A stretch of DNA of 64,000 bases from Amoebophrya sp. A120 (Eukaryota; Protista; Dinoflagellata): positions 10,952,634-11,016,633 of the forward strand of contig CAJINV010000002.1 in the NCBI GenBank assembly GCA_905178155.1, written 5' to 3'. The position numbers and the translations under genes were made by a program. The notes below the pieces were generated by a model, which was given only the letters and a program-made list of their open reading frames with translations, made no database searches and was not told where the DNA came from. This document shows, one piece after another, positions 1 through 64,000 of this stretch; positions within the stretch are counted from its first letter, which is position 1, and the number at the start of each line of letters is the position of its first letter.

Positions 1-3000
1 AAACTTTTGCGGCTGACCTGGAAAAAGTACAGCAAACTTCCAAGGAGGAGCTAGAGGCTTTTCAAAAAGCTAGCTCCGAAGAGATCGAGTTTCTGAAGGC
101 CAAAAACGCCGAGGAGCTCGAGCGCGTTAAGCGAGAGGCCGCAGCAGAGAAAACCCGGGAGCTGGAGAAGCTGCGAATGCTGAACAGCAAGGAGCAAGCC
201 AAGCGGCTGCTGCAGCAGGAGCAGGAGCTGCGGCTGATCCTAGACGCGGAGCTGGAGAGCGCGGAGCGGAAAAAGGTCGCAGCGGTCCAGGACAAAAACC
301 AGGAATGCCAGACAGCGTTGGAAACAAAGGTAAAAGAACTAGCGACCCAGCACACCGCCGCGCTCGAGGCGGTGCAGCAAAATTACGTGGAGAAGATGGA
401 AAAGCAGCGGGCACAGTTCGACACCGAGATGACGGAACGGTTCGCCCTTGCGGAGCAGCTGAAAGCCAACCACGTGGGCGAACTCGGGAAGTTGCGCGCG
501 GACTGCACCGCCGAAATCCAGGCTTTGAAGGCGGATTTGGCGCTGCAGCACGCCGCGGAAGTCAATGACCTGAAAAAGCAGTATGCAATGACGATGGAAA
601 AGATGCAGGGCGAGCACGCGGAGAGGGTGACAACGACGCACAGTGACCATAGCGCACTTCTGCAGTCGAAGGAGGCGGATTTCCTGCAATCTCTCGCAGC
701 GAAGGATGTGGAACTAGCGGAGCTAAAGGACGCTCACGAAGTAACCCTCGACACGATGCGCAACCGCCACGCGGACGAGAAGGAATTTCTGACAGAACAC
801 CACGAAACCAAATTTTCGCGTCTCGTGGAGGAGACGGAAACAGCGAAAGACGCAGCGGACGAGCGTTTTCGCGCCACCACGAGCACGATGGCCTCGGAGC
901 ACGAGGAAAAGCTGACGTCGCTCGAGCGCGACCACGCTCTAGCACTGCAGGAACTGCAGCTGAAGGCTGACGCCGAAGCGGCCAGCCTGGTCCAAACCCA
1001 CAAGGCCGGGCTGCAGGAAGTAGAGCAGCTCCACACCAAGCATCTCGAGGCGGTCAAGCGAGACCACGCGGCCGCGATCGAGGAACTAGAGGCGAGTCAC
1101 AACACCGCAACCAGGCGCCTCCACGACGAGTACGCAAACACGCTGGACCGGGTGCACGAGGAGCAGGACGCGCGGGTCAAGGAGCTGCGAAAGGAGCACG
1201 AGACGGAACTTTTCGACAAAACCACCGAATTGTCAAACCAGCATGCGGAGAAAACGAAGAAGCTGCAGAACCAGCACGAAGAGGAGCTCACCGCGCTGGA
1301 GGAGCGAACGGCGTCGGACATCTCGCAACTGAAGGCCGGGCACCTGCGCACCACCCAGATGCTGGACCAGGCCCACCGCGCCGAGATTGACACCCTGCGG
1401 GAGGAACACAAGGCGGTGCTGGAGGAACTAAGCATCGCCAACGGCGCGGTCGTCGAGGAAACCGAGAAGAGAATAAACAAAATCGAACAGGAGCTCACCG
1501 AGAAGGTGCGACAAGTGCAGGAAGCCAAGAACGTCCTGGAGCAGCAGCGCGTCGCGGACCTCGCGGACCAGCGGGCGCAGTACGAGTCGCAGCTGAACGA
1601 CGTGCTGGAGGAACACGAGAAGGAAGTAAGCAAAGTGGAGAAGGAGGTGCGGCAGGAGTTGGAGGACGTCGGTAGACTATCCTGTGCAAAAGTATCGTAC
1701 TCGTAGTAATCGCAAACATGCATTACAAATCTTGCTCTTAAGGTTTTATTTCTCATGCTGAGAAAATTTGTAATGCATTTATTATACGAGTACGATAGGA
1801 TACTTTTGCACAGGATATAGACTCGCGCTCGAGCAACTGGACGAAAATCTTCGTGCGCAGTTATTACAATGAAAAATGCCCCCACCCCCGAACTTGGGAG
1901 CATTTGTATTCGCAAACCTTTCCAAATGAAACATTCGCCCTCTTGCATCTATCAGCATCACAGGTTTTCAATCGTGAATAGCAAAAATTTGTATTGCAAA
2001 AGGCCCCAGCAAGAGCGGCGCTTGCCATGCAAGCTATGCGATACACGCCTACATTCTGCATCAGAAAGATTCATACTCCTTTCATGCATGACAAAAAGTT
2101 TTCATTTGTAAACTTCGCATCACAAATTTTTGCAATTTAGGGGTGGGAGGCACTTTTCACTGTAATAGCAGTTCGAGGAGGAGCGCGCGGCCTTCACCGA
2201 GGAGTATCGGAAAGAGTTGGAAGTCGAACGGAAGAAGCACGGCGCGGAAGTGCAGGACGTGAAAAAAATGTTCGAGGATAATGTGGAAGAGAAGCTGAAA
2301 GACCACGAATTGGAGTTGGAAAAACTCTCAACAAACCACAACGCCCGACTGCAGGCAGAAGCGGATGCGTGGGCCGTCGAAAAGGCGGAAATCTTGGAAA
2401 AGTGCGAAGAAAAAATATCAGCCCTGGACGCACAGGTCCAGAGGTTGCGGGCGCAGCACGGTGCCGAAATTGAGTCGCTGAAGCAGGAGACAGACCAAAA
2501 GGTCGCTAGCTTGCTGGACGCGAAACGGGCGGAATGGGGCAAGAAAGAGCAGGATTTGTTGGACAAGTACGAAAAGATGGAAAACGAAAATTCGCTGCAG
2601 CTCGCGAAGCAGGCGGAGCAACACTTTGGTAAACAGCAGCAGTTCGACGAGCACGTGTCGCGCTTAAAAGAGGACTGCGACGCGAAACTGCAGAAACAGG
2701 AGCAGGAGATGGTCAACTCAGTCGCAAACGCTAGGAAAGAGGTTGAAAACGATTTCACGGACAGAATACGAGAGTTGAACGAAAAGCACCACACCGTCCT
2801 GAAGCAGGAGCAGGAGAAGGCGGTGCTCGCAGCGAAAGCCGAGAGTGAAAAGGTCGCCGCCGGGACAGCCCTCAGAGAGGCTACGTTCAAAGAGAAACTG
2901 GCGGAGGCGGCGGCGCGCCACGAGGAGGCGGTGGAGCGCGAAAGAACGGCGAGCGCGGAATTCCTCGAAAAAGAGAAGAAGATCGCAACGCAGCGCGAAA

Positions 3001-5545
3001 AAATCGCTTTGGACCAATTGAGAAACGAGCTGGAGGCGGAAATGTGGAGTCTCAAAAACGATTTGGAGAGCCAGCTGAAAGCCGAGAAGCGAGCAGCCGA
3101 GGAAATCCGATTGCTGTTGGAAACAGAGCGGGCGAGGGTGTTTGTTTTGCGAAGGCAGTGTTTGCATTTTTCAGGATGTCAAAATCTACATATCGATTGC
3201 TCCGTAAGGGTGTTTCCGAGTGTCGTGTGAAATCCACAGAATGTATGAAAAAATTAAGATTAAGAGATGAAATTAAATAGGTTCTGGAGCAGCGCAGCCT
3301 GCACGACAAGTCGGACTCCGCGAACCAATCCAAAGTCCAGGAGCTGCTGGACCAACATGGCAAGATTCAAAACGATCTGCAGAGCGAGAACAAACGGCTC
3401 AAGGACCGAATGGAGGACGCGTGGTCAAAAATTCCGAAACTGGAAGATGTCATCGCGGCCAAAACCTCGGAAAGAGCTAGCGTCGAAGCGAAAGTGCAGG
3501 AAACTGAAGAAAAGGTTCTCGCCCTCGAAACCGCAAACGCGGTGCTACAAAAGGAGGTGGTAGTGCGGGACCGCAAAATTGAAGACTTGCCGGCGGAAGT
3601 CCGCGGCCAGTGCCTGGACGAATTTGCAGTCCGCGAGAAGGAACTGCAGGCACGCATCCACGAGCTCACCACTTCCTCCGCGGCGGTGCGCGAAGCCGTG
3701 GAGCAGGAGCGGTCCGTGCATTTTGACCGCCTCACGCAGCTGCGCACGGACCACGCGGGGGAAGTGCAAAGTTTGAAAACGGAACACAGCCAATACGTGC
3801 AGTCGCTGCGGGACGAGCACCACGACCAGCTTCGGCGGAACGAAGAGTTCCTCGGCGACACGATGGCACAGCGCCTAGGTGTTATTGTGTCCAACCCGGC
3901 CTCGGCGGACGAACGCGAGAAAAAGCAACGCGAATCCTACGAAGAAAAACTCGCTCGCGTCGCCGAAGACTTGGCAGGGATGCAAAAGGAGAAAACCAAC
4001 GCGTCGACGGAAGCGGCACAGCTGCGAAGGACGTTGCAACAGAAGCAGGACGAGGTACTTGATTTCCCATTCCGAAAATCATGTATATGTTGTTTGTGTC
4101 AAAAATTTTGGTCTTGATCATGCTGCAACATTTTTGCAAATGGTTTTTTGTTCTTTTTCGGTTTTTTTGGGCGCATGGCCCAGCGTTATACCTGCGTGAT
4201 CAACGCATCGTGTATTCAAAAAATGCGACAGCTTTCCGCACTGGAGGAGGTTCGAGACGCTCTGGAGCAGCGGGTGCGCGAGTTGGCGGAGCACTCGGAA
4301 AGCCACATCAGCGAGTTACGGGAACAGTCCCGCAGAACGAAGTATGATCTGGAACTGGAGTCGCAGCGCGCGGTCGACGCAAAAACGGCGGAAGTCACCC
4401 ACTTATCACAGGAGCTCGCGCAAACAAAGGCAGAACTGGAGGAGAAGACGAGAGAAGCAGCCGACGCGTCTGAACAGTATGTCGCCACAAATTCTGAACT
4501 TCTGCAAAAGTCGATGCACCTGGAGACGGCACAGTTGGAACTTTTGACAAAGGACACCTCTCTTCAGGCGACCAACCAGGAACTCGCGCAGACTTCCAAG
4601 GACGTGGAGCAGCTGCGAACGGAGGTGAGCCGGCTGTTTTCCGAGAACGCGAAGATGCAGCGCGACTTGGACGACAAGGAGGCGGAGCTGCGGCAGAAAA
4701 CTGCCGAGTTGTTCAGCGAAAAGGAGCGGGATGTCAACAACGCGGTGGCGGCGAAGAACAGTCTCGCCAAACTGTACGATAACATCCTGGCCGATGAGTG
4801 GGCCGCGCACGGCGAGGTGAAGGCCGAGCTCGAAATAAGAACGATTTCCTTGCTCGAGGAAGCCGTGTTGCAGAAGGACGGAGGTCTGGTGACAACCGAC
4901 GGCGCGGGAACAGTGCTAGTATCCGCGAACGCGTCCGCAACGCCCTCCTTGCTGCCCACACCCGGCGGCGGCGGCGGCGACCGGAGCGCACATGAACGGG
5001 CAGCGACAGCTACCTTCAACGTCAATCCAGTGCACCACCAGATTCGGGGCGTGCCACGGGGCAAAGGTTCTTCGGGAAAAGGCAGTCCGCTTTACTACGC
5101 AGAGCCGCCCGGTGGAGCCGGAGATTTTGGCTCAGAGTGTGAGTCGACCACGACTACTAGAATACAACTGGCGCCCCCAGTAATGAGGTCTGCTGTAGTG
5201 TCCGCTTCTTCGTCGAGGTGGAATCGTGATATGCAAGTAAGTGCGGATCGTGAGCGGTCGTCTCCTCACGAACAGGACCACCTCGTCGATGCGTACGTGG
5301 AAAACTCAACAGCGACGACGTCAAGCAGTAAGCTGTTTGACCCCGAGCACTACGCCGAGGCGGACTGGATTCGCCGGAACCAGGTGTTGCAAGCGGACAA
5401 CATTCGACTCATTGGTCTCGTGGCGGAACTGAAGGCAATGGTGGCGGCATTGCGGAAAGAGCTGAAGAACTCGGAGCGGCTCCGGCGGGAGGAGGCGGAG
5501 AGTAACCGGGCAAGGAGCAAGAGCTCAGCGTTGTCCTGGTGGTGA
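1..5545 (+). CDS. Giant coiled-coil protein, 5'-partial, 5 exons in window (approx. 3-1677, 1823-1861, 2173-3137, 3281-4054, 4232-5545)
   Basis: E/K/Q/A/H-rich heptad ORFs 177-1706, 2217-3230, 3410-4117 and 4148-5545 join in frame after removing two TIR elements (EDVGR|LALEQLDENLRAQ|FEEERAAF) and two GT-AG introns (3138-3280, 4055-4231). Ends SALSWW-stop. Confidence 0.85.
1678..1817. mobile_element. Introner/MITE-like element, family A (140 bp), 5-bp DR TAGAC
   Basis: TIR TATCCTGTGCAAAAGTATC...GATACTTTTGCACAGGATA. TAGAC at 1673-1677 and 1818-1822. Excision restores the frame. Confidence 0.92.
1862..2167. mobile_element. Introner/MITE-like element, family B (306 bp), 5-bp DR GCAGT
   Basis: TIR TATTACAATGAAAAATGCCCCCACCCC...GGGGTGGGAGGCACTTTTCACTGTAATA. 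GCAGT at 1857-1861 and 2168-2172. Excision gives RAQ-FEEER in frame with ORF 2217. Confidence 0.92.
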
Positions 5546-7285
5546 GCGCGATTTGCTCACTCGTGCTGTGTTGCAGTTCCCCCACTCAGGTGGAGCGAGA
5601 GTAGGACAGTGGAATCGCGGCGGAACATCAGAGGTATGCGTGCTACTCACGTAGGTGCTTGTAAAATGATTTTTCACACCTTTGCTAAGTGCAAAAGGAC
5701 AACTGAAAGCTATATATTTTGTATCAATTGACGGCTGTGGAGCTGGAGGTCGCAACGCCACTCACGAATTATACTTACTCAATTTTTCGACTCAATTTCA
5801 AATCGATGCTGTTGGCCAATGCCACAATAACCAAAAGTTTATCTATGGACATTATTTTTTCGTTATAGTGTCGACTTATTTGTGCTCCGGTCGGGTCTAC
5901 AGCCTCGACGCGTGCTAAAGTCCTTATGTCGCTTCTTCATCAAGAAAGGGAGAAGGCAAGGAGTGTACAATCAATCATGAATGCTGTCTCTGCTCAGTTG
6001 GAGCAGCCCAGAAGTGCACCCTCGAGTGTTGTATCATTGGACTGGATGAAGTATGTACAATTGGAGAAAATTAAAACGAGATCAATCCGCTGCCGGTGAA
6101 ATGGTAGTACTTTTTAGCGCAGTCAGGTCCCGTGCATTTCCATAGTTCATCCTGTTTTCGTCAGGTGTGGGCGTTAGACATTAGTCAGTCTGGTAACCAA
6201 ATGAGACGAGGTTGAAAGGTGAGCACCACGTTGGCTCGGATGGATTTTTGACAAACAACGAGAGAACCATGAGAGAAAAAAAATTGTCGACGGAACTGCG
6301 TCGACAAAGCATCACAGTAGCGGTTACCCTGTAGCACTACATGAACCGATGCTCCTACAGAGGATTGCGCGCGATCATCTCGTTGAGCTTTCAAGATTGA
6401 GTGCGAAGCCGACGCAAGTAGAGTTTGCTCTGGTTTGCTAAAAACAATCCTGGAGCGCCAATGTCAGTGTGTGTGAGATCCTGATGGAGAATGGTCTACG
6501 TCGGCATACGTGCGGGCTCAACGCTAACGCCATAAATTAGTTTCAGGTGAAGTTTCTTACTTGGCGTTCGGTTCTACAGATGGAGTTTTCGACGATCTTC
6601 TATACAAGCCTTATTTGCCCATAGATTTTGGTCCGCTACATGATCTTGGTGGCACATGGTCATGCGTGCCATGCATGAAAGGATATTGAGGATTTCCTCT
6701 GCTGGCATCTTAGGCATCACCATCAGTTGTCGAGCTTGCTGCCTCATTCGGCATCGGTGCGGCCCCGGCTCTCCTGGGACTACAAGAAATTGGCCGTCGC
6801 TGCAGCAGTAGTCTCCGCATCCGTACTGGAAGCTGGTGGGGTCCGCGATCCGACCGCCGCAAGATTGGGGCGCCTGGCTACTGTGGGCGTGGGGGAGATC
6901 GATGGTGCGGGGGCGCGCTGCGGGGAAGAGCTGGGGCGGCCGTGGGAAAAGCGCGGGAGGAGCACGGCGCCCAGAACAAGGGCGCGCCGAGGCCCGCAGG
7001 AGACTGAGGCGGCCCGAGGCCCTTCGCCCGGCCCTCGCAGGCAGGCCAGGCGCAGGGGGCCCGGTGATCTCGGGCGGCCGTGCCTGCGGTGGCCTAGGAA
7101 TGGAGGCAGTCGCCCACGAAGGCCGCGGGCCAGTCTGCCGACTTCGGCGGCCGGCCCGCGCTTGTGTGGCGCGGCTGTTCGTTGCCGCTCGGCCCGAGGT
7201 CCTCGAATGCGCGCTGACGCAGCTACGGCCAGTGAACGACGTAGCTCCGCCGCCCCGAACGAGTCGGAGAGGGCTAGGGCCGAGC

Positions 7286-7840
7286 TGGATCGTCGAACGA
7301 GTCCTCGACGTAGCTCCGCCACGGCTTGTCGAACTGGTCGCAGGGAATTCCGGCCGAGCAGGGTCATCATCGTCACCAGCTGCAAGGCGTGCCAAGGAAG
7401 AAGACGGCGTGGATTACCCCTGGCTAGTGCGGACGGAAGTGCGGGATAGAGCCAAGAAGCTGAGTCGCGACGCAACGGCATTAGAACTTGATGACGGCCG
7501 CGGACTGCCCCTTATGCGGCGGGAAGAAAATCTTCTTCGTGCATTCAGCACAGCGTCATCGACTAACAGTTATTCATGGATAGCGCAAAGAAATGCCTTT
7601 GTTTTTGTTGTAAAAACGCAAATCCACAACCGCCACTCAAGCGGTGATCAGGACCATGAGGATCTGCATTCGTGTTTGATGATGTTGTGTTGTATATGCT
7701 GAGAGGACGCCAGTTTTGCATGGCATTAGCCCTCAGGTGGAAGCAGCGCAAAAGTTTCGCCTGCCCGTCCAGAAGTTCATGGATCGGGGGTCGAGTCCTC
7801 GACGTAGCTCCGCCGCGGCTTGTCGAACTGGTCGCGGGGA
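7286..7840 (+). repeat. ~61-bp dispersed direct repeat (7286-7346 and 7780-7840) beside a very GC-rich island (~6830-7260)
   Basis: TGGATCG.....CGAGTCCTCGACGTAGCTCCGCCRCGGCTTGTCGAACTGGTCGCRGGGA occurs twice, 494 bp apart. A partial third copy (GACGTAGCTCCGCC) lies near 7238. Confidence 0.8.
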
Positions 7841-8681
7841 CTGGCGAAATCGTGCGCGTTGGTTTGTGCTGCAGAGCATGGGAGTGGGCTGCTACTTACA
7901 CAAAAGCACATGCGCGGTAAAGTAGTAGAGTGTGCGCATGTTGTGGTCGTGGCAGCTATTGTCTCCAAAGTCGTTTTTGATGAAGGCGCGGTAAAGTTGA
8001 AGAGCCTCTGCCTTCATGCGCCGGCCGCCAATTTATGGAGGTTTGTATCTTCATCGGAGTGTATCTCACATGATTGTAGGCTTAAGCCTTTTAAATCCAA
8101 TGCAATCTCATCATGCGCTAGCGCTTCCGTTTCTTGACACATGATTGGAAATGGATGTCGATGTGTTCGCATTGCCGAATCATGGCGATCGTTTCGACGA
8201 GGAGTAGATGAACGCAAGAGAGGAGCGAGCGAGCGTCCCTAGGTAGGACCTGTCAGAGAGCGCTTACAACATGTTGTCATTACCCGCTTTAGACAATGAT
8301 TTTGTCATTGTCGTGCTGACAGCAGTTCTAGTTCTACTTGAAGGATCTGCTGTTCGTTTCGTTTCCGCTAAAAAGCAACAAGGACAAATCATCCAAACTG
8401 GCCGGCCCGTGCTCTCGATGGCGTTGTCGTTTTCGCTTACAAGTATGGACCTCTTGCGCCTTTCATTTCGAATGGTAGAAAGTTAGAAGACATAGACGAC
8501 TTCGAATCGCGAAGAATATAATTATCGCGGCAACGAGATGATAATGAATGGGACATGATGTCACCCACTTTCCCGGCCAGCTATTGCGACTACGACACGT
8601 GATTGAGATTTGAGTGTGGATTCAACGTACTTTATCATCTTTCATGCGGCAAATTTCCTCGTAATTCTGATCTCCATTACC

Positions 8682-9593
8682 ATGTCTTCCTCCCCCAGTG
8701 GTGGGTCGGCGGCGGGCAAGAGTAAGATCTCACTTGCCGAGCAACTGGATCGTAGAAAGGAGACCTTCAAGTTGAGCGCGGATCACGAGAAGCAGTGCCA
8801 GGCCCTGTTTAAGAGGTACGACCATCTCCAACTCGATCTCCTGGATCGAGGCGCATTCCGAGAAGCCTTCGCAGAGCTTTGTGCCGAGTCAAACGCTGCA
8901 GGAGCTGATAGTGGGTACTAACTTAAGTAAAGTGCAATCCTGGACTTCTTGAGGACCTTTAATAGACCCCCGGCGTAGCCCTTTTATGTAGAGCGATGTT
9001 CTGAATGCAACCTCCTGAATCCGCAGTATCTTGTTTTCGCATCCACATGGTCAGTCTGAATGAACCTGTCTGACTTTTCAATCAATGGAACGAACTGCAG
9101 GCGACCACCTGGGTCACCCGGTTCTGCGGACGAAGATGGCTTTGCCAAAACTGTGTTTGACACGTGCAGTATCAAGCTTGCAATCTTTCGAGCAGTGTGA
9201 GCATGAAGCTTGCTTGCGTAAAAATTCCAAATTCAAAGAGCTGGGTAAATCGATTCCATTTTTTCCTTTTGGTTTTCTGTATCCGTGCATGAGATTTGCA
9301 TTCCGCCCGCAACGAACTTCTGTTTCTCCAGAAAGAACTGAGAATTATTGTCCTGTTGCGATGAGGAAGATGACATGACGAGTTACCTCACATTGCATCA
9401 TGATCCTCGTCTGAGGACCACGTCTTCATTTTCTCTGACTACGCAACAAGCTCTTTTCAGTCCGATACGACGCGGTGACCAGAACTATCTGACCCTGAAG
9501 GAATTCCAGCAAGTTTTCTGTCTGGTAAAAAGACAAGAGATATTGGACGAAGTGTTGCCCACAAAAAGGGCGGGCTCAAAACCGAAAAAGTAG
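8682..9593 (+). CDS. Small EF-hand-like protein, probably 3 exons (8682-8914, 9101-~9169, ~9461/9473-9593)
   Basis: LFKRYDHLQLDLLDRGAFREAF and GDQNYLTLKEFQQVF resemble degenerate EF-hand helix-loop-helix units. GT-AG intron 8915-9100. The second junction is uncertain. Confidence 0.55.
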
Positions 9594-10738
9594 TATTGCT
9601 TTGCATAAGAACTAGAGAACACATAAACATGTTGCTTGACTGCACTTACAGTGTGGATCTGGATACGGAGAGCCGCGTTTGCATGAGGAAATTCAATAAC
9701 AACGACTCTTCCTCCGATAGAGGATTGCGGTCGAGTACCACGTCCTTGTAGAGGATTCTTGATGTTCTTCCTCGGTTACGATGACACGCGTGGCCAGAAA
9801 ATGGAAAAATATCCACCAGCACTTTCTCGCCGGATCGAGAGACTAAAAACTTGCCAACTTGCAACTGCTCTCGAAGTTCAAAGATATGAGATCACTCAGC
9901 TAATGCTAAAAGTCAAATTGAATCGGTACCGAAACAGGTGAAAGTGAAGTGGAATGGGATGGAAAATGACAAGAGCGTGGAAATAAGCTCGAGTCGGTAA
10001 ATACTTCGGATTTGTGCTGCAAAGTGAGTCAGACCTCTAAGCAGATCGGTTGCTAGAGCCACGTGCAGGTAGATTCTTTTTCTTGCATTTGCATTTTTCT
10101 GGAAGACGAAGAGGCAAATTCGAGGAACAGCAGATCATCCGAAAATGTAAAATTCATCGCAAAGATCATCATTAAAAAGATCACAATAATCATTCGTGGG
10201 CTGATTTTGGTTCCCTATGATCCCTCGCGCCTAGTGCTAGTAGTGTTGCCTGTAATTTGACGTAATCATATCTTCGACTCCGATCTCGCCCTTTGAAAAA
10301 CCCTGCACAGGCCTTCAAGTTAGCGTCCTCCTGCCCACCTAGCAAAAACCTTTTCCAATACACCAATAGAGAAATTCAAATTCGACACCGTGAAGGCACA
10401 TATTAGCAAATACAAAGTCACACACTTTTTACTTATACCTGTAAATAAGCAAAACATAACTTATTAGAAACGACACCCAAAGCAAAAAAAAAACATCTGT
10501 AGTCATTAACGTTACGAGCATTTACGATATCATTTTTTCCGTACTGTCTGAGTCAGAGCAGCATTGAATTTGGAATTGATATTACGAGAGACCACAGACG
10601 CAGTTGTGTAGCTAGCACGAAAGACAAAAAGCTTTTCAGTTACAACTGTTATCCGTTAGTCACTGCATTGATTGTCATCGCCTTTTCTGCGTCTGAAGCC
10701 TCACTTTTTCTCTTTTTCCAACGCGTTTAACCATCAAA

Positions 10739-12544
10739 ATGTTCCGAACTTTTTTCGTCCTATCTGTCTTTCCGGTTGCGCTCGAGGGAAGCGAGTTTCG
10801 GGCAGATTCTCCTGTTTTCGATAGTAGCGGAATCGGAATAGTGGTACCAGATGTCATTGATCATAAAGATTGTCCAAATCCTCTAGATCCGGTTTACGGG
10901 GTACCTGCAGGGTTCGTACCGCGCCCCGGTCACACTGGCAGCAGCAGCAGCTCGTCGGCTCCGTGTGCGGCATCTGGTGCTGATATATTTCGCTCAGCGA
11001 AGCAGGAAAGCAGAAGTAGCGGACGAAGTGCACAAGATTTTCTCCCGAATCCGGAACAGAAGTTTGTGGCTGTACGTACGGTTGGCGGACGAGAAATCGA
11101 CCGCCTGCGGACCGATGGGGTGCTCACGCATACGGATTTCGCTCGAATCGAGAAAATTCTCGGAATTGACCGGACGAGGAACAGGGTGAAGTTGATTGGC
11201 TTGGGTAGTACTGCAACAGCAACAACTCCTGGCCGTCCACTTGCCTCCGCGGTCGCGCGAGGAACAGCGGACCCGCATGCACCGTCACGGCATCGCGCAA
11301 ATTCTTCTAGTCCGCCCCGCAAGAAGAACGGAAGAAACAAGATGACTTCGCGGCACCGCTCTCCTAGCGCAGGGTCCGCCCGCGGTAGGCGACAAAGAGC
11401 GGAGCAAGCCAACAGAGAAGTAGCTGATTTAGAATTGGAAGTCGGCCAGCGCGTGCCCGAGACTCTGCAATCGATTCAGGCAGTGGTCACTGCTCGCTAC
11501 CGCACTGCGTTGGACAACCTCCACGAATTGTTGTTTGCCGAGAAGTCGCAGTTTCTGCTGGCGCGTCTCCGTACCACGATGGAGGAGGATGAGGAAGCGA
11601 ACAAGCAGTTGTTAGCGAACAAGCTCCTCGAGTTGCTCGTGACCACGGACGAGACCGGAGACTTAGTTCTGCCTCTCGACAACGACAACACGCTGACCCT
11701 CGAGGACTTGGAACATAAAATTGCCGGTCCTTCGGGAGTGTTGAGTGACGTCTCAAGGGCCGGAAGTTGGGGGCCGGATTGGATGCAGTTCGACCCCCGC
11801 ACGAGTGATGCAGACAAGCTCTTGCAGGTTCGATCTCATGGCGGTATACTCGAAATGCATGCCGTGCTCCACGATTGGCGAGGTGTTTTCATTCAGGATA
11901 CAACATGTTCATCCTATGCAAGAAACGCCGAGGGAGCAGAAGCACAAGATGAAGAGGTGGAGGCAGCTGCCATTTGTGCCGCCTCAAGCGCGAGGCCCCC
12001 GAGCGGCCAGATGATCGCCGCAACTGGTAACCAGAAGGCTGACGACGGTGCAGCTCGCCGGGCTCGGGAGGAAGTCCCGAGACGCGAGTTCGATATCGAG
12101 TACACATTTAAACGAGCAGCTGGAGGGGTTGACGCAGCGAATCCTGGTGCCGTAGCGGGACCTTTGTCAGACGGGGTGCGCCGATCGCCGCGTGTTGGCC
12201 GCCGCAAGGGGCACGACGACGACGACGTTCTCACCGGGCTAATCTTGGCACGCAAAAGTGTTCAATGGAATTATTTGGATGGTCGTGAGCATGATGAGCC
12301 GGAAGATATGTACAGTTTTGCTGTCGATGGATTTGAAAACACCAACAACGGAGCAAAAGTGCAGATACGTCTTCGCGGGTTGGTGTCGCATGACCGTGAC
12401 GAGAGCGACTCAGATGACGGAGCGCAAGCGGGGCCTCAAAACTTCGAGTTTCAGATCGAGGTGACTCGTGCCGACGGAGATATCTACTCCCTTAGGGTGA
12501 TGGAAGCCCAGGCTGACGTACCGGTTCCTACTGGCGGTCAGTAG
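10739..12544 (+). CDS. Intronless hypothetical protein (601 aa) with predicted signal peptide
   Basis: Long ATG-initiated ORF with hydrophobic N-terminus MFRTFFVLSVFPVALEG, a basic patch and acidic segments. No family recognised. Confidence 0.75.
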   Translation: MFRTFFVLSVFPVALEGSEFRADSPVFDSSGIGIVVPDVIDHKDCPNPLDPVYGVPAGFVPRPGHTGSSSSSSAPCAASGADIFRSAKQESRSSGRSAQDFLPNPEQKFVAVRTVGGREIDRLRTDGVLTHTDFARIEKILGIDRTRNRVKLIGLGSTATATTPGRPLASAVARGTADPHAPSRHRANSSSPPRKKNGRNKMTSRHRSPSAGSARGRRQRAEQANREVADLELEVGQRVPETLQSIQAVVTARYRTALDNLHELLFAEKSQFLLARLRTTMEEDEEANKQLLANKLLELLVTTDETGDLVLPLDNDNTLTLEDLEHKIAGPSGVLSDVSRAGSWGPDWMQFDPRTSDADKLLQVRSHGGILEMHAVLHDWRGVFIQDTTCSSYARNAEGAEAQDEEVEAAAICAASSARPPSGQMIAATGNQKADDGAARRAREEVPRREFDIEYTFKRAAGGVDAANPGAVAGPLSDGVRRSPRVGRRKGHDDDDVLTGLILARKSVQWNYLDGREHDEPEDMYSFAVDGFENTNNGAKVQIRLRGLVSHDRDESDSDDGAQAGPQNFEFQIEVTRADGDIYSLRVMEAQADVPVPTGGQ

Positions 12545-13817
12545 GCTGCGTCTACGTATAGACGAAGCGCAAACACCCGCTGTCCTCGTGATCTGAAAGT
12601 TTTTCTTTCTGAAAAACCAGTTCATGCCATACCTTGACGGGTCTCCCTATGCTGACGCAAAATTGGAAATGTTCTACAAAGGCGTGCGCAGCAGTTCCAC
12701 AGAACAAAAGATAAAAAAGGTCTACTTACTTTATTTTGTGCTTTGATAAATATATGCTCATGGCGAACGAATTTTAGTCATGTTTTACTTACGTATACGC
12801 TAGCAAAGAAACGCTATGCGTCTTTGTTTGCGACCGACGAAATGAAAAATAATCGGGAAATTTACATGTGGATTTCCCGCGCGCCTTGTTGTATGATGTG
12901 CCACATGTTATCACATTTATTTCTTGACTTTTTGCTTTATACTTGAGAACAAAGTCGAGATTGGTTATTAGCCAGCCTTACTCTGCACACAAAAATGTCA
13001 ATAAAAGAGAGCGCTCTACTATCTCGAGTACGTATGTACCAGAAATACGTCGACGTGATGAGTTTAAGTTTATGATGTATTTCCCGGGCTCCCGCTACAA
13101 CTGCTCTATGTTTTTTCTTGTAATTCTAATTCGATTTTCGTCATTTCGCAAACTGGGTCTAAACGTAGACATCTAGAACCAAAGATATCAAATAATGAGA
13201 CCTACCGGCTACCGCGAACGTGCTATGGTGCTCAACGAGAATGACCTCAGCGTCTTTATCATGGCCTCTATCTAGACAGTCCCTTGACCTAGACCTTCCG
13301 CTTTTCGAAAGCCGTTCTGCTAACTCAGAACTCAATAAGAAGTAATGGTGCATAAACATACGTATACTATGTCATAGTGTTCTCCTATAATATCATAGTG
13401 TTCTCCCGAGGTGGTGGAGCCAACGAGACCGAGAACTTCTCGATATTTGTTTCAATCATCGGCCCGATCATCGTGTTGTTGTTTTTTTTCATTTGCTCCA
13501 TTTCTTTACATGTGACTTTGGTTTCTGTTCTTGTTCCGAAGCTGCACTTTCCGCATCAATTTTGCGCTGTTTTGGTTTACCGTTTTTGTGTCGTTCTGTG
13601 CTTCATCCACATAGATTGTTCTCGTCTAATAAGTTGCAGAACGCCTGGCCGCCCTGGGTGCTCAGTCTCTTCAACTTGTCTGTTGAGTTCATAACTCCTC
13701 AGTATTCTAGGTTGCTGCTAAAATAAAAAACGAAATTGGTCTACTCATTGCGACAGAAATAACTTGTGGGGGGCCATTTTGCTAGTTGCCGTGATCGTGG
13801 TCTCGCGGCGTCACACA

Positions 13818-16800
13818 ATGGGCGGACGAGAGTCGTACGCCAATCAGGTCGTATCAAGACGTCGGTCCGTCCCCGCCGCGTTTGTAACTGCGGACGCTGC
13901 AGCGTCGCAAATGAGAATGATATCTGGACTAGCGGCAGTTCTCTTCCGGCTGATTTTTCTGGAGCTCCCGTCCCTCTCCGAGTCGCGGGTGCAGTTATTC
14001 AAGTTGCAACCTACGATCACAGGGAGACCGTCCCGTATACCACCTGCGCCTCTTCGTTCACGCGGTTCAGACAGCACTTCGTCTGCCTCCGCGACGACAA
14101 GCGGAACCACTGTGACCGAATCCGTCGCTGAGCAAGTAGAGGATGATGAGCCAGTACTCGCGCGGTCCCGGACAAGAAGACGATCTGGACCGGCCGCAGA
14201 GACTGACAACTACGCGATTACCGAAGACGTAGACAATGCCGGGCGCGTGATTCGGAGCGTCAATTTTGCGCGGCCGTCGGATGGGATTGGGCTTGATGAC
14301 GCGCTTTCTTCGCCGGAAAACGGGTTCGACGGCACAGGAGCCGCTACTAGGCGTCGCGGTGGAACCGTATCTGGATCTGCTGAGCCAGCGGAGGAGAACC
14401 GCGGAGCGAGGTCTTCGCAGCTGGGGGCCGCGAGATCAGGTAGAAGAAATAATGCCGCGAGACGGGCGCAAGTGCGTAGTGGTACTGATGCAACCTCTGG
14501 GGCAAACGCCAGTGCAGGGGCGAATGGCACAAGAGCTGGAGTGGCAGCCAAAGACGGCCCGGACGCTAGAACGGAAGAACATGCCGCTTGCAGTCTCCCT
14601 GCGGTGGACGAGTTTCTGGTGCGATCTCTCAAAACGCAGCGGGAGCGGCGACAGGAGGCACAGGATCGCAACTGCGGATTCCTTCCCATCCGATCAGTGG
14701 CGGACCACGAAAGACTGGCGAAGCGCCTAGAAGACTGTCCACACCTGGCGGATCAGGTTCGCCCTCCTGCTGAAATTCGTCTGGTCGCTTGTAGTTTCGC
14801 TTGAGACCTTTATTCAGCCCCAGTCAGTCTTTCTTGTGTTTGAATTGCTTCGGCGTTTCTTTTGATCCCTACAACTAGTTTCGGTTCTTTCATTTAGCAC
14901 TTCTCATTGGGGGTCTTTCTCGGAACAAAGTGATGTCTTCAACATAATCAGTTACCGAAGCTCTGCAGTCCGCAGCCGCACACGGGAAAGGAGCTTTACA
15001 ACTGCTTGCTGATGAACCACGTGCCATCCGAGCTTAGTTGTCCGATCTCGTTGCAACTGCTGACCAAGCCGGTACAGATTCCGGCTGACGGCACCAAGTT
15101 TCATTTCGAACAGGACTGCCTCGAGAAGTGGTTCGCGAAAGAGAGAAGCAAGCCTGCCCGCGAAGAGGGGCAGCCGGTGCGGTTGACGCATCCCCTGACC
15201 AGGCAGGAGCTCTACGGCCCCGGCCCCCACATGCAGCCGGCGTGTGCGGCGTTCAGAAAACAACTGAAGGACTTCGACAACCTGTGCAAGCAGGTTTCTC
15301 GCGAGCACTGCTACGAAACCTACGAGCGGCGAAAATACTTGGGCTCAGCTACGACTTGTGGCAGCGGGTGCGGCACATCAACGGGATCGAGTCTCGAAAT
15401 GCTCGCCTCGCGCTGCGGTGGCGGCCCAAGCATGTCCAAATCCCAAAGGCGGCGCGCAAGCCGACGGCAGCGAGATCGTCAGGAGCGGGAATCGCGAGGC
15501 GGAGTGGCAGTAGATGATCATGAAGATGAGGCACAATTAGAAGCTGCCCTCGACGCTGAACTACCTGCGCGAGCAAAAGCCGCTGCGACCGAGAATACTA
15601 TACAGCCAATCAGTGGTCGGACTGCGCCAGGCACTCTGCTGGACGACCCCAGAAGTACCAGCGCGTCGCCAGCGAGCCCGCGTTTGGCTGCTTCTCGCCC
15701 CCGCAGCGCCAGAACTACGAGCATTACAGGGTCTTCCGACCACCCGGAGAACGTGCAGCGGATACACGACGAGGACGAGATCCATTCGGTGCAGTCCCAT
15801 TCAGTGCCCGAGGAGGACGCAACACCCATGGCGCTCGGCAGGTCTCGATCCTCTGATAGAGCTGCGAGCCCGGGGCGGCTCCTGCACGAGTTGCACCGCG
15901 GGTCGGGGGGGACAGCGAACGCGTCTGGGGCCACCACCTTTGCCGTGTACGACGGCTCCTCCTTTGAGATTCCTTACGATGATCAGAACGCGGATGCGCC
16001 CGACGGGGGTATCGAAGAGGCGACCGGAAGGACGGAATCGTCCGGCGGACTGACCACTCGGTCAAGCACAGCAAGTAGTTACAGCAACTATCACCTGCCA
16101 GCCTCCGCGAGCAGCTCCACGATTGCCACGCTGACAAGCAGCCCCCTGCTGCGAAGCACAAGTAAGCGGAGCTCGCCAGGTACTTACCCATATTACGCGC
16201 CAATATAAAAGAAAAAATGGCTGCTGTGAGAGCGAAGCGATTCTTTGCGGTTTAGGATTTAGCGAAGCGATTCTTTGCAACTTTTGGTTTTGCCGAAGGC
16301 AGACATTTTTGATGTCAGTACAGAATAAATCTCATCTCTTGTTGCTTTTGCTGGTCGTGTTGGACTCAAAGAAAACAAAATTTCAGACTCGCCGGTGATC
16401 TCTCCGCTGGTTTTGGACGGTGACATTACCTCTCTTTCGGACGACGACGGCGAGGAAGAGGACGACGAGGACGGTAGCAGCCAAATAGACACGAGCAGAG
16501 TGTTGGACGAGCGCACGAGCTGCACCGACCAAGAAATTGAGTGTTTGTCGCTGTTGCTGGGGTCTTTAGACTTGCAGGCCGAATGCAACCATCGTCACGT
16601 GGAGGAGGTGCTGGAGCAGACCCAAGCGCGAAATAACTACCTTGCCTCGCTCTCGAAGCAGCAGCGGTACATGAAATAGAAAACGTATGCTAGAATACGC
16701 GTAGTAGAAGTGTAAAGTAATTCGTTTTCGATTTTGTCCCGGTGCAGCATCATTTTCGAACAAAACAACTTCGGACAACACGACTCTCGCACCTCTATCC

Positions 16801-17955
16801 AACACAGAACCACGCTCGCGCGAACTCGGACCAACGACCCGACCGGGCTGGCTCTTGAGTTCTACGTGAAGACCAAGACTGCACCGAAGGAGGTCTTCGA
16901 AAAGTCCGACGCAAGCTATGGCGTTCTCAAACGTTACATTCTCAATTGTTACATGATTTGTAATACAAAACGAGCATCATCATCAACATTCACAAGGTGA
17001 AGCCACTTCGCATGACAAATTTTGGAAAGGCTAAACAGCACCTAAATCCGTGCGGAATTTGTGATGCTACAGGTGGAACCTCCCTGCTTTGACTTTTGCC
17101 ATTCTTGCATCACAAATCCATGTTGGCTTCGGTCCGCCTGACTCCGCGACCCGGTGGCCTGACCATCTGCGGAAAGGTGCCCTATGGGTTGCGTTTGTGG
17201 TTTCTTTCGGTCGGTTTAGCATCACAAATCCATGTAACATTTGAGAATGTAACAGTTGAGAACGCCATACAAGCAGCGACACGGAGGATGCGAATCGGTG
17301 CTGCTGGTTTTCTATCAAATGCAAAAATGTCTGGGTCTGGAAGAGTCATGCTGTTTTTGCATGACGCAGAAGGTCTGGCATGGAAGCTCTAGCATCACAG
17401 GTTTCGAGAAGCGTTCGCCATGCCGAACCCGCATGACAAACCCCTGATTTTGGTGACAGAAAGTGGGCAACTTTTGCTGCATATGCATGAGAGATTTTTC
17501 TGTGTTCTGAAATGCGCATCGCAAGTTGCAGGCTAACCTTCCAGACCCAGACATATTTGCATTCCATATTTTCGCCTTTGAAACGCATCTTACGTAATCT
17601 CCCCGCGGTTCCCCGCGGCCTGCGCACGCCTGCGGCATTCTTTCGTTCTCCGCGGAGAAGTAGAAGTAGTACTGGTAGAGCTAGTGCGAGCACAGAGGCC
17701 GCGAGGCGTGCTTCCTCGCGTCTAGGCTTTTCGCGAGAAGGTCACCCGGAGTCTTCTGGTGGTAGATTTAGTAGTGGCCCCACAACTAGCACCACATACG
17801 CTGGCGATGGCGGAAATGGCGCCAGCCACATTCTTTCAGCGCCCGGAGGTGCCGGCAATTTTAGTGCCTCTGCTTCTAGCACTTCCACGCCTGCGCAAAT
17901 GGCCGGAGCGCCACTGACGGCTTCCCCGCGGCGGGTGTCCTCCTATGCGCTTTAA
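13818..17955 (+). CDS. U-box domain protein (putative E3 ubiquitin ligase), exons approx. 13818/13911-14756, 14952-16179, 16387-16666, 16808-16916, 17275-17312, 17574-17955
   Basis: VPSELSCPISLQLLTKPVQIPADG..FEQDCLEKWF....THPLTRQEL matches the U-box pattern. GT-AG introns 14757-14951, 16180-16386 and 16667-16807, plus two TIR elements whose removal gives KSDAS|SDTEDANRCCWF|SPLKRILR. Confidence 0.8.
16231..16278 (+). repeat. 18-bp direct repeat x2 within an intron
   Basis: AGCGAAGCGATTCTTTGC at 16231-16248 and 16261-16278. Confidence 0.85.
16917..17269. mobile_element. Introner/MITE-like element, family D (353 bp), 5-bp DR CAAGC
   Basis: ~48-bp imperfect TIR TATGGCGTTCTCAAACGTTACATTCTCAATTGTTACATG...CATGTAACATTTGAGAATGTAACAGTTGAGAACGCCATA. 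CAAGC at 16912-16916 and 17270-17274. Excision is in frame. Confidence 0.92.
17313..17568. mobile_element. Introner/MITE-like element, family C (256 bp), 5-bp DR TTTTC
   Basis: 31-bp TIR TATCAAATGCAAAAATGTCTGGGTCTGGAAG...CTTCCAGACCCAGACATATTTGCATTCCATA. TTTTC at 17308-17312 and 17569-17573. Excision is in frame with ORF 17512-17955. Confidence 0.92.
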
Positions 17956-20561
17956 GTATAACAGAGGGTAGCGAGGATCCGACACGTTGAAATCAAAGCG
18001 CTCCTCCTGCTCTTCGATTATTGGAGATAGGCAACACTCACACTGGCACGGCGAGCTGAGGTGCTGCTGGCTCAATATAGTTCAAATTTTGTGCAACAGC
18101 ATTTATTTTCCAGTCCCGTTTCAGGCGCACAGCCCGCACCGCGAAGGTGTCGCGGTTTCTCGAGTGCAGCCGCGTTGCGTCAGCACGCTATCGCTCTGCT
18201 CTCTGACGCCTTGTGGGGAAATTGATCTGCAACTTTGCCATTCGTATTGGAAGCGAAGGTGCTTCAGATCAGGTTCTATGTAAGTATGACGTAAGTTGCA
18301 GTTCTTCTCATCTTCTTGCCGCGTGATTCAGATAAAAGTTTTGTGGTTGTTTGTTCTATCGGCCTTTCTAGAGTAGTTGCTTGCGAAATATTCCTAGAAA
18401 CGTGCGTCATTTGTACATTAGGTTGCTTGAAGGTAGACCGCTTTCACCGGTAATCAGTAAATGTAACGGGTACTGTACCTGTTCATGGTTCATCTACAGT
18501 AATATCGTTTCGCTTTCTGCTCGCAGCGTCCCACCTGTTACCGTTAGAAATAAAGGAGTAAAGTAGAAAGACGGCAAGCTGCAAACAATGCTCCTGTTGC
18601 AACAGCAACAGGAGTTTACAATGAATGTATTTTTCGGGCTGCAAAATGAAAAAGTGCAGAAGCAAATGGTTTCGTTCAAAATGCCTCAAACAAGGAGAAT
18701 TTCAATCTTAGTTATTTTTGAATGCGCGGGCGACATCACCTCATGATTTAGATTTATTGTAGTACGCTTTTGTTCATTTACATTTTCTTGGTCTGTCATC
18801 ATCTCCTGCATTAATTTGCAAAACAGATCCTGCCCCTACATTTATTACTCGCCCGCCGCCGCAGTATCGCGTGGTGTTTACAATCCACCCCGCGACCGCA
18901 GCTGCGAGAGTTGGTGCTGCTTTGGTTTCCTGATGGGGTCCTGCCTCCTGCGCCGAAGTACAGAGCCATTGTGAACAACATCTTCGACTTCTACTGAGTA
19001 GTATCGGGGGGGCAACAATCTGTCATATCATCATGGTGAAAGAATCGTGGATGGAAATGAATGTTGTCAACAGGACAAGGTGGTAACAGCAAAGAATTAG
19101 TCGCATTCGCAACAGTAAGGCACCTTCGTCCATTCGCTGCAATAGTTGGAACAGTCGTGCTTGGGCTTTCGCGTCGTCGTGATCGTGGTCGTGTTTCAAT
19201 TTCAGCTGCAGACGCAAGGCAACGGGCGAGGAGCGATGTTATCTTTTTCCAAGAGGGAATGCGAATCATGAAGAAAGCTTGAGTAGAAAGTGGAAACTAT
19301 ACAGAATTGAAATATTCGCTAATGTTAACGTAACGGTATCAGAAACAATAAATAAAGTAGTGCATCTGCATGCCCATGCAGGTCGTTGTTGATTTTGGGA
19401 GTACAGGTATCCTTTTCTGCGAAAAAAAAACGTCTACTTTCTTGTACAATTTATCCATCTTGGTTGTGAACTGCAAATAAAGCTGCACTGTTATGAATAT
19501 GTGTACGTTCAAGTAGTTTTGAATACCCTGGGGTTCGAGCTTTTGTTGGGTCGTGCTGATGCCATTTCCCGAAAATACAGAAAAAAACGCTTCTCGCTGA
19601 GAATAAAGTTTTGGACCGCAAAAAATATTTTTCGACAGTCTACGTCAGAAATTTTGTGCTGGGGAGCGCAGCTCCTTCTCCAATTCAAACGTATATTACG
19701 GTTAAGGTTACAAATGAAGCCGTTTGATAAATGTCAATGAATAACCCGCTTTAGTTTTGTCAGGTACTCGCAGGAAGGTACACAAAGACAAAGAATAAGA
19801 AAAAACAGAACCTACGTGAAAATTTCTTTCTCACAATTTTGGCTGAAAGTGGCGCGAATCACTTAGAGTTAGGACCGTGCCGAAGGCGGGGAGCTATTAT
19901 CGAAACTGGTAATCAGGAGGTCTGCCACCTCGTGCTCTTCTCGAGGCGACTCTGATCTATGTAAAAATGATTTTTGTTTGAAGTAGATGAGTTTTCATCG
20001 GCTTTCTCGAACAGTGATCTTTCATTGATTTCGGTAAATGAACCTGCATCGTTGTCACCCTGTCGACTTCTCGAGAAAGTACGATTTAATACTGGGATGA
20101 AAGGTCTTGGTATTAGTTCTTTCGTAAAGAAAGGGGTGGGATTCGTGAATCGTTCCTGGTTGGGCCGCCATTTGTAGCAGGTACTTTCACAGCACTTTTC
20201 GTAGCGTCAACTCGTGGTATCGTCAGTAGTCGGTAAGTATTTCTTTTTCCGATGGCGGTGTAGATGTTGTAGAAGAAATTGTGCAGCACGTAAACACTTG
20301 AAGAAGTAGGAGAATATTTGGGAGGAGGTCATCGACCATGCTCGGTTTTAAAAGTAAGCCTCTAATGGTAATGATGATTACGTATCGGCAGCGATGATAG
20401 TCATGGCAGCTGTCAAAGAAGTGACTATGAATGTCTCTGCCTCTTTACAGTAGAAATTAAGATGAGTTCCCGCTCGTGCTCTATTTTCCTGTAAAGAGTA
20501 CTGTTCGAAGTAGTCCAAGACAAGGAGGCAGCTCTAGACTACTGCTAACTCTGCCCAGAAA

Positions 20562-23500
20562 ATGACGAGCGTCTACAATCAGGAGCAGAACCAGGCGCGA
20601 ATCATTGCCGAACTGCAGCGACTCCTAGCAGAAGAACGTCGGCAGAGATATGAAGTACTTCGTGTGCTTTTTGCTTTTCGAGTACTTGCAAAATCACATC
20701 ACACTGCTTGCATTCCTGATTTCAATTTTTTTCCGGTTTTGTGGTTGAAAATCCAAACAAACTGTACTTCCCAGCATCTGAACTTTCCAGGTGCAAGAGC
20801 GTTTGGATTCGCAGGACGCGCTGGTCAAGGAGGATTTGCGGTTGTTCCGGGATGTTCAGCAGGAGGCCAGCGTGGACCGGGAATTTCGGCAGCACCTGGA
20901 GGACCGTATCTCCGTGCTGGCGACGCTGGGTGACCGGGCGGAGAACGCCCGGAAGAAGGCTTTGTATCACGTGTTCAAGGGGACCACCGCGAGCGTGGCG
21001 AACGTGCTCTCCGTGGGCGGGTCCCACGTGAAAAAACAGCTGCTGGCCATGGACGAGCCGGACCTCGTCAGTGATGTCCAGGCGACGACCGGGGGAGCAG
21101 GGATCAGCATGCCTCCGTCCTCTGCGACGACCGCTAAGACGCCGCTGGAGCGAGTGGAGCACTGCCTGACCCGCGCGGAGACGTCGTTTGCCGCTCTTTC
21201 GGACGTGAACATTCTCCGGACCAACCGGCTGTACGAGGAGGAGCTGGGGAAGCTGCGGAAAGAGGGGAAACAGCTGCTGAAGACCTGCCAGAACGTCATG
21301 GCGCACATCAACGACCTCGGGCGCGCCCTGGTGAAGGAGGAGCAGCTCGTGGAGAAGGCGCACGCGAAGCGGATCTCGGTGCGGAACATGGGGAAGCGAC
21401 CCTTCTGGCAGGGGGAGTTCATGGGGATGAACCAAACGCTGCAAAACTTCAGTGCGAATATCAGTAGCTTCTCGGAGTCGTTGCATTTCACCGAGCGCAT
21501 GCTGCTCCGGTTTAGCACCTCAAAGCGCGACAACGAGTTCTTCTACGACACGAAGTCGAAACAAAGTTCTACTTCCAAAGCCTCCTCGAAAAACTCCTTT
21601 CACCAAAATAACTCGGCCGGGACGCCAGCGACCAACGTGGGCACAGCGGGCGCAATGTCGACGGCGAAATTGGTGACTGCGATGGAGAAGGGAATTAACG
21701 TTTCGACCCACCGGGCCCACCGGCGCACCGCCGAACTGTTTCGCCAGCCGGACCCGAGTCGCGGGAGCTACTCGGAGCGCGTGGACGCGTGGGGAAGTCC
21801 GACGAAACGAAAATTGCTGTCACAACCGAATTTAGTGGTCGCTGACGGAGGCGTGAGTACGACGGCGAACAGCAGTGATTTGCAGCGCAGTCTGTACCTG
21901 AACGGATACTTCACCACGATGAACGCTTCGGTTGGCGGCGCTGCGAACCTTGCATCGGCAAACGTCTCGAAGACCCCGACCACCGTCATCAACGGCACTG
22001 CGACGCCGGTCAACGTCGGCCTGGCAGCGCAACAACAGCAGCTAGGCCAAGGCGTCACGCGCATGAGTATGCAGGGCTCCGTTGTGAACGGCATCAACAC
22101 GGCCACATCTACTGTGCAACAAGAACGTGCGGTGCTAGGTAATTCGTCCGACGGAGGAGCACCAACTGCTGGCGCTGCCCTTCTGGGAGCGACAAATGTC
22201 GAAGTTGATACCAATGCAAATGGAGATTACACCAACACTCTCCAGCTGGACAACACGCGCATGCAGCGGCTGACAACCATTTCGAGCGCCGAGCAGCCAT
22301 TCGTCGACCGGCCTTTCGCATCGGCGCACGAGGAATTTACGTTCGAGCCCAACACGGGGGCGGGAATGAACAAGAACCCAACGCTGTACTACGCCGAGAG
22401 CTTGGGAAATTCGCATTTCGACCTGAATGTACCCGCGCACCACGGCGCGCCGCACCCAAACAGTGCGGGCACTGGTTATGTTGCAGCGTCCGAAATAAAG
22501 ACAACCTCTGCACCAGCATCGGGAGAAGTTCTTGCAGCTCCGGGCGGAAGCTCTTCCGAAGTAGACGACAATCTTCGCCTCCAAGCCACTACAGAAGTTC
22601 CCCTGTTCACTCAACAGCGTCCAGGATCTGCGGGGAAGATCCGTTCGGTTGGAGTGGCAGCAGTCCCTGCGAATTCAAATTCTTCGTCGTCTTCCTTGTA
22701 TGTGACGCGCCCGGGTGTGACGGAGGGGCAAACTGATCTGCACAGCAAGATCTCATCCACCGTGCCGACCTTCGATCCCCGCGGCGCTTTCGACTACTTG
22801 GAAAACAATAGCTCGAGCGCAACTACTTCCAGCGCTCACGCACAACGGATAAACCCTAGCACAACAGGAGCTGGTGCTGCGAGTTTTTCCATCGTGGAGA
22901 GGATGCGACAGAATCTGACCGAAAAATCCAAGATCTCGAATCCTCCCTCTGTTGTGACCACGCCGACGGAAGAGCAAAGCAAAGCAGTAGGCACGACGAG
23001 CAACGCAACAGGCACGGGGTCATCGTTCAAGAAACCCCTGCTGGCGAGCAACCCCTTTTCCAGTACACCGGCGCCCACGGGTGTTGCTGCGGAGCCGGCG
23101 ACGGCTGTCGATCGGGACAACAACGCGGGAGCTGCTGCTGGAGTGCCACCTTCGCAGATGAACCTCTTTGAGGATGACCATTTCTTATCGAAAACTCCGC
23201 AGCCCAACGGAACAGTTTTTCTCACAAACATGAACAAGAAGACACCGAACACCAGCGGCTTGGCGTTAGACATCAGGGACTTCATCGAGGGTGAACTTTC
23301 ACCTGAAAAGCGCCCGTCGCAGGCTGTAAATACGACAATTTCCGCTCCTGCAGCCGCTTCATCGGGGGTCGAACAAAACGAATCAGTCAAACAGTTTGCC
23401 GAGACGTTTCAACTGGACCTGCACAGCGCGTCTCCGCCGAAGTACCAAGAATTGCTCGGATACAGCAGTGCCAATGCCGCCGTAGTAGAGCCAGTAGTTG

Positions 23501-23631
23501 CAGCGGGTAATACCGCATCACACATCAAATTCGAGCGTGCCACCACCCTGGGTTTGGAAGCCGCAGACCGGTCCAGCCGCGAGCTCTTTGATTTGCAGCT
23601 CCCGGCCCAAAACGACTTTGACGAACCCTGA
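20562..23631 (+). CDS. Hypothetical protein (~977 aa), N-terminal coiled coil plus long S/T/A/N low-complexity tail; exons 20562-20654, 20791-23631
   Basis: Phase-0 GT-AG intron 20655-20790 joins RQRYE to VQERLDSQD. Long open frame with coding-like codon use. Confidence 0.8.
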
Positions 23632-25092
23632 GAAGTGGGCTTCCTACGGGAGGACAAGTCAGGGCATCGGAAGTGAGTTCAAGATGATCGTGAAGCAAGG
23701 AGACCGTTTCCGTTCAACTTGCTGCACCATCCAAGCCGACTTTCATTCCCTGAGAAAATAAGACCAGTAGACGAAATAGAATTTAACGATAGACATTCAG
23801 TCGCGTATCCGTTTCCTCCGGTTCCGTACCTACAACCTAAATCAATTACCTGCACTACGTAAATACAAACGGAAAATTGTTCCCTACCAAAGATTAAAGA
23901 AATCACCAAGTAAAATATCCAGTACATTATACATAGTGCCACCGTTGTTTGACCTTGTTGAAAGACCACGTACAGCAGTTAGTTTCCGTTCGCTTGAAAG
24001 ACTAGAAAATTTGTTGATATGGTGCAGATATCTAGTTGAGGACTCTATCTCTATGTATATGGTCCTTGATGTTGACGTCTTGCTTTTGCGTCCTGAATGT
24101 AAATCTTTGTTTCGTGCAATTTCGTAGCTTTCTCAAAAATATGACTGCGAGAAACTACGCTAACAAATGTCATTTGTTGGGTTCCTACCCTGTAAGTATG
24201 TGATGATCGACGCAAAATAAGAATAACCCTGTAAGAAAAAATTTAGTTGCGCAATGCCAATGCTTAGGTGTATCATCACAAAAATCACAAACGCAAGCGC
24301 ACAGACACGACTGGACCTTGAGCCGCACGCTGACAAATCGAAGAGATGTAGTTGACTCAGCCAGTAATTCTTGTGACTTTAAGCAGACTATGGGCACGAG
24401 GAGACCAGTTTATTTCTCGCTGCAATGGTTATACCTGCGTCTTCGATCCTTTCGGGATGGCAAGTATTCACGAAGAGCTTTTTTTGGTCCGGAGTTTTGC
24501 TTCCCAGAATGCTGGGAAAAATGATCAAAGATCTCTCGATGTTGTCCCGGTTGCAGGTGTCGCATCGATATATGATCCTTCCTGTCCACCATTTTGCCGC
24601 CCTTACTTTTTACCACTACGTATTGATTGTTGATGAGTCAACATCTTCTCGTCCGTTCACAGATCACGCAACGAGTGCCGGAATCAAGTCACCAGTGAAT
24701 TTTGTCTTTCAGGCTGATCTTTGTCTTTCCTAAAGAGCCGTCCTCTAGTCTTTGGTTACGTTTGCATTTTTTCACATCCCGGTTTTCGTGCAAATTTTGC
24801 CATTTTTTAAAGGTTACTTCGAAGCTAAGAAAGTCGCTCTCTTAAATATCTATATTCATTGCGTGAGATATAGAATAGAGGCCGACGCATACGCTTCGTC
24901 AAATGAATTGATCGCGTTCTTTACATGAGTATTTAAACTCCTTGCCTTAGTATGCGCGGCCCAATAGCAAATACATCAAAATGGTTAGTGGGGAGGAGGT
25001 TAGGCTTCATCTAGTAGCTTCTAGCCCTGTTGCCGCCGATCCAGAGCCTTAGAAAGATAGTGACCTGCCACCCACCCACTGGAAGCTGGAAA

Positions 25093-28000
25093 ATGCTGTG
25101 GCCATGCACTGACTTGATTTCTGTATCTATTCCGCGCAAGCATTACCATGATCTCGTCTCGCGAGTGATCCTGATTCTCCTGTTCGGGATTTTTGCTTCG
25201 CGCGATGCTTTTAGTCTTGTCGGGCCGGGAACAACCACTCCACACGCGTTCTTTGTGCACGGAGGCTGGATCCGTCCCCGCAACAAGAAGTTCCATCTCT
25301 GGGTTCGGCAAGGTCCGCGATCTACCCGGGAAGCTTCGAGCACTTTTGCGAAAAGCGGGGGGCTGCCCATCCTGTCGGTGTACACGGGTCGACGGTACAT
25401 ACGGGTCCGCAACGACGCGAAGCTCGTCACGGATCACGAGCGCTCTCTTGCGTATCGACAGGGCGACGAAGAAAATGATCCAGTGAATAGCTTCCTGCAG
25501 AAACAGCGACAAAACCACATCACTCAGATGACAAAAACTTGTAAGTCGGAAGCTGTCCTATGAACTGCAAAAGTGTCGTACTCGTATAAATGCATGACAA
25601 ATTCCCTCAGCATGAGAATTCAGATTTGTAATGCTGATTTGACTTAACGAAAAGATTTGTAATGCATGATTGCAATACGAATACGATACTTTTGCACAGG
25701 ATATGTCCGGTATGATGACAACTTTGACCACGTGGATAACATTTTTCAGCTCGGAGCCGATGCCGCAGATGAAGATCCGTACAACAAGGGTAATAATCAG
25801 TTTGGGCGGACGACGGAGTACAATGAGAAGGAAACGAGACAGCGCGACGCCGACGCACAGGAGCAGCGATCTCTAGCCTACTCTTTGCTTCCCGGCTACA
25901 GGTACGCGGAGCTGCGTTGGTGTACGCCCGCGAACGTGCGGAGCAAGGTGTGGACGTGGATAACCACCGCCATGGTCCAGGTACCCTGCATCGCCGTGGA
26001 CTTCCTCCGTGGGCGCCAGGCGGACCTGCTGCTGCCGGAGGAGGAGCGGAAACACGTAGAGTTTTTCGCTGGTGGGCGTCATTTGTACTCGTATCAGACG
26101 GGCGAGCTGCTGGACGACAGGTACGAGCGTATGTTGTTCGACATTGACATGCGGGAGTGGGAGCACGTAGACCTGCGGCAAGTGCAGCACGAATACGATA
26201 AGGCACAGCTGATCCAGCGCTTTTTTCGCCACGCCGGGCTGCTGAACGGTATCGAGCTGGTGGCGGACAGCGAAACTTTTGGCCACCGCACGCTGTTTAT
26301 CAACTGTAAAAATGTCTGGGTCTGGAAGAATTCATGTTTGTCATGCTTGTCCGGCATGACTCTTAAATCTGTCATGCACGTTACCCAAGAGCTCCGCTTT
26401 TCTGTGATGCAGAAGCGCAGTTTGTCATGCAGAATAGGCAACACCTAGGAGCTCAGAAACTTGTCATGCTGAGCCAGCATTTGTAGCCTCATCATGAGAC
26501 GCCACCCAGCATCACAGGCTTCCAGACCCAGACATTTTTGCATTTGATACTGTTCGAGCAGCGCGTCATGGGGCTGTGGTCCAAAGTGTTGACCCAGCAA
26601 ATTTTTCAGAGCGAGGCGGTGTTGAAATACTTCGAAGAGTACGAGGAGGAGACTGCAAGCGAAGAACGCAAAGCCGTGGGCAAACACCGCCACACCACCG
26701 ACTGGCACTGGCGGCGGGGGGTCATGAAGGTGCAGATCTCGCTGAGCGAAAGGGAGGAGCAACGCTGGCGCCGGCGGTTGCACCGTCGGATAACGAAGGA
26801 AATCGCTCAAGAAGAAAATAGCCGGTCACAGGGGCGGCTTTGTGGCAGTGGTGGTGCAGGGATAAGCTTTAGGAACGAAGACGGAGGTGAACCTCTTGTT
26901 GTCGCAGGTCCGCGTGAAAATAATGCTGCTCCTGCTGCTGCACCTTCCTCTTCGTCTGTTGATGTTCTGGCAAACAGTCCACCACTGATGTCGTCCACTT
27001 CGTCTCTAGTAACTTCGGACCGAACTGGCGCCCGTGTTTTTGCATCGCAAGGATCTGCACCTGAACTCGCAACACGGACCAAGAGGAACTTCGACGCAGC
27101 AGCGCCTTCCACCTTCCGCTCTTGTTGTCCGGACAAGTGCGCGGCCACGAGGGAGCTCATCTTCTCGGAGCTGTCTGAGTGTCGTGGATCAAGCATGACG
27201 GCATCACCCGACGGACTAGACGGCGGCACGGCGGCCCCACTTTTGTCAGCCGAAGCTGAGTTAGATGATCATGGTACGGCATTGGAGCCGCGAGAGGCGC
27301 ACGTGATCGACGATTTTTGCAGCACTGGTGGAGCAGGACTCTTTTTGCAAGAAGGTCGAGAAGGCCGTCGCGCTTCTGCTGCCAGGAGAATGAAAAGTAC
27401 TGCATCTTTTTCTACAACATCCTCAAATGGAGAACACCCTTGTTTGTCAGATTCCTGTCGCAATCGCTCGGAGCAGAATCCCGTCCGTTTCGAGGACGAG
27501 GAGGAGGGGATGGAGGGGACGCGTCTGGTGGAAGATTGCAACGACCGTTGCAGGAGTTTCCCAAATATCAACACGGAGGAACAATCAGCGGCCGAACTCT
27601 CCGCGCGCGGAAATATTAACTGTAGAACTTCCAAGACCACTACCAGTGCCAGTCTAATAGAGAATTTTCAGCTCGAGAGATCATATCGGCAACTATCGTC
27701 ATCTTGTCCGCGCTGTCCTGAAGAAGCCATCAAGATGAAGCAACATGACTTCGATGAGTGCGGGTTTTGGAATAGCAAACGAGAGGAGCTCGCGCCACCA
27801 CAGCTGCAATTTTTACGAACACAGTTTGAAGGTGTGGGATCATCCCATCGGATGAACACCATTTTGCTGCCCGACTCAACATCGAGATCTTCAGTAAAGC
27901 AAGTAGGTTCATGCGATAGTGGTTTTCTCTCCCGGTGTGGCTCGGCTTCAGTGGCTTCGACCCACGCACCAAGTAGCGCATCGGCGACGCCCTTACTGAG

Positions 28001-28556
28001 TTTTTTCGCCGATAGCGCCTCTCCGACGGAGCGGAAAATTTCGCAGAATTCGGCGGACGAACCGGAATTTCGTGAAAGTTTCTCCTCGGTAGACCATACA
28101 GTGCAGTTGTTCGCCGGTGATGTTGTGGTGGGAAACAAAGAAACAGATAACATTCTAGCAGGGGGGCTACTACGACATGCAGATTGTGCGTCGAGAAGAA
28201 TTCCAACAAGCTTCTGTCGCACCAGTTCCTGTCAAGACGCCGATGAGAACATGCGTTTTCTAGCACAAGACCGCCGCACAACTGATAGCACTTCTACTCC
28301 GGATTTCACAGCGACGGTCCGGGGATGTCGCTCCGCTACCTACAGCTCCGCCGGCGCACCATTGCATCGGAGCAGCACTGATACAGACTTACTGCTTCTC
28401 GCTGCTGCGCATCGTGAAGGAATGATGCTGCCGAGTGAAAGTAGCCGTACTTTACAGGACGACCCAGGAAGTGACGAGAAATATCATGGAGGCAGCAACA
28501 CAGGGGCAAGGACGTGGATTCCCCTCTTCGACCAGCATCTTGGGTTTCCGTGCTAG
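25093..28556 (+). CDS. Hypothetical protein (~1000 aa), exons approx. 25093-25558, 25709-26297, 26555-28556; 5' end uncertain
   Basis: ORFs 25030, 25666 and 26538 join in frame on removing two TIR elements (KSEAV|RYDDNF; GHRTLF|EQRVMG). N-terminal hydrophobic stretch VILILLFGIFA. Confidence 0.75.
25559..25703. mobile_element. Introner/MITE-like element, family A (145 bp), 5-bp DR TGTCC, inverted relative to the 1678 copy
   Basis: TATGAACTGCAAAAGTGTCGTACTCGTA...TACGAATACGATACTTTTGCACAGGATA. TGTCC at 25554-25558 and 25704-25708. Interior aligns to 1678-1817 as the reverse complement. Confidence 0.92.
26298..26549. mobile_element. Introner/MITE-like element, family C (252 bp), 5-bp DR CTGTT
   Basis: 31-bp TIR with 2 mismatches. 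CTGTT at 26293-26297 and 26550-26554. Excision is in frame. Confidence 0.93.
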
Positions 28557-30056
28557 CCCTCATATTAGCGGTGCAGAAGAATAACGAAGCTCAATGGAAC
28601 TTTTTTTAGCCTAAGTTTTATGTAGGTGTACCAGTACTAGATGATCTAGAAGAACTAGCAAGAAATATCAAGAAGTAGAGCTGCAGTGAAGCCAAACATG
28701 AGCTTCACTTCGTTTGCAATCACGATATATTACGCCTAAATAAATCAGCATTTTTTGTCGCAAGGCTGTGATTTGGTAAAAATGTTAGACATGCAGTAGA
28801 AGAAGAAGAACAGAAGTACAACAGCAGTACTGCAAGAGATATAAGGTAAAGGCCGCGTCGGTGTCCCGTGCGGGTAATAGATGATGTTGAATCTGGAAGC
28901 ATCGCATTTACCGACGCGGCGTATATCTTTCAAGATTTCTTGCGCGATATTTGCTTGTTGTCACCTTTTTGTGCTCTGCCTCCGTCCTGCACATCTCGCG
29001 ACGAGACCGAAGTACTAGTAGCATGGGCCAGAATAGTCATAGGGATAGGGATAGCCCCATTTGAGTGCAACACAGAAAGAGTATTTGCGAACGATGCGAA
29101 AGCGAAACCATGAAGAACAACGAGGACCAAGAAACGCTAGCTACAAGTAAGAGCAGCAAACGGCTAGGACTACATGCACCGAACAAGACAACTATGACAA
29201 TGCGGATACCGACGGAGACTAACCCGTGCTGCTGCTTGCAGATATTATGAAGACACGTTCTTAGAAGTACTAAAGAAGTGCCATAATTTTTTCGGACGCA
29301 CAGGCATCCTGATCGCACTCCATGTATTGCAATGAAAAATTCAGAAATTAAATGAAATCGCGTACTCCATTTACTGGCTTTTCCCTCAAAAGCCAGCGAT
29401 AGGTACACGACCTTGGTTGTTTGCCGGCGCGAGCGAAGAAAACGATTCCTCGCGATTTTTGCACGGCTGGATGAGACTCGCACTGCGTGTTTGATCGTCA
29501 GCCTCGGCCCCCGAGATAATTCTTTTTCTTGGTTCTTTCGTGTTGTTGGAATACCTACCAGACGTACTTCCTCACTTTTCTGAGTTCTTAACTAAACGAA
29601 GGATCGTCGTCTTCGTCATCATCGATGATTGAATCGTGAATTCGCTCGGTCACGACACCGAGGCTCAGCAAACTCGATCGACATTGTAGATGTTACCGTG
29701 ATGTCGATCAGCGTGAAGATGAGGTGAGCAAGTTTTTGACTTTGAACGGTCGTATTGTGTCGAGCAGAGGACGAGTGATGGTAGAGCGGGTGCGAGAAGT
29801 CTATAATTGATGTCGCCAGTAGTTCTCGTTTCGCGGGCGTGGGCGACGATGAATGAGCGGTCTCGAAGCTGCTGCAGGAGCGCTGTATTGTTTGAATGGG
29901 ACAGATGGAGCAAGGATATTATTCACGTTTTCTCTTTGTGTGATGAAGGTAAAGCCCTACTACTAGGACCAGTTGTACGTTGTAGTGTCGCTAGTACTAC
30001 TACCGCTTGAGGTTGATCCGTACTGCCAGTATCGGTTTCAATTGTTGATCACCAGC

Positions 30057-30781
30057 ATGTCCGTCTCGTTCCAAGTTGCCGTGGCCAAGAGCTACGAGAT
30101 CGCCGATGTCGACCGGGAAGCCATGGTAGAGTCGAAGACCAGCCGCAACAAGATGAGCTTCATGCAGCGTATAAACAATTTACTATTAATTTAGATATAC
30201 AATTTGATTTTGAATTTATTCTTATTGATTATGCAGATGAAGACGCTGGTCCTGGTGTCTGGTGAGTCGTGGTGAGGACATCTACTTGGTTGCGCCTACC
30301 AGTACCCAGCTCCGACTACAAACTACATCTTCACAAGTACCCATACATTATAGGGCATTTATTTGGTTTTTAGTAGGGGTGATACATTGAGTTCGAGGGT
30401 GACGTTCGTTGATTCAATAAAATGATTGCGCAGGTATGGAGGCGGACTCTTACAACAAGCGTGTGAATACGCAACTGTCCGACATGCGTCGCAACGACTA
30501 TCTCAAGAGCCGTGTGGACAAGATCGCTTTGGAAAAGTACTTGAGCTGTTAGCCTTGTGCATCCTGATCTAATGCAATTCCATCAATTTATTTATCCAGA
30601 ACAGGAACGAGATTGGTATATAAATATTCATGTTGAATTTGTATTGTATCCTCATTCCAGGACGGCGACACGCAATGCGGTTTCGATGAGCACCCGTGGG
30701 CCGACCATCGTGACGCACAAGAAGAACAAGCTGCACGAGGGTAAGGAAAAGCAATCCTGGGGTCCATTGGATATGTACTAA
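30057..30781 (+). CDS. Small hypothetical protein (~120 aa), 4 exons (30057-30168, 30237-30254, 30434-30536, 30661-30781)
   Basis: GC-rich, codon-biased blocks separated by AT-rich GT-AG introns. Reads MSVSFQVAVAKSYEI...SFMQ|HEDAGP|GMEADSYNKRV...ALE|KTATRNAV...GPLDMY. Exon 2 donor is uncertain. Confidence 0.65.
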
Positions 30782-32289
30782 CCGCAAGCGCAAGATGAAA
30801 GTTTTTGTATCAATAAAGTGACAGCACCAGCAGGTGGTGGTGATCGTGTTCTTGATCTACCACCATGTTCGGACTTTTGTAGAAGAGCAGTGCCAAAGAC
30901 AAAGTAAATCAATGAAATGTTGACAGGGACATTTTCCAGAAGCAAACGTCGAGTTATGTCGAAATGAATGAAAATCTACGGATATTAACGATAATCAAGC
31001 AAAGCTTGCAAAGCGACTTCGCCCCGTGCTTACGTTGTCTTTGTGATGAGTTTTTATTACTTTTGTTTATCACTCACCTGAGCTGAAATTCATTTGGAAC
31101 TCGTACCGCTTTCGGAAAACCACGAAAGGACTGGTGCGCAAAACACCAAATTTTTGAACTAGAACCTACGACAAGTATAGTACCCGTTGATACAAGAACC
31201 GAACCTCTAAACAAGTCAGAAAATCAACTCGGGATTATTTGACTTGGCATCATTAACGCCGAGCGCAACACTTGGGCTTCTCTTTTATTGTAATAACCAA
31301 AATATACCAATACCCCCACCACAACATGTGAGTGAGATTGTGAATCTCTCTTCTGAGCTTCGCAATCACACTTGTCTTCACGATTGTTGAACGTCGCAGG
31401 GTTCTTTGCCGCGAGCAGACGCTCCAATTCATCATCTGTATCGCAAGTACAAGTCGTTGCACAAATAAAGCCAAACAAAATTTCGGTGAAGAGTACTCAA
31501 TAGAATCCCACCAAACGTTTTTTCGGTGCAAGATGATCCATCAATGCCTTTTATCCTGCAGAGAAAGTGAATGCCATTTTTGTAGCGGTCTGGGCGGATG
31601 TGAGCGCGGCCGATACTCACACGCTTCGGTTGAGGTCAATTTTTCGTGGTATCTGTAGTCTGATGGACCACAACGGTCGCTCTGTTTCCCTGCTTAGTAC
31701 ACGAAACAAGCTCGGTCTCACCGTCGGTGCGAAGTTGTTTGTTACTTATGAACGATCATGTTGTTGTTCTCGGTAGCGGTATGGTGTAGGTATTGATGTG
31801 TTGTTATGGGAGAAATTACTACATGTCGGTTCCCCACTTGTGCCAGAGTAAGTTTCCATCGTCTGTTGAAACATGAAGCAATGGCATGAAAGAAGATCCG
31901 GCTGCACCAATCTATCTTCAGGCAAACCAAATTCTCCCTTTGTTTTTCTTTAGTTATTTCCAATTATTCCACCTCGAATGAAGTCGACACGGACACCTGT
32001 AATTACTTATATCTATGACGCTCCTTCCGAGCCCGGCTTTTTTAAAGTTAGCTTCTTTCAAACCTTTTCACGGAAAACGAAAAACTACATTTCTTCTCAA
32101 TTTTGCAGAAAGATCCTGACCATGATCATGAACATCAGGTGCTCCTAATAAATTCTGAACTGCGCATCTTCGTGGTTGTGTTGGTCTGTGGAAGCAGACC
32201 GGGACCGGCTCCTTAGAACTATGGAGGAGTTTGAGTTTCTGAATATTTCTCAGATTTGTTCGTTACGGTTAACGTAACGACGCGCGACC

Positions 32290-35200
32290 ATGCTTGAAGG
32301 GTACGAAGGCCAGCGTCCTGCGACCGCGTCGGGTACTACAGGGTCTCGTCGTGCTAGACCCGAGATGCACAAAACAAATACGTCGTCTGCGGCAACGCCA
32401 CGTAAAAAAAACGTGAGGAGACCCCTCATATCCGGGCTAGAAGCGGCGTTTAGTACGTCGTCGCTGCAACAAAGACAGGCGTCCGAGTCTGTAAACCAGG
32501 AGGGGTCCTTGCACGGAAAAAATACAGGGGACACTAGTAAGGAGCGCCACATCTTCGAGAAAGATAAGCGCGGCGTCGTGGCGTTCGACAATGAGCGACT
32601 CGCGTCGGTGCATGTGATTCCTGCAAAAAGCGCGTCTAACTTTTACGAGGAGGACTTGGTCGTGTCTAGCAACACGGCCGGGTCAGGTCAAGCTGTCTCG
32701 TCCGCGTTTGGATCCCTCGCGACGTCTCAGCGAGGAACGGGTATATATTCTACCTTCGAGGGTGCTCCCCGCCACCCGCTGCAAACCGCCGACTCGCTGC
32801 CCTTCCTGCATCAGAAATACGACGGTCGTGCGCTCCTGCAGGCGCGTGACGGAGTGAACAAGGCTGCTGCAGCTGGTGGTCTCGCGGAGAGTACATCAGA
32901 CGATCGAGAGTTTCGACTTTCTCCCGGGGCGGCGGGCGTAGCACCACTAGAGGGACTGGACGCTGAGACTGATGACATCATTGACGAGCTTTCAATTCCG
33001 GCGACGAGTGGCGTAGATGAGTTTCCTGATCAAGACTCGCAAGATGAACCAGCGAGACGACCCCTTCTGACGGACTCTTTCCCGTTGCTACAGGGCTCCA
33101 GAAAAAGAATTGAGAAAAAGGAGTACGGTTACAATTTGGAGGATTACAACCCCGCCGACGAAGATGAGCAGGAGGTCTGGCCGTGCGACACGCTGCAGCT
33201 GTGGATCTTTCGGCTGGTGCTGTTTTTCTTCACGCTGATGCTGCAGTACGCCCTGACGTACTTTTCGCGGAACTGGACCAACCGCCACAGCGGTTTGCCG
33301 CCCGAACTGATGACCCCGGCAATTCCTCACGGGATCGGAGCGACGCCTCTAGAGCGCATGGGTTTCGCGCTGCACGCGGTCGACTTTTGCGGGAAATGCG
33401 GCGCCAGTCTTTTCTTTGCTTGGTTTTGCACGGATTTCTTCTTCCGGCGCGACCTCAACAGCGACAGGACCTGGATCGGAAAAATGTTTCAGCGCTGGGA
33501 CGCGGAAATTCTACGAGAGGCGAAAAGAGATGAAGTAGTGCAGGGTGCTGAGCACCGAGTTGGAGAACGCTTCGAGGTAGTGCAGCAAAAACATGAAAGC
33601 ACGGGAGCGGAGACGGTCGGCGCCGGCGGAACCTGTTGCTTTAAGTTTTACAGGTGTTGCTGTCGCAAGAAGACAAGGAAGCGCGGCTGCTCTTGCTCCT
33701 TTCATCCTCTACGCACTCTCGCGCTGGTCCTCACCTCATTTCGCATACAGTCGGTGTGGCTTGCCCGGTTGTGGACGGTGGCTGGCTTATCCTGTCGAAG
33801 AGAAATCGATGACCTAGATCACGTCTCCTTCTTGATTATAGATGGAACTGCGAACAACTATTTTTTACCTTTCGCTTTCACTTGTTGAGGGCCAATACTG
33901 TTTGTATCTCATCTACCTGGACATAGTCAGCATGTACGGATCTTGCGTTGCTGCACTGAATTGCATCTTGAAGGAAAACCTGGCTCATGTGTTGATGCTG
34001 CCCTGCTTGGGAGGACTAGAGCACGTGTGCCTTTTGATTCATTTCAGGGGATCAAATTGTATCAAATTGCAACTAGTACACGACTAGTTTTGACGATTTT
34101 TACGCGGCTGGAAAGTCCGTTGATAGTAGTGACGAAGGAGATAGGATAAGGTCATGATCGGAGATTTTGCAACCGGTGATGCGTGATCCACACAATTTTG
34201 TTTCAGATGCAGCAAGATCTGACACACAAACCGAATGGTGAGCTGGTGGCTTCGTGGAGCGAACCCAAGAACCGGTACGACTGGGACTACATGATTGTCT
34301 GGATCGGAGTGTTGGGGAACGTGGCGCTGCTCTACTTTGTGACGAAAGTCGGGCGCCTGCGGTACTATCTGGTGGGGTCCAACATCATTTTTGTGCGCCC
34401 TCTTTACGTCGTACTGACCTGGTACATGTCGAGGTATTACGAAATCGGGTCGCCACTCATTCGCGGCGATGGGGTGTTGCTCTCGATGCAGAACGAGCGC
34501 AGGTTCTGGCTGTGGTTGATCTATTTCGGCACGCCCGCCGCGATGGGACTTTTGAACGCGATCGTGGTACGTGTCTCCTGGATCGAACTTAGCCACCCGG
34601 GCGATCGAGAGGACTGGGAGATCGCGGTGCGTGCGGAGCTCTTACAAAAGAAGTCGGCGTTGCTGAGCAAAGAGCACAAAAAAAGTACCAGAATGGTGCT
34701 TGATTCTAGCTCCACCATTCTACCCGGAAGCAATGGGCAAACGGCTGGCGGAGAACCGCGGGAACGAGGTGAAAATTATACGGGAACTGCTGCTCGTCCC
34801 CCACAAGAGGGAGCAGTACCTAAGAAAAAACCAGGAGAGCAGGCCGTCAAGTTCTTGGACGTCCCACGAATCAAAAGCGCCGGACCCGCTTACGCGAGGC
34901 AACTTCCGGAAGAGATAGGAGATTTCTACTTTATCGAACAGGACGAAGACGTGGAGCCTCCTTTGCGTACGTCCGCTGTATGAAATAGGACGATTTCCAT
35001 TGTGCTAGCATATGACCGTATTATGTTTTTCTATGCATGCTCCTACAAGAAAAGAAAGAACAAGAATTCAAATTTTGACGAGAAACAGAAGAGCCACGAC
35101 ATGCAGCAAGGAAGATATAAACAGCACGCGCCTTGTTGTTTTCGGATACAAGGCTAAACATTCCTTGCTGTCCCGCTGACATGGCGATACGGTTACGACC

Positions 35201-38200
35201 CCGTCCATGGCGGGCATCACAAATAACATACATGCCTGGTTGTATTTCTATGCTAGCAGCACTTTTGTACATGATACCCTGCTGCCGACGCACAGGAGGA
35301 GCGCGACGACGACGATGAGCCAGGGTATGGGTATGCAGAGAAAGAAGAGCATTTCATCGAGCAGACGGACGACTACGACAATTTTTATCTGGAGGCGACG
35401 TCAGCCACGAAAAATCGGATGTATGAAGTACTAGAGCACGACGCTGATGCGAACAACCTCCACGAGACGAGCAGCTACCCAAGCAGTGGCATCACGATCC
35501 CGGAGAGCCGGAAGGGTTACGTGGTGCCGTCGGACGTAAGCCTCGGGGTGCCCCCATCGGAGGATAAATTGACGTCCAGGACGAGTTCGACCGCGTTTCT
35601 CGCCGTACCAGCACCGGCTCGTCCACTGAGAACTGGTCGGGAAATGTTTATTGGCAACAGAGCAAGGAGATCTCTGTTTCGGAGGAGAAGACCTCCACGT
35701 GCTGGCCTCCGGGGTGCTACGGGTTGCTTCACGTGTTCCAAGTGCTGCCGAAAAAAGCGGTACTGCTGCGGTTGCTGCCGCGCGCACCTGCAAACGCAGG
35801 TTCATTCGGTTCCGTACTTGTTGTTTTTCCTGCGGATTTTGGGCCCTGCGGTGATCCTCAACGGGGTGATTGCCTGGGTTGTCAACTACGCCATTGGCAC
35901 CACGAACTGGATCCAGACCATGTATTTTCTGGTGTATTTCATGCAGAAGAACCTGGTGAACGAGGAGCGCGTAATCGCCATTACGACGTGGTGGAACTGG
36001 AACCCCGAGGGACATGCCCACGTGATCCGTCTGGCCTGGCTGTACGAGATCTACATGCTTTGCGTTTTTCTCACCGCGAAGATTATGGCCGCCTATAAGG
36101 TGCGGCAGTTAGGCTCAGGCACTGCTGCTTCCGGACGAAACACAACCGCCCTGTCTACTTCAACAGAAAAAAGAGCGATCCGGGATAACAGAGCAATGAT
36201 CGCAAGCCAAACAAGCAGAAAAAAAGTGGGCGAGCAAAGGGGCGAGCTTTATCAACAAGATGTTGGCCATTACGCACCAGTTGAGAAGCAACAGAATCAA
36301 CCGCGCAATTATCCTGCTGCTGTGCAGGTTAAGGATACTTCCGTGTTGCGGCACCCGGAGTTGTTTGGCGCACGATTTAAAGATAGTTCTTTCAGCAACA
36401 AGCTTGATCGAGAATCTGCGAATGGAGGACTGTATAATCTTGCGTACGATCACATACTCTCAAGTCCGCCGGATTCACCGAATTTCTCTCTCACAGAGTC
36501 CCCGCCGGGGTCGCCGCTGCGAGTGGCCCGACAGGCGGAAGGGGAGAGCAAGAGCCGCGTTGGAAACACGACAACTTCAACGCCTGCTGCCAGCTCATCT
36601 CCAGACGCCGCTCCAGGGCTGGCCTCCCCTGCGAGGATGAGCAAACAGCATGCTCACTTTGTTCCCGGGCGGGGCAGAGCGGATACACAAGAGACGTTGC
36701 ACACCAACCGGTATCTACTCTCCGGTAGCCACTACAGCCACCGTTCGGTCGGGGAATTCTATCGTCCGGAAAATTGATTGCACGCATCGCGCGATCGAAA
36801 CTTCCATCGGCATGATGATTGAATTGCAAATTTTCATGTGCACAAGGTCACGATCGGGACAAGAAAGGAAGAACTCAAGAACGTGAACGTCGGACACCTG
36901 AGGCATGGTCTTGCTCCGCGGCCTGTCTTATCACTTGCATGCTCCGGTTCAATCTCGATGTAGTTCTCTTCGGAGTTCTTTTCTGCAGCTGTACGCTGTA
37001 GTATGTGTATGCGACACATTGATCTGGTAAACTCTTCCAGTGTTATTTATCCACAGCTGCTCGAGCTCGATATACATAGATTGTCCTGCGGCGGTCATAT
37101 AGATATATTTAACTCGGTCGGTGAGGTCGTGCATTTTGGTCCGGAGGGATACAATTTTCCACGTACAAAGCGGCGTATCGGATGAGGATCTTCTCGGCAA
37201 TGAAACTATTCCCAATGTTCTCGGCGACCGAATTGGAAGCGACGACAACAGTGGACGCTTTTTACGCAACAAGACTTTCAACAACAGGTCAGTGCATGCG
37301 AGTTTTGCACGCGCGTACAAGCTGCCGGACGGCGCAGTCAGAACCGAGATGTTTGTGCCGGGTGTTGATGCGCAGAAGAACTATCAGCACCTGAGCCCGC
37401 GAGAGAGAACGGTGATGCTCTCGCGGGCCCGAGACAGCCTGAACTTCAACGTGTACGAGTCCTTCTTCCTCGTCTTCGGCATCATTGGCGGCTCGCAAAT
37501 CCGCGTTCTGGTATCGCTGGGAATGTTCGCGCCCTTTGGTTTCAAGAGCGTCAATTTCGACTTCGACCCCTTTGACTACGTGCAAGGGTTCAGCAACGGT
37601 GTCGTGGCCATGCTGTACGGCGAGTGGCTTCTGTTCCTGCTCTTCCTCTTCTGCACGGGATTCATGTTCAAACGGGTCAAGAACCACGTGCTACTCTGTC
37701 TCCCGCCGCTCTACTACAAAGTCCAGCTTCTCTTTCTGCTCATGGGCGCCTACACCTACGGTATAACGCACAGTCTTACATTTCGTTTTGAAAAGAGGTA
37801 ACATTGCGACCTTACCAAGGACGATATCCTTGTCTCGATTTTTGCGTCATCCACCTTGGTAACTTTAGGAAGTAAAACTAATCGAGTGAAAAGTCAATAG
37901 CTACTACGTTGTATTGATACCCTTAGTAGAGATGAGGATGACAAAGACCTCCACAGTGCCAAAAACACCAACAACAGCCACATTCGCGTGGGGCTTTTGG
38001 ATAGCCGGACCACAGGCAAAGGCGCTGGGTCCAGGCTGGACTGCTGTGTTTCCCACCTCAACTGGCGATTTGTTGCTCTCTCCGGCGCAGGCGTTTCAGT
38101 TTGTGTTCGGAATAATGGGGCCCGCGCTGCTGCTGTGGAGCTACGGGTGGTATTCGGTCATGCTGCATGCCTACTGTGCGGAGGCGCCGGAGAAAACCTG

Positions 38201-38786
38201 CGGCGACTGCACAAACAGTTATTTCTCGGAGTGTTGCCAGGAGCGGCGTAGAAATCCGTTTATTTTTGCGCGGGGCGAGATGCGGACGATAGGAGGGAAA
38301 AACGCAGCACTACCTGCGACAAGCGATGTTGTTGACCAACAAGCCGAGCCACTGCTGCAGCACCAAACGGAAACCGTTGGGCCGCCCATTGCGGTGGACG
38401 CTGCGAGTACTTCTTCTAGAGCTACGGCATCAATGAGAAGTGGTCACGCAGCACACTTCGACGAGAATTATTCGGCGCAGGAGAAGAAGAACGACAACGA
38501 CATCATTCAAGGTGTTGTTCAGAACCCAACGATCAGCGCCGCTTACCCGTTCGGTACGCAGTCCTCTTTGTCTTCTTCATCGTCGGACGAAGAATCATCT
38601 AGGTCTGACCCGGACAGCGACGAGCAAGAGAAATCACGCTGCTGGAAGCCGTGTTGTTACGGGTTCGCGCACGGCTGCGGCATGCGGAGTTTGCAATGGA
38701 CGTGGGTCATCATCGCCGTAGCCGGAATGGCTTTTGTCATGGTAGACACCAATCTCGGACCGGGGCAAGGGCTTGTGTTACGATGA
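32290..38786 (+). CDS. Large multipass membrane protein of unknown family; exons approx. 32290-33822, 34207-34978, 35282-36759, 37157-37760, 37978-38786
   Basis: Five co-oriented ORFs, each with several hydrophobic helices and Cys/basic clusters (CCRKKRYCCGCC). They can be joined in frame by GT-AG introns (33823-34206, 37761-37977) and two degenerate TAT...ATA elements. Confidence 0.7.
34979..35276. mobile_element. Degenerate introner-like element (298 bp), DR CGCTG/CCCTG
   Basis: TAT...ATA ends, residual inverted TGCTAGCATA, 4/5 DR match, one GCATCACA motif. Removal of element+5 nt gives TSA-AADAQEERDDDD in frame. A GT-AG alternative (34978-35295) is also in frame. Confidence 0.6.
36760..37151. 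mobile_element. Degenerate introner-like element (392 bp)
   Basis: TATCGTCCGGAAAATTGATTGCACG vs reverse complement of the end, TATCCCTCCGGACCAAAATGCACG. Flanks AATTC/CAATT. Removal of element+5 nt gives GEF-FHVQSGVSDED in frame. Confidence 0.55.
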
Positions 38787-39678
38787 GCAACGCGGTAATG
38801 CAGTTTAATTTGACCAAGACCATCCAAAGCGGAGGCACGGCTAAAGCGTAGTTATAATCCGTTTTATTATGTCACAATGTTGATGTTGATGTTCTGTATT
38901 GATGATTTACCACTTTTTACATATGGCAGTCACTCGCGGATGCGGCAACAGTCAGACGCTCGCCTTAAGACCACACGGTTGTTTTTTCAGCTTTATTGAT
39001 TTTACCACCATGGTCATGGTTGTGTTTATTTTTGTCGTCGGTTTATGTATTTCCATTCCGCTGGCTCAATCATCTCCATTCCGAGATCGATGATGCAAAC
39101 TGATCTCTCGAGTAAGAAAAATAGCCAGTATCACCATCAGCTCTGACTGGTGGTGAACAATAGATATTGATGATGAGTGAACGAAATTACCGTGATCTGG
39201 AGGTGGTTCCAGCGAGGGACCGAACATCCGCATAGACTTTCGCCACACAATTTTTCAGAGCACAAAAAGAAACTAAATGAATGTGACGGACGGACCTGTT
39301 CTGGCAAACCTGTCCTGCGGCATTTCTTGAAGTGTTCACCATCAACGGACCAGAGCTAAAAAAACGGTTCTCAGTTATAAGACGAGAGCAAAGCCAAGTG
39401 GCAACGAACCGTAATCCATTGAGCTGCAGTTGAGGAGGTGGGGCGCTTCGCAGCAAAAAAGTGTTGGGAAATTTCATGTCCGAGAAACGGAAACATCGTC
39501 TCTACTTCTGTCATCTCAAGTAAGAGCCTTGTTGCACTTCTTGTCCTTTACTTCGTTCGTCCGGCTTTCGGTCTAGGTCCTATTTGTCCTGTTCGTTCGC
39601 GAAGTAGACGTTAAAGTTACAGTAGAGAGAAACAAGATTGTGATTATAAGTCGTGGTCGAAGTATCCTTCTAGGAAAT

Positions 39679-41832
39679 ATGGGAGCCGTCGGGTCGACGA
39701 TTCGCGCGCAGACGGCTTCTTGCTATGGTGCCACCGGTTCTTGCACAGACTGTGGCTCCTCCGAGTTTGTGGTGCAGCAGACCACCACCGTCACGGCTGC
39801 CGCGATGCACGCCGCCAGCTTCCGACGGAGCAAAGCCGAGCAGGGCCTCCAAATGGTGCGTAGTCAAAAACAACAGGATCATGCGGACTTCTACGGCAGC
39901 AGGAGTGGCGGGGGATCATACAACTCGTACTTCTACCAGCAGATGGAAGTCGATGGTGGCGCCCCTGCTCGGGCCACCAACCACCGACAGAAAGTGTTCT
40001 CCTCCGCGACCGGACATACGGACGGGAGGGTGGAGCTTTTTCTGCGACGGGATCCCCAGGAGGCCCAGGTGACCCTGCGGTCCACCTCGGCGCGCCAGAA
40101 AAACGCCCTCCTCGCGGCCACCGCGATATGGCAAGATACTCCTGCTGGTGGACCACAACAGATTCCAGCAGCAGACCACGGACCGATGAGTACTAGTGTG
40201 GAAGTAGCCGCGCTGTCCTTTATCGGACCGGATTCGCTGGTCGTCGCGCGAGCGGACGGCTACTGCGACCTGTACGACAATTTGTTTGAGAAGGTATTCG
40301 AGGTTGGTGCAGAGCAGTATTGTCTGGAGCAATCCGCCACGTTTTTCGCACACAGACCCAATTCGCAGGGTGACGGCATCTCCGCCATAGTCGCGGCAAC
40401 AACGGAGTCGTCGTGCCCTGATTCTCCTGTCGTTGCCCGCTACAATTATCTGGAAAACGATTGCCGCGAAGATGGAAAACGAGGATCCACCACCGCCCAA
40501 AATGGGGAGCGCTTTATGATTGTCACCGGAGGTGGCGACGGCAGTCTGAAGGCGTTTTGCCTCGCGCCCTCAGGAGAGGACGACGAAGATGCGAGCGGCC
40601 TGAGCGACATAGACTTAAACGAGCACGGATCAACAACGACCGGCGGCAGTGACTCCGAGCAGCGGGGGCTGATTTTCTCGTCCCGGGGCGGTGTTGGAAC
40701 CAAATTCACTTCGGTGGGCAACTACAACTCTTCAATTCATCCCACGACCAGCGTGAAATCACTCTTCACCACCGCGAACGCCCATACGGGTCCCGTGTCG
40801 GCTGTCGACCTACTTCTGTTGTCTTCGTCACAGCGGGAATCCGCTGCGACAGCGATGACAAATAACCAGAATACAGACCTGTCAGCTCTCGTGCTATCTG
40901 GGGGAACGGATGGGGTCATGCGCCTGTTTCGATACGTTGCGACTACCTCTTCCTCTTGTGACAGTGACCAGGGTAGTTCAGAAGGACAACTGCATCCGGA
41001 GCCCGGAGCGAGAAAAAGAAGTGCAGCTGCAATATCCACGACGATATCGCCACCCAGCACTTCCGTATCTCTTTCGTCGACCTGTGTTGATTATGCACGC
41101 CGATTACCTTTACGTGCTGTGACCCTGGACAAAAGCAACCAGACGCGCGCGGCCTCCCTTGCGGCCAAATCGCTGCAACTCTGGGACCTGCACCGCATGC
41201 GCGCCGGATTTTCCACGACTGGCGCTGAGGTATCCGCAGCGATCGACGGTCTGAGTTCCGAGGCGCATTTTGCCGGAGCTGTAGGCTCGCAAGCGCTGCC
41301 GGCGGCGCGGCGCTTCTTCGCGAAGCCAGTCTTTTTCCCAAGGAATATTTCGCTTCTCGCCACTGGCGGTCAAGAGTTTGTCACCATTTACGACGTCCGA
41401 GCGGGCCCAACGCCCTGTCTTTGGTTCGAAGTGCCTGGTGTGGCCATTATGACTGTCGAATTGGCGGGGCCGGGGGCGCCGGCCACGGCACAGAAGAGCT
41501 CTCCGGAAGTTGTAGAGATGACACTTCTAGCGCAAAGCTACACAGACCGGCAGTACAGTTTTGATTTGCGGAAGAACAAGGAGGCACTCATATCGCCATC
41601 GAAAATCTCTCGGCTGTCGGCATCAGTATGCGTCGCTGGTGGCAATACGCTAGCGTCGGTTTTGGTTATCTTGCGAAGGGCTGCTGCTGCAGACCGGCGC
41701 ATCGGCCTCGGCACCGCAAGTAGGGGCAGTGGAGCTTGTTCATCTACGACTGCGCTATCATTCATACTGCTTGTGGTCGAGCGAATGCGAATCTCATCTT
41801 GCTGCACGTTCCTGGAGCCACTGCCATATTAA
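39679..41832 (+). CDS. WD40-repeat protein
   Basis: WD40-like motifs MIVTGGGDGSLKAF, AHTGPVSAVDL, LVLSGGTDGVMRLF, SLQLWDL and LLATGGQEFVTIYDVR. N-terminus MGAVGS followed by cysteines. The 3' end may be spliced differently. Confidence 0.75.
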   Translation: MGAVGSTIRAQTASCYGATGSCTDCGSSEFVVQQTTTVTAAAMHAASFRRSKAEQGLQMVRSQKQQDHADFYGSRSGGGSYNSYFYQQMEVDGGAPARATNHRQKVFSSATGHTDGRVELFLRRDPQEAQVTLRSTSARQKNALLAATAIWQDTPAGGPQQIPAADHGPMSTSVEVAALSFIGPDSLVVARADGYCDLYDNLFEKVFEVGAEQYCLEQSATFFAHRPNSQGDGISAIVAATTESSCPDSPVVARYNYLENDCREDGKRGSTTAQNGERFMIVTGGGDGSLKAFCLAPSGEDDEDASGLSDIDLNEHGSTTTGGSDSEQRGLIFSSRGGVGTKFTSVGNYNSSIHPTTSVKSLFTTANAHTGPVSAVDLLLLSSSQRESAATAMTNNQNTDLSALVLSGGTDGVMRLFRYVATTSSSCDSDQGSSEGQLHPEPGARKRSAAAISTTISPPSTSVSLSSTCVDYARRLPLRAVTLDKSNQTRAASLAAKSLQLWDLHRMRAGFSTTGAEVSAAIDGLSSEAHFAGAVGSQALPAARRFFAKPVFFPRNISLLATGGQEFVTIYDVRAGPTPCLWFEVPGVAIMTVELAGPGAPATAQKSSPEVVEMTLLAQSYTDRQYSFDLRKNKEALISPSKISRLSASVCVAGGNTLASVLVILRRAAAADRRIGLGTASRGSGACSSTTALSFILLVVERMRISSCCTFLEPLPY

Positions 41833-42400
41833 CGACGTGCTACAATAAAGTGAAAATCTTCTCGACGCGTGAATAGATACTTAAGTTTCCATCATGTTTT
41901 CTGGTGCACGGGCCGCGGAATTTTTTTTCTGTTTACCAATTTTAGAAATAATAGAAGAGGGCTCTAGGAGCGTGAGCGCAGACGTACCGGTGTGAAGATA
42001 CTCTCGCGCGACGGTGACCTTGAGTGTAGTGGCTTTATGATGGATTGCCAGCGTTAGCAAATAGTTCCTCCTGTTGCGACGTTGTTGAAGTTTGAGAGAT
42101 GATGAAGTAGAAACAGAAACAAGTAGCACGCGGCACGAACACAGCGGAAAAAAACCCAAAAACTAACAATGGGTCTGCCGTTTACAACACTGTAACTGGT
42201 GAGGAAGATTGCTGTTTTTCCCATACGGCGATATTAATTCATGATCTGCTGGTTCGCTCGTCCCTTCTCGTTTTCGCTGCTTTCGTTTCATGATTGAATG
42301 CTTCAAGAAACGTTCGCACCAACCCGCCGACACCCACACCATCAAGGAAGGTCTTCAGGCCGCGACGGCCGGTGGTTGCGCCCAACTGCTGACCGCCAAG

Positions 42401-45400
42401 ATGGGTTCTAACGAGACCAGGACTATCACTGCAGCATCTAGCAGTAAAGCGCTAGCAGGATCGCCGCGTCTCCACCGGGTTGTGTCCAGTGTTTTCATTC
42501 TTGCCGCAGCAAACAGTGCCGATGAGCTTGCCAGCGCCAATGATAATCCTGGCGTTTCAACATCTTCAAGAACAAGGGCGTTGCGCGCGCACGAATCGCA
42601 GGAGCAGTTGCAGTCCGACGACGAGCGCAAGCCCAAGCATGCTAGTCGTACCACCTCCTCTGGCCGCAACCAGGAGCCGAAGAAGAAAAAGTCTGCGAAC
42701 ATCAAACCACCGAAACCGAAGCCGCCTGAATGCGTTGGACACACAACCGAGTGGGAGGTTTGCCACATGGGCGAGTGCCCCGTCCAAGAGATGGTTTGCC
42801 CGCCGTGCACGTGGACCGAGTGGAGTGAGTGGACGACGTGCACCTGCGACGGGCTGCAGGAGAGGCGTCGTGACGCTGAGCATCAAAGCATGTGCGGCAA
42901 GCCCTGCGTGGGGCCGAAGGTGGAGACCCAGACGTGCATCGCGGAGAACTGCAAGAGCGCCAAGGACGCAAACGCGGAGCCAATCGACTGTGAACTCTCG
43001 GAGTGGGGCGACTGGACCATCTGTGATCGCGCATGCGGTGGCGGGCAGACCTTCCGCGAAAAGGCCCGGATGCGCAAGAACGAGTTCGGGGGGCAGCCGT
43101 GCCACGGCTTCGTGCGACAAACGCTGCCCTGCAACACCCAGCCCTGCCACATCTCGGAGGACTGCGAGGCGAGCCAGTGGTCCACCTGGTCGGCCTGCAC
43201 GAAAACGTGCGGCGCGGACGGTTTCCAACAGCGGACCCGGTCCCTGCTCCAGCTGCCGCGCAACAACGGACGGACCTGCGACTTGGCGCTCGAGGAGGTG
43301 CGCGCGTGTCTGCAGCAGGACGGGAGTTTCATGCCGACGTGCAGCGACGAGCAGGATTGTGAGTGGAAAGAGTGGGAGGCGTGGTCCGATTGTTCGGCGA
43401 GCTGCGACGGCGGGGAGCGAACCCGGGAGCGCCTCATCGCGAAGGCCCCGAAGCACGGTGGTCAGCTCTGCACGGCGCTGACCATGAACGAAATGGCCTC
43501 CTGCAACACGTTTCCGTGCGAAGAGCCGCGGGATTGCGTCATAAGCCGCTGGTCGGACTGGTCCGCCTGCTCTGCCAACTGCAATGGTGTTGTATCCATT
43601 TGGGAGCATTTCGATGCAAATCATTCAAGCCTACGGGATTTCATCTCGCTGATTGTAAATGCACGGGAGTGGTAGTGGTACTAAAAACAAAAAGCATGTT
43701 GTTGACCCACTAACATCGTAATGAGTTTTGAAAAAGTCCTCTGCTGTCAGTCCTCTCACGAGTGTCTCCTGACAACATGCAGCCGAGACCAGGGCTTGCT
43801 TCGTCCTCCGATTGGCTTGCATGATTGATCGCTGAGAAGAAGTTTGATTTGCCCTCATTTTTCCTGTACATAGGCACAGATGCGAGATCGCGCTATCGTG
43901 AAACCTGCCGAGTAAGTACTTGTCGCTTCATCTTGCTTCAACAGATCATGATACGGAGATGCCATTCTCAGTCCGACCTACATGATAAATAGTTAGGAAT
44001 CCCACTCTTCATAAAGAAGAGTACTTGACATTAAGTACCTGCTCCCGCTGTGCTAAGTTTCGTGGAGAAAAGTTCTTGTGTGATGCAGACGAATTCTCCA
44101 TCAATCACGAACAATTCTGATGATCAACTTCTATCTAAGCCCATCCATTCACTTTATTTGCAGGCACGGCGGCACCTGTTTCGACACGTCACTGAAAGAG
44201 ATGCGTAGCTGCAACCACATGGACTGTGACAAGAACGGCGAGCCGATCACGACGTTCACGGAGGACGCGGCTCCCCTTGACTGCGAGCTGTCGGAGTGGA
44301 GCTACTGGTCCGAGTGCAGCGAAACCTGCGGCGCCACGGGGATCCAGAAGCGCGATCGTCACGTCCAGGTGTACGCGGAGGCGGGGGCGCAGCGGGTGTG
44401 CAACGCGACGCTGCTGGAGATCCGCAACTGTCCCGCCGGGACGCTGCCCTCGTGTTACACCGCGCTGGAGGCGGAGGGCATCGCCGCGGCCGGGGTGGAT
44501 TCCACCACCGCGTCCAACGACTGTCAGTGGGGCGAGTGGTCGGCCTGGTCTGCCTGCGACAAGACCTGCGTTTCGTACGCCGACCAGGACTCCGAACAAG
44601 CCACGAAGAAGCGGGAGCGCCGGGTGAAACAAAACCCCGGGGTGCTCGGCCGGCCGTGCGCGCCGCACTCCGCCCTGGAGGTGGCGAGCTGTGAGGTGCC
44701 GGACTGCGAGTGCGGCCCCTGCGAGTTCGGCGAGTGGGCTCCGTGGTCGGTATGTGACCACATCAGCCTCACGCAGACGCGCAGACGCGACCCCCGGGTG
44801 GACCACTACTGCGGGACCGGGTGCACCGGCACGCGGGTCGAGATCCAACACTGTATCCCGCACTCCGACACCGCGGTGGTGGACTGCCAGTTCTCCGACT
44901 GGTCAGCCTGGAGTGAGTGCTCGGCCGAGTGCGGCGGGGGCGAAAAGCTGCGCACGCGGTCCATTCTGGCCCACGCGACGAACGGCGGAAAAATTTGCGA
45001 GGGAGACCTGCAGGAAACCGCGGGCTGCAACATGCTGGTGCAGTGTGGTGACGACTGCCAGATCAGTGACTGGCAGGCCTGGTCCGAGTGCAGTGCCACC
45101 TGCGGAACGGGCCAAAAGTCGAGGCAAAGGTACATGTATAACTATGATTCGTGGACCGGGAGGGCTGTGTCGAAGGGAAACAAAAAACTAAAAACAAAAA
45201 CTACGTGGTCCGGCGGCTTACAACTCTGCTCTTCTAGAGGCACTGCGCCACTGAAAAGACTTGATGGTCTGCCGCAGAAAAAAACTTGTCACATTCTGTT
45301 GCTTGCTTGCAAAACAAGGCCACACCAAATATCATAGGTACGTGCTGAAGCCGGCGTCGAACGGGAAGCCCTGCCACGGGGAGAAGGAGATCGATTTGGT

Positions 45401-47643
45401 GGAGATGGGGCAGTGTGACTCCGGGGTCATGTGCGACGCCTTGGAATGTCACTGGGAGCAGTGGGGTGCCTGGTCCGACTGCTCCGCCAGTTGCAATGGG
45501 CACCAGTCCCGGACCCGCGTTTTGAAGCCGGGGGGCGGTCACTCCCTCTGCCCCGCGAGCGACGATACCAGCGAGGTGCGTGGTTGCAACTTGTACGACG
45601 CAAAAATGGATCTGGACTCGCCCTGCGCCGCGGGCTCGAATGCGGAGGACTGCGTGGACGGGCGCTGGGGCGAATGGACCACCTTTGGTGCTTGTTCGGT
45701 GTCTTGCGGCACCGGGTGGCAGAAGCGAGACCGGACCATCCAGGTGGCCGCGAACTACTGCGGGGAGCCGGTGGTGGGGCGCAGCGAAGAGTTCAAGCAC
45801 TGCGAAGAACGCGAGTGCCACGGCGAACTGGGCAAGGACGCGCCGGTGGACTGCGAGCTCTCCGAGTGGACGGCCTTCAGTGAGTGCAGCAGTGACTGCA
45901 ACGGCTATCAGCGGAGGATCAGGACCGTGGCGGTAACGGCGAAAAATGGCGGCCGACCCTGCGAGGGGGTCCTTGATCAAGCGCAACAGTGCAACACCGG
46001 TATGATTGGATAGATGTGGAAGTAGAGATGTTCTTCCTCTTGTATATGCAGAAGTAGAATATTTCCTCGTTGTATACGTGTAACCTCGAGCACCAAAGAC
46101 AGAGCGCGCGCGCTGCTGATTTTTTCAAAATTCAAGTTGGCCGCTGGATATTGTGGTCTTATTTCTCAACCTGATTTTTTGTTTTTCCTAGATTGCCCTG
46201 CATCGGATAGCAAAGACTGCGTGTTGTCCGACTGGTCGGACTACAGTGAGTGCACGGCGAAATGCAGTGGAGGGACGCGCCGAAAGACGCGGAAGATTGT
46301 AATGCTTCCAAGCGGGGACGGCAAGGGATGCGACCCTGCACTAGCGGTGGTTGAGTCGTGCAATGCTGAGCCTTGCACGGCAAAAGACGCGACGGATTGC
46401 GAATTAAGTCCGTGGACGGAATGGGGCCGGTGCTCGAAGGAGTGCGACGGGGGGGAGCGCATGCGGACGCGCGATGTCAAGACGATGCCATCACTTCAAG
46501 GCAAGGCCTGCGATGAGGGCGTTGCCACACAGGAAGTGGAGCCATGCAATCTCGACGAATGTTATACCGCAATGCGATGCGGCTTGGGTGATTGGTATAA
46601 TTGATTCATTTGTCTAAGAGTTGCGTACTTTTTTGCATCTTTGTAGCCTGCACGCACAGAAACCTCATTTGACTTTTGTGAGTGCTGCACGCACAATTGC
46701 AAAAATGAACAACGTAGTGCGTGAATCAATGTAATTTCCTCTGGGTTGCGCGGGTACTTCGTTTACGCTAAGAATAACAAACGTGAGGCTTCGAAGGCAA
46801 TTTGCAGTTCACTACATTTTTCTTTACCAATGAAGACACTACAAATTGGTTTGGTCTGCTGTAGTGTAGAGGTTCATATATTTGATTGTTACACCATGAA
46901 ATGACACAGGTTGGCATGGTCCGAGTGCAGCGTTACATGCGGACACGGCGAGCGGTTTATCGACTAGAATGTCGCGCGGAGAGCTGCTCCAAACCCAGTG
47001 CCTCAAATATTGAGGCGTTTGCAACTACATCATGCCGGTGCACAATCCACCTGCATGCGATCCTACTTTCCAAGGCGAGAGCAAGTGTGTAGTACTGCGT
47101 GATCGCCCATGGCAGTTTTTAGCACGTAATGCTCCTAGTATGAGTGTCTATGCGCACAACCTACACACAGCAAGCATGATCATGATAGATGGGCTCGGAG
47201 CAGCTGAAAGTTTAAATTCGATAGAGAATCGCGAACGCCATCTCGGACACTGGAAAGATGGCTACCTTGGGCTGCTGCGCAAGGGAGCCTCCGGTCGCCG
47301 GCTTATGGGTAGTAGGCAAGGAGATTCTGACACCAACGCCACCGGTTCTTCCAGAAGAGGCAAGAGAAAAGATAGGAACAAGAAAGGTACCAGTACGAGA
47401 TTATCTTCCACCAGTTTGCTTTTCGCATCGGGATCCGTGGCAGGTGCGGTAGCAGCCGTGCTGTTTCTGTTGCTTCGAAAGGCTGGCAGAGGTATTAGAA
47501 GTAGGAATGTTTTCTACGAAAACCAAAGCGCCGCCGCTGAGCTTTCTGCTCGACTTTTCAGCACAGACGAAGCTGGAGCAGTAGAGCTATTGCCTAGAGT
47601 GGGCCTCGGCCCCCAGGAGGAAGGAGCAAAAACAGTTACATAG
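42401..47643 (+). CDS. Thrombospondin type-1 repeat type I membrane protein (~16 TSP1 repeats); exons approx. 42401-43588, 43874-43911, 44164-45129, 45338-45999, 46192-46594, 46910-46957, 47229-47643
   Basis: Repeated WxxWxxCSxxCGGGxxxRxR...GGxxC motifs. In-frame GT-AG joins complete the split repeats. Recessed N-terminal hydrophobic stretch and a C-terminal TM (GSVAGAVAAVLFLLL-RK) with a short tail. Alternative ATG at 42290. Confidence 0.88.
46958..47223. mobile_element. Degenerate introner-like element (266 bp)
   Basis: TATCGA..AGCTGCTCCAAACCC vs end GGGCTCGGAGCAGCT..TCGATA. DR has diverged (CGGTT/GAGAA), but removal of element+5 nt gives CGHGER-F-RERH, the TSP1 GxRxRxR spacing. Confidence 0.6.
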
Positions 47644-48319
47644 TTAGACAGCTTATCAGAACTGCTCGCGGTAGTTCTTTTTTCTCGCAGCGACGCAAAG
47701 ATGCAAGAAAGATTTCATGCAAAAAAAGAGACACTACCGCTCAGCAGCATATTCAGGATGTATCTGCTGTAGAGCAGAATGCTGGAAGTTTGGCTCCGAA
47801 AACTGTTGCTGTATCGTGTTCGCCTAAAGAACTGAAAAGGACTGGAGTTAGAGGCATGTACCTGGTTAGAATCGCAGCTTTTAGAGGACTGACGCCGAAC
47901 AGAAGCAAAAATGATCAGGGCTTTACTTGCGTAGGTCAAGGTCTGCATCAGGCCCGACGTCATGAGCGACGGTGCGACATTGTGACGAGCGGAGCAGCTG
48001 CTGCCATGCGAGCGGTTGCGGCCGTGTGTGTGTATTTGTGTTTGTTGCCCGCTGCGGTAAGAGGTAACTACTATATTAAGCACATAATTGACCATCCGGT
48101 TGCGGTACTCTTATTGCTGCCATCTGTGTGGTGATGCAAGGGCGGACCGGCCCGCGCTCGCCCCGCGCAGCGAGGAACACTATTTGTCGAACAACAATGT
48201 AACTACAGTCGTGGTCTTCGGCGTAGCGAGGAATAAAAAACGCGTAAATGTTTGAATAAGTGATACCGTGCTGCTACATGCGCAACCAAAGGAAGCTTGG
48301 ATAGACAAGGAAAGACATC

Positions 48320-51300
48320 ATGGACAAGTACACGGAGTTTGTCGCTGCCGTGCGGCGCGACATTAATTGCCTGTCGGACCGAGATCGCATGACCAAGAAG
48401 AACGGATTGGTCCGGCTCGACAAGACCCTGCGCAAGGAAAGCGACCACACTCTAGTGAGTCGTCTTTTTGCGGAGGAGCTACACAAGCCCCTTCTCTCCT
48501 GCTTCGGCGACGGCATGGAAAAAGTGCGCGAAGTGGCTTTGGGACTGACTATGCATCTAATTGTCGAAACGAAGATTGTCACTGGGGAGGTGAGTTCAGT
48601 TGTTTCGCTTTTTCTGTGCCGGTAAGAGGTTTCGCTTTTACTCTCCGCAGCACTGGTCGTGGTCACTCCAGCCTACAATGGATGCCAATGGGGGGCCACA
48701 GCCAGCTGCACTTCTTATGGTATTACGACACAGATTACTTGACGTTTTTTTTTTCACGGCAAGACAAAATCATCATCTCGCGACGTCGCCAGGTGTTAAA
48801 CGACGTCCTGCCCCTTCTCCTTGCTGCTCTGCTAGGCAGGTTCCGTGTGCTCCCATTTCCTGAAAGCAGCGAGGAGCTCCGGTTTCGATTTCTGGAGTGT
48901 CTCGTCGAGCTTACGAAGCTGCCCGGACTGGACGTATCGCCCTACAGCCACGACCTTTTTGACGGTAAAAATTAAGTTTTAAGGTTTGGTGCAGAACCGG
49001 AACAATCAAACGCCGCGCTCGTCAGTCCTCTTCCTTCATTCATTTTTGCCCGACAGGCACACACGCAATATTTCAAGGCCTGAGATTGATGGGATGAAAC
49101 TGCTAAAAATAATAGTTTGTTCCTTCATCGACTCAAAGGTTTGTCGAAGGCCCTCACGGATTCCTTCCCAGATGCAAAGAAGCAAGCTTGCGCTCTGATT
49201 GCAGACCTCTGCAAGATAATCCCGCCCAACAAGGTACGTCTACTTCCAAAAAAGATGAATGGCCCTGAATTTTTATTGGCCACAGAAGCAAGATGCCTTT
49301 CGGCGTTGCGACATGGCAGATAATATACGCAGAAGCAGCTGTTGACGCCTTAGGAGGGTACTATTAAATGAAAGAAAAATTCCTGTTCAAAAGGTAGCGC
49401 GCTCAGGCAAGCTGTTGCTCCCGAACCTACTCGCAAACGTGCAGCACCAGCACTGGAAGGTGCGGAAGAGCTCCGTCGAGTGCCTGATGTACCTGATATC
49501 GGCGAGTACGGAAAACTACACCATGTTGGAAGAAATCTTTCCTATCTTGCACCAGCTTCTGAATGATCGGCACCCGACCGTGCGGCATGCGCTTGCGCAG
49601 TTGCTGATAAAACTGGTGTCAACGGGGCTAACCAGTCACTGGGCACAGGAGCGGATCGACTTTGAGGCGGAAGAGGAGCAGCTGATGCAATTTGATCGGT
49701 ACGAGCACCGACTGCTCTACCTGCTCCTGAACAGCATCGTAGACCAGGACGAAGTGCATGTAGGGAAGCCGGCCCTCGAGGGGTTCACCGGGCTGGCAGA
49801 TCTCGCGAGCGAATACTGGAAAAAATCTGAGGTCAGGCGCCTTCGCCGGGCCAAGAACTTATCAAAAGCAACATTGAATAAATTTAGCTGAACCATCAAA
49901 GTGAAATTCTCGTACTTGTTCCAGCAGCCCGACTGGAAGACTGCATGTAAATCAAATTTCCAGTGCTTATCTTGTATGAGTACTACTACGTCTCGCGTTT
50001 TTATTCTACTTTTTGCCTATAGAACTAACGAAGAAAAACGAGGAAAAGGCTACCACGGCAGCACATTGGAGCAGTCACAAATAGACCTTCAATTATTGTT
50101 TCGCGGGGCTAACAACGGGGAATTTTTCTTGGTTTCAGTAGACAATTTTGGTCCTGTTGATAGAAGATGGAGCGAGCGCAGGCTAAAGTCGAAGCGCAGC
50201 TGCAAGCCGAGCAGGTCGAGGGCGGAAGCACGGTCGCGAGCTCCAGCAGCAGTACGGAGGAGGAGGATATCGATGCAGGTGAGAAACGATAACATGTATT
50301 TTTCATCACACTCAAGACAAAGGCACAGTTTTATTTCGGATTATTCACTACTAGGAGTTGTAGTTGCTCTTAGCACTACGGTCCAGGCGATTGTCTTGCA
50401 GAATCTCTCGTTGCAGCGGCAATTTCTGGGGTCTTTTTACAACAGAAGTCGTCGGTATGAACAGAAAGCGGTTATTTCTCCTCGCCCAGGCATGACTATC
50501 TGTGTCTCCGGTACAACTGCGTGTTGCCTTCTACAAAATAGAGCACATAAGGCAACCACGCGGAGCCATCTTGCACGTCTGCTAGCAGCAGCAACGCAGA
50601 GACAATCAATCTTCAGCGAGATGAAGCAACTGTTTTCTTGTCCCGCCATAGCTGACGACCATGGAAATACGGAGGAAGAATGGCAGTTTCCGGACTTTGA
50701 TTCCATCATCGACGCTATTCTAGATGAAATCACCACCTTCACCCTCAAATTTATTTGTCATACGTGCTATGCAAAATGACTTATACGTAGTTTAGCATTG
50801 CAAATTGTTGAGGGCGATCCAGTTGATTTTTTATTGGAATAGACGCACACGCGTTGAACAGCAGCAACGTCATGGATTTGAAATCCCACCTGCCTTCCGT
50901 GTTCCACGATGCGAGCACGAGCGCAACGACGGTTCCCAACGCGCGCATGTGCTTCTACGTGGCCCGGCACGCCGAGCGCCTGCTGCCCCAGTGCCTGGGT
51001 AATTTGATCCAGTGGACTTCCGACCTCCGCATCGGCGCCGCCCGATTGCTCAAGATTTTCCTTGTGTTCCTGCACCGCAACGCAAAGGACAAGGTCGACA
51101 CCATTCTCGTGCACTTGTATAAGGCCATTGAGGACGAGGATGCGGCCGTGCGAAAAAGCGTCGAAACCTGTGCGCAAAATTTGAGCGTATTTCTCCAGGA
51201 CCCGGGGCTCATCGTGGCGGCGGTAAGCTGCGCCTGCGTCTTAATTTAAGTTTGATAAAACCACAACTTCCACTTGCTACACTTGCTGCTTTTACTGCTA

Positions 51301-53611
51301 CCCGCCGCGCTAGCTGCAATACTACGTGCTTTCTTGCCGTCGCTCCCTAGAAGTACCAAATTGCGCATCATGCGCTAATATTAAACGAGGGACGCGCAAC
51401 ATCTACTAAAAACACCTCAGATGTCAAAGCACTTGAACGTGAATCTGTCTTCGTCCGCATACCTTCCAGACAAGCAAGCCGCACAACATTGGGACGGCCA
51501 GAACGATGAATATTGGGGTGAAACGACGGTGAACCGCGCCAAAGTGCGCGTCTCCTCATCTTCCGAAAAAAACAAGGAAAAGCCCTTTGTGGCAATTTCA
51601 GTGGAGAACAAGCGGCAAGTCCTGAAAATACTAGCGCAGATACTAACCGTATTGTCTTTTTCATTATAGAAAATTGTTGAGATGGATTTTGTATCTGCAT
51701 CGGAATATTCCTGTCGTAGTTGGGTAATATCTGTGATGTGATCAACATGACGTCGGTTCAAAATGTTTAGGTTGTCACTTACGAATCGTTGTCGGGCGAG
51801 ATTCTTTCCCAAGTGATCCGTTTTCTGGAGGAAGCCACGACGCTGGACGAGCTGCTAGCCACGATAGTCGAGTTGCTGGACGGGATGCTCATAGCAAATT
51901 CAAAATCTGCAAGTTCCAAAAAGAGAACTACGGCCTCTACTTCGTCCTCCTCATCGTCTTCATCGTCGTCAAGTGCCAAGCTTTCCGTGCAGCTCGTGGA
52001 GACGAGTGCGGAAAAGAAAAAGGCGTTGCAGGAGGAGTGGCCTCGGCTGTTCGACATTTTGTTAAGGTGCAAGTCAAGCGTCGACCCGATGGAACGGAAC
52101 AGCAACCCCGAGGTGGCCCACATTCTGGAAAAGTCGGACGCAGCTATTCAATACCTCGCGTCGGAGATCTGCGGGTGCGACGTGCCGGACGTGTACCGGA
52201 TGCATTTGTCCTCCCAGCTCGCGGTGCTGCTCGAGAACGCGGACCAGCAGCAGTGGCCGGAGCAGAGCCCGAAGCGGGCGATCTTCGACTTGCTGGTCAA
52301 GAACAGCGTGCACGCCATTTCGCCGGAGCACCTCGACCGCATTGTGCCGGTGTTGGCGAAGCAAGCCTCGACTGCGCTGGGGGCACCGCGACACCAAGAC
52401 GACGAAAAGGAGGCGCAGGGGGTGTCCGCTCGGGCCCGGGTCGACATCCTGGGCATACTGCACTTTCTGGTGATCCAGTCGAAACAGCACGACGTCGTCA
52501 AGCAAGGACTCCAAAAGCACGCGCTTTTCTTGTTCGAGGAAATGTTGATGCCGAATGCGTCCTGGCGGCCGGGACAGAGCCACAATAAGATACGGAAAGC
52601 CACGATGGTCTGCATTCACCAGTTTTTGGAACTCAAGCTCATCTCCATCGAGGACCTCAGCACGGTTTTTCCAGACGTAAGGGCGTTGATGTTTTCCTTT
52701 TTCATCTTGTGGTGCAGCAGAACACAACGAAAATATGATTTTAGTTTGTGTTGTTTCACTTTTTTGAACTTTTTTCCTGTGTGCATTTCACGTCGGGCAG
52801 TAGAAACTAACAGAATACAGCACGGTGTCTGGGTGTGGGTGATCTTCACGTAGTTGATCTTCAAATGTGAAAAGTTTCTGATTTTTCACCAGATGCTTCC
52901 GATTTTGAAGACTTGCATGGACGATTCCTGGTCGCCCGACAATCGCATGGTCGCGACGCTAGTTGTCACGCTGGTTCTGAACACGTTGCCGGAGCAACAG
53001 AAGATCCAGGACGAGCACCTTCGCGACCTGTACCCGGAACTCTTGAAACGGCTGGACGACAGCCAGGACGAGGTGCGAGTGGTCACGTGCAAGGCGTTCG
53101 TTTCCTTCTTCCGCGCCCTGCCCGAGAAGTGGTCGGCGAACTTGTATCAGTACCTATCCTGGCAAGAAAATCATCAACTACATTTATTGGACTCGCGGTC
53201 GTACTACTAGAGTTGTGCTGAAGTGCTGCAGGTTCTTTCCTTTGATGTATGCAGGACCGACAAGCTAGAGGCTTTTTGTCACCACACTTGAAAAATCCGT
53301 AGTGCACCAACGACCTACAGCAGAGCAAGAATCGCCGTGGCTAGTGGAGTTGCATAAAGTACGTTCGAATTTCAGCTTTGAGTTGAGAAAACTTTAAGCC
53401 AGGATGCTCTATTCTGACTTCGCTCTTCATTCATTTCGACGACCCGAACCCCAAGATCCAGTTTGCCGTCCAGGAGTGCCTGGAGGCAGCGCTGCATCAC
53501 AACCTCGAGGTATTCATTCAGGAAGCCGAGAAGGCCTCGCCCAAGGCCGTGCATGCGAAGCAACTGGAGGACCTGATAGCGGTTGCAAAGAACTTGCAAG
53601 AGTGCGGTTGA
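48320..53611 (+). CDS. DNAAF5: Dynein axonemal assembly factor 5 (HEAT repeat-containing protein 2) homologue, ~10 exons
   Basis: Motifs recognised from memory of the family: RRDINCLSDRDR, ESSEELRFRFL, HQHWKVRK, WRPGQ..KIRK, LYPELLKRLDDSQDEVR, LFIHFDDP. GT-AG introns 48590-48792, 48965-49138, 49234-49393, 50279-50842, 51223-51420, 51649-51770 and 52677-52892, plus two TAT-type elements. Confidence 0.85.
49860..50162. mobile_element. Degenerate introner-like element (303 bp), DR GAACT/GAAGA
   Basis: TATCAAAAG...CTGTTGATA termini and a 3/5 DR match. Removal of element+5 nt gives RRLRRAKN-LERAQAKV in frame. A canonical alternative 49832-50163 is also in frame. Confidence 0.5.
53155..53406. mobile_element. 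Degenerate introner-like element (252 bp) forming the last DNAAF5 intron
   Basis: TATCCTGGCAAGAAAATCATCAACT vs end AGTTGAGAAAACTTTAAGCCAGGATG. Removal of element+5 nt gives LYQY-L-LTSLFIHFDDP. The nearest GT-AG pair (53150/53402) frameshifts. Confidence 0.7.
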
Positions 53612-54514
53612 CCGTCACCGAAATCATAATTGGACGCGTCGTGGTGCCTGACTTTCGTTCTCAGCGCCGCTTTGTCGTTCGTTTCCAGTTCAGAAGATGA
53701 AGATGCCTGAAATGCTGGATGCTAAGAAAGGACTTTAGACTTCTTTGTCAAGAAACGGAGTTATCTGAATGCGTGAGTAGAAGAGTTCTTCTGATTGTCG
53801 ATGAAAGTAACGACAGCGACGCTAACAAACATGTCTAGATCTCTTGCAGCTTAAGCTTTGGAGGTTTTTCTTGAAGCCTAAAATATGAGACGAGAAGAAA
53901 TGCTGGGGTATCTGATTTCATTTCATTTTGATTTCGGAACAACCCGGAAACTAGTCGACTGTCGTGTTCGCAGTGGATTATATACCCAAACTATACAGTA
54001 GCTCTGTGTTTTCTACCATCGTATGTCCTATGATTACTAATAAATCATAGGCTACACTTACACACCGTAAGTAAAGGCGAGGAGTGAAATAAAAGAAAAA
54101 CGAAACCAGGTTGCGAGAAAGTAACATCACTTTTAGTTGCACTGGACAGAAGATGACTCATGCAGGGGAATGTATGATTATCAACGCGGGTGTATTGTCC
54201 TTCGGCAAAACGCTTACGCGAGCATCTGCAGGGGTTGCCAATGGTTCTATTTTCACAACCCTCCTTGCTCGGTTATGCTAAAGCGCGAGGGTATCCCGCA
54301 ATGTGTGGAAGATCATCAAACAAACGGAAGGAGCGCAGAAGGAACACGAAGGGACTTCCTTGAGACGTAGTGCACTACACGAATATACATTGCGAAAAAG
54401 TAAAAAGGAAAGACGGACCTCGGCAATTCAGTGTGAAACGAAGTAGAAGTTTGTTATTTTTGTTTCGGTTGTCTGCGGTTGCGCGTGCAATTAATCACGA
54501 GTGCCTCGTTAGTG

Positions 54515-57500
54515 ATGAGTGCGGTGTCGCAACCAGGAAGCCAACGGTCCCCCGGTGTGGCGAGCGGCCAGGCATGTCCTTCCGGGGAGGACTACGACAA
54601 AGAAGATAGTCTTGCTGGGTCTCAGCGTGGGGGACCCATATTGAGGCGTCCACACACGACAGGACCGCCGCCTTCGGTATCTGTGTTCCCAGCCAATGTT
54701 GCGGCTGCGAACCCAGTGCAACGGCGCGCGTCGCTCGCGCCGCCCAGCGCAATGGGCTCCGCGAAGGCCTCCGTGCAGTTTTTTTCGCCGCAGATGAAGT
54801 CCCGCGGGCTCCTCCACAGCGCGAGTCAGCAGTTGACGCCGCGTATTCCGGGAGTCGGCGGCCTGATCTCGAGCACCGCCTCTCTTTCTAGCACGGGGCA
54901 GCAAACACCGCAGCCGCTACCACCGCGGCTGCAGCCCACGAACGCAGCCGCTGCAAGAGAAAAACTGCAGCAAACCGGCTCCACCCTGTCCCGCCAGCTC
55001 TTTCTCACCGTCGGAGCCACAGCAAGTAGTACGGCGGGTGCGCCCACTCCGATGACCTCTACCACGAGTTGTAGAGATCCTTCTCAGCCACAGCAGCTGC
55101 AACGCAATCTTCAAAACGGGGGGATCAACATTGCGAACGCTACTACAACGCCACTGTCCACAGCGAGAGGCGAAGCGAACGGCGACGTGGACGGACAGGT
55201 GGTGGATCTGGCGCTCGGGAGCAGTACGAATGGAGGTCTTCTCGCATCGCAGCAACTGGACCACCTCCCTGCGGATGCCAACAACCAGACGCCGACCACA
55301 CGGAACCGGTCCATGTCCATTGAGCAACAAAGTCCCCGCGTGTACAAGGTCGGAAAAGCGTGGTACGCTAACGTAGCGCCGAGCCCCCGGCTGGGTCTCA
55401 AGTCCAAGCTCGCGAATGCAGACATGTCTCAGTTTTTCAATCCCCACAGTAACATCTCCCCCGTGGCGTCGAACGTAGTATCGCCGAACCTATCGGCCAC
55501 GGCAACAAGTGGGATGATGGTGCAGGTTGTACAGCCCGCGGTGTCTTTCTCCGCAGCGACTACTACGCAGAGTTGTAAAAATTCGAGTCGGACCAACACA
55601 AACGACACCTCCGACTCAACGGCGGCAGGAGGGGCAGCGGGGAGCAGCAGCAAACCGTTCAAAGTTTCGCCAACCAGGTGGCCGGCACCGCCGGGTGCCA
55701 TGCCTCCTCTCGAGGGCAGTGCTGGTAGCGAGCATTGGGGCTCCTGCAACGTTGCTGCGGGGATTGCTCCTGGTGGTCGGAGATCACCCATAGAACACAC
55801 ATCGTCGCTGGAGTTCTCTTTGGTGCCTGTAGTTGATGATCAGCATCAACACGCAGCTGCGCTGTCCCCGCAGCAAATGAAGAGGAGCCCCCCTGCGTCG
55901 ACAGGCGCGGAGCAGGTTGATCGTGTGAGTCTGACCAACAACGACAGTACAAAGACACTACCACCTGCGATTTTTTCTGACGAGCAGGAACACGACACTG
56001 TAGAGTATACAGGAGGCGCGGGAGCGGCGTTTACAAGAACTGTTGGCCCATCTGCTCTTACTGCTGGGACAGCCCATTCCACAGCGCAGGAACGTGAGAA
56101 GCATGACTCGCACGAACAGCAACTGCGCTGGAACGTTGTTGGTCAGGTGGCGCTGCAAGGCGGCGAGCAGCAGCGTGGCGAGTTGCATGCACCCGTTGGG
56201 GGCTCCTTCACTGGTAGTGCCCCTGCTCCTAAGGCAGGAGTGCGAGGTGGAGGAGAGCCCGTACATGTGATCGCTTCGAAGCACAATTACACTATCACGC
56301 AGCCGCAATTGCCGTCGTTTGCCACCCACGTTGCAGGAGCCGCTTCATCTGCCGCCTCCCCTCCTTCAGTGAACCTACCCGGCAGATCCAGCACCGGGTC
56401 TAGTGTGATGCAGCCACAAGTTCCAGCGCACGTAAAGAACAAGACGGGAAGAAATTATACCCCGGCAGCCGACGAAATAGGCGATAAGGGACTCCTTGTT
56501 GATCCGAAGCTGCAGAAGCATGATATTGCACAGAGCACCCAGACGAGCAAAGGCAACTACATTTCTGGAGCCTCGCCACCGCGAGAAGGGGCGGCCGTAG
56601 CCGTAGCTGCCCCTCCTGCCGCGGGAAGTAGTTGCAACGCTGGTGTGGGGGGAGGTGCCGGAACAATGGCTGCGTCTTCTTCGCCGCTCGGAGAGACCAG
56701 GGAGCAGCTCCATCACACCATCTCGTTGGTTGAAAAGCCGAATCTGAGGGAGGTCATGCGCGAGGTCGGGCGACAGTGGTTGGCAGATCTGCAGAACGGG
56801 ACAAAATTGGACGAGATTCCGAAGTTTTCCCCCATCACCACCGTGTCCTGCATGAAAACGCTGGATGCTAAGCGGCTCAGCATCATGCCCACGCCCCGCA
56901 CCGACGGTCTACTAGACCAACAACTGTACACCGCAAATCTGTCTCAGAGCCAGAGGGAAGCCTTGTTGCTCTTTGATGACGTTCCAGACGAAGAAGAGGA
57001 GGACGAACGAACCCCATCAACAAACCGCAAGCCGGATACTGATACGGGAATCGTAAACGAAGAAGACAAAGATCTTGCTGAAAACGAAGAACACGCGGAC
57101 CAGGAGGCTGGTCTAGTGCCCCCTTCTCGAACCAAAAAGCGCCTGTTTTTTCTGTCGAAGAAGGAGCTCCTGGCTCTGATCGAAGAAGAGACTGAGACTT
57201 CCAGCTTGAGAGACGACGTGGACCTGTGCCAGGCGGAGCTTCGGCGGTTACTGTTGCTCCTCGAGACGCCCGAGGTGTACCAAGTCTGCGTCTTTAGCAA
57301 GCGCCAGGTGGCGGCTCTGATGCGGAAGCTGTGCGTCCGATTCGCAAAAGAAAAAGAGACAATGGAGGGAAAGTATTGCTTGTAATCTGAACAATATCGA
57401 TAATTGTTGGCAGCTTGTTGCTTCTGTATCGTTCTTTTCATGTGTGATAGATTCATCTTCCTCTTGCGAACATTTTTGCATCAGGCGCAAAAATGGAGGC

Positions 57501-60500
57501 GTTATTCTTGCGATCAAATCATGAACAAGGTTTGCCAGCTCGGTGAGGGAGTTGCAGGCGTCGCATGAGTATCAAATGTAAAAATGTCTGGGTCTGGAAG
57601 AATGCAACTTGTCATGCTGCATTTGGATTCCAGAAAAATCTGTATTGCATGAGTACCAAAAGGAATGAAATTTTTGCAACGCGGAGAGGGCATTTGTCAT
57701 GCGGAATAGGCATCAAGAAGCTCCGAAAAAATCTGTGATGCTAGGGCATGCATCACAGACATCAGGGCTCATGCAAAACGTGCATGACAAGTGTCAGAAT
57801 GTTCCAGACCCAGACATTTTTGCATTTGATAATGAGTCCGCACTCGCTGCGGACAAAGAGGCGAGCATGGAGGTTTTGCAGGAGGCGGACCAGGTATCAA
57901 AAGAAAAAAGTTCGTCACGATCACTCATGGGCATTTTTGCAATACAAAATTGTCTGTCATGCGTAAAAATGCATCACAGCCACACTTTTTAAGGGATTTC
58001 CTTAGTGTTTCTGCAAGACAAGGAGAAGTTGTGATGCTCAAAAAATTTGTAATGCAAAACCTGCAACTTAGTGACTGTGACAAACTTTTTTCTCTCCATA
58101 CCAGGCCATCCAGCAGATGGCAGAAAAGAGCCACGCCCTGGAGACCCAGAACGAGACACTGCAGGGGGACAACGCCCGGCTGCAGATGGAAAACACGCGC
58201 CTGTTAAACGACATGGAACGCCTCAAGAAGGAAATCCAGCAAGAAAACACGATGTTCCTGGAGCGCATCGGCCTGTCGCGAAAGGACATCCACGAGGGGC
58301 TGCTGACTGGACACCGCAAACTTCTGACGGACGACGAAATGGAACAAGCGCAAACGGCTTGGACGAATCGCGTACACTCGGAGAAAGAGACGGAAATGCA
58401 GCATTTCAAGTATAATTGTGCCGCGGTCTACTTTCGTGTTTGCTCACGTCCGCCGCGTATTGACACGCTTACATCGAAGATCAAGAAACCGCCCGCTTCA
58501 AATTGATACGACAAATGATATACTTCCCAAAATTATAGGAAACACACGACTCTGCCTCTGGGTTGATGGGCTGATGTCATGCTATGGTAAAGACGAAATA
58601 GCAACAATCGACACCAGTATGTATGAATGGTTTTCCTGAAAATGCTTTGCTGAGGTTCCAAATCGCACACCTCGAAGACGAGATGAAGCGGTTGTATGCT
58701 GGACAGCTTTCCTTTACCCGTTACCTTTTCAAAGTGAAGAGAACAAAAAGACGGTGCGCCGTGCATGTGCATGTGCAGTTTCAAACGCACCGGCTAGAAA
58801 AAATCATTCTTTTTTTTCAATGGCCATGACTTCCAAAAGATAAAGAAAAATGCGTGGAATCTGTAAGAGATCCGGACTACTGAGTTGAAATGGTACTTGG
58901 GTCAAGGAAGAGTTTTCCAGAATACGTGGAAGACCGAGTACGATGCCCGCCTGAAGCAGTACCACGACAGCTACCAGGAGCAGGACAAGCAGATTCAAGC
59001 GCTGGAGCAAGAGAAAGCAGAAATCTCCAAGGCACTGGACGGCGAACAGGAGAGAGCCGCGGAGAAGGACGCACAATTGAGTGCAGGAAAGGAGGAGTGC
59101 GAAACTTTGGAAAAGCAAAAGCACGAAGCCGACGCGGCTTTGCAGCAGAAGCTCGAGAGGATAGCGCAACTGGAAAAAGACCTCGCAACCTCGGCAGCGG
59201 AATCTGGACAGCGGGAGGAAGCTATCCACGTTTTGCAGAAGGACAAGGAGGAGCTCTTGGAGGAGGAAATCCGGAGGAAGGAAAGTTTGTCGGTGAAGGC
59301 CGCGGAGATCTGGCAGCTTCACCAGAAACTGCAGGACGCGAAAAGGGTTTCGGAGCGCCACGAGGCAAACTACGATGCGGCGCGCACCGACAACGCCAAG
59401 CTGCGCGATGAACTTGCGGATCTCGGTGAGAAGCTGGTGTCCACCATCGATTTTCACCTTTACAACGGTGCTTCTCCTTCAACTGGGGCCCACCCCGTGG
59501 CGCAACCACTGGATGTTAAACCGTTCCAGCAACAGCAACTTCAGCTCGGGAATTCAAACAGCACGTCCAGTCTGAATAACAACGGGTCTGTCGCAGTTCC
59601 GGCGCCGAATTCCGCCTCGTTAAAGTCCCGAGCGCAGAGTCTGCAAAACCGCGGCTCGTTGCAACCGCAGCACTTTGCGGGGGTCACGCACGCCGGGGCC
59701 AGTAGCTCATCGCCAACGGATTCAAATCTGGCCTTCTACCCCTACGCAAAAATGAATTCGAAGAACGCGATGAAGCTCGGGCCTGCAAATGCAGAGCGCG
59801 ATGTTTATGGTGCCCGAAGCGGCGCCAGTCCAACAGAAATGGTTCTTTGATTTGCCCGTTGACTTGTTTCGTATTTTGTTTTTGATGCCCAATAGCATAC
59901 CAACCGGGAAGAGCTGTGTGAAGACATGTATTTCTCACTTGATCATCAGAAAGTTTGCGCTTCTCATTTTCATGTGATAAATGAATTTCGAACTACTTAT
60001 GTGCTGTGGTTCATTCTCAATCTTAGGTGATGGCATCTGCCCGTGACGGCACCAGGCTAGTACGGGAAACCCAGCGGCTTCGAGGCGTTATCCGCCTGAA
60101 GGATTCGCAGCTGGACAGCCTGCGCCAAGACTGGCATCGGACACTAGAATCCGAACAGGAAGAGAAGATTGCGCGCGCCAAGGCCACTGCGAACTTGGAA
60201 GATTTGGAACATTTCCTAGAAAAGTGTTTCCCAGCGGTGCTCCAAAAAGTCATGCTGATCCGCAGCGGGCAGGAGGCACAGAGCCTGAATCTTCAGAATC
60301 TCCACGACGAAGGTGCAGCACCGCCTAGTGAAGATCTTGTGAAAACAAGAACGCGACAAGAAGGTGCCCATGCGGAACTGCAAGCAGCCGACGAGACAGC
60401 AGCATCACCAAAGGAACCCGAGCAGTCAACTACAGCGTACCAGCAGCTCGAAAAAGGTGGCAGAGGTGAAGACTCGGACGCGTTGCAGCAACATGACCAG

Positions 60501-61514
60501 CTATTCAGTCTCAGTGCCTCGAGTTCTGCATCTGGGGCCGACGCGGTCGCGGAGGCGGGCCAGCACGAGCATCAGACTGCAGCCAGCCTCTTCCCGTTCA
60601 GTCGCATCGGGGGCCTTCTGCAAGAAAGGTTTCGGCTGATGGCAGAGGAGCAAACTGCGATGAGATTAGAGTTGCAAGAATTTCGCGAAAAAGAGATCAA
60701 GAAGCAGCTGCAAGACCTGGACCAAGATCTCGACTCGCGCAAAGCAAGCCCCATTGCATCGACGCCCGGAATCATGCCCGTCTTTACGGACGATTGCACC
60801 GACCGGTCGGCCCTCCCGATTCGGCTAAGTCTGGGCGGGCACGAGGCCGCCCGAAAGCGAACGAGGACCATTTCGGACGAGATGAGTTACACTTACACAC
60901 AGCAGGAACTACCGCCAGTGATCAAAGAGGGCGAAGTTTTTCCCTTCGAGGGAATGAAGATCTCGACCGAGGAGCAGCGTCCCCGGAGCTTCTCGGATCA
61001 CGCTGGCGCGAACTCTGCCCGGTCCGGGGGTGCGATCGACGGCAGCAGCTTTTTCGCGTCGGCGGGCGGTCAGACCGTGGCGCCAGGAGCGCAGGCCGCA
61101 AGTGCCTCATCGACATCGCAGCCAGATCGGCCGCGACAACGCACAGCCTCGTCAGAAGGAGGAGAACTGGAGCAGGCAAGAGTCCTCGTGGACAACCGCG
61201 ACCGCTCACGGTATCACTCCACTCTCTCTGCCGCCTCCCAGGACCTGCGCGCGTCCAGTCCCATACCGAACTTGCCCGAAGAAGTGCGGGAGCGCGACGG
61301 GGACAACCCACTGGAGCAGCTGGTGCACTCGATGTCTACAAGCACGTCGAATCAATATGCGGCCGCGGCGGAGACTGCCGGAAGTAGCTCCTTTGCGTCC
61401 GGAAAAATGCCATCCGTCCAAGAGGACTTGAATAAAGCTACGCTGGCACCACGAGGACCAGCAGCCGCCCTTACCCAGAGAAACGAAAACCGCAGTTTGC
61501 CTGACATTGTCTGA
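54515..61514 (+). CDS. Very large protein with low-complexity S/P/A/Q N-terminus and central coiled coil; exons approx. 54515-57372, 57530-57569, 57837-57894, 58106-58409, 58655-58690, 58911-59841, 60027-61514 (may continue at 63757)
   Basis: In-frame joins: TMEG|KFASSVRELQASHE|SALAADKEASMEVLQEADQ|AIQQMAEK...QHF|KFQIAHLEDEMK|RVFQNTWK...TEM|VMASARD. Four GT-AG introns and two TIR elements. Confidence 0.8.
57570..57831. mobile_element. Introner/MITE-like element, family C (262 bp), 5-bp DR ATGAG
   Basis: 30-bp TIR TATCAAATGTAAAAATGTCTGGGTCTGGAA...TTCCAGACCCAGACATTTTTGCATTTGATA. ATGAG at 57565-57569 and 57832-57836. Excision is in frame. Confidence 0.93.
57895..58100. mobile_element. Introner/MITE-like element, family E (206 bp), 5-bp DR CCAGG
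   Basis: Imperfect 30-bp TIR TATCAAAAGAAAAAAGTTCGTCACGATCAC...GTGACTGTGACAAACTTTTTTCTCTCCATA. CCAGG at 57890-57894 and 58101-58105. Excision is in frame and can be read as GT-AG (57894-58104). Confidence 0.88.
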
Positions 61515-62231
61515 TGTTAGTTCTGTGAAATGTTTACGATGCGTGCGTAGTGATGGAATTAATTTTTGTGCCATCGCCTACCATAACAAAAAAAAACACA
61601 GGGTGAGTGATCATGTGTTGTGTGGGCACTTTTAAAAAACCGCAAAAGATTAGCAGGAAAATCGAGGAGCATGCGCATCGTGGAAGCCGCCGGGCCAGCC
61701 GCTGCGCCAAAAGTGACAAAATGCAAAGCCGAGGGCCTTCCGGAAGTGGGTTCTTGTCCTGGACAAGACGGAGAGCGTGAGGCCGCAGATATCCACGCCG
61801 GGAGGTTGCCGGCCCGAAAGATACCCAGGGCAACTTGTTGTTTGTTTTTCAGCGCGCCGCGGGTTGCTTCCTATCGTATAAAACAAAGCTACCGAATTGC
61901 GAAGCTATGGCATGACTGCCCTCCCAAGTCCAACGGCCGCGCCGACTGTGTGGCCAGCAGGCTAGAGGGATGGGCGTCGTACTTGCCTGCCCATGGCATC
62001 ACGATGCTGGCACACAGCACGTCCGGCCAGCCCCTGCAGGGGAATCGGGGTAGAGCAGAAGCAGCACACGCAGGGGATTGGTGTGGCTTTTGTGGCACGG
62101 TGCTCGAGTATGGGGCAGCAAGACGGTTCTGGCAGAGGAAGGTCGAGATGGGGTGGCGGCGGCAAGCGTCACAGGCGTGAACCCGTCTGGGGAAGGTTAT
62201 TAATATCGAGCGCTGAGATTTCGGAGCCCGG

Positions 62232-62448
62232 AATCTCATGCCCTTGGCCACAAGGGCATGAGATTTTGGAGCAGGCGACTCTCAGGCCCTTGGCCCCAAG
62301 GGCATGAGATTTTGGAGCAGTCAAAATCTCATGCCCTCGGCACCAGGGCATGAGATTTCGAGGCCCGGAATCTTATGCCCGTGGCCACAAGGGCATGAGA
62401 TTCGGGGGCAGACAAAATCTCATGCCCTCGGCACCAGGGCATGAGATT
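62232..62448. repeat. Tandem array of five 33-34 bp palindromes (period ~46 bp)
   Basis: AATCTCATGCCCT(T/C)GGC(C)AC(A/C)AGGGCATGAGATT at 62232, 62278, 62325, 62369 and 62416, separated by 11-13 nt related linkers. Confidence 0.92.
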
Positions 62449-62977
62449 TCGAATGCGGGTCCGCAGAAGGGCAGGGCCGCCCTCGGTTTCGTCCGCGGCC
62501 CGCACGTCGGGGAACCCCCGCTGCAGCGGGTCCCCTTCTAGCGGCTCTTGGGCGCGAGGCCTTTTGGGGGTTTCCGTGTTTCTCGTTCCTGTTCGGGGAC
62601 GTGGGCATGTGCCCGCACGTTGCGCAAGCCCTCCCCGGCTTCCTTCGATGTGCTCCCGTTGGGCTCCGGGCGCGTTTTTCTATTACCCTGCCCAACGCGT
62701 AGCACGCCCTTACAGGGCGTGCTGTAAGGTGGCACCACGAGGACCAGCAGCCGCCCTTACAATGCCTTTGCCCAACATTTGCCCCAACATTTGGTGCAAA
62801 TGCCATTTGGTGCATTTGCCCAACATTTGCCCCACATTCGCAGGAGCTTGGGGGGTTGTGTTTCATTTTTCGCAAGAAATACGCCAAACCGCCCTGCACG
62901 GAGGCGGCCCCCAAATTGCCCCGCAGGTCCCAGGCGTTCCGGGGGAACTTTGCCCGCTCTCTTGTCTTTTGAGCGCT

Positions 62978-63305
62978 GGCCAGGTTCTGCGTGCGCGCGA
63001 TAGATTTGGGCACCTTGTGCCAGGAAAGTGCCCAAATCTTGAAGCTTAGCACCCCCGCGAGGCTGTTGGCCTGCCGCGGGCCCTTTGTGCAAGCCGAGAC
63101 GCTGGCCATTGGGGTCGACGTGGCCGCCGCTCTCTCGTCTGCTGGGCGCCGGCCAGGTTCTGTGCAAGATTTGGGCACCTTTTGCCAGGAAAGTGCCAAC
63201 GTCTTGAATATTAGCAATCCCGCGAGGCTGTTGGCCTGCCGCGGGCCCTTTGTGCAGTGCAAGCCGAGGCGTTGGCCACTGGGGTCGACGCGGCCGCCGC
63301 TCTCT
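62978..63305 (+). repeat. ~173-bp tandem duplication with internal hairpin
   Basis: Units start GGCCAGGTTCTG at 62978 and 63151 and share CCCGCGAGGCTGTTGGCCTGCCGCGGGCCCTTTGTGCA. Hairpin AGATTTGGGCAC...GTGCCCAAATCT. Confidence 0.88.
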
Positions 63306-63727
63306 TCCGCATGCTATAACGCAACCCCAAAAAGAAGCAGCTTTTTGCTTCTTTCAAGGTCCCCGGTCTGTATCTGCCGCCCGGGCAGAACCGCTGGACG
63401 CCAATCACGACGGCACGGCGCCGCATCAGAAAGCTGCTTGCTTTTGTCACAAAACTGAATCCGCCTTCTACGGCGGTCCTCGCGGGCCACGCCCGTGAGC
63501 CATTCCGCATGCTATGGCGCATCCCATAAAAATACAACTTTTCGCCTTCCCACTCTGTATCTGCCGCCCGGGCAAATGCATTTTCCGCAAAACACACTTG
63601 CACGGCACACATTTTTTTGTTTTGTCTTTTTCAAATGTTTTCAAAAGAAACATTTGAAGTTTTTTGCTTTGCATTTGCTTTGACTGTCATTTGTTTTGAG
63701 GGTGGGGGGGTATTTTTCATTCTGATA

Positions 63728-64000
63728 GCACCACGAGGACCAGCAGCCGCCCTTACAAAAGGGGGTCGGACTGGAACTAGCGGTCCGCCGGCGTCGCTCG
63801 TAGTGGTTGCGTCAGCGTCGGGGGCCTCCTCGTCTTCGTCGTCTTCTGCGAAAGTAGAACCGGAAAAAATAAACCCAGCAACCACAATGATGTCGCGACA
63901 GGAAAGGCAAGCGCGTCCTTCCACAACCAACCCCAGTGCCAGCGCGGCGAGGAGTTACGCTCGGGCATTCGCAAATGCGGCGTCAAAAAACAAGGCCGTC
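63728..64000 (+). CDS. Probable continuation exon of the 54515 gene (3'-partial)
   Basis: Open for 91 codons to the window end in the frame of the 29-bp repeat (APRGPAAALTKGGRTGTSGPPASL...SSSSSSAKVEPEK...). Composition matches the upstream low-complexity protein. Confidence 0.55.

What the first reader, a model, noticed from the sequence alone, without database searches (positions are those of the whole stretch)
1678..58100. TAT...ATA hairpin elements with 5-bp direct repeats that must be removed precisely from coding sequence without GT-AG
Seen: eight clean elements (1678-1817, 1862-2167, 16917-17269, 17313-17568, 25559-25703, 26298-26549, 57570-57831, 57895-58100) of five unrelated TIR families. 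All start TAT, end ATA and are flanked by a perfect, site-specific 5-bp DR (TAGAC, GCAGT, CAAGC, TTTTC, TGTCC, CTGTT, ATGAG, CCAGG). Deleting element+one DR restores the frame in 8/8. Sliding the junction through the DR yields GT-AG (or GC-AG/AT-AC) in only one. Known: non-canonical introner elements with inverted and direct repeats are reported in Amoebophrya, so the class itself is not new, but its removal mechanism is unresolved to my knowledge. TAT termini with a 5-bp duplication do not fit Tc1/mariner (TA), piggyBac (TTAA), hAT (8 bp), Mutator (~9 bp) or Transib (5 bp, CAC ends). Inference: one unidentified mobiliser and one structure-guided excision machinery serve all families. No transposase is encoded in this window.
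Basis: partly seen in the sequence, partly recalled or inferred. Interest (0 to 1): 0.85.

Follow-up and report, generated by a model that had tools for sequence, protein, structure and literature searches.

The report
Known hairpin introns; stem is RNA
These eight inserts are copies of the already published transposon-derived, non-GT-AG introns of the plankton parasite Amoebophrya A120; the two that transcript assemblies cover are missing to the base, and strand-biased mutations in their inverted ends indicate that removal likely depends on a hairpin formed in the RNA.

Summary
All eight elements have TAT...ATA ends and a perfect 5-bp duplication; one allows GT-AG. E4 also lies inside a canonical 1529-nt GT-AG intron, and is missing from contigs that keep that intron. 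About 390 related elements from a public assembly show: duplication length 5 only, frame kept in 80 of 82, no GT-AG excess, both orientations. Added here: private changes in the inverted ends favour G·U-compatible pairs on the transcribed strand (53 vs 25, p=0.002; interior 188 vs 166), pointing to an RNA stem rather than DNA excision. A shared internal motif and a one-sided target motif (both noted earlier in the scan) were reproduced; the latter largely explains the codon-phase bias. The claim that no known superfamily fits is wrong (hAT5 has 5-bp duplications; one A120 family is labelled Ginger, 5-bp, TA/TA). Enzyme and cut register remain unproven.

The parts
1678..1817 (.). E1, family A element, 140 nt, duplication TAGAC, in + strand coiled-coil gene
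   Evidence: no RNA laid here
1862..2167 (.). E2, family B element, 306 nt, duplication GCAGT, same gene
   Evidence: 92% identical copy in L047; no RNA laid here
16917..17269 (.). E3, family C element, 353 nt, duplication CAAGC; removed as 358 nt in spliced contigs
   Evidence: joint 16911->17270 in 4 of 4 runs of one sample, shorter side 28 nt; frame continuous
17313..17568 (.). E4, family D element, 256 nt, duplication TTTTC; removed as 261 nt; lies 15 nt inside a canonical intron; opposite orientation to E6/E7
   Evidence: joint 17307->17569 in 4 of 4 runs, shorter side 38 nt; orientation
17298..18826 (+). Canonical GT-AG intron (1529 nt) that contains E4; spliced in one contig form, retained (without E4) in another
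   Evidence: joint 17296->18826 GT..AG; contigs 17569-18797/18841/18852
25559..25703 (.). E5, family A element, 145 nt, duplication TGTCC; opposite orientation to E1
   Evidence: P0001 joins across it as element+5; host exons not covered by RNA contigs
25718..25724 (+). Example of the one-sided target motif (A-C-R-A-H-T-T at +12..+18 from the centre of the duplication), beside E5
   Evidence: the C-n-A core lies on one side of E1, E4, E5, E6, E7 and of none of E2, E3, E8
26298..26549 (.). E6, family D element, 252 nt, duplication CTGTT
   Evidence: P0001 joins across it as element+5; not covered by RNA contigs
57570..57831 (.). E7, family D element, 262 nt, duplication ATGAG
   Evidence: no RNA laid here
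57895..58100 (.). E8, family E element, 206 nt, duplication CCAGG; the only one with a GT-AG register
   Evidence: 97.6% identical copy in L059; no RNA laid here

Best explanation
The eight inserts are short non-coding TAT...ATA elements with 5-bp target duplications that sit in host genes in either orientation; they were likely inserted as DNA by a family of cut-and-paste transposases and are likely removed from the transcript by splicing guided by the stem their two ends form in the RNA. Step 1, insertion (inferred, strongly): a DDE transposase makes a 5-bp staggered cut; it likely binds the internal motif GCAWNACARATT (about 40 and 72 bp from each end, 31-32 bp apart) and, for families A, D and E, prefers targets with a similar half-site 13 bp to one side, which biases insertion toward codon centres. 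I favour a divergent hAT-type enzyme (about 0.5) over an integrase-like Ginger/IS3EU type (about 0.35); neither was found here. Step 2, removal (shown for E3 and E4 as an outcome): element plus exactly one repeat disappears, restoring the pre-insertion sequence. Step 3, guide (inferred): the 25-32 bp terminal RNA stem brings the junctions together and replaces GT-AG recognition; the first U of the element is probably read. Step 4, catalyst (inferred, weakest): most likely the U2-type spliceosome of an organism in which U1 was not found, cutting at a fixed distance from the stem.
For: Exact 5-bp duplication with no other length: 273 of 387 perfect at 5 bp, at most 6 at any other length from 3 to 9; duplication sequence free (176 distinct of 189). 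Frame kept in 80 of 82 same-strand confident sites. GT-AG possible in 4 of 64 against 2.3 expected. Both orientations relative to the host strand (family D 30:26, A 14:10). RNA-type contigs lack E3 and E4 exactly, with no room for extra letters by record lengths, while DNA-type run X1 has unbroken contigs entering the ends of E3-E6. Private transitions in the terminal 30 nt on the transcribed strand: G·U-compatible 53 against A·C-forming 25 (p=0.002), interior 188 against 166 (p=0.26), Fisher p=0.017, 121 elements. Sense strand folds more stably in 123 of 212 (Wilcoxon p=0.017). First T mutated at 0 5' ends against 4-6 mutated last A at 3' ends. Internal motif in 325 of 325 elements of 15 clusters, 0.05-0.3 expected per element. 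Target motif one-sided (180 one side, 11 both, 79 none of 270; p=6e-13), predicting 0.48-0.57 codon-centred insertions against 0.53 seen. Farhat: spliceosome proteins nearly complete, U1 and minor snRNAs not detected.
Against: Only 2 of 8 junctions have RNA support, from one sample, as contigs of runs whose RNA status is the tool's guess (they do splice four GT-AG introns); the E3 joint has 28 nt on its shorter side, below the tool's 31-nt bridging rule. cDNA cannot exclude reverse-transcriptase skipping. The plain arm-against-arm count was not significant (G·U 177, A·C 147, p=0.11). The terminal-T asymmetry rests on 4-6 events. The cut register could not be fixed, and mismatches between the two repeat copies are richer in third codon positions (34 of 51) than a one-free-copy model predicts (p=0.01-0.03), which sits awkwardly with a strictly fixed cut. 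No transposase was found in 103 window ORFs or 98 of 396 locus ORFs. Nothing here tests the spliceosome directly.
Confidence: 0.55

Rival explanations
1. Same RNA-stem guide, but the elements are cut and joined by a separate endonuclease and ligase (euglenid-like non-conventional intron pathway), not by the spliceosome.
For: No branch-point or AG requirement in either orientation. Euglena non-conventional introns use paired ends at fixed spacers and leave as circles. E4 is absent from contigs whose surrounding canonical intron is still present, so the two removals are uncoupled.
Against: No candidate enzyme identified. The apparently fixed first U resembles the U of GU if the cut lies one base before the element, a register proposed by earlier scan notes and untested here. 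In euglenids the non-conventional introns go last (review passage).
Confidence: 0.3
2. The elements are excised from DNA (ciliate IES-like, one repeat kept) or skipped by RNA polymerase in transcribing nuclei, so they never enter the RNA.
For: Strand-symmetric ends, a helically phased DNA-type motif, absence even from an intron-retaining contig, third-position excess among repeat mismatches.
Against: DNA-type contigs run unbroken into the element ends (rare variants are dropped by that assembly). The G·U bias is specific to the transcribed strand and to the stem, which a DNA duplex cannot give. Some RNA reads and contigs from other loci carry element ends joined to flanks.
Confidence: 0.06
3. 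The removal seen in cDNA is reverse-transcriptase template switching between the direct repeats across the hairpin; in the cell the elements stay and ribosomes hop over them (a 5-nt repeat always holds one whole codon).
For: Hairpin plus direct repeat is the classic setting for false introns (recalled). It would also explain removal inside an unspliced intron and an RNA-stem bias.
Against: The contigs across E3 and E4 show no branch for a retained form while the retained canonical intron does branch, so skipping would have to be near complete. Seven of eight elements have stops in all frames. Codon-centred sites show 8 mismatches at the two positions that hopping would need identical and 1 at the position it would free.
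Confidence: 0.05
4. The true intron is N-TAT...ATA-N (element plus 2 nt), a relaxed GU-AG intron that leaves one extra codon per insertion.
For: Published annotation of the largest A120 family has NT at 69% of 5' ends and AN at 68% of 3' ends (computed from the row); the frame would also be kept.
Against: Skips are 358 and 261 nt, not 355 and 258, and the record lengths leave no room for 3 extra letters; P0001 has no extra residue at E5 or E6.
Confidence: 0.02

Closest known systems
Introner elements (IEs) among the non-canonical introns of Amoebophrya sp. A120 (Farhat et al. 2021, PMC7789003; abstract, passages, sections 10, 11, 12, 16 and supplement passages read)
   Same: Same organism by a source's name; inverted repeats starting TAT, then seven variable bases and an A run; 3-5 nt direct repeats (a 5-bp example in their Fig. 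S19 legend); hairpin; RNA-supported removal; many families.
   Different: The passages read leave the splice position variable, give no internal motif, target motif or strand test, and argue against transposase mobilisation in A120. The elements themselves do not differ.
A120 introner families in Gozashti et al. 2025 (PMC12130899; passages, all 58 A120 rows and 28 of 60 A25 rows of supplementary file 8; files 13-14 not searched)
   Same: Most families classed as TIR DNA elements; family 38 is annotated 'Ginger; 5-bp TSD, TA/TA termini' with LTR-integrase-like ORFs.
   Different: Their automated TSD calls vary from 2 to 11 bp; here the length is 5 throughout. Whether family 38 shares the internal motif was not testable (no sequence seen).
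hAT5 transposons (named in PMC12730594; passages read)
   Same: 5-bp target duplication; short terminal repeats; repeated subterminal motifs in both orientations are typical of hAT elements (recalled).
   Different: No hAT transposase was found here; hAT5 termini were not seen; hAT5 is described within an animal lineage.
IS3EU/GingerRoot and IS481EU (PMC10045372, PMC6839031; passages read)
   Same: TA..TA or TNT..AYA termini, integrase-related DDE enzymes.
   Different: Duplications are usually 6 bp (IS3EU/GingerRoot) or about 4, 15 or 25 bp (IS481EU); GingerRoot repeats are 100-150 bp.
Euglenid non-conventional introns (PMC11282704 passages; PMC12501133 abstract and outline)
   Same: No GT-AG, paired ends, frequent junction repeats, MITE-like origin, unknown machinery.
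   Different: Euglena uses a short CAG/CTG pair with a downstream purine; here a 25-32 bp stem with TAT...ATA. Unrelated lineage; removal order may be opposite.

Membership tests
Amoebophrya A120 introner elements | Located in the A120 genome | tested here: met
   Window exon is 100% identical to P0001, named 'Amoebophrya sp. A120' by NCBI
Amoebophrya A120 introner elements | Terminal inverted repeat starting TAT, seven variable bases, then an A run | tested here: met
   6 of 8 window elements have AAA at 11-13 at the left end (E3 has CAAA at 12-15, E8 a longer run); logo; definition
Amoebophrya A120 introner elements | 3-5 nt direct repeat at the borders | tested here: met
   8 of 8 perfect 5-bp; 273 of 387 in related loci
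Amoebophrya A120 introner elements | Repeated elsewhere in the genome | tested here: met
   Each of the eight has 5-207 BLAST hits in 151 loci; very high summed depth over elements in run X1
Amoebophrya A120 introner elements | Removed from transcripts without canonical sites | tested here: met
hAT superfamily (hAT5-type) non-autonomous elements | 5-bp target duplication | tested here: met
hAT superfamily (hAT5-type) non-autonomous elements | Autonomous partner with hAT transposase sharing the ends | tested here: inconclusive
   None in 103 window ORFs, 98 of 396 locus ORFs, or among 4 long end pairs; reported elsewhere in the genome only by unchecked scan notes
Ginger1/Ginger2 | TG...CA termini | tested here: not met
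   Termini are TAT...ATA in 356 of 376; definition
IS3EU/GingerRoot | TA...TA termini | tested here: met
IS3EU/GingerRoot | 6-bp target duplication | tested here: not met
   0 of 387 perfect at 6 bp
U2-type spliceosomal introns | GT(GC)-AG ends | tested here: not met
   1 of 8 in the window; 4 of 64 against 2.3 expected
U2-type spliceosomal introns | Lariat intermediate, U2/U6 dependence | not testable with these tools
   Raw RNA runs X10-X12 did not cover the host genes; contigs cannot show lariats

The most novel reading that the evidence does not exclude
Amoebophrya A120 has a general 'undo' pathway: any transposon copy with paired TAT...ATA ends is recognised as an RNA stem and cut out with exactly one target repeat, in either orientation, in exons or inside other introns and before neighbouring GT-AG introns, which made tens of thousands of insertions harmless; the transposases that spread them use one DNA motif both inside the element and, as a half-site, to choose the target 13 bp away.
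Probability: 0.45. Interest if true: 0.8.

Novelty: already known. Interest (0 to 1): 0.45.

Why it matters
How Amoebophrya removes the 60-65% of its introns that lack GT-AG is an open question (Farhat 2021; no resolving paper appeared in searches). The elements are not new, but the strand-specific G·U signature narrows the answer to an RNA stem and gives a cheap genome-wide test. The nested case (E4 inside a canonical intron) gives a ready amplicon for order-of-removal and intermediate mapping. The internal and target motifs give probes for finding the transposase. If a stem alone can replace splice-site recognition, it shows how a transposon family can become invisible to selection and add introns in bulk.

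Tried and rejected
No whole genome was held and the locus records could not be searched by handle, so no genome-wide search for an autonomous element. The viral collection had 0 matches to the family D end. Raw RNA runs X10-X12 covered 5, 2 and 3 of 30 bins, none over the host exons: no evidence on expression. E5/E6 host exons had no joint in X3-X6: no cover, not evidence. A first frame test by ORF length was too noisy to use and was replaced by a codon model. The element+2 nt model was tested and rejected. Cut register: codon likelihood over 43 mismatched repeats was flat (10.3-15.1), A/T polarity gave no signal, and a search for an annotated protein spanning two informative mismatches found none among longer proteins. 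Long end pairs with a perfect repeat: 4 of 1,653, about 2 expected; two have matching ends (L020 1,104 nt, L028 834 nt); L020 shows no transposase-like ORF by eye and L028 was not examined. The lower substitution rate in terminal repeats (2.3% against 4.2%) is not used as evidence because the caller selects on those repeats. Two joints inside E4 (17344->17538/17539, sides 23-26 nt, one run each) were set aside as probable contigs of other copies. A paper search for hAT, 5-bp TSD, subterminal and transposase together returned 0. Roy et al. 2023 was not read.
Full report
1. Observation. The eight elements are at the stated coordinates, begin TAT, end ATA and are flanked by the stated 5-bp repeats. 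A scan that fixed neither the terminal letters nor the repeat sequence found 10 hairpins in the window, 8 of them these; five order-3 Markov controls gave 15 hits in all, none TAT. Only E8 offers GT-AG in any register. Removing element plus 5 nt gives open frames of 923, 206, 1043 and 167 codons through the four pairs. Seven of eight elements have stops in all three frames, and the removed lengths fall in all three classes mod 3. The ends fold into stems with 25-32 pairs in the first 35 positions. No transposase family was hit by 103 of 103 window ORFs of 140 aa or more.

2. Identity. An exon between E5 and E6 is 100% identical to P0001, named Amoebophrya sp. A120 by NCBI. Farhat et al. 2021 (PMC7789003; abstract, passages, sections 10, 11, 12, 16, supplement passages) describe A120 introner elements whose inverted repeats start TAT, with 3-5 nt direct repeats, 29,850 copies in 1,954 families, U1 snRNA not detected. 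These are the same elements. Figures of that supplement could not be seen and may bear on the register. Earlier reports of this scan found the same system in other windows.

3. RNA evidence. Runs were found with 16601-26600. Three raw RNA runs did not cover the host exons. Contigs of X3-X6 (one sample; RNA by the tool's guess) splice four GT-AG introns and join 16911->17270 (358 nt) and 17307->17569 (261 nt) in 4 of 4 runs. The tool marks the letters between as unknown, but record lengths settle it: record 1 has 28 letters after 16911, equal to the matched side, and record 2 has 40 before 17569, equal to 38 matched plus a 2-letter overlap. Removal is therefore element plus 5 exactly, which rejects my own alternative of element plus 2. 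The E3 side (28 nt) is under the 31-nt bridging rule. The joined exons give an open frame of 601 or 684 codons. P0001 joins E5 and E6 the same way, but this is the annotation of the same assembly.

4. The same runs splice a canonical 1529-nt intron, 17298-18826, that contains E4. A second contig form keeps that intron (to 18797, 18841 or 18852 in three runs) but lacks E4. So E4 need not be removed precisely in every transcript, and its precise removal does not wait for the surrounding intron. Contig depths (about 46 against 15 in three runs, 13 against 6 in the fourth) cannot rank the forms, and whether the second form is an intermediate or an isoform is open. In DNA-type run X1 (flat depth 27-30) contigs run unbroken from unique flank into the ends of E3-E6; its joint table was cut at 15 of 135 rows and rare variants are dropped.

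5. Larger sample. Whether it is the same strain is unknown: no unique sequence is shared with the window, element copies reach 97.6% identity. These loci were chosen by a family D end, so D is over-represented. A repeat-agnostic caller gave 387 elements: 273 perfect at 5 bp, 52 at 4 of 5, 17 at 3 of 5, 45 lower; no other length exceeded 6. Of 280 sites with enough flank, 92 had confident coding calls on both sides; 10 disagreed in strand and 80 of the other 82 kept frame. GT-AG was available in 4 of 64 (expected 2.3, range 0-6). Families insert in both orientations relative to the host.

6. DNA-level signals (insertion). The motif GCAWNACA, picked by eye from the eight, was then found in 325 of 325 elements of 15 terminal-repeat clusters in the independent loci, 1-5 per element against 0.05-0.3 expected, peaking about 40 and 72 bp from the ends with 31-32 bp spacing. 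It occurs in both orientations, which suits a double-stranded DNA binder (inference). At insertion sites, C at +13 and A at +15 from the centre of the duplication are strongly enriched (358 sites, p about 1e-34 and 1e-74). In families A, D and E the C-n-A core is on one side in 180, both in 11 and neither in 79 of 270; positions not used for orienting give A-C-R-A-H-T-T, like the 3' half of the internal motif. The side is independent of element orientation and host strand. Per half-site frequency is 0.41, 0.34 and 0.24 in D, A, E but 0.12, 0.08 and 0.04 in B, C, H, background 0.057, so several related enzymes are likelier than one. Insertions are centred on a codon in 102 of 191 coding sites (p=2e-8); preferences measured on non-coding-like sites predict 0.48-0.57, so selection on splicing is not needed for that bias. 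I found both motifs before seeing the scan notes that also report them.

7. RNA-level signals (removal). If the stem works as DNA, G·T and A·C mismatches are the same event seen from two strands; if as RNA, G·U is tolerated on the transcribed strand. Raw arm comparison was not significant (177 against 147, p=0.11), and the sense strand folded more stably in 123 of 212 (p=0.017). Restricting to private changes against 5-10 close relatives (121 of 212 strand-assigned elements), the terminal 30 nt gave 53 G·U-compatible against 25 A·C-forming transitions (p=0.002), the interior 188 against 166 (p=0.26), difference p=0.017. The interior is my control for transcription-linked mutation bias. With free termini, 20 of 376 elements deviate from TAT...ATA; the first T is changed at no 5' end but the last A at 4-6 3' ends, depending on threshold; small numbers. 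The register stayed open: mismatches between repeat copies are 9.9% at third and 1.8-3.9% at first and second codon positions. That exceeds a one-free-copy model (p=0.01-0.03), but the 5.5% rate at non-coding-like sites fits it, and likelihood by register was flat. Earlier scan notes propose a cut one base before and four after the element; I could not test this.

8. Mobiliser. hAT5 makes 5-bp duplications (PMC12730594, passages). IS3EU/GingerRoot end TA..TA with 6 bp and IS481EU TNT..AYA (PMC10045372, PMC6839031, passages). Gozashti et al. 2025 list A120 family 38 as Ginger with 5-bp TSD and TA/TA termini (PMC12130899, passages and supplement rows). Unchecked scan notes report long TAT...ATA elements with a divergent hAT-like enzyme elsewhere in this genome, and one such claim that failed. 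I found no enzyme. I lean to hAT-type because of the repeated subterminal motif (recalled hAT trait) and those notes.

9. Verdict. Real, precisely described, and already known as a class and in this organism. Searches listed no paper that resolves the removal mechanism or reports the motifs or a strand test; the library lacks most subscription papers. The contribution here is evidence that the guide is an RNA stem and a nested test case. Interest 0.45.

Noticed in passing
window 61446-61474, 62732-62760, 63728-63756: Three copies of a 29-nt sequence; the first is in the last coding exon of a gene, the third directly follows an unpaired family B-like right end (about 63702-63727). No match in 151 loci.
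   Followed up: partly
window 62216-62456: Array of short palindromes (about 46-nt period) whose arms resemble the elements' internal motif; with further duplications at 62954-63333 it may be the inside of a long decayed element.
   Followed up: no
window 12052-13346: The only stretch covered by the three raw RNA runs: polyadenylated ends at about 13335-13346, and a one-base insertion after 13110 in 504 of 590 reads of X12 that DNA run X1 lacks.
   Followed up: no
window 42245-46601: Multi-exon gene with many thrombospondin type 1 repeats, a domain common in alveolate adhesion proteins (recalled); no TAT...ATA element in it.
   Followed up: no
window 47014-52850: HEAT-repeat gene resembling dynein assembly factor DNAAF5.
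   Followed up: no
window 24995-25079: A short repeat upstream of the P0001 gene: contigs of other loci match here in X1 and X3-X6.
   Followed up: no
L020:505-1608 and L028:632-1465: Longer TAT...ATA elements (1,104 and 834 nt) with perfect 5-bp repeats; L020 is filled with degenerate short repeats.
   Followed up: partly
L017:635-4090: C-5 cytosine DNA methylase domain split over two ORFs 6 nt apart.
   Followed up: no
L001-L151: Neighbouring elements are often only 30-85 nt apart, as are three of the four pairs in the window; possible local hopping or target attraction.
   Followed up: no

Follow-up and report, generated by a model that had tools for sequence, protein, structure and literature searches.

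Symmetric introner elements occur in both orientations within genes of Amoebophrya sp. A120 and may be removed from RNA by a machine other than the spliceosome

When the same intron-like element lies forward in one gene and backward in another, what marks it for removal? The question is raised by a window of 64,000 nucleotides from Amoebophrya sp. A120, a marine parasite (contig CAJINV010000002.1, positions 10,952,634 to 11,016,633), where a first-pass annotation had placed one repeated element, family A, in opposite orientations within two plus-strand genes. Copy A1 occupies 1678..1817 (plus strand, 140 bp, core family-forward, a TATC-type terminus at both ends) and is flanked by a 5-bp target-site duplication (1673..1677 and 1818-1822), while copy A2 occupies 25559..25703 (minus strand, 145 bp, reverse orientation) with its own 5-bp duplication (25554..25558 and 25704-25708). 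A1 aligned with the reverse complement of A2 over 135 columns (72% identity, 81.5 bits, E = 5e-18), compared to a best match of only 50 bits and 61 columns in the same orientation, and the global score was 135 reversed vs. 103 unreversed (shuffle maximum 11). Because the element is quasi-palindromic, the orientation call from this pairwise comparison alone would be a modest one. A profile of 62 family cores settled it at the level of sequence, scoring A1 higher forward (50.8 vs. 10.6 bits) and A2 higher in reverse (79.8 vs. 21.8 bits), and the opposite orientations were thus borne out by alignment in both directions and by the profile.

Each copy has TAT..ATA inverted ends and folds as a hairpin on both strands, long in A1 (z = −10.2 and −10.8 relative to shuffles), with z = −7.4 and −6.5 in A2. 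Stop codons are present in all three plus-strand frames of both copies, and GT/GC-AG borders are impossible for either in any of six registers. Further elements in the window are C1 (1862..2167, 306 bp, another family), D1 (16917..17269, 353 bp), F1 (57895..58100, 206 bp) and three members of family B, of which B1 (17313..17568, minus strand) is opposite in orientation to B2 (26298..26549) and B3 (57570..57831), both on the plus strand. All eight window elements have a perfect 5-bp flanking duplication, including C1, D1 and F1, and Rfam gave no match among four loci.

A1 and C1 share a host gene at 1..5545, the 3′ part of the gene for the 2232-aa coiled-coil-like protein P0003 (residues 645-2232), and A2 and B2 lie in a gene at 25279..28556, with its first codons further upstream, for the 964-aa unnamed A120 protein P0002 (CAD7936489.1), in which no Pfam family was found. 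Removal of the element plus 5 nt opened plus-strand frames of 558/365 codons at A1 and 180/863 codons at A2; at A2, an antisense frame (about 200/179 codons) also opened when 3 or 6 extra nt were taken out. When removals with 0-11 extra nt were compared, only the addition of 5 nt yielded a peptide found in the deposited P0003 and P0002, in agreement with the earlier claim that both hosts are on the plus strand and both frames are restored, and the exact junction is present in the deposited proteins at A1, C1, A2 and B2. Any insertion that duplicates its target would restore the frame in this way; a restored frame by itself is no proof of removal. These four sites are introns in the A120 gene models, whose construction relied on aligned transcripts, since canonical tools had failed. 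Element copies elsewhere also sit in open, coding-like frames, including those of a topoisomerase II gene and an AAA ATPase gene; Pfam matched 13 of 136 flanks, with no copy matched on both, a single short-query protein search returned no match, and a search for an A120 counterpart of the L080 protein gave none.

Contig-level RNA evidence concerns B1 and D1 only, the removal of A1 and A2 being read from the deposited proteins, and it comes from runs whose RNA character is our guess and not on record. One RNA-type contig match ends exactly at the B1 border, and two such contigs agree to the base with the loss of D1 and B1, each along with one duplication (143 = 143, assuming a 30-nt contig overlap). 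Raw reads of two RNA runs, X9 and X10, did not extend to the genes of the window. Word shares in four of these runs were 0.85-0.86, between the values for A1 removed (0.83) and A1 kept (0.87). Some RNA-type contigs contain elements and two intergenic bins had zero depth, so the elements appear transcribed. We consider it very probable that removal takes place at the RNA level.

The elements are the already published introner elements of Amoebophrya A120 (Farhat 2021, PMC7789003). As far as the text and one supplement file of that study go, they agree in organism, TAT end motif, inverted repeats, hairpins and non-canonical borders, with no difference in kind; a legend there (Fig. S19) gives the direct repeats as 5 bp, and no transposase is reported for A120. 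Our copies have the published TAT followed by seven variable bases and three or more A, a border repeat within 3-5 nt, and membership of a repeated family with non-canonical splice sites. They are also short and non-coding, with inverted ends, a duplication of constant length, many copies and both orientations, as in MITEs or non-autonomous TIR DNA transposons. Host-strand orientation, the constancy of the 5-bp duplication, a 4-nt internal loop and a shared internal motif did not turn up in the same text and supplement file. Added here are the orientation tallies, the absence of a GT/GC-AG excess and of a strand-biased motif, and the shared internal motif.

We then compared orientation with host strand across families, mostly in a second assembly, which may not be A120 and which supplies most of the statistics given here. 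Both orientations were found in 11 of 14 families. Among 152 family A copies, again mostly from the second assembly, 70 were sense, 45 antisense and 37 uncalled, and in family B the sense to antisense ratio was 22:14. We did not accept a 2:1 orientation bias in family A, as it was confined to copies picked by exact pattern (60:30) and absent in incidental copies (9:12). GT/GC-AG borders were allowed at just 8 of 140 sites (antisense control, 5 of 140), while AG anywhere in the duplication was somewhat more common on the sense strand (67 vs. 49 of 140). After correction, strand bias was seen in none of 499 5-mer pairs and at no terminal position out of 45 (128 copies); the 5-mer test is blind to a motif that occurs on both strands. 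The motif GCAT[GTC]ACAAAT was common to all families. Canonical splice sites and a strand-biased motif were thus looked for and not found. The claim of orientation-independent removal held in part: family A and most other families have copies in both orientations, and copies of either kind are removed, but a machine meets identical 5′ and 3′ sequence whichever way inverted ends are turned, so orientation independence is compatible with a directional machine.

Several features bear on where the signal may lie. Both element strands fold far better than shuffles, and both borders are placed at the foot of a stable stem; arm positions 4-7 are paired in only 68-120 of 222 copies. Family A duplications were perfect in 96 of 123 copies and had one mismatch in 24, or overall a mismatch in about one in five, and at the unselected end of family A changes affected 2 of 387 terminal sites vs. 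26 of 645 duplication sites (p = 0.016). Duplication sequences look unselected. Their mismatches gave no consistent cut register; in one copy a stop codon in the right duplication means that the left duplication is kept at that position. Recognition through a hairpin, one of two routes raised by the first-pass annotation, is plausible; on the transcribed strand G-U and A-C mismatches were equally frequent (154 vs. 154), which lends no support to RNA pairing, and tests per family were non-significant or reversed.

We put at about even the prospect that these symmetric-end elements, together with one duplication, are excised from pre-mRNA by a predicted cut-and-ligate machine independent of the spliceosome. 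The elements would have spread as non-autonomous DNA transposons through a staggered 5-bp cut with little target preference. Once transcribed, the folded-back element would be recognized by its terminal TAT/ATA, stem positions 8-22 and the internal motif, and both borders would be cut in one register and ligated, perhaps by an RtcB-type ligase, by analogy with other systems. Nuclease and ligase are predicted only, RtcB had no match in the supplement file of Farhat et al. (PMC7789003), and it may be transposition, not removal, for which the common motif and the conserved termini are needed. More tentatively, we envisage a second precise and orientation-blind RNA splicing system beside the spliceosome, in which one factor would bind GCAT[GTC]ACAAAT, the TAT/ATA feet would be cut and exons joined without error.

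An adapted spliceosome lacking U1 could instead read the inverted repeats as signals, with TAT serving at the 5′ end, ATA together with a T-run at the 3′ end, and a motif found on both strands supplying the branch A, which we regard as a serious possibility even if somewhat doubtful. That U1 snRNA was not detected in A120 favors the spliceosome-independent machine; A120 retains U2AF65/35, U2, U4, U5 and U6 and a nearly complete set of spliceosome proteins, and a review interprets Amoebophrya as a case of spliceosome adaptation. The Fritillaria spliceosome removes MITE-derived non-GT-AG introns, and introners of Polarella glacialis and Aureococcus (bioRxiv 10.1101/2020.10.14.339549) are likewise inverted-repeat transposons with target duplications that serve as spliceosomal introns whichever way they lie, one orientation being the more frequent. 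The lack of a wobble signature of RNA pairing and the sense-strand surplus of AG also agree with this explanation. However, the Polarella and Aureococcus introners use a G-initial donor, an AG acceptor and specific duplication sequences, whereas in A120-type elements GT/GC-AG is at background (the 8 of 140 sites above) and canonical U2 borders are lacking; unselected duplications and borders at the foot of a stem also count against an adapted spliceosome.

Two known systems provide precedents for removal directed by inverted repeats. In SOS splicing, which depends on AKAP17A, CAAP1 and RTCB, inverted-repeat pairing triggers removal of DNA transposons from mRNA, rarely at GU-AG, with RTCB ligating, but junctions are imprecise, carry indels and are often out of frame, whereas the modelled junctions here are exact; the comparison covers anatomy and modelled junctions, to which minor isoforms are invisible. 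Nonconventional introns of euglenids (PMC12501133, PMC11282704) are likewise a majority non-GT-AG class with terminal inverted and direct repeats and a probable MITE origin, and circular excision products have been demonstrated for them; they differ in their CAG/CTG end motif and belong to a distant lineage.

The other route raised earlier, programmed DNA excision that leaves one 5-bp pointer at some life stage, seems very improbable. Ciliate IES excision acts on DNA and requires separate germline and somatic nuclei; it shares with our elements precise removal, one retained flanking repeat and symmetric ends, but here the DNA keeps the elements. In one likely DNA run, represented by contigs, which lose rare forms, flank continued into element at five borders at 41-46x, the single-copy depth, and the element-less form was not dominant. 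No element-less joint occurred among 15 joints listed of 265, in a table swamped by other element copies once the DNA run was included. DNA excision is unlikely because the contigs retain the elements, and the apparent transcription of elements and the mismatched duplications also speak against it. Amoebophrya is not known to keep a germline nucleus apart from a somatic one, and an excised form would therefore pass to the progeny and the elements would be lost. In its favor are the strand-symmetric anatomy and the equality of G-U and A-C, which fits double-stranded recognition.

Hairpins with short direct repeats are a classic substrate of reverse-transcriptase template switching, and such an artefact, with elements staying in mRNA and being bypassed by ribosomes or inactivating genes, would suit the hairpins and repeats found here, RNA evidence that is cDNA-based throughout and a 5-nt duplication that always includes one whole in-frame codon, but it is highly improbable given that A1 and A2 have stops in every plus-strand frame, yet copies sit in open, coding-like frames, and that duplication mismatches are mostly at third positions (16 of 22). 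Translational bypassing was rejected, as all six first- or second-position mismatches fall within the codon that take-off and landing must share.

In A120, over 60% of 66,565 introns are non-canonical. For the elements among them, it appears that the removal signal must be symmetric and carried by the element, with the duplication sequence free, and mutation or pull-down could be aimed at the terminal trinucleotide and the one internal motif found in all families. A machine other than the spliceosome would offer a natural and exact means of taking hairpin-flanked inserts out of RNA, and would parallel, in a lineage far removed from euglenids, the system found there. A true second splicing system would be an exact, genome-scale counterpart of animal SOS splicing, through which DNA transposons inserted at tens of thousands of sites would become harmless introns.

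The first-pass annotation placed two copies of a family A element, A1 (1678–1817) and A2 (25559–25703), in opposite orientation within + strand genes. This is correct: A1 aligned to reversed A2 at 81.5 bits (135 aligned columns, 72% identity) compared to only 50 bits in the same orientation. Because the family A element is nearly palindromic, polarity was checked with a profile built from 62 family A cores, which scored A1 at 50.8 bits forward and 10.6 bits in reverse, and A2 at 21.8 and 79.8 bits, respectively. A window scan returned 60 candidate inverted-end pairs, eight of which combined TAT..ATA ends with a perfect 5-bp duplication immediately outside (starts 1678, 1862, 16917, 17313, 25559, 26298, 57570 and 57895). 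Three of these form family B, with B1 (17313–17568) reversed relative to B2 (26298–26549) and B3 (57570–57831), while C1 (1862–2167), D1 (16917–17269) and F1 (57895–58100) belong to other families.

Several further repeats occur in the window. Another short repeat, without TAT..ATA ends, lies upstream of the A2 host gene (24996–25079) and shows raised depth and loose ends in DNA and RNA-type runs, and an array of ~45-nt palindromic units with TCTCATGC at 62214–62456 resembles the small hairpin of the family A core. The region 61444–63758 also holds a 29–31 nt sequence repeated at 61444, 62730 and 63728 and ~180 nt duplicated at 62954 and 63127, and a GC-rich stretch carries a 61-nt direct repeat (7286–7346 and 7780–7840, 90% identity). 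Among reading frames of at least 300 codons in the whole window, 17 of 19 are on +, which fits the one-directional gene blocks described for A120 in the available text of Farhat et al. 2021 (PMC7789003).

We assessed orientation against host strand using a 22-nt family A end as search pattern, which recovered at least 140 loci over 38 of 64 parts scanned, every one from assembly JACKZZ01; this assembly has at least families A, B, C, D and F in common with the window and is not necessarily A120’s own genome. For strand calls, a codon model was trained on the window; in leave-one-ORF-out evaluation it called 123 of 178 chunks and was right for 122 of them. Local and regional calls were concordant in 121 of 122 cases. 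The 315,653 bases of loci and window contained 290 TAT..ATA elements with duplications, compared to 2 in shuffled sequence; 272 were unique, comprising 14 families and 14 singletons. Over the window and these loci, 11 of the 14 families occurred in both orientations. Family A had 70 sense, 45 antisense and 37 uncalled copies (152 in total) and family B 22, 14 and 5. The sense bias in family A (p = 0.025) was limited to copies that the search had picked through an exact match at the usual end (60:30), those met incidentally being 9:12, and may be an ascertainment effect or slight but real. Pfam matches on the called strand were obtained for 13 of 136 flanks, with no copy matched on both, and placed antisense copies in AAA ATPase and aminotransferase genes, and copies in sense orientation in genes for topoisomerase II and photolyase. 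The type II topoisomerase gene at JACKZZ01 locus L053 contains two family A copies. Among the 152 copies, the type of end did not always follow the polarity of the core, with TATC at both ends in 10 (A1, 1678–1817, included), TATG at both ends in 12 and swapped ends in 3; this uncoupling, found for example at A1, L001, L020, L036, L067, L078, L110 and L128, suggests conversion or inversion between element arms.

Deleting the element and one duplication left long + frames at both A1 (558/365 codons) and A2 (180/863 codons), so that both host frames are restored as originally described. A restored frame alone is not proof of removal, because any insertion with a target duplication has the same effect. 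The exon between A2 and B2 matched a single database protein at 100%, P0002 (CAD7936489.1, ‘unnamed protein product [Amoebophrya sp. A120]’), and the gene hosting A1 matched a second protein, P0003. When removals of the element plus 0–11 nt were tried, only +5 gave peptides found in these proteins, at A1, C1, A2 and B2. A120 gene models derive from transcript alignments, according to the accessible portion of Farhat et al. 2021 (PMC7789003), and elements in both orientations are thus introns in the published annotation. Removal at A1 and A2 is supported by these deposited models, and contig evidence comes from D1 and B1. Exons of ~40 nt separate adjacent elements of different families at 1818–1861, which is read through in P0003, and at 17270–17312.

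Signals that differ between strands were not detected in the 128 copies not selected by pattern, either as strand-biased 5-mers (none of 499 passed correction) or as differences between the two ends over 45 positions. With any of the six equivalent registers allowed, GT/GC-AG borders were possible at 8 of 140 sites; the antisense strand gave 5 of 140. The first-pass annotation took the presence of both orientations to mean that removal is not spliceosomal, which does not follow, since inverted ends display identical signals either way; removal by an adapted spliceosome is a tentative possibility, and we give even chances to spliceosome-independent cutting and ligation. A1 and A2 form long hairpins on both strands (z −6.5 to −10.8), but no wobble signature of RNA pairing was detected, the transcribed strand having 154 G-U and 154 A-C mismatches, which argues against recognition of an RNA hairpin. 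Arm positions 1–3 are paired by search definition, 4–7 pair poorly (68–120 of 222) and 8–14 well (190–214 of 222); the usual mismatch at 4–7, seen in all families, leaves a terminal helix of 3 bp, followed by a 4x4 loop and the stem. At the unselected end of family A (129 copies; 13 matches without an end found), changes affected 2 of 387 terminal sites, while the duplications had 26 changes in 645 sites (p = 0.016 when tested against half the duplication rate, base composition uncorrected). A frame could be assigned to 22 of the 38 duplication mismatches; 16 of these are third-position and 14 synonymous, a pattern that fits ongoing selection on host proteins and does not fix the cut register.

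Run contigs were compared with the window over 16500–27000 only. In X6, guessed to be an RNA run, the GT-AG intron 20655–20790 is missing from one contig, and a contig match starts exactly at 17569, preceded by 40 unmatched letters. Removing a GT-AG intron together with D1+5 and B1+5 accounts exactly for the unmatched lengths of two contigs (143 = 143), with a contig overlap that we assume to be 30 nt. Excision from DNA is very improbable: in X1, a likely DNA run, single-copy contigs (41–46x) pass from flank into element in five contig/border cases (D1 left; B1 right; A2 left; A2 right with B2 left; B2 right), and no element-less joint appeared among 15 joints listed of 265. Depth in X1 element bins reached tens to hundreds of thousands and does not equal copy number. 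In X9, a run without coverage of the window’s genes, 52 raw RNA-library reads join one foreign flank directly to a family B end (at 17313 and 26298), reflecting either an element retained at a single locus or DNA present in that library. We give least credence to template switching as the source of the junctions, with the elements bypassed or the genes dead, and leave a small remainder of probability unassigned.

Removal from RNA together with one duplication is the reading we hold with high confidence. Judging by their anatomy, the elements most likely spread as non-autonomous DNA transposons, and would be transcribed and then cut out of the RNA with one duplication. The motif GCAT[GTC]ACA, chosen by visual inspection of families A and B, occurred 197 times in the 79 other elements, where 50 dinucleotide shuffles averaged 4.2, and 9 times in the 62,080 bases of the window that lie outside elements. 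Its extended form, GCAT[GTC]ACAAAT, occurs at ~13/kb in every family on both strands and ~0.15/kb outside elements, and is a candidate target of a transposase or removal factor common to the families.

The available text of Farhat et al. 2021 (PMC7789003) describes introner elements with inverted repeats, 3–5 nt direct repeats and, in A120, an end motif in which TAT is followed by seven variable bases and then at least three A, reports that in A120 neither a transposase nor U1 snRNA was found, and leaves the removal mechanism open. In the portions available, Gozashti 2025 (PMC12130899) lists 58 A120 families and the Gozashti 2022 method (PMC9860276) permits opposite-orientation matches, while PMC11453091, PMC12005148, PMC13326754 and PMC12787238 add nothing on orientation; no statement on the orientation of Amoebophrya elements was found in literature whose coverage is incomplete (subscription journals, figures), so absence is not proven. 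As far as the accessible texts describe them, Polarella and Aureococcus introners also occur in either orientation, but use G-initial donors and AG acceptors taken from the repeat or duplication (bioRxiv 2020.10.14.339549); SOS splicing is triggered by inverted repeats and ligated by RTCB, but is imprecise (PMC12779559); and euglenid nonconventional introns are the nearest functional parallel (PMC12501133; PMC11282704). The A120 elements are real and were correctly observed, and belong to a class already known. Useful constraints on its mechanism come from the counts of the two orientations, from the absence of strand-specific signals and from the motif common to the families, none of which we found in print.

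Follow-up and report, generated by a model that had tools for sequence, protein, structure and literature searches.

Introduction

The introner elements of Amoebophrya A120 are bounded by inverted repeats that consist of TAT, seven looser bases and a run of A, and by short direct repeats of 3–5 nt. They have a mean length of ~240 nt, belong to many families and are removed from RNA without GT-AG boundaries (available text of PMC7789003). A 2025 survey placed the A120 elements mostly in ‘TIR DNA, unknown’ families of ~105–320 bp, and the A120 family numbered 38 has a 5-bp TSD, TA/TA termini and integrase-like homology (text passages of PMC12130899). TIRs are also found in the integrase-like Ginger/TDD DNA transposons; a 5-bp TSD is made by TDD-4 and TDD-5, while Ginger termini are TGTNR and most Ginger elements make 4-bp TSDs (part of PMC2836005). 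Subterminal repeats are bound by the transposases of the Emigrant MITE/Lemi1 (PMC1636448) and Hermes hAT (PMC10368747) systems, as stated in excerpts of both articles. The nonconventional introns of Euglena, for which a MITE-like origin has been proposed, lack GT-AG, and their splice sites are set by complementary trinucleotides that stand at fixed distances from the intron ends (excerpt of PMC12501133).

The window analysed here, the whole 64,000-nt stretch of A120 DNA, contains eight elements that resemble the A120 introners in ends, direct repeats, size and division into families and may resemble them in non-GT-AG removal, and by their ends (TAT...ATA with a 5-bp TSD) they match those published elements. 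However, they also carry an internal motif, here called the box, that is absent from the available text of the published description, figures and logos aside (PMC7789003).

Elements in the window and at other loci

A scan of the window with the pattern TSD+TAT...ATA+TSD returned 15 candidates, and the eight with 19–24 of 25 identical arm positions (E1–E8, Table 1) sum to exactly 1920 bp (~3% of the window). Candidates at 9486–9607, 24571–25683, 51706–52592, 58519–59979 and 62109–62205 were set aside for low arm identity, and the candidate at 49860–50021 is a piece of the longer intron O2 and not a separate element. The TSD is 5 bp in all eight, with no 6- or 7-bp case, and its base composition is near even. 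The elements have the features of MITEs, being short and non-coding with TIRs, a TSD and a uniform length in each family. E3 exceeds its family consensus (235 bp) by ~115 bp, the duplicated part being the motif-bearing right subterminal region. The summed depth of mapped DNA over the elements is very high, a figure that gives no copy number.

Table 1. Positions in the window of the elements, the parts of E6 and the older introns
Feature	Coordinates	Strand	Remarks
E1	1678–1817		family F1; 2 motif copies
E2	1862–2167		family F9; 3 motif copies
E3	16917–17269		family F5, right part duplicated; 4 motif copies
E4	17313–17568		subfamily D4; 2 motif copies
E5	25559–25703		family F1; 3 motif copies
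E6	26298–26549		subfamily D2; 252 bp with TAT...ATA ends; 6 motif copies, all exact
E6 left TSD copy	26293–26297	+	5 bp; TSD-TIR scan
E6 right TSD copy	26550–26554	+	5 bp; TSD-TIR scan
E6 left TIR	26298–26328	+	31 bp
E6 right TIR	26519–26549	-	31 bp
E6 motif copy 1	26338–26346	-	GCATGACAA
E6 motif copy 2	26369–26377	-	31 bp from copy 1
E6 motif copy 3	26402–26410	-	33 bp from copy 2
E6 motif copy 4	26422–26430	-	20 bp from copy 3
E6 motif copy 5	26461–26469	-	
E6 motif copy 6	26509–26517	+	directly inside right TIR
Predicted E6 intron	26297–26553	+	inferred from -1/+4 rule; TT..GT ends; 257 nt, element plus one TSD
E7	57570–57831		subfamily D3; 5 motif copies
E8	57895–58100		family F8; 4 motif copies
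O1	43592–43876	+	G-TAT...ATA-GGCA; GT..CA; junction unambiguous; no motif
O2	49859–50166	+	T-TAT...ATA-GAAG; TT..AG; junction unambiguous; no motif
O3	50455–50654	+	GT..TG; 1-nt ambiguity; one 1-mismatch motif
O4	50715–50845	+	intact 5-bp TSD, junction slides 5 nt; two 1-mismatch motifs
O5	53154–53410	+	C-TAT...ATG-CTCT; CT..CT; junction unambiguous; no motif

Outside the window, a 20-base TIR pattern of family D was used to select 148 loci of one public assembly, from 151 stretches out of an estimated 530. Family D is thereby biased in favour of intact TIRs. The selected loci have no unique sequence in common with the window, and their strain need not be that of the window. These loci contain 256 distinct elements, and shuffled loci contain none. 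The 249 elements of up to 400 bp and the eight of the window form 13 multi-copy families, the largest of which splits into four subfamilies (D1–D4), and 10 singletons, seven elements of >400 bp being excluded from these counts. The six longer elements that were displayed are nested or insert-bearing and give no sign of a transposase. One TAT...ATA element of 1104 bp (L018:505–1608) has boxes at its left end only and a satellite-like interior, and its size is near that of the 1.1–1.2-kb A120 families in the text passages of PMC12130899.

No autonomous element was found among the 148 loci, and a Pfam search of five open frames (two of the host gene and three in the 61.4–63.7 kb insert) returned nothing. 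The family-D TIR pattern had no match in viral contigs; a TIR-plus-motif pattern had eight, none of which fits a family HMM, and these were taken as chance.

The first-pass annotation had described the TIRs of the families as unrelated, but the pooled ends have the skeleton TAT-[CG]-N6-AAAA in common, in which TAT itself was the search condition and A stands at 86–95% in positions 11–14. Among the window elements, TAT with seven looser bases and at least three A is directly visible at the termini of seven, the exception being E3, whose family is without the terminal A run. TAT and the A run are constant, but TIR positions 4–10 are not the same at the two ends of one element and also vary from copy to copy of a family, suggesting that perfect end pairing at those positions is not required. 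When TIR pairs with a 5-bp TSD were collected with no TAT condition, 122 of 141 were TAT...ATA and none was TGT...ACA, and membership of Ginger was rejected; unlike Ginger elements, those found here end in TAT and encode nothing (part of PMC2836005).

An abundant and conserved internal box

The motif GCATNACA has 38 matches in the window, 29 of them in the eight elements (15.1 per kb). The counts per element (Table 1), their sum over 1920 bp and the six starts in E6 (26339, 26370, 26403, 26423 and 26462 on the minus strand and 26509 on the plus strand) are exactly those of the first-pass annotation. The scarcity noticed there outside the elements was also confirmed, with nine matches in the remaining 62 kb (0.145 per kb), which is the chance level; 100 shuffles of the whole window gave a mean of 7.6 matches and a maximum of 13. 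No exact box was found in the 13 GT-AG introns of the window, and thus the motif is not equally common in such introns or in intergenic DNA.

The motif was refined to nine bases, GCAT[G/C/T]ACA[A/G], which is tighter than the earlier version, with GCAATACA and GCATGAGA as common variants; exact 9-mers had a mean of 0.3 and a maximum of 3 in 300 shuffles of the elements. Among 819 matches, only six have A at the variable position 5 and 792 have a purine at position 9, and the bases after the box are usually a purine, then T. Of the 249 elements from the other loci, 243 carry the box, and none of the 13 multi-copy families is without it, at 6–20 per kb. In the loci, 1468 of 1529 sites lie within element copies and the density outside is 0.15 per kb, overlapping loci being counted twice.

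At 47 aligned sites in the family consensuses, positions 1–4 and 6–8 are 92–98% identical and other interior columns 79%, while position 5 is 77% identical and free among G, C and T. The box positions are conserved like the TIR while the adjoining interior drifts, a pattern that points to sequence recognition and not to simple descent.

Spacing, helical phasing and the proposed role of the box

Spacing and periodicity analysis revealed same-strand pairs 30–33 bp apart and phasing at 10.5 bp. With a 30–33-bp window chosen post hoc and families that share ancestry, the family consensuses contain 12 same-strand pairs at this distance (null mean 2.0, maximum 6; 300 nulls), and the distances between boxes of one strand show a 10.5-bp phase that was equalled in 0 of 300 nulls. 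When one family was taken per independent group, a 30–33-bp pair was present in six of 10 groups (null mean 0.86; 0 of 5000), rising to nine of 10 with one mismatch allowed (null 2.0). Flanks at the 30–33-bp lag are 33% identical against an expected 25%, and this excess suggests that old tandem duplication may contribute to the spacing. For exact sites, an opposite-strand spacing of 14–18 bp was not significant (4 vs 2.2). The outward-facing first boxes are centred either 36–37 or 44–48 bp from the element ends.

It is proposed, with a probability of roughly 0.55, that the box is a phased and conserved repeat that likely forms a double-stranded DNA binding site for a mobilising enzyme supplied in trans, and that it is not a splice signal. 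A transposase site is suggested because the box is fixed in spreading lineages, helically phased, anchored to the ends and lost after insertion, and a splice signal is argued against because older introns without boxes are still cut at fixed offsets from TAT and ATA. One multimeric transposase or DNA-binding partner would sit on several boxes along the same helix face and so keep the TAT...ATA ends in place while they are cut. New families would be founded only by copies whose boxes are intact, and after insertion the boxes would be dispensable and decay. The multi-copy binding site for one trans-acting factor envisaged in the first-pass annotation thus receives indirect support, from conservation, phasing and the presence of the box in families whose interiors do not otherwise align. 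However, the search brought up no transposase or autonomous element, the phasing suits any multimeric DNA-binding protein, and the boxes occupy the whole interior, beyond the subtermini, with mixed orientation at the ends (20 of 32 outward-facing). Family 38 of A120 is a candidate for the mobilising system (text passages of PMC12130899).

The main rival to a transposase is a host protein. The elements may exploit a chromatin protein or other DNA-binding protein of the host, recruited by the boxes, for mobility, targeting or escape from silencing, which is considered unlikely, although a single host factor would easily explain one motif across many TIR families. Helical phasing and the absence of strand bias indicate DNA but not which protein binds it. 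The box core GCATG presumably resembles the TGCATGCA sites of alveolate AP2 factors, a likeness that was counted in favour of a host protein. However, outside the elements the motif is at chance (0.145–0.15 per kb), it does not cluster upstream of the window's genes, and the first boxes stand at fixed distances from the element ends. That Farhat et al. reported no transposase for A120, in the available text, also speaks for a host protein (PMC7789003).

Removal from RNA

Removal with one TSD opens a reading frame for all eight window elements. The frames of E7 and E8 also open with no TSD removed, and length arithmetic for their splicing has 25 solutions and so does not discriminate. The gene that carries E5 and E6 has a frame of 1043 codons that opens only if each element goes with one TSD. 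Contigs presumed to be of RNA type (one sample of one study; 15 of 22 joints displayed) have matching pieces next to both elements: the piece by E5 ends at 25553 while the contig continues, and the piece by E6 begins at 26550 with 562 more bases upstream. The nearest relative of E6 outside the window is 97% alike. Raw RNA reads of runs X10 and X11 give almost no coverage of the genes at 9000–28800. At 17313–17344, reads of X10 include a copy of family D that stems from a different locus and is unspliced, its motif lying directly inside the TIR, possibly through intron retention.

The presumed RNA-type contigs skip ordinary GT-AG introns and five older non-canonical introns with decayed TIRs (O1–O5). 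All five junctions agree with one rule, in which the left cut precedes TAT by 1 nt and the right cut follows ATA, or ATG in one intron, by 4 nt; under it O4 and O5 have neither GT nor AG. This offset is fixed here at -1/+4, whereas the legend of Fig. 3 in Farhat et al. describes variable offsets (PMC7789003). In two of the five introns the terminal triplets are predicted to pair little, suggesting that the ends may be read as sequence when the element is removed. Removal from RNA appears to depend on a key of its own at the ends, and cuts with these -1/+4 offsets would take the element and exactly one TSD regardless of the boundary dinucleotides. That two keys are in use, with a probably integrase-like transposase reading the phased boxes of all TAT...ATA families and the host splicing by a dedicated code, N-TAT...ATA-NNNN, is put forward tentatively, at somewhat less than even odds.

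The first-pass annotation had raised the possibility that the motif is the true identity signal of these introns. This was not borne out, as there is no exact box in the 1181 nt of O1–O5, where the density of young elements would give ~18, and as the motif has no transcript strand bias and decays with insertion age. In host genes, 68 elements have one orientation and 76 the opposite one (strand called for 144 of 237; calls concordant in 116 of 127 same-locus pairs), and the motif is on the mRNA-like strand 209 times and on the other 238 times. Age was assessed with 381 full-length copies from 518 HMM hits, 111 partial or cut hits and 26 with at least three TSD mismatches having been dropped. 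Older copies exceed younger copies by 0.025 changes (0.010 to 0.040) in the motif core, 0.040 in the other interior and 0.006 (-0.009 to 0.021) in TAT/ATA. Motif decay is thus somewhat slower than that of the other interior (bootstrap P 0.08) and modestly faster than that of TAT/ATA (P 0.04), in a test whose end alignment favours intact TAT/ATA.

These results bear on the idea that the box is a splicing enhancer or intron mark for young inserts, acting through RNA or a DNA-bound factor, from which old introns have escaped. All eight elements whose removal opens a frame bear the motif, the mixed orientations leave most elements with a copy on either strand, 1-mismatch copies are kept in O3 and O4 (3 vs 1.7 expected, not significant), and the motif decays slightly less than the rest of the interior. 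However, the five older introns, including the two with neither GT nor AG, are spliced with no exact copy, there is no strand bias, the boxes decay after insertion while TAT/ATA persists, and 10.5-bp phasing is a property of the double helix; a splicing role is therefore judged improbable.

Several further observations were made in the window. Canonical-looking introns at 46000, 46595, 51649 and 57373 also start with G-TAT, and some of these may be old introners that have gained an AG acceptor, or the donor consensus may be related to the introner end. A micro-exon of 8–9 nt lies at 50446–50454 between a GT-AG intron and O3. The gene at 42100–47000, which carries O1, encodes many Cys/Trp-rich repeats that we take to be like thrombospondin type 1. 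At 61438–63731, the presumed RNA-type contigs have 12 nt unaccounted for at 61438, beyond which a loose end matches from 63757, implying an intron of 2294 nt with C-TAC...ATA-GCAC ends, and its removal opens a frame up to the end of the window. The right end of this insert is like the F3/F9 TIR, and within the insert a 28-bp piece of exon is found duplicated, as is, at 62232–62456, an array of alternating GCATGAGA.

Common descent and folding of the interior as rival explanations

The motif could also have no function of its own and be left over from shared ancestry and the exchange of modules between families. The TIR skeleton is held in common, there is a slight excess of identity at the 31–32-bp lag, and with the motif masked some families do share interior modules, as alignments persist among D1–D4, F2/F3/F7 and F4/F8, and F4 and F6 have a 15-bp block in common. 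However, only nine of 120 family pairs align above all 60 nulls, leaving 10 groups from 16 family consensuses, though masking takes away 27–60% of the interior and limits the sensitivity of the alignment. Some interior homology among families exists, without accounting for the motif. Descent alone leaves unexplained both the 92–98% fixity of seven positions amid drifting neighbours and the behaviour of position 5, and a mere relic is very unlikely.

The alternative suggestion of the first-pass annotation, that the motifs are modules that pair to fold the interior, is weak. Opposite copies can pair in the predicted folds of six of the eight window elements, and in four of the eight the interior folds better than shuffles (z-scores -2.4 to -4.7), but over 30 site pairs the variable box position does not covary, the observed value being near the expected one, with none over all six site pairs of D1, and folding is likely a by-product. 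That opposite-strand boxes pair to fold a single-stranded interior, of RNA or DNA, and draw the ends together is the least probable explanation, as the exact copies of E6 are five on one strand and one on the other, those of E2 and E4 are on one strand only, and the old introns, though spliced, have unfolded interiors (z -1.7 to +1.2).

Comparison with known systems and significance

A short motif in multiple copies at set distances inside the TIRs and conserved within families is a feature of subterminal repeats, and the box has it. In this it is like the motifs of Emigrant and Hermes, for which cooperative binding by a multimeric transposase was proposed (excerpts of PMC1636448 and PMC10368747). 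Unlike those, a single box is found here in at least 13 families, over the whole interior and with a 31–32-bp repeat, the elements are introns, and the binding sites are putative. The Euglena code is N3-CDG...CHG-N5-6 (excerpt of PMC12501133), whereas that deduced here, from junctions and not from mutants, is N1-TAT...ATA-N4. The older non-canonical introns appear to work like the Euglena type without being members of it.

No internal or subterminal motif is mentioned in the text passages of PMC12130899 or in 40 of the 58 A120 rows of its supplement, and the parts of PMC11282704 and PMC12005148 that were available contain nothing on the box. Figures aside, neither the box nor its phasing nor the fixed -1/+4 offset is described in the published text searched. 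The elements themselves have thus already been published, while the box, the phasing and the fixed offset are apparently new as far as the literature was searched.

Neither the mobility of Amoebophrya introners nor their splicing in the absence of U1 has been explained (available text of PMC7789003). The box provides a bait for pull-down and a key with which to search for the autonomous element, and the -1/+4 rule would provide a precise, testable splicing code with which gene models can be corrected in this genome, whose introns are mostly non-canonical. Telling the two signals apart separates the selfish part of the element from the part maintained by the host. If the phased boxes and the element ends are indeed read by different machineries, a Euglena-like code of offset trinucleotides would have arisen a second time, independently, and the toleration of tens of thousands of inserts in coding sequence would be explained.
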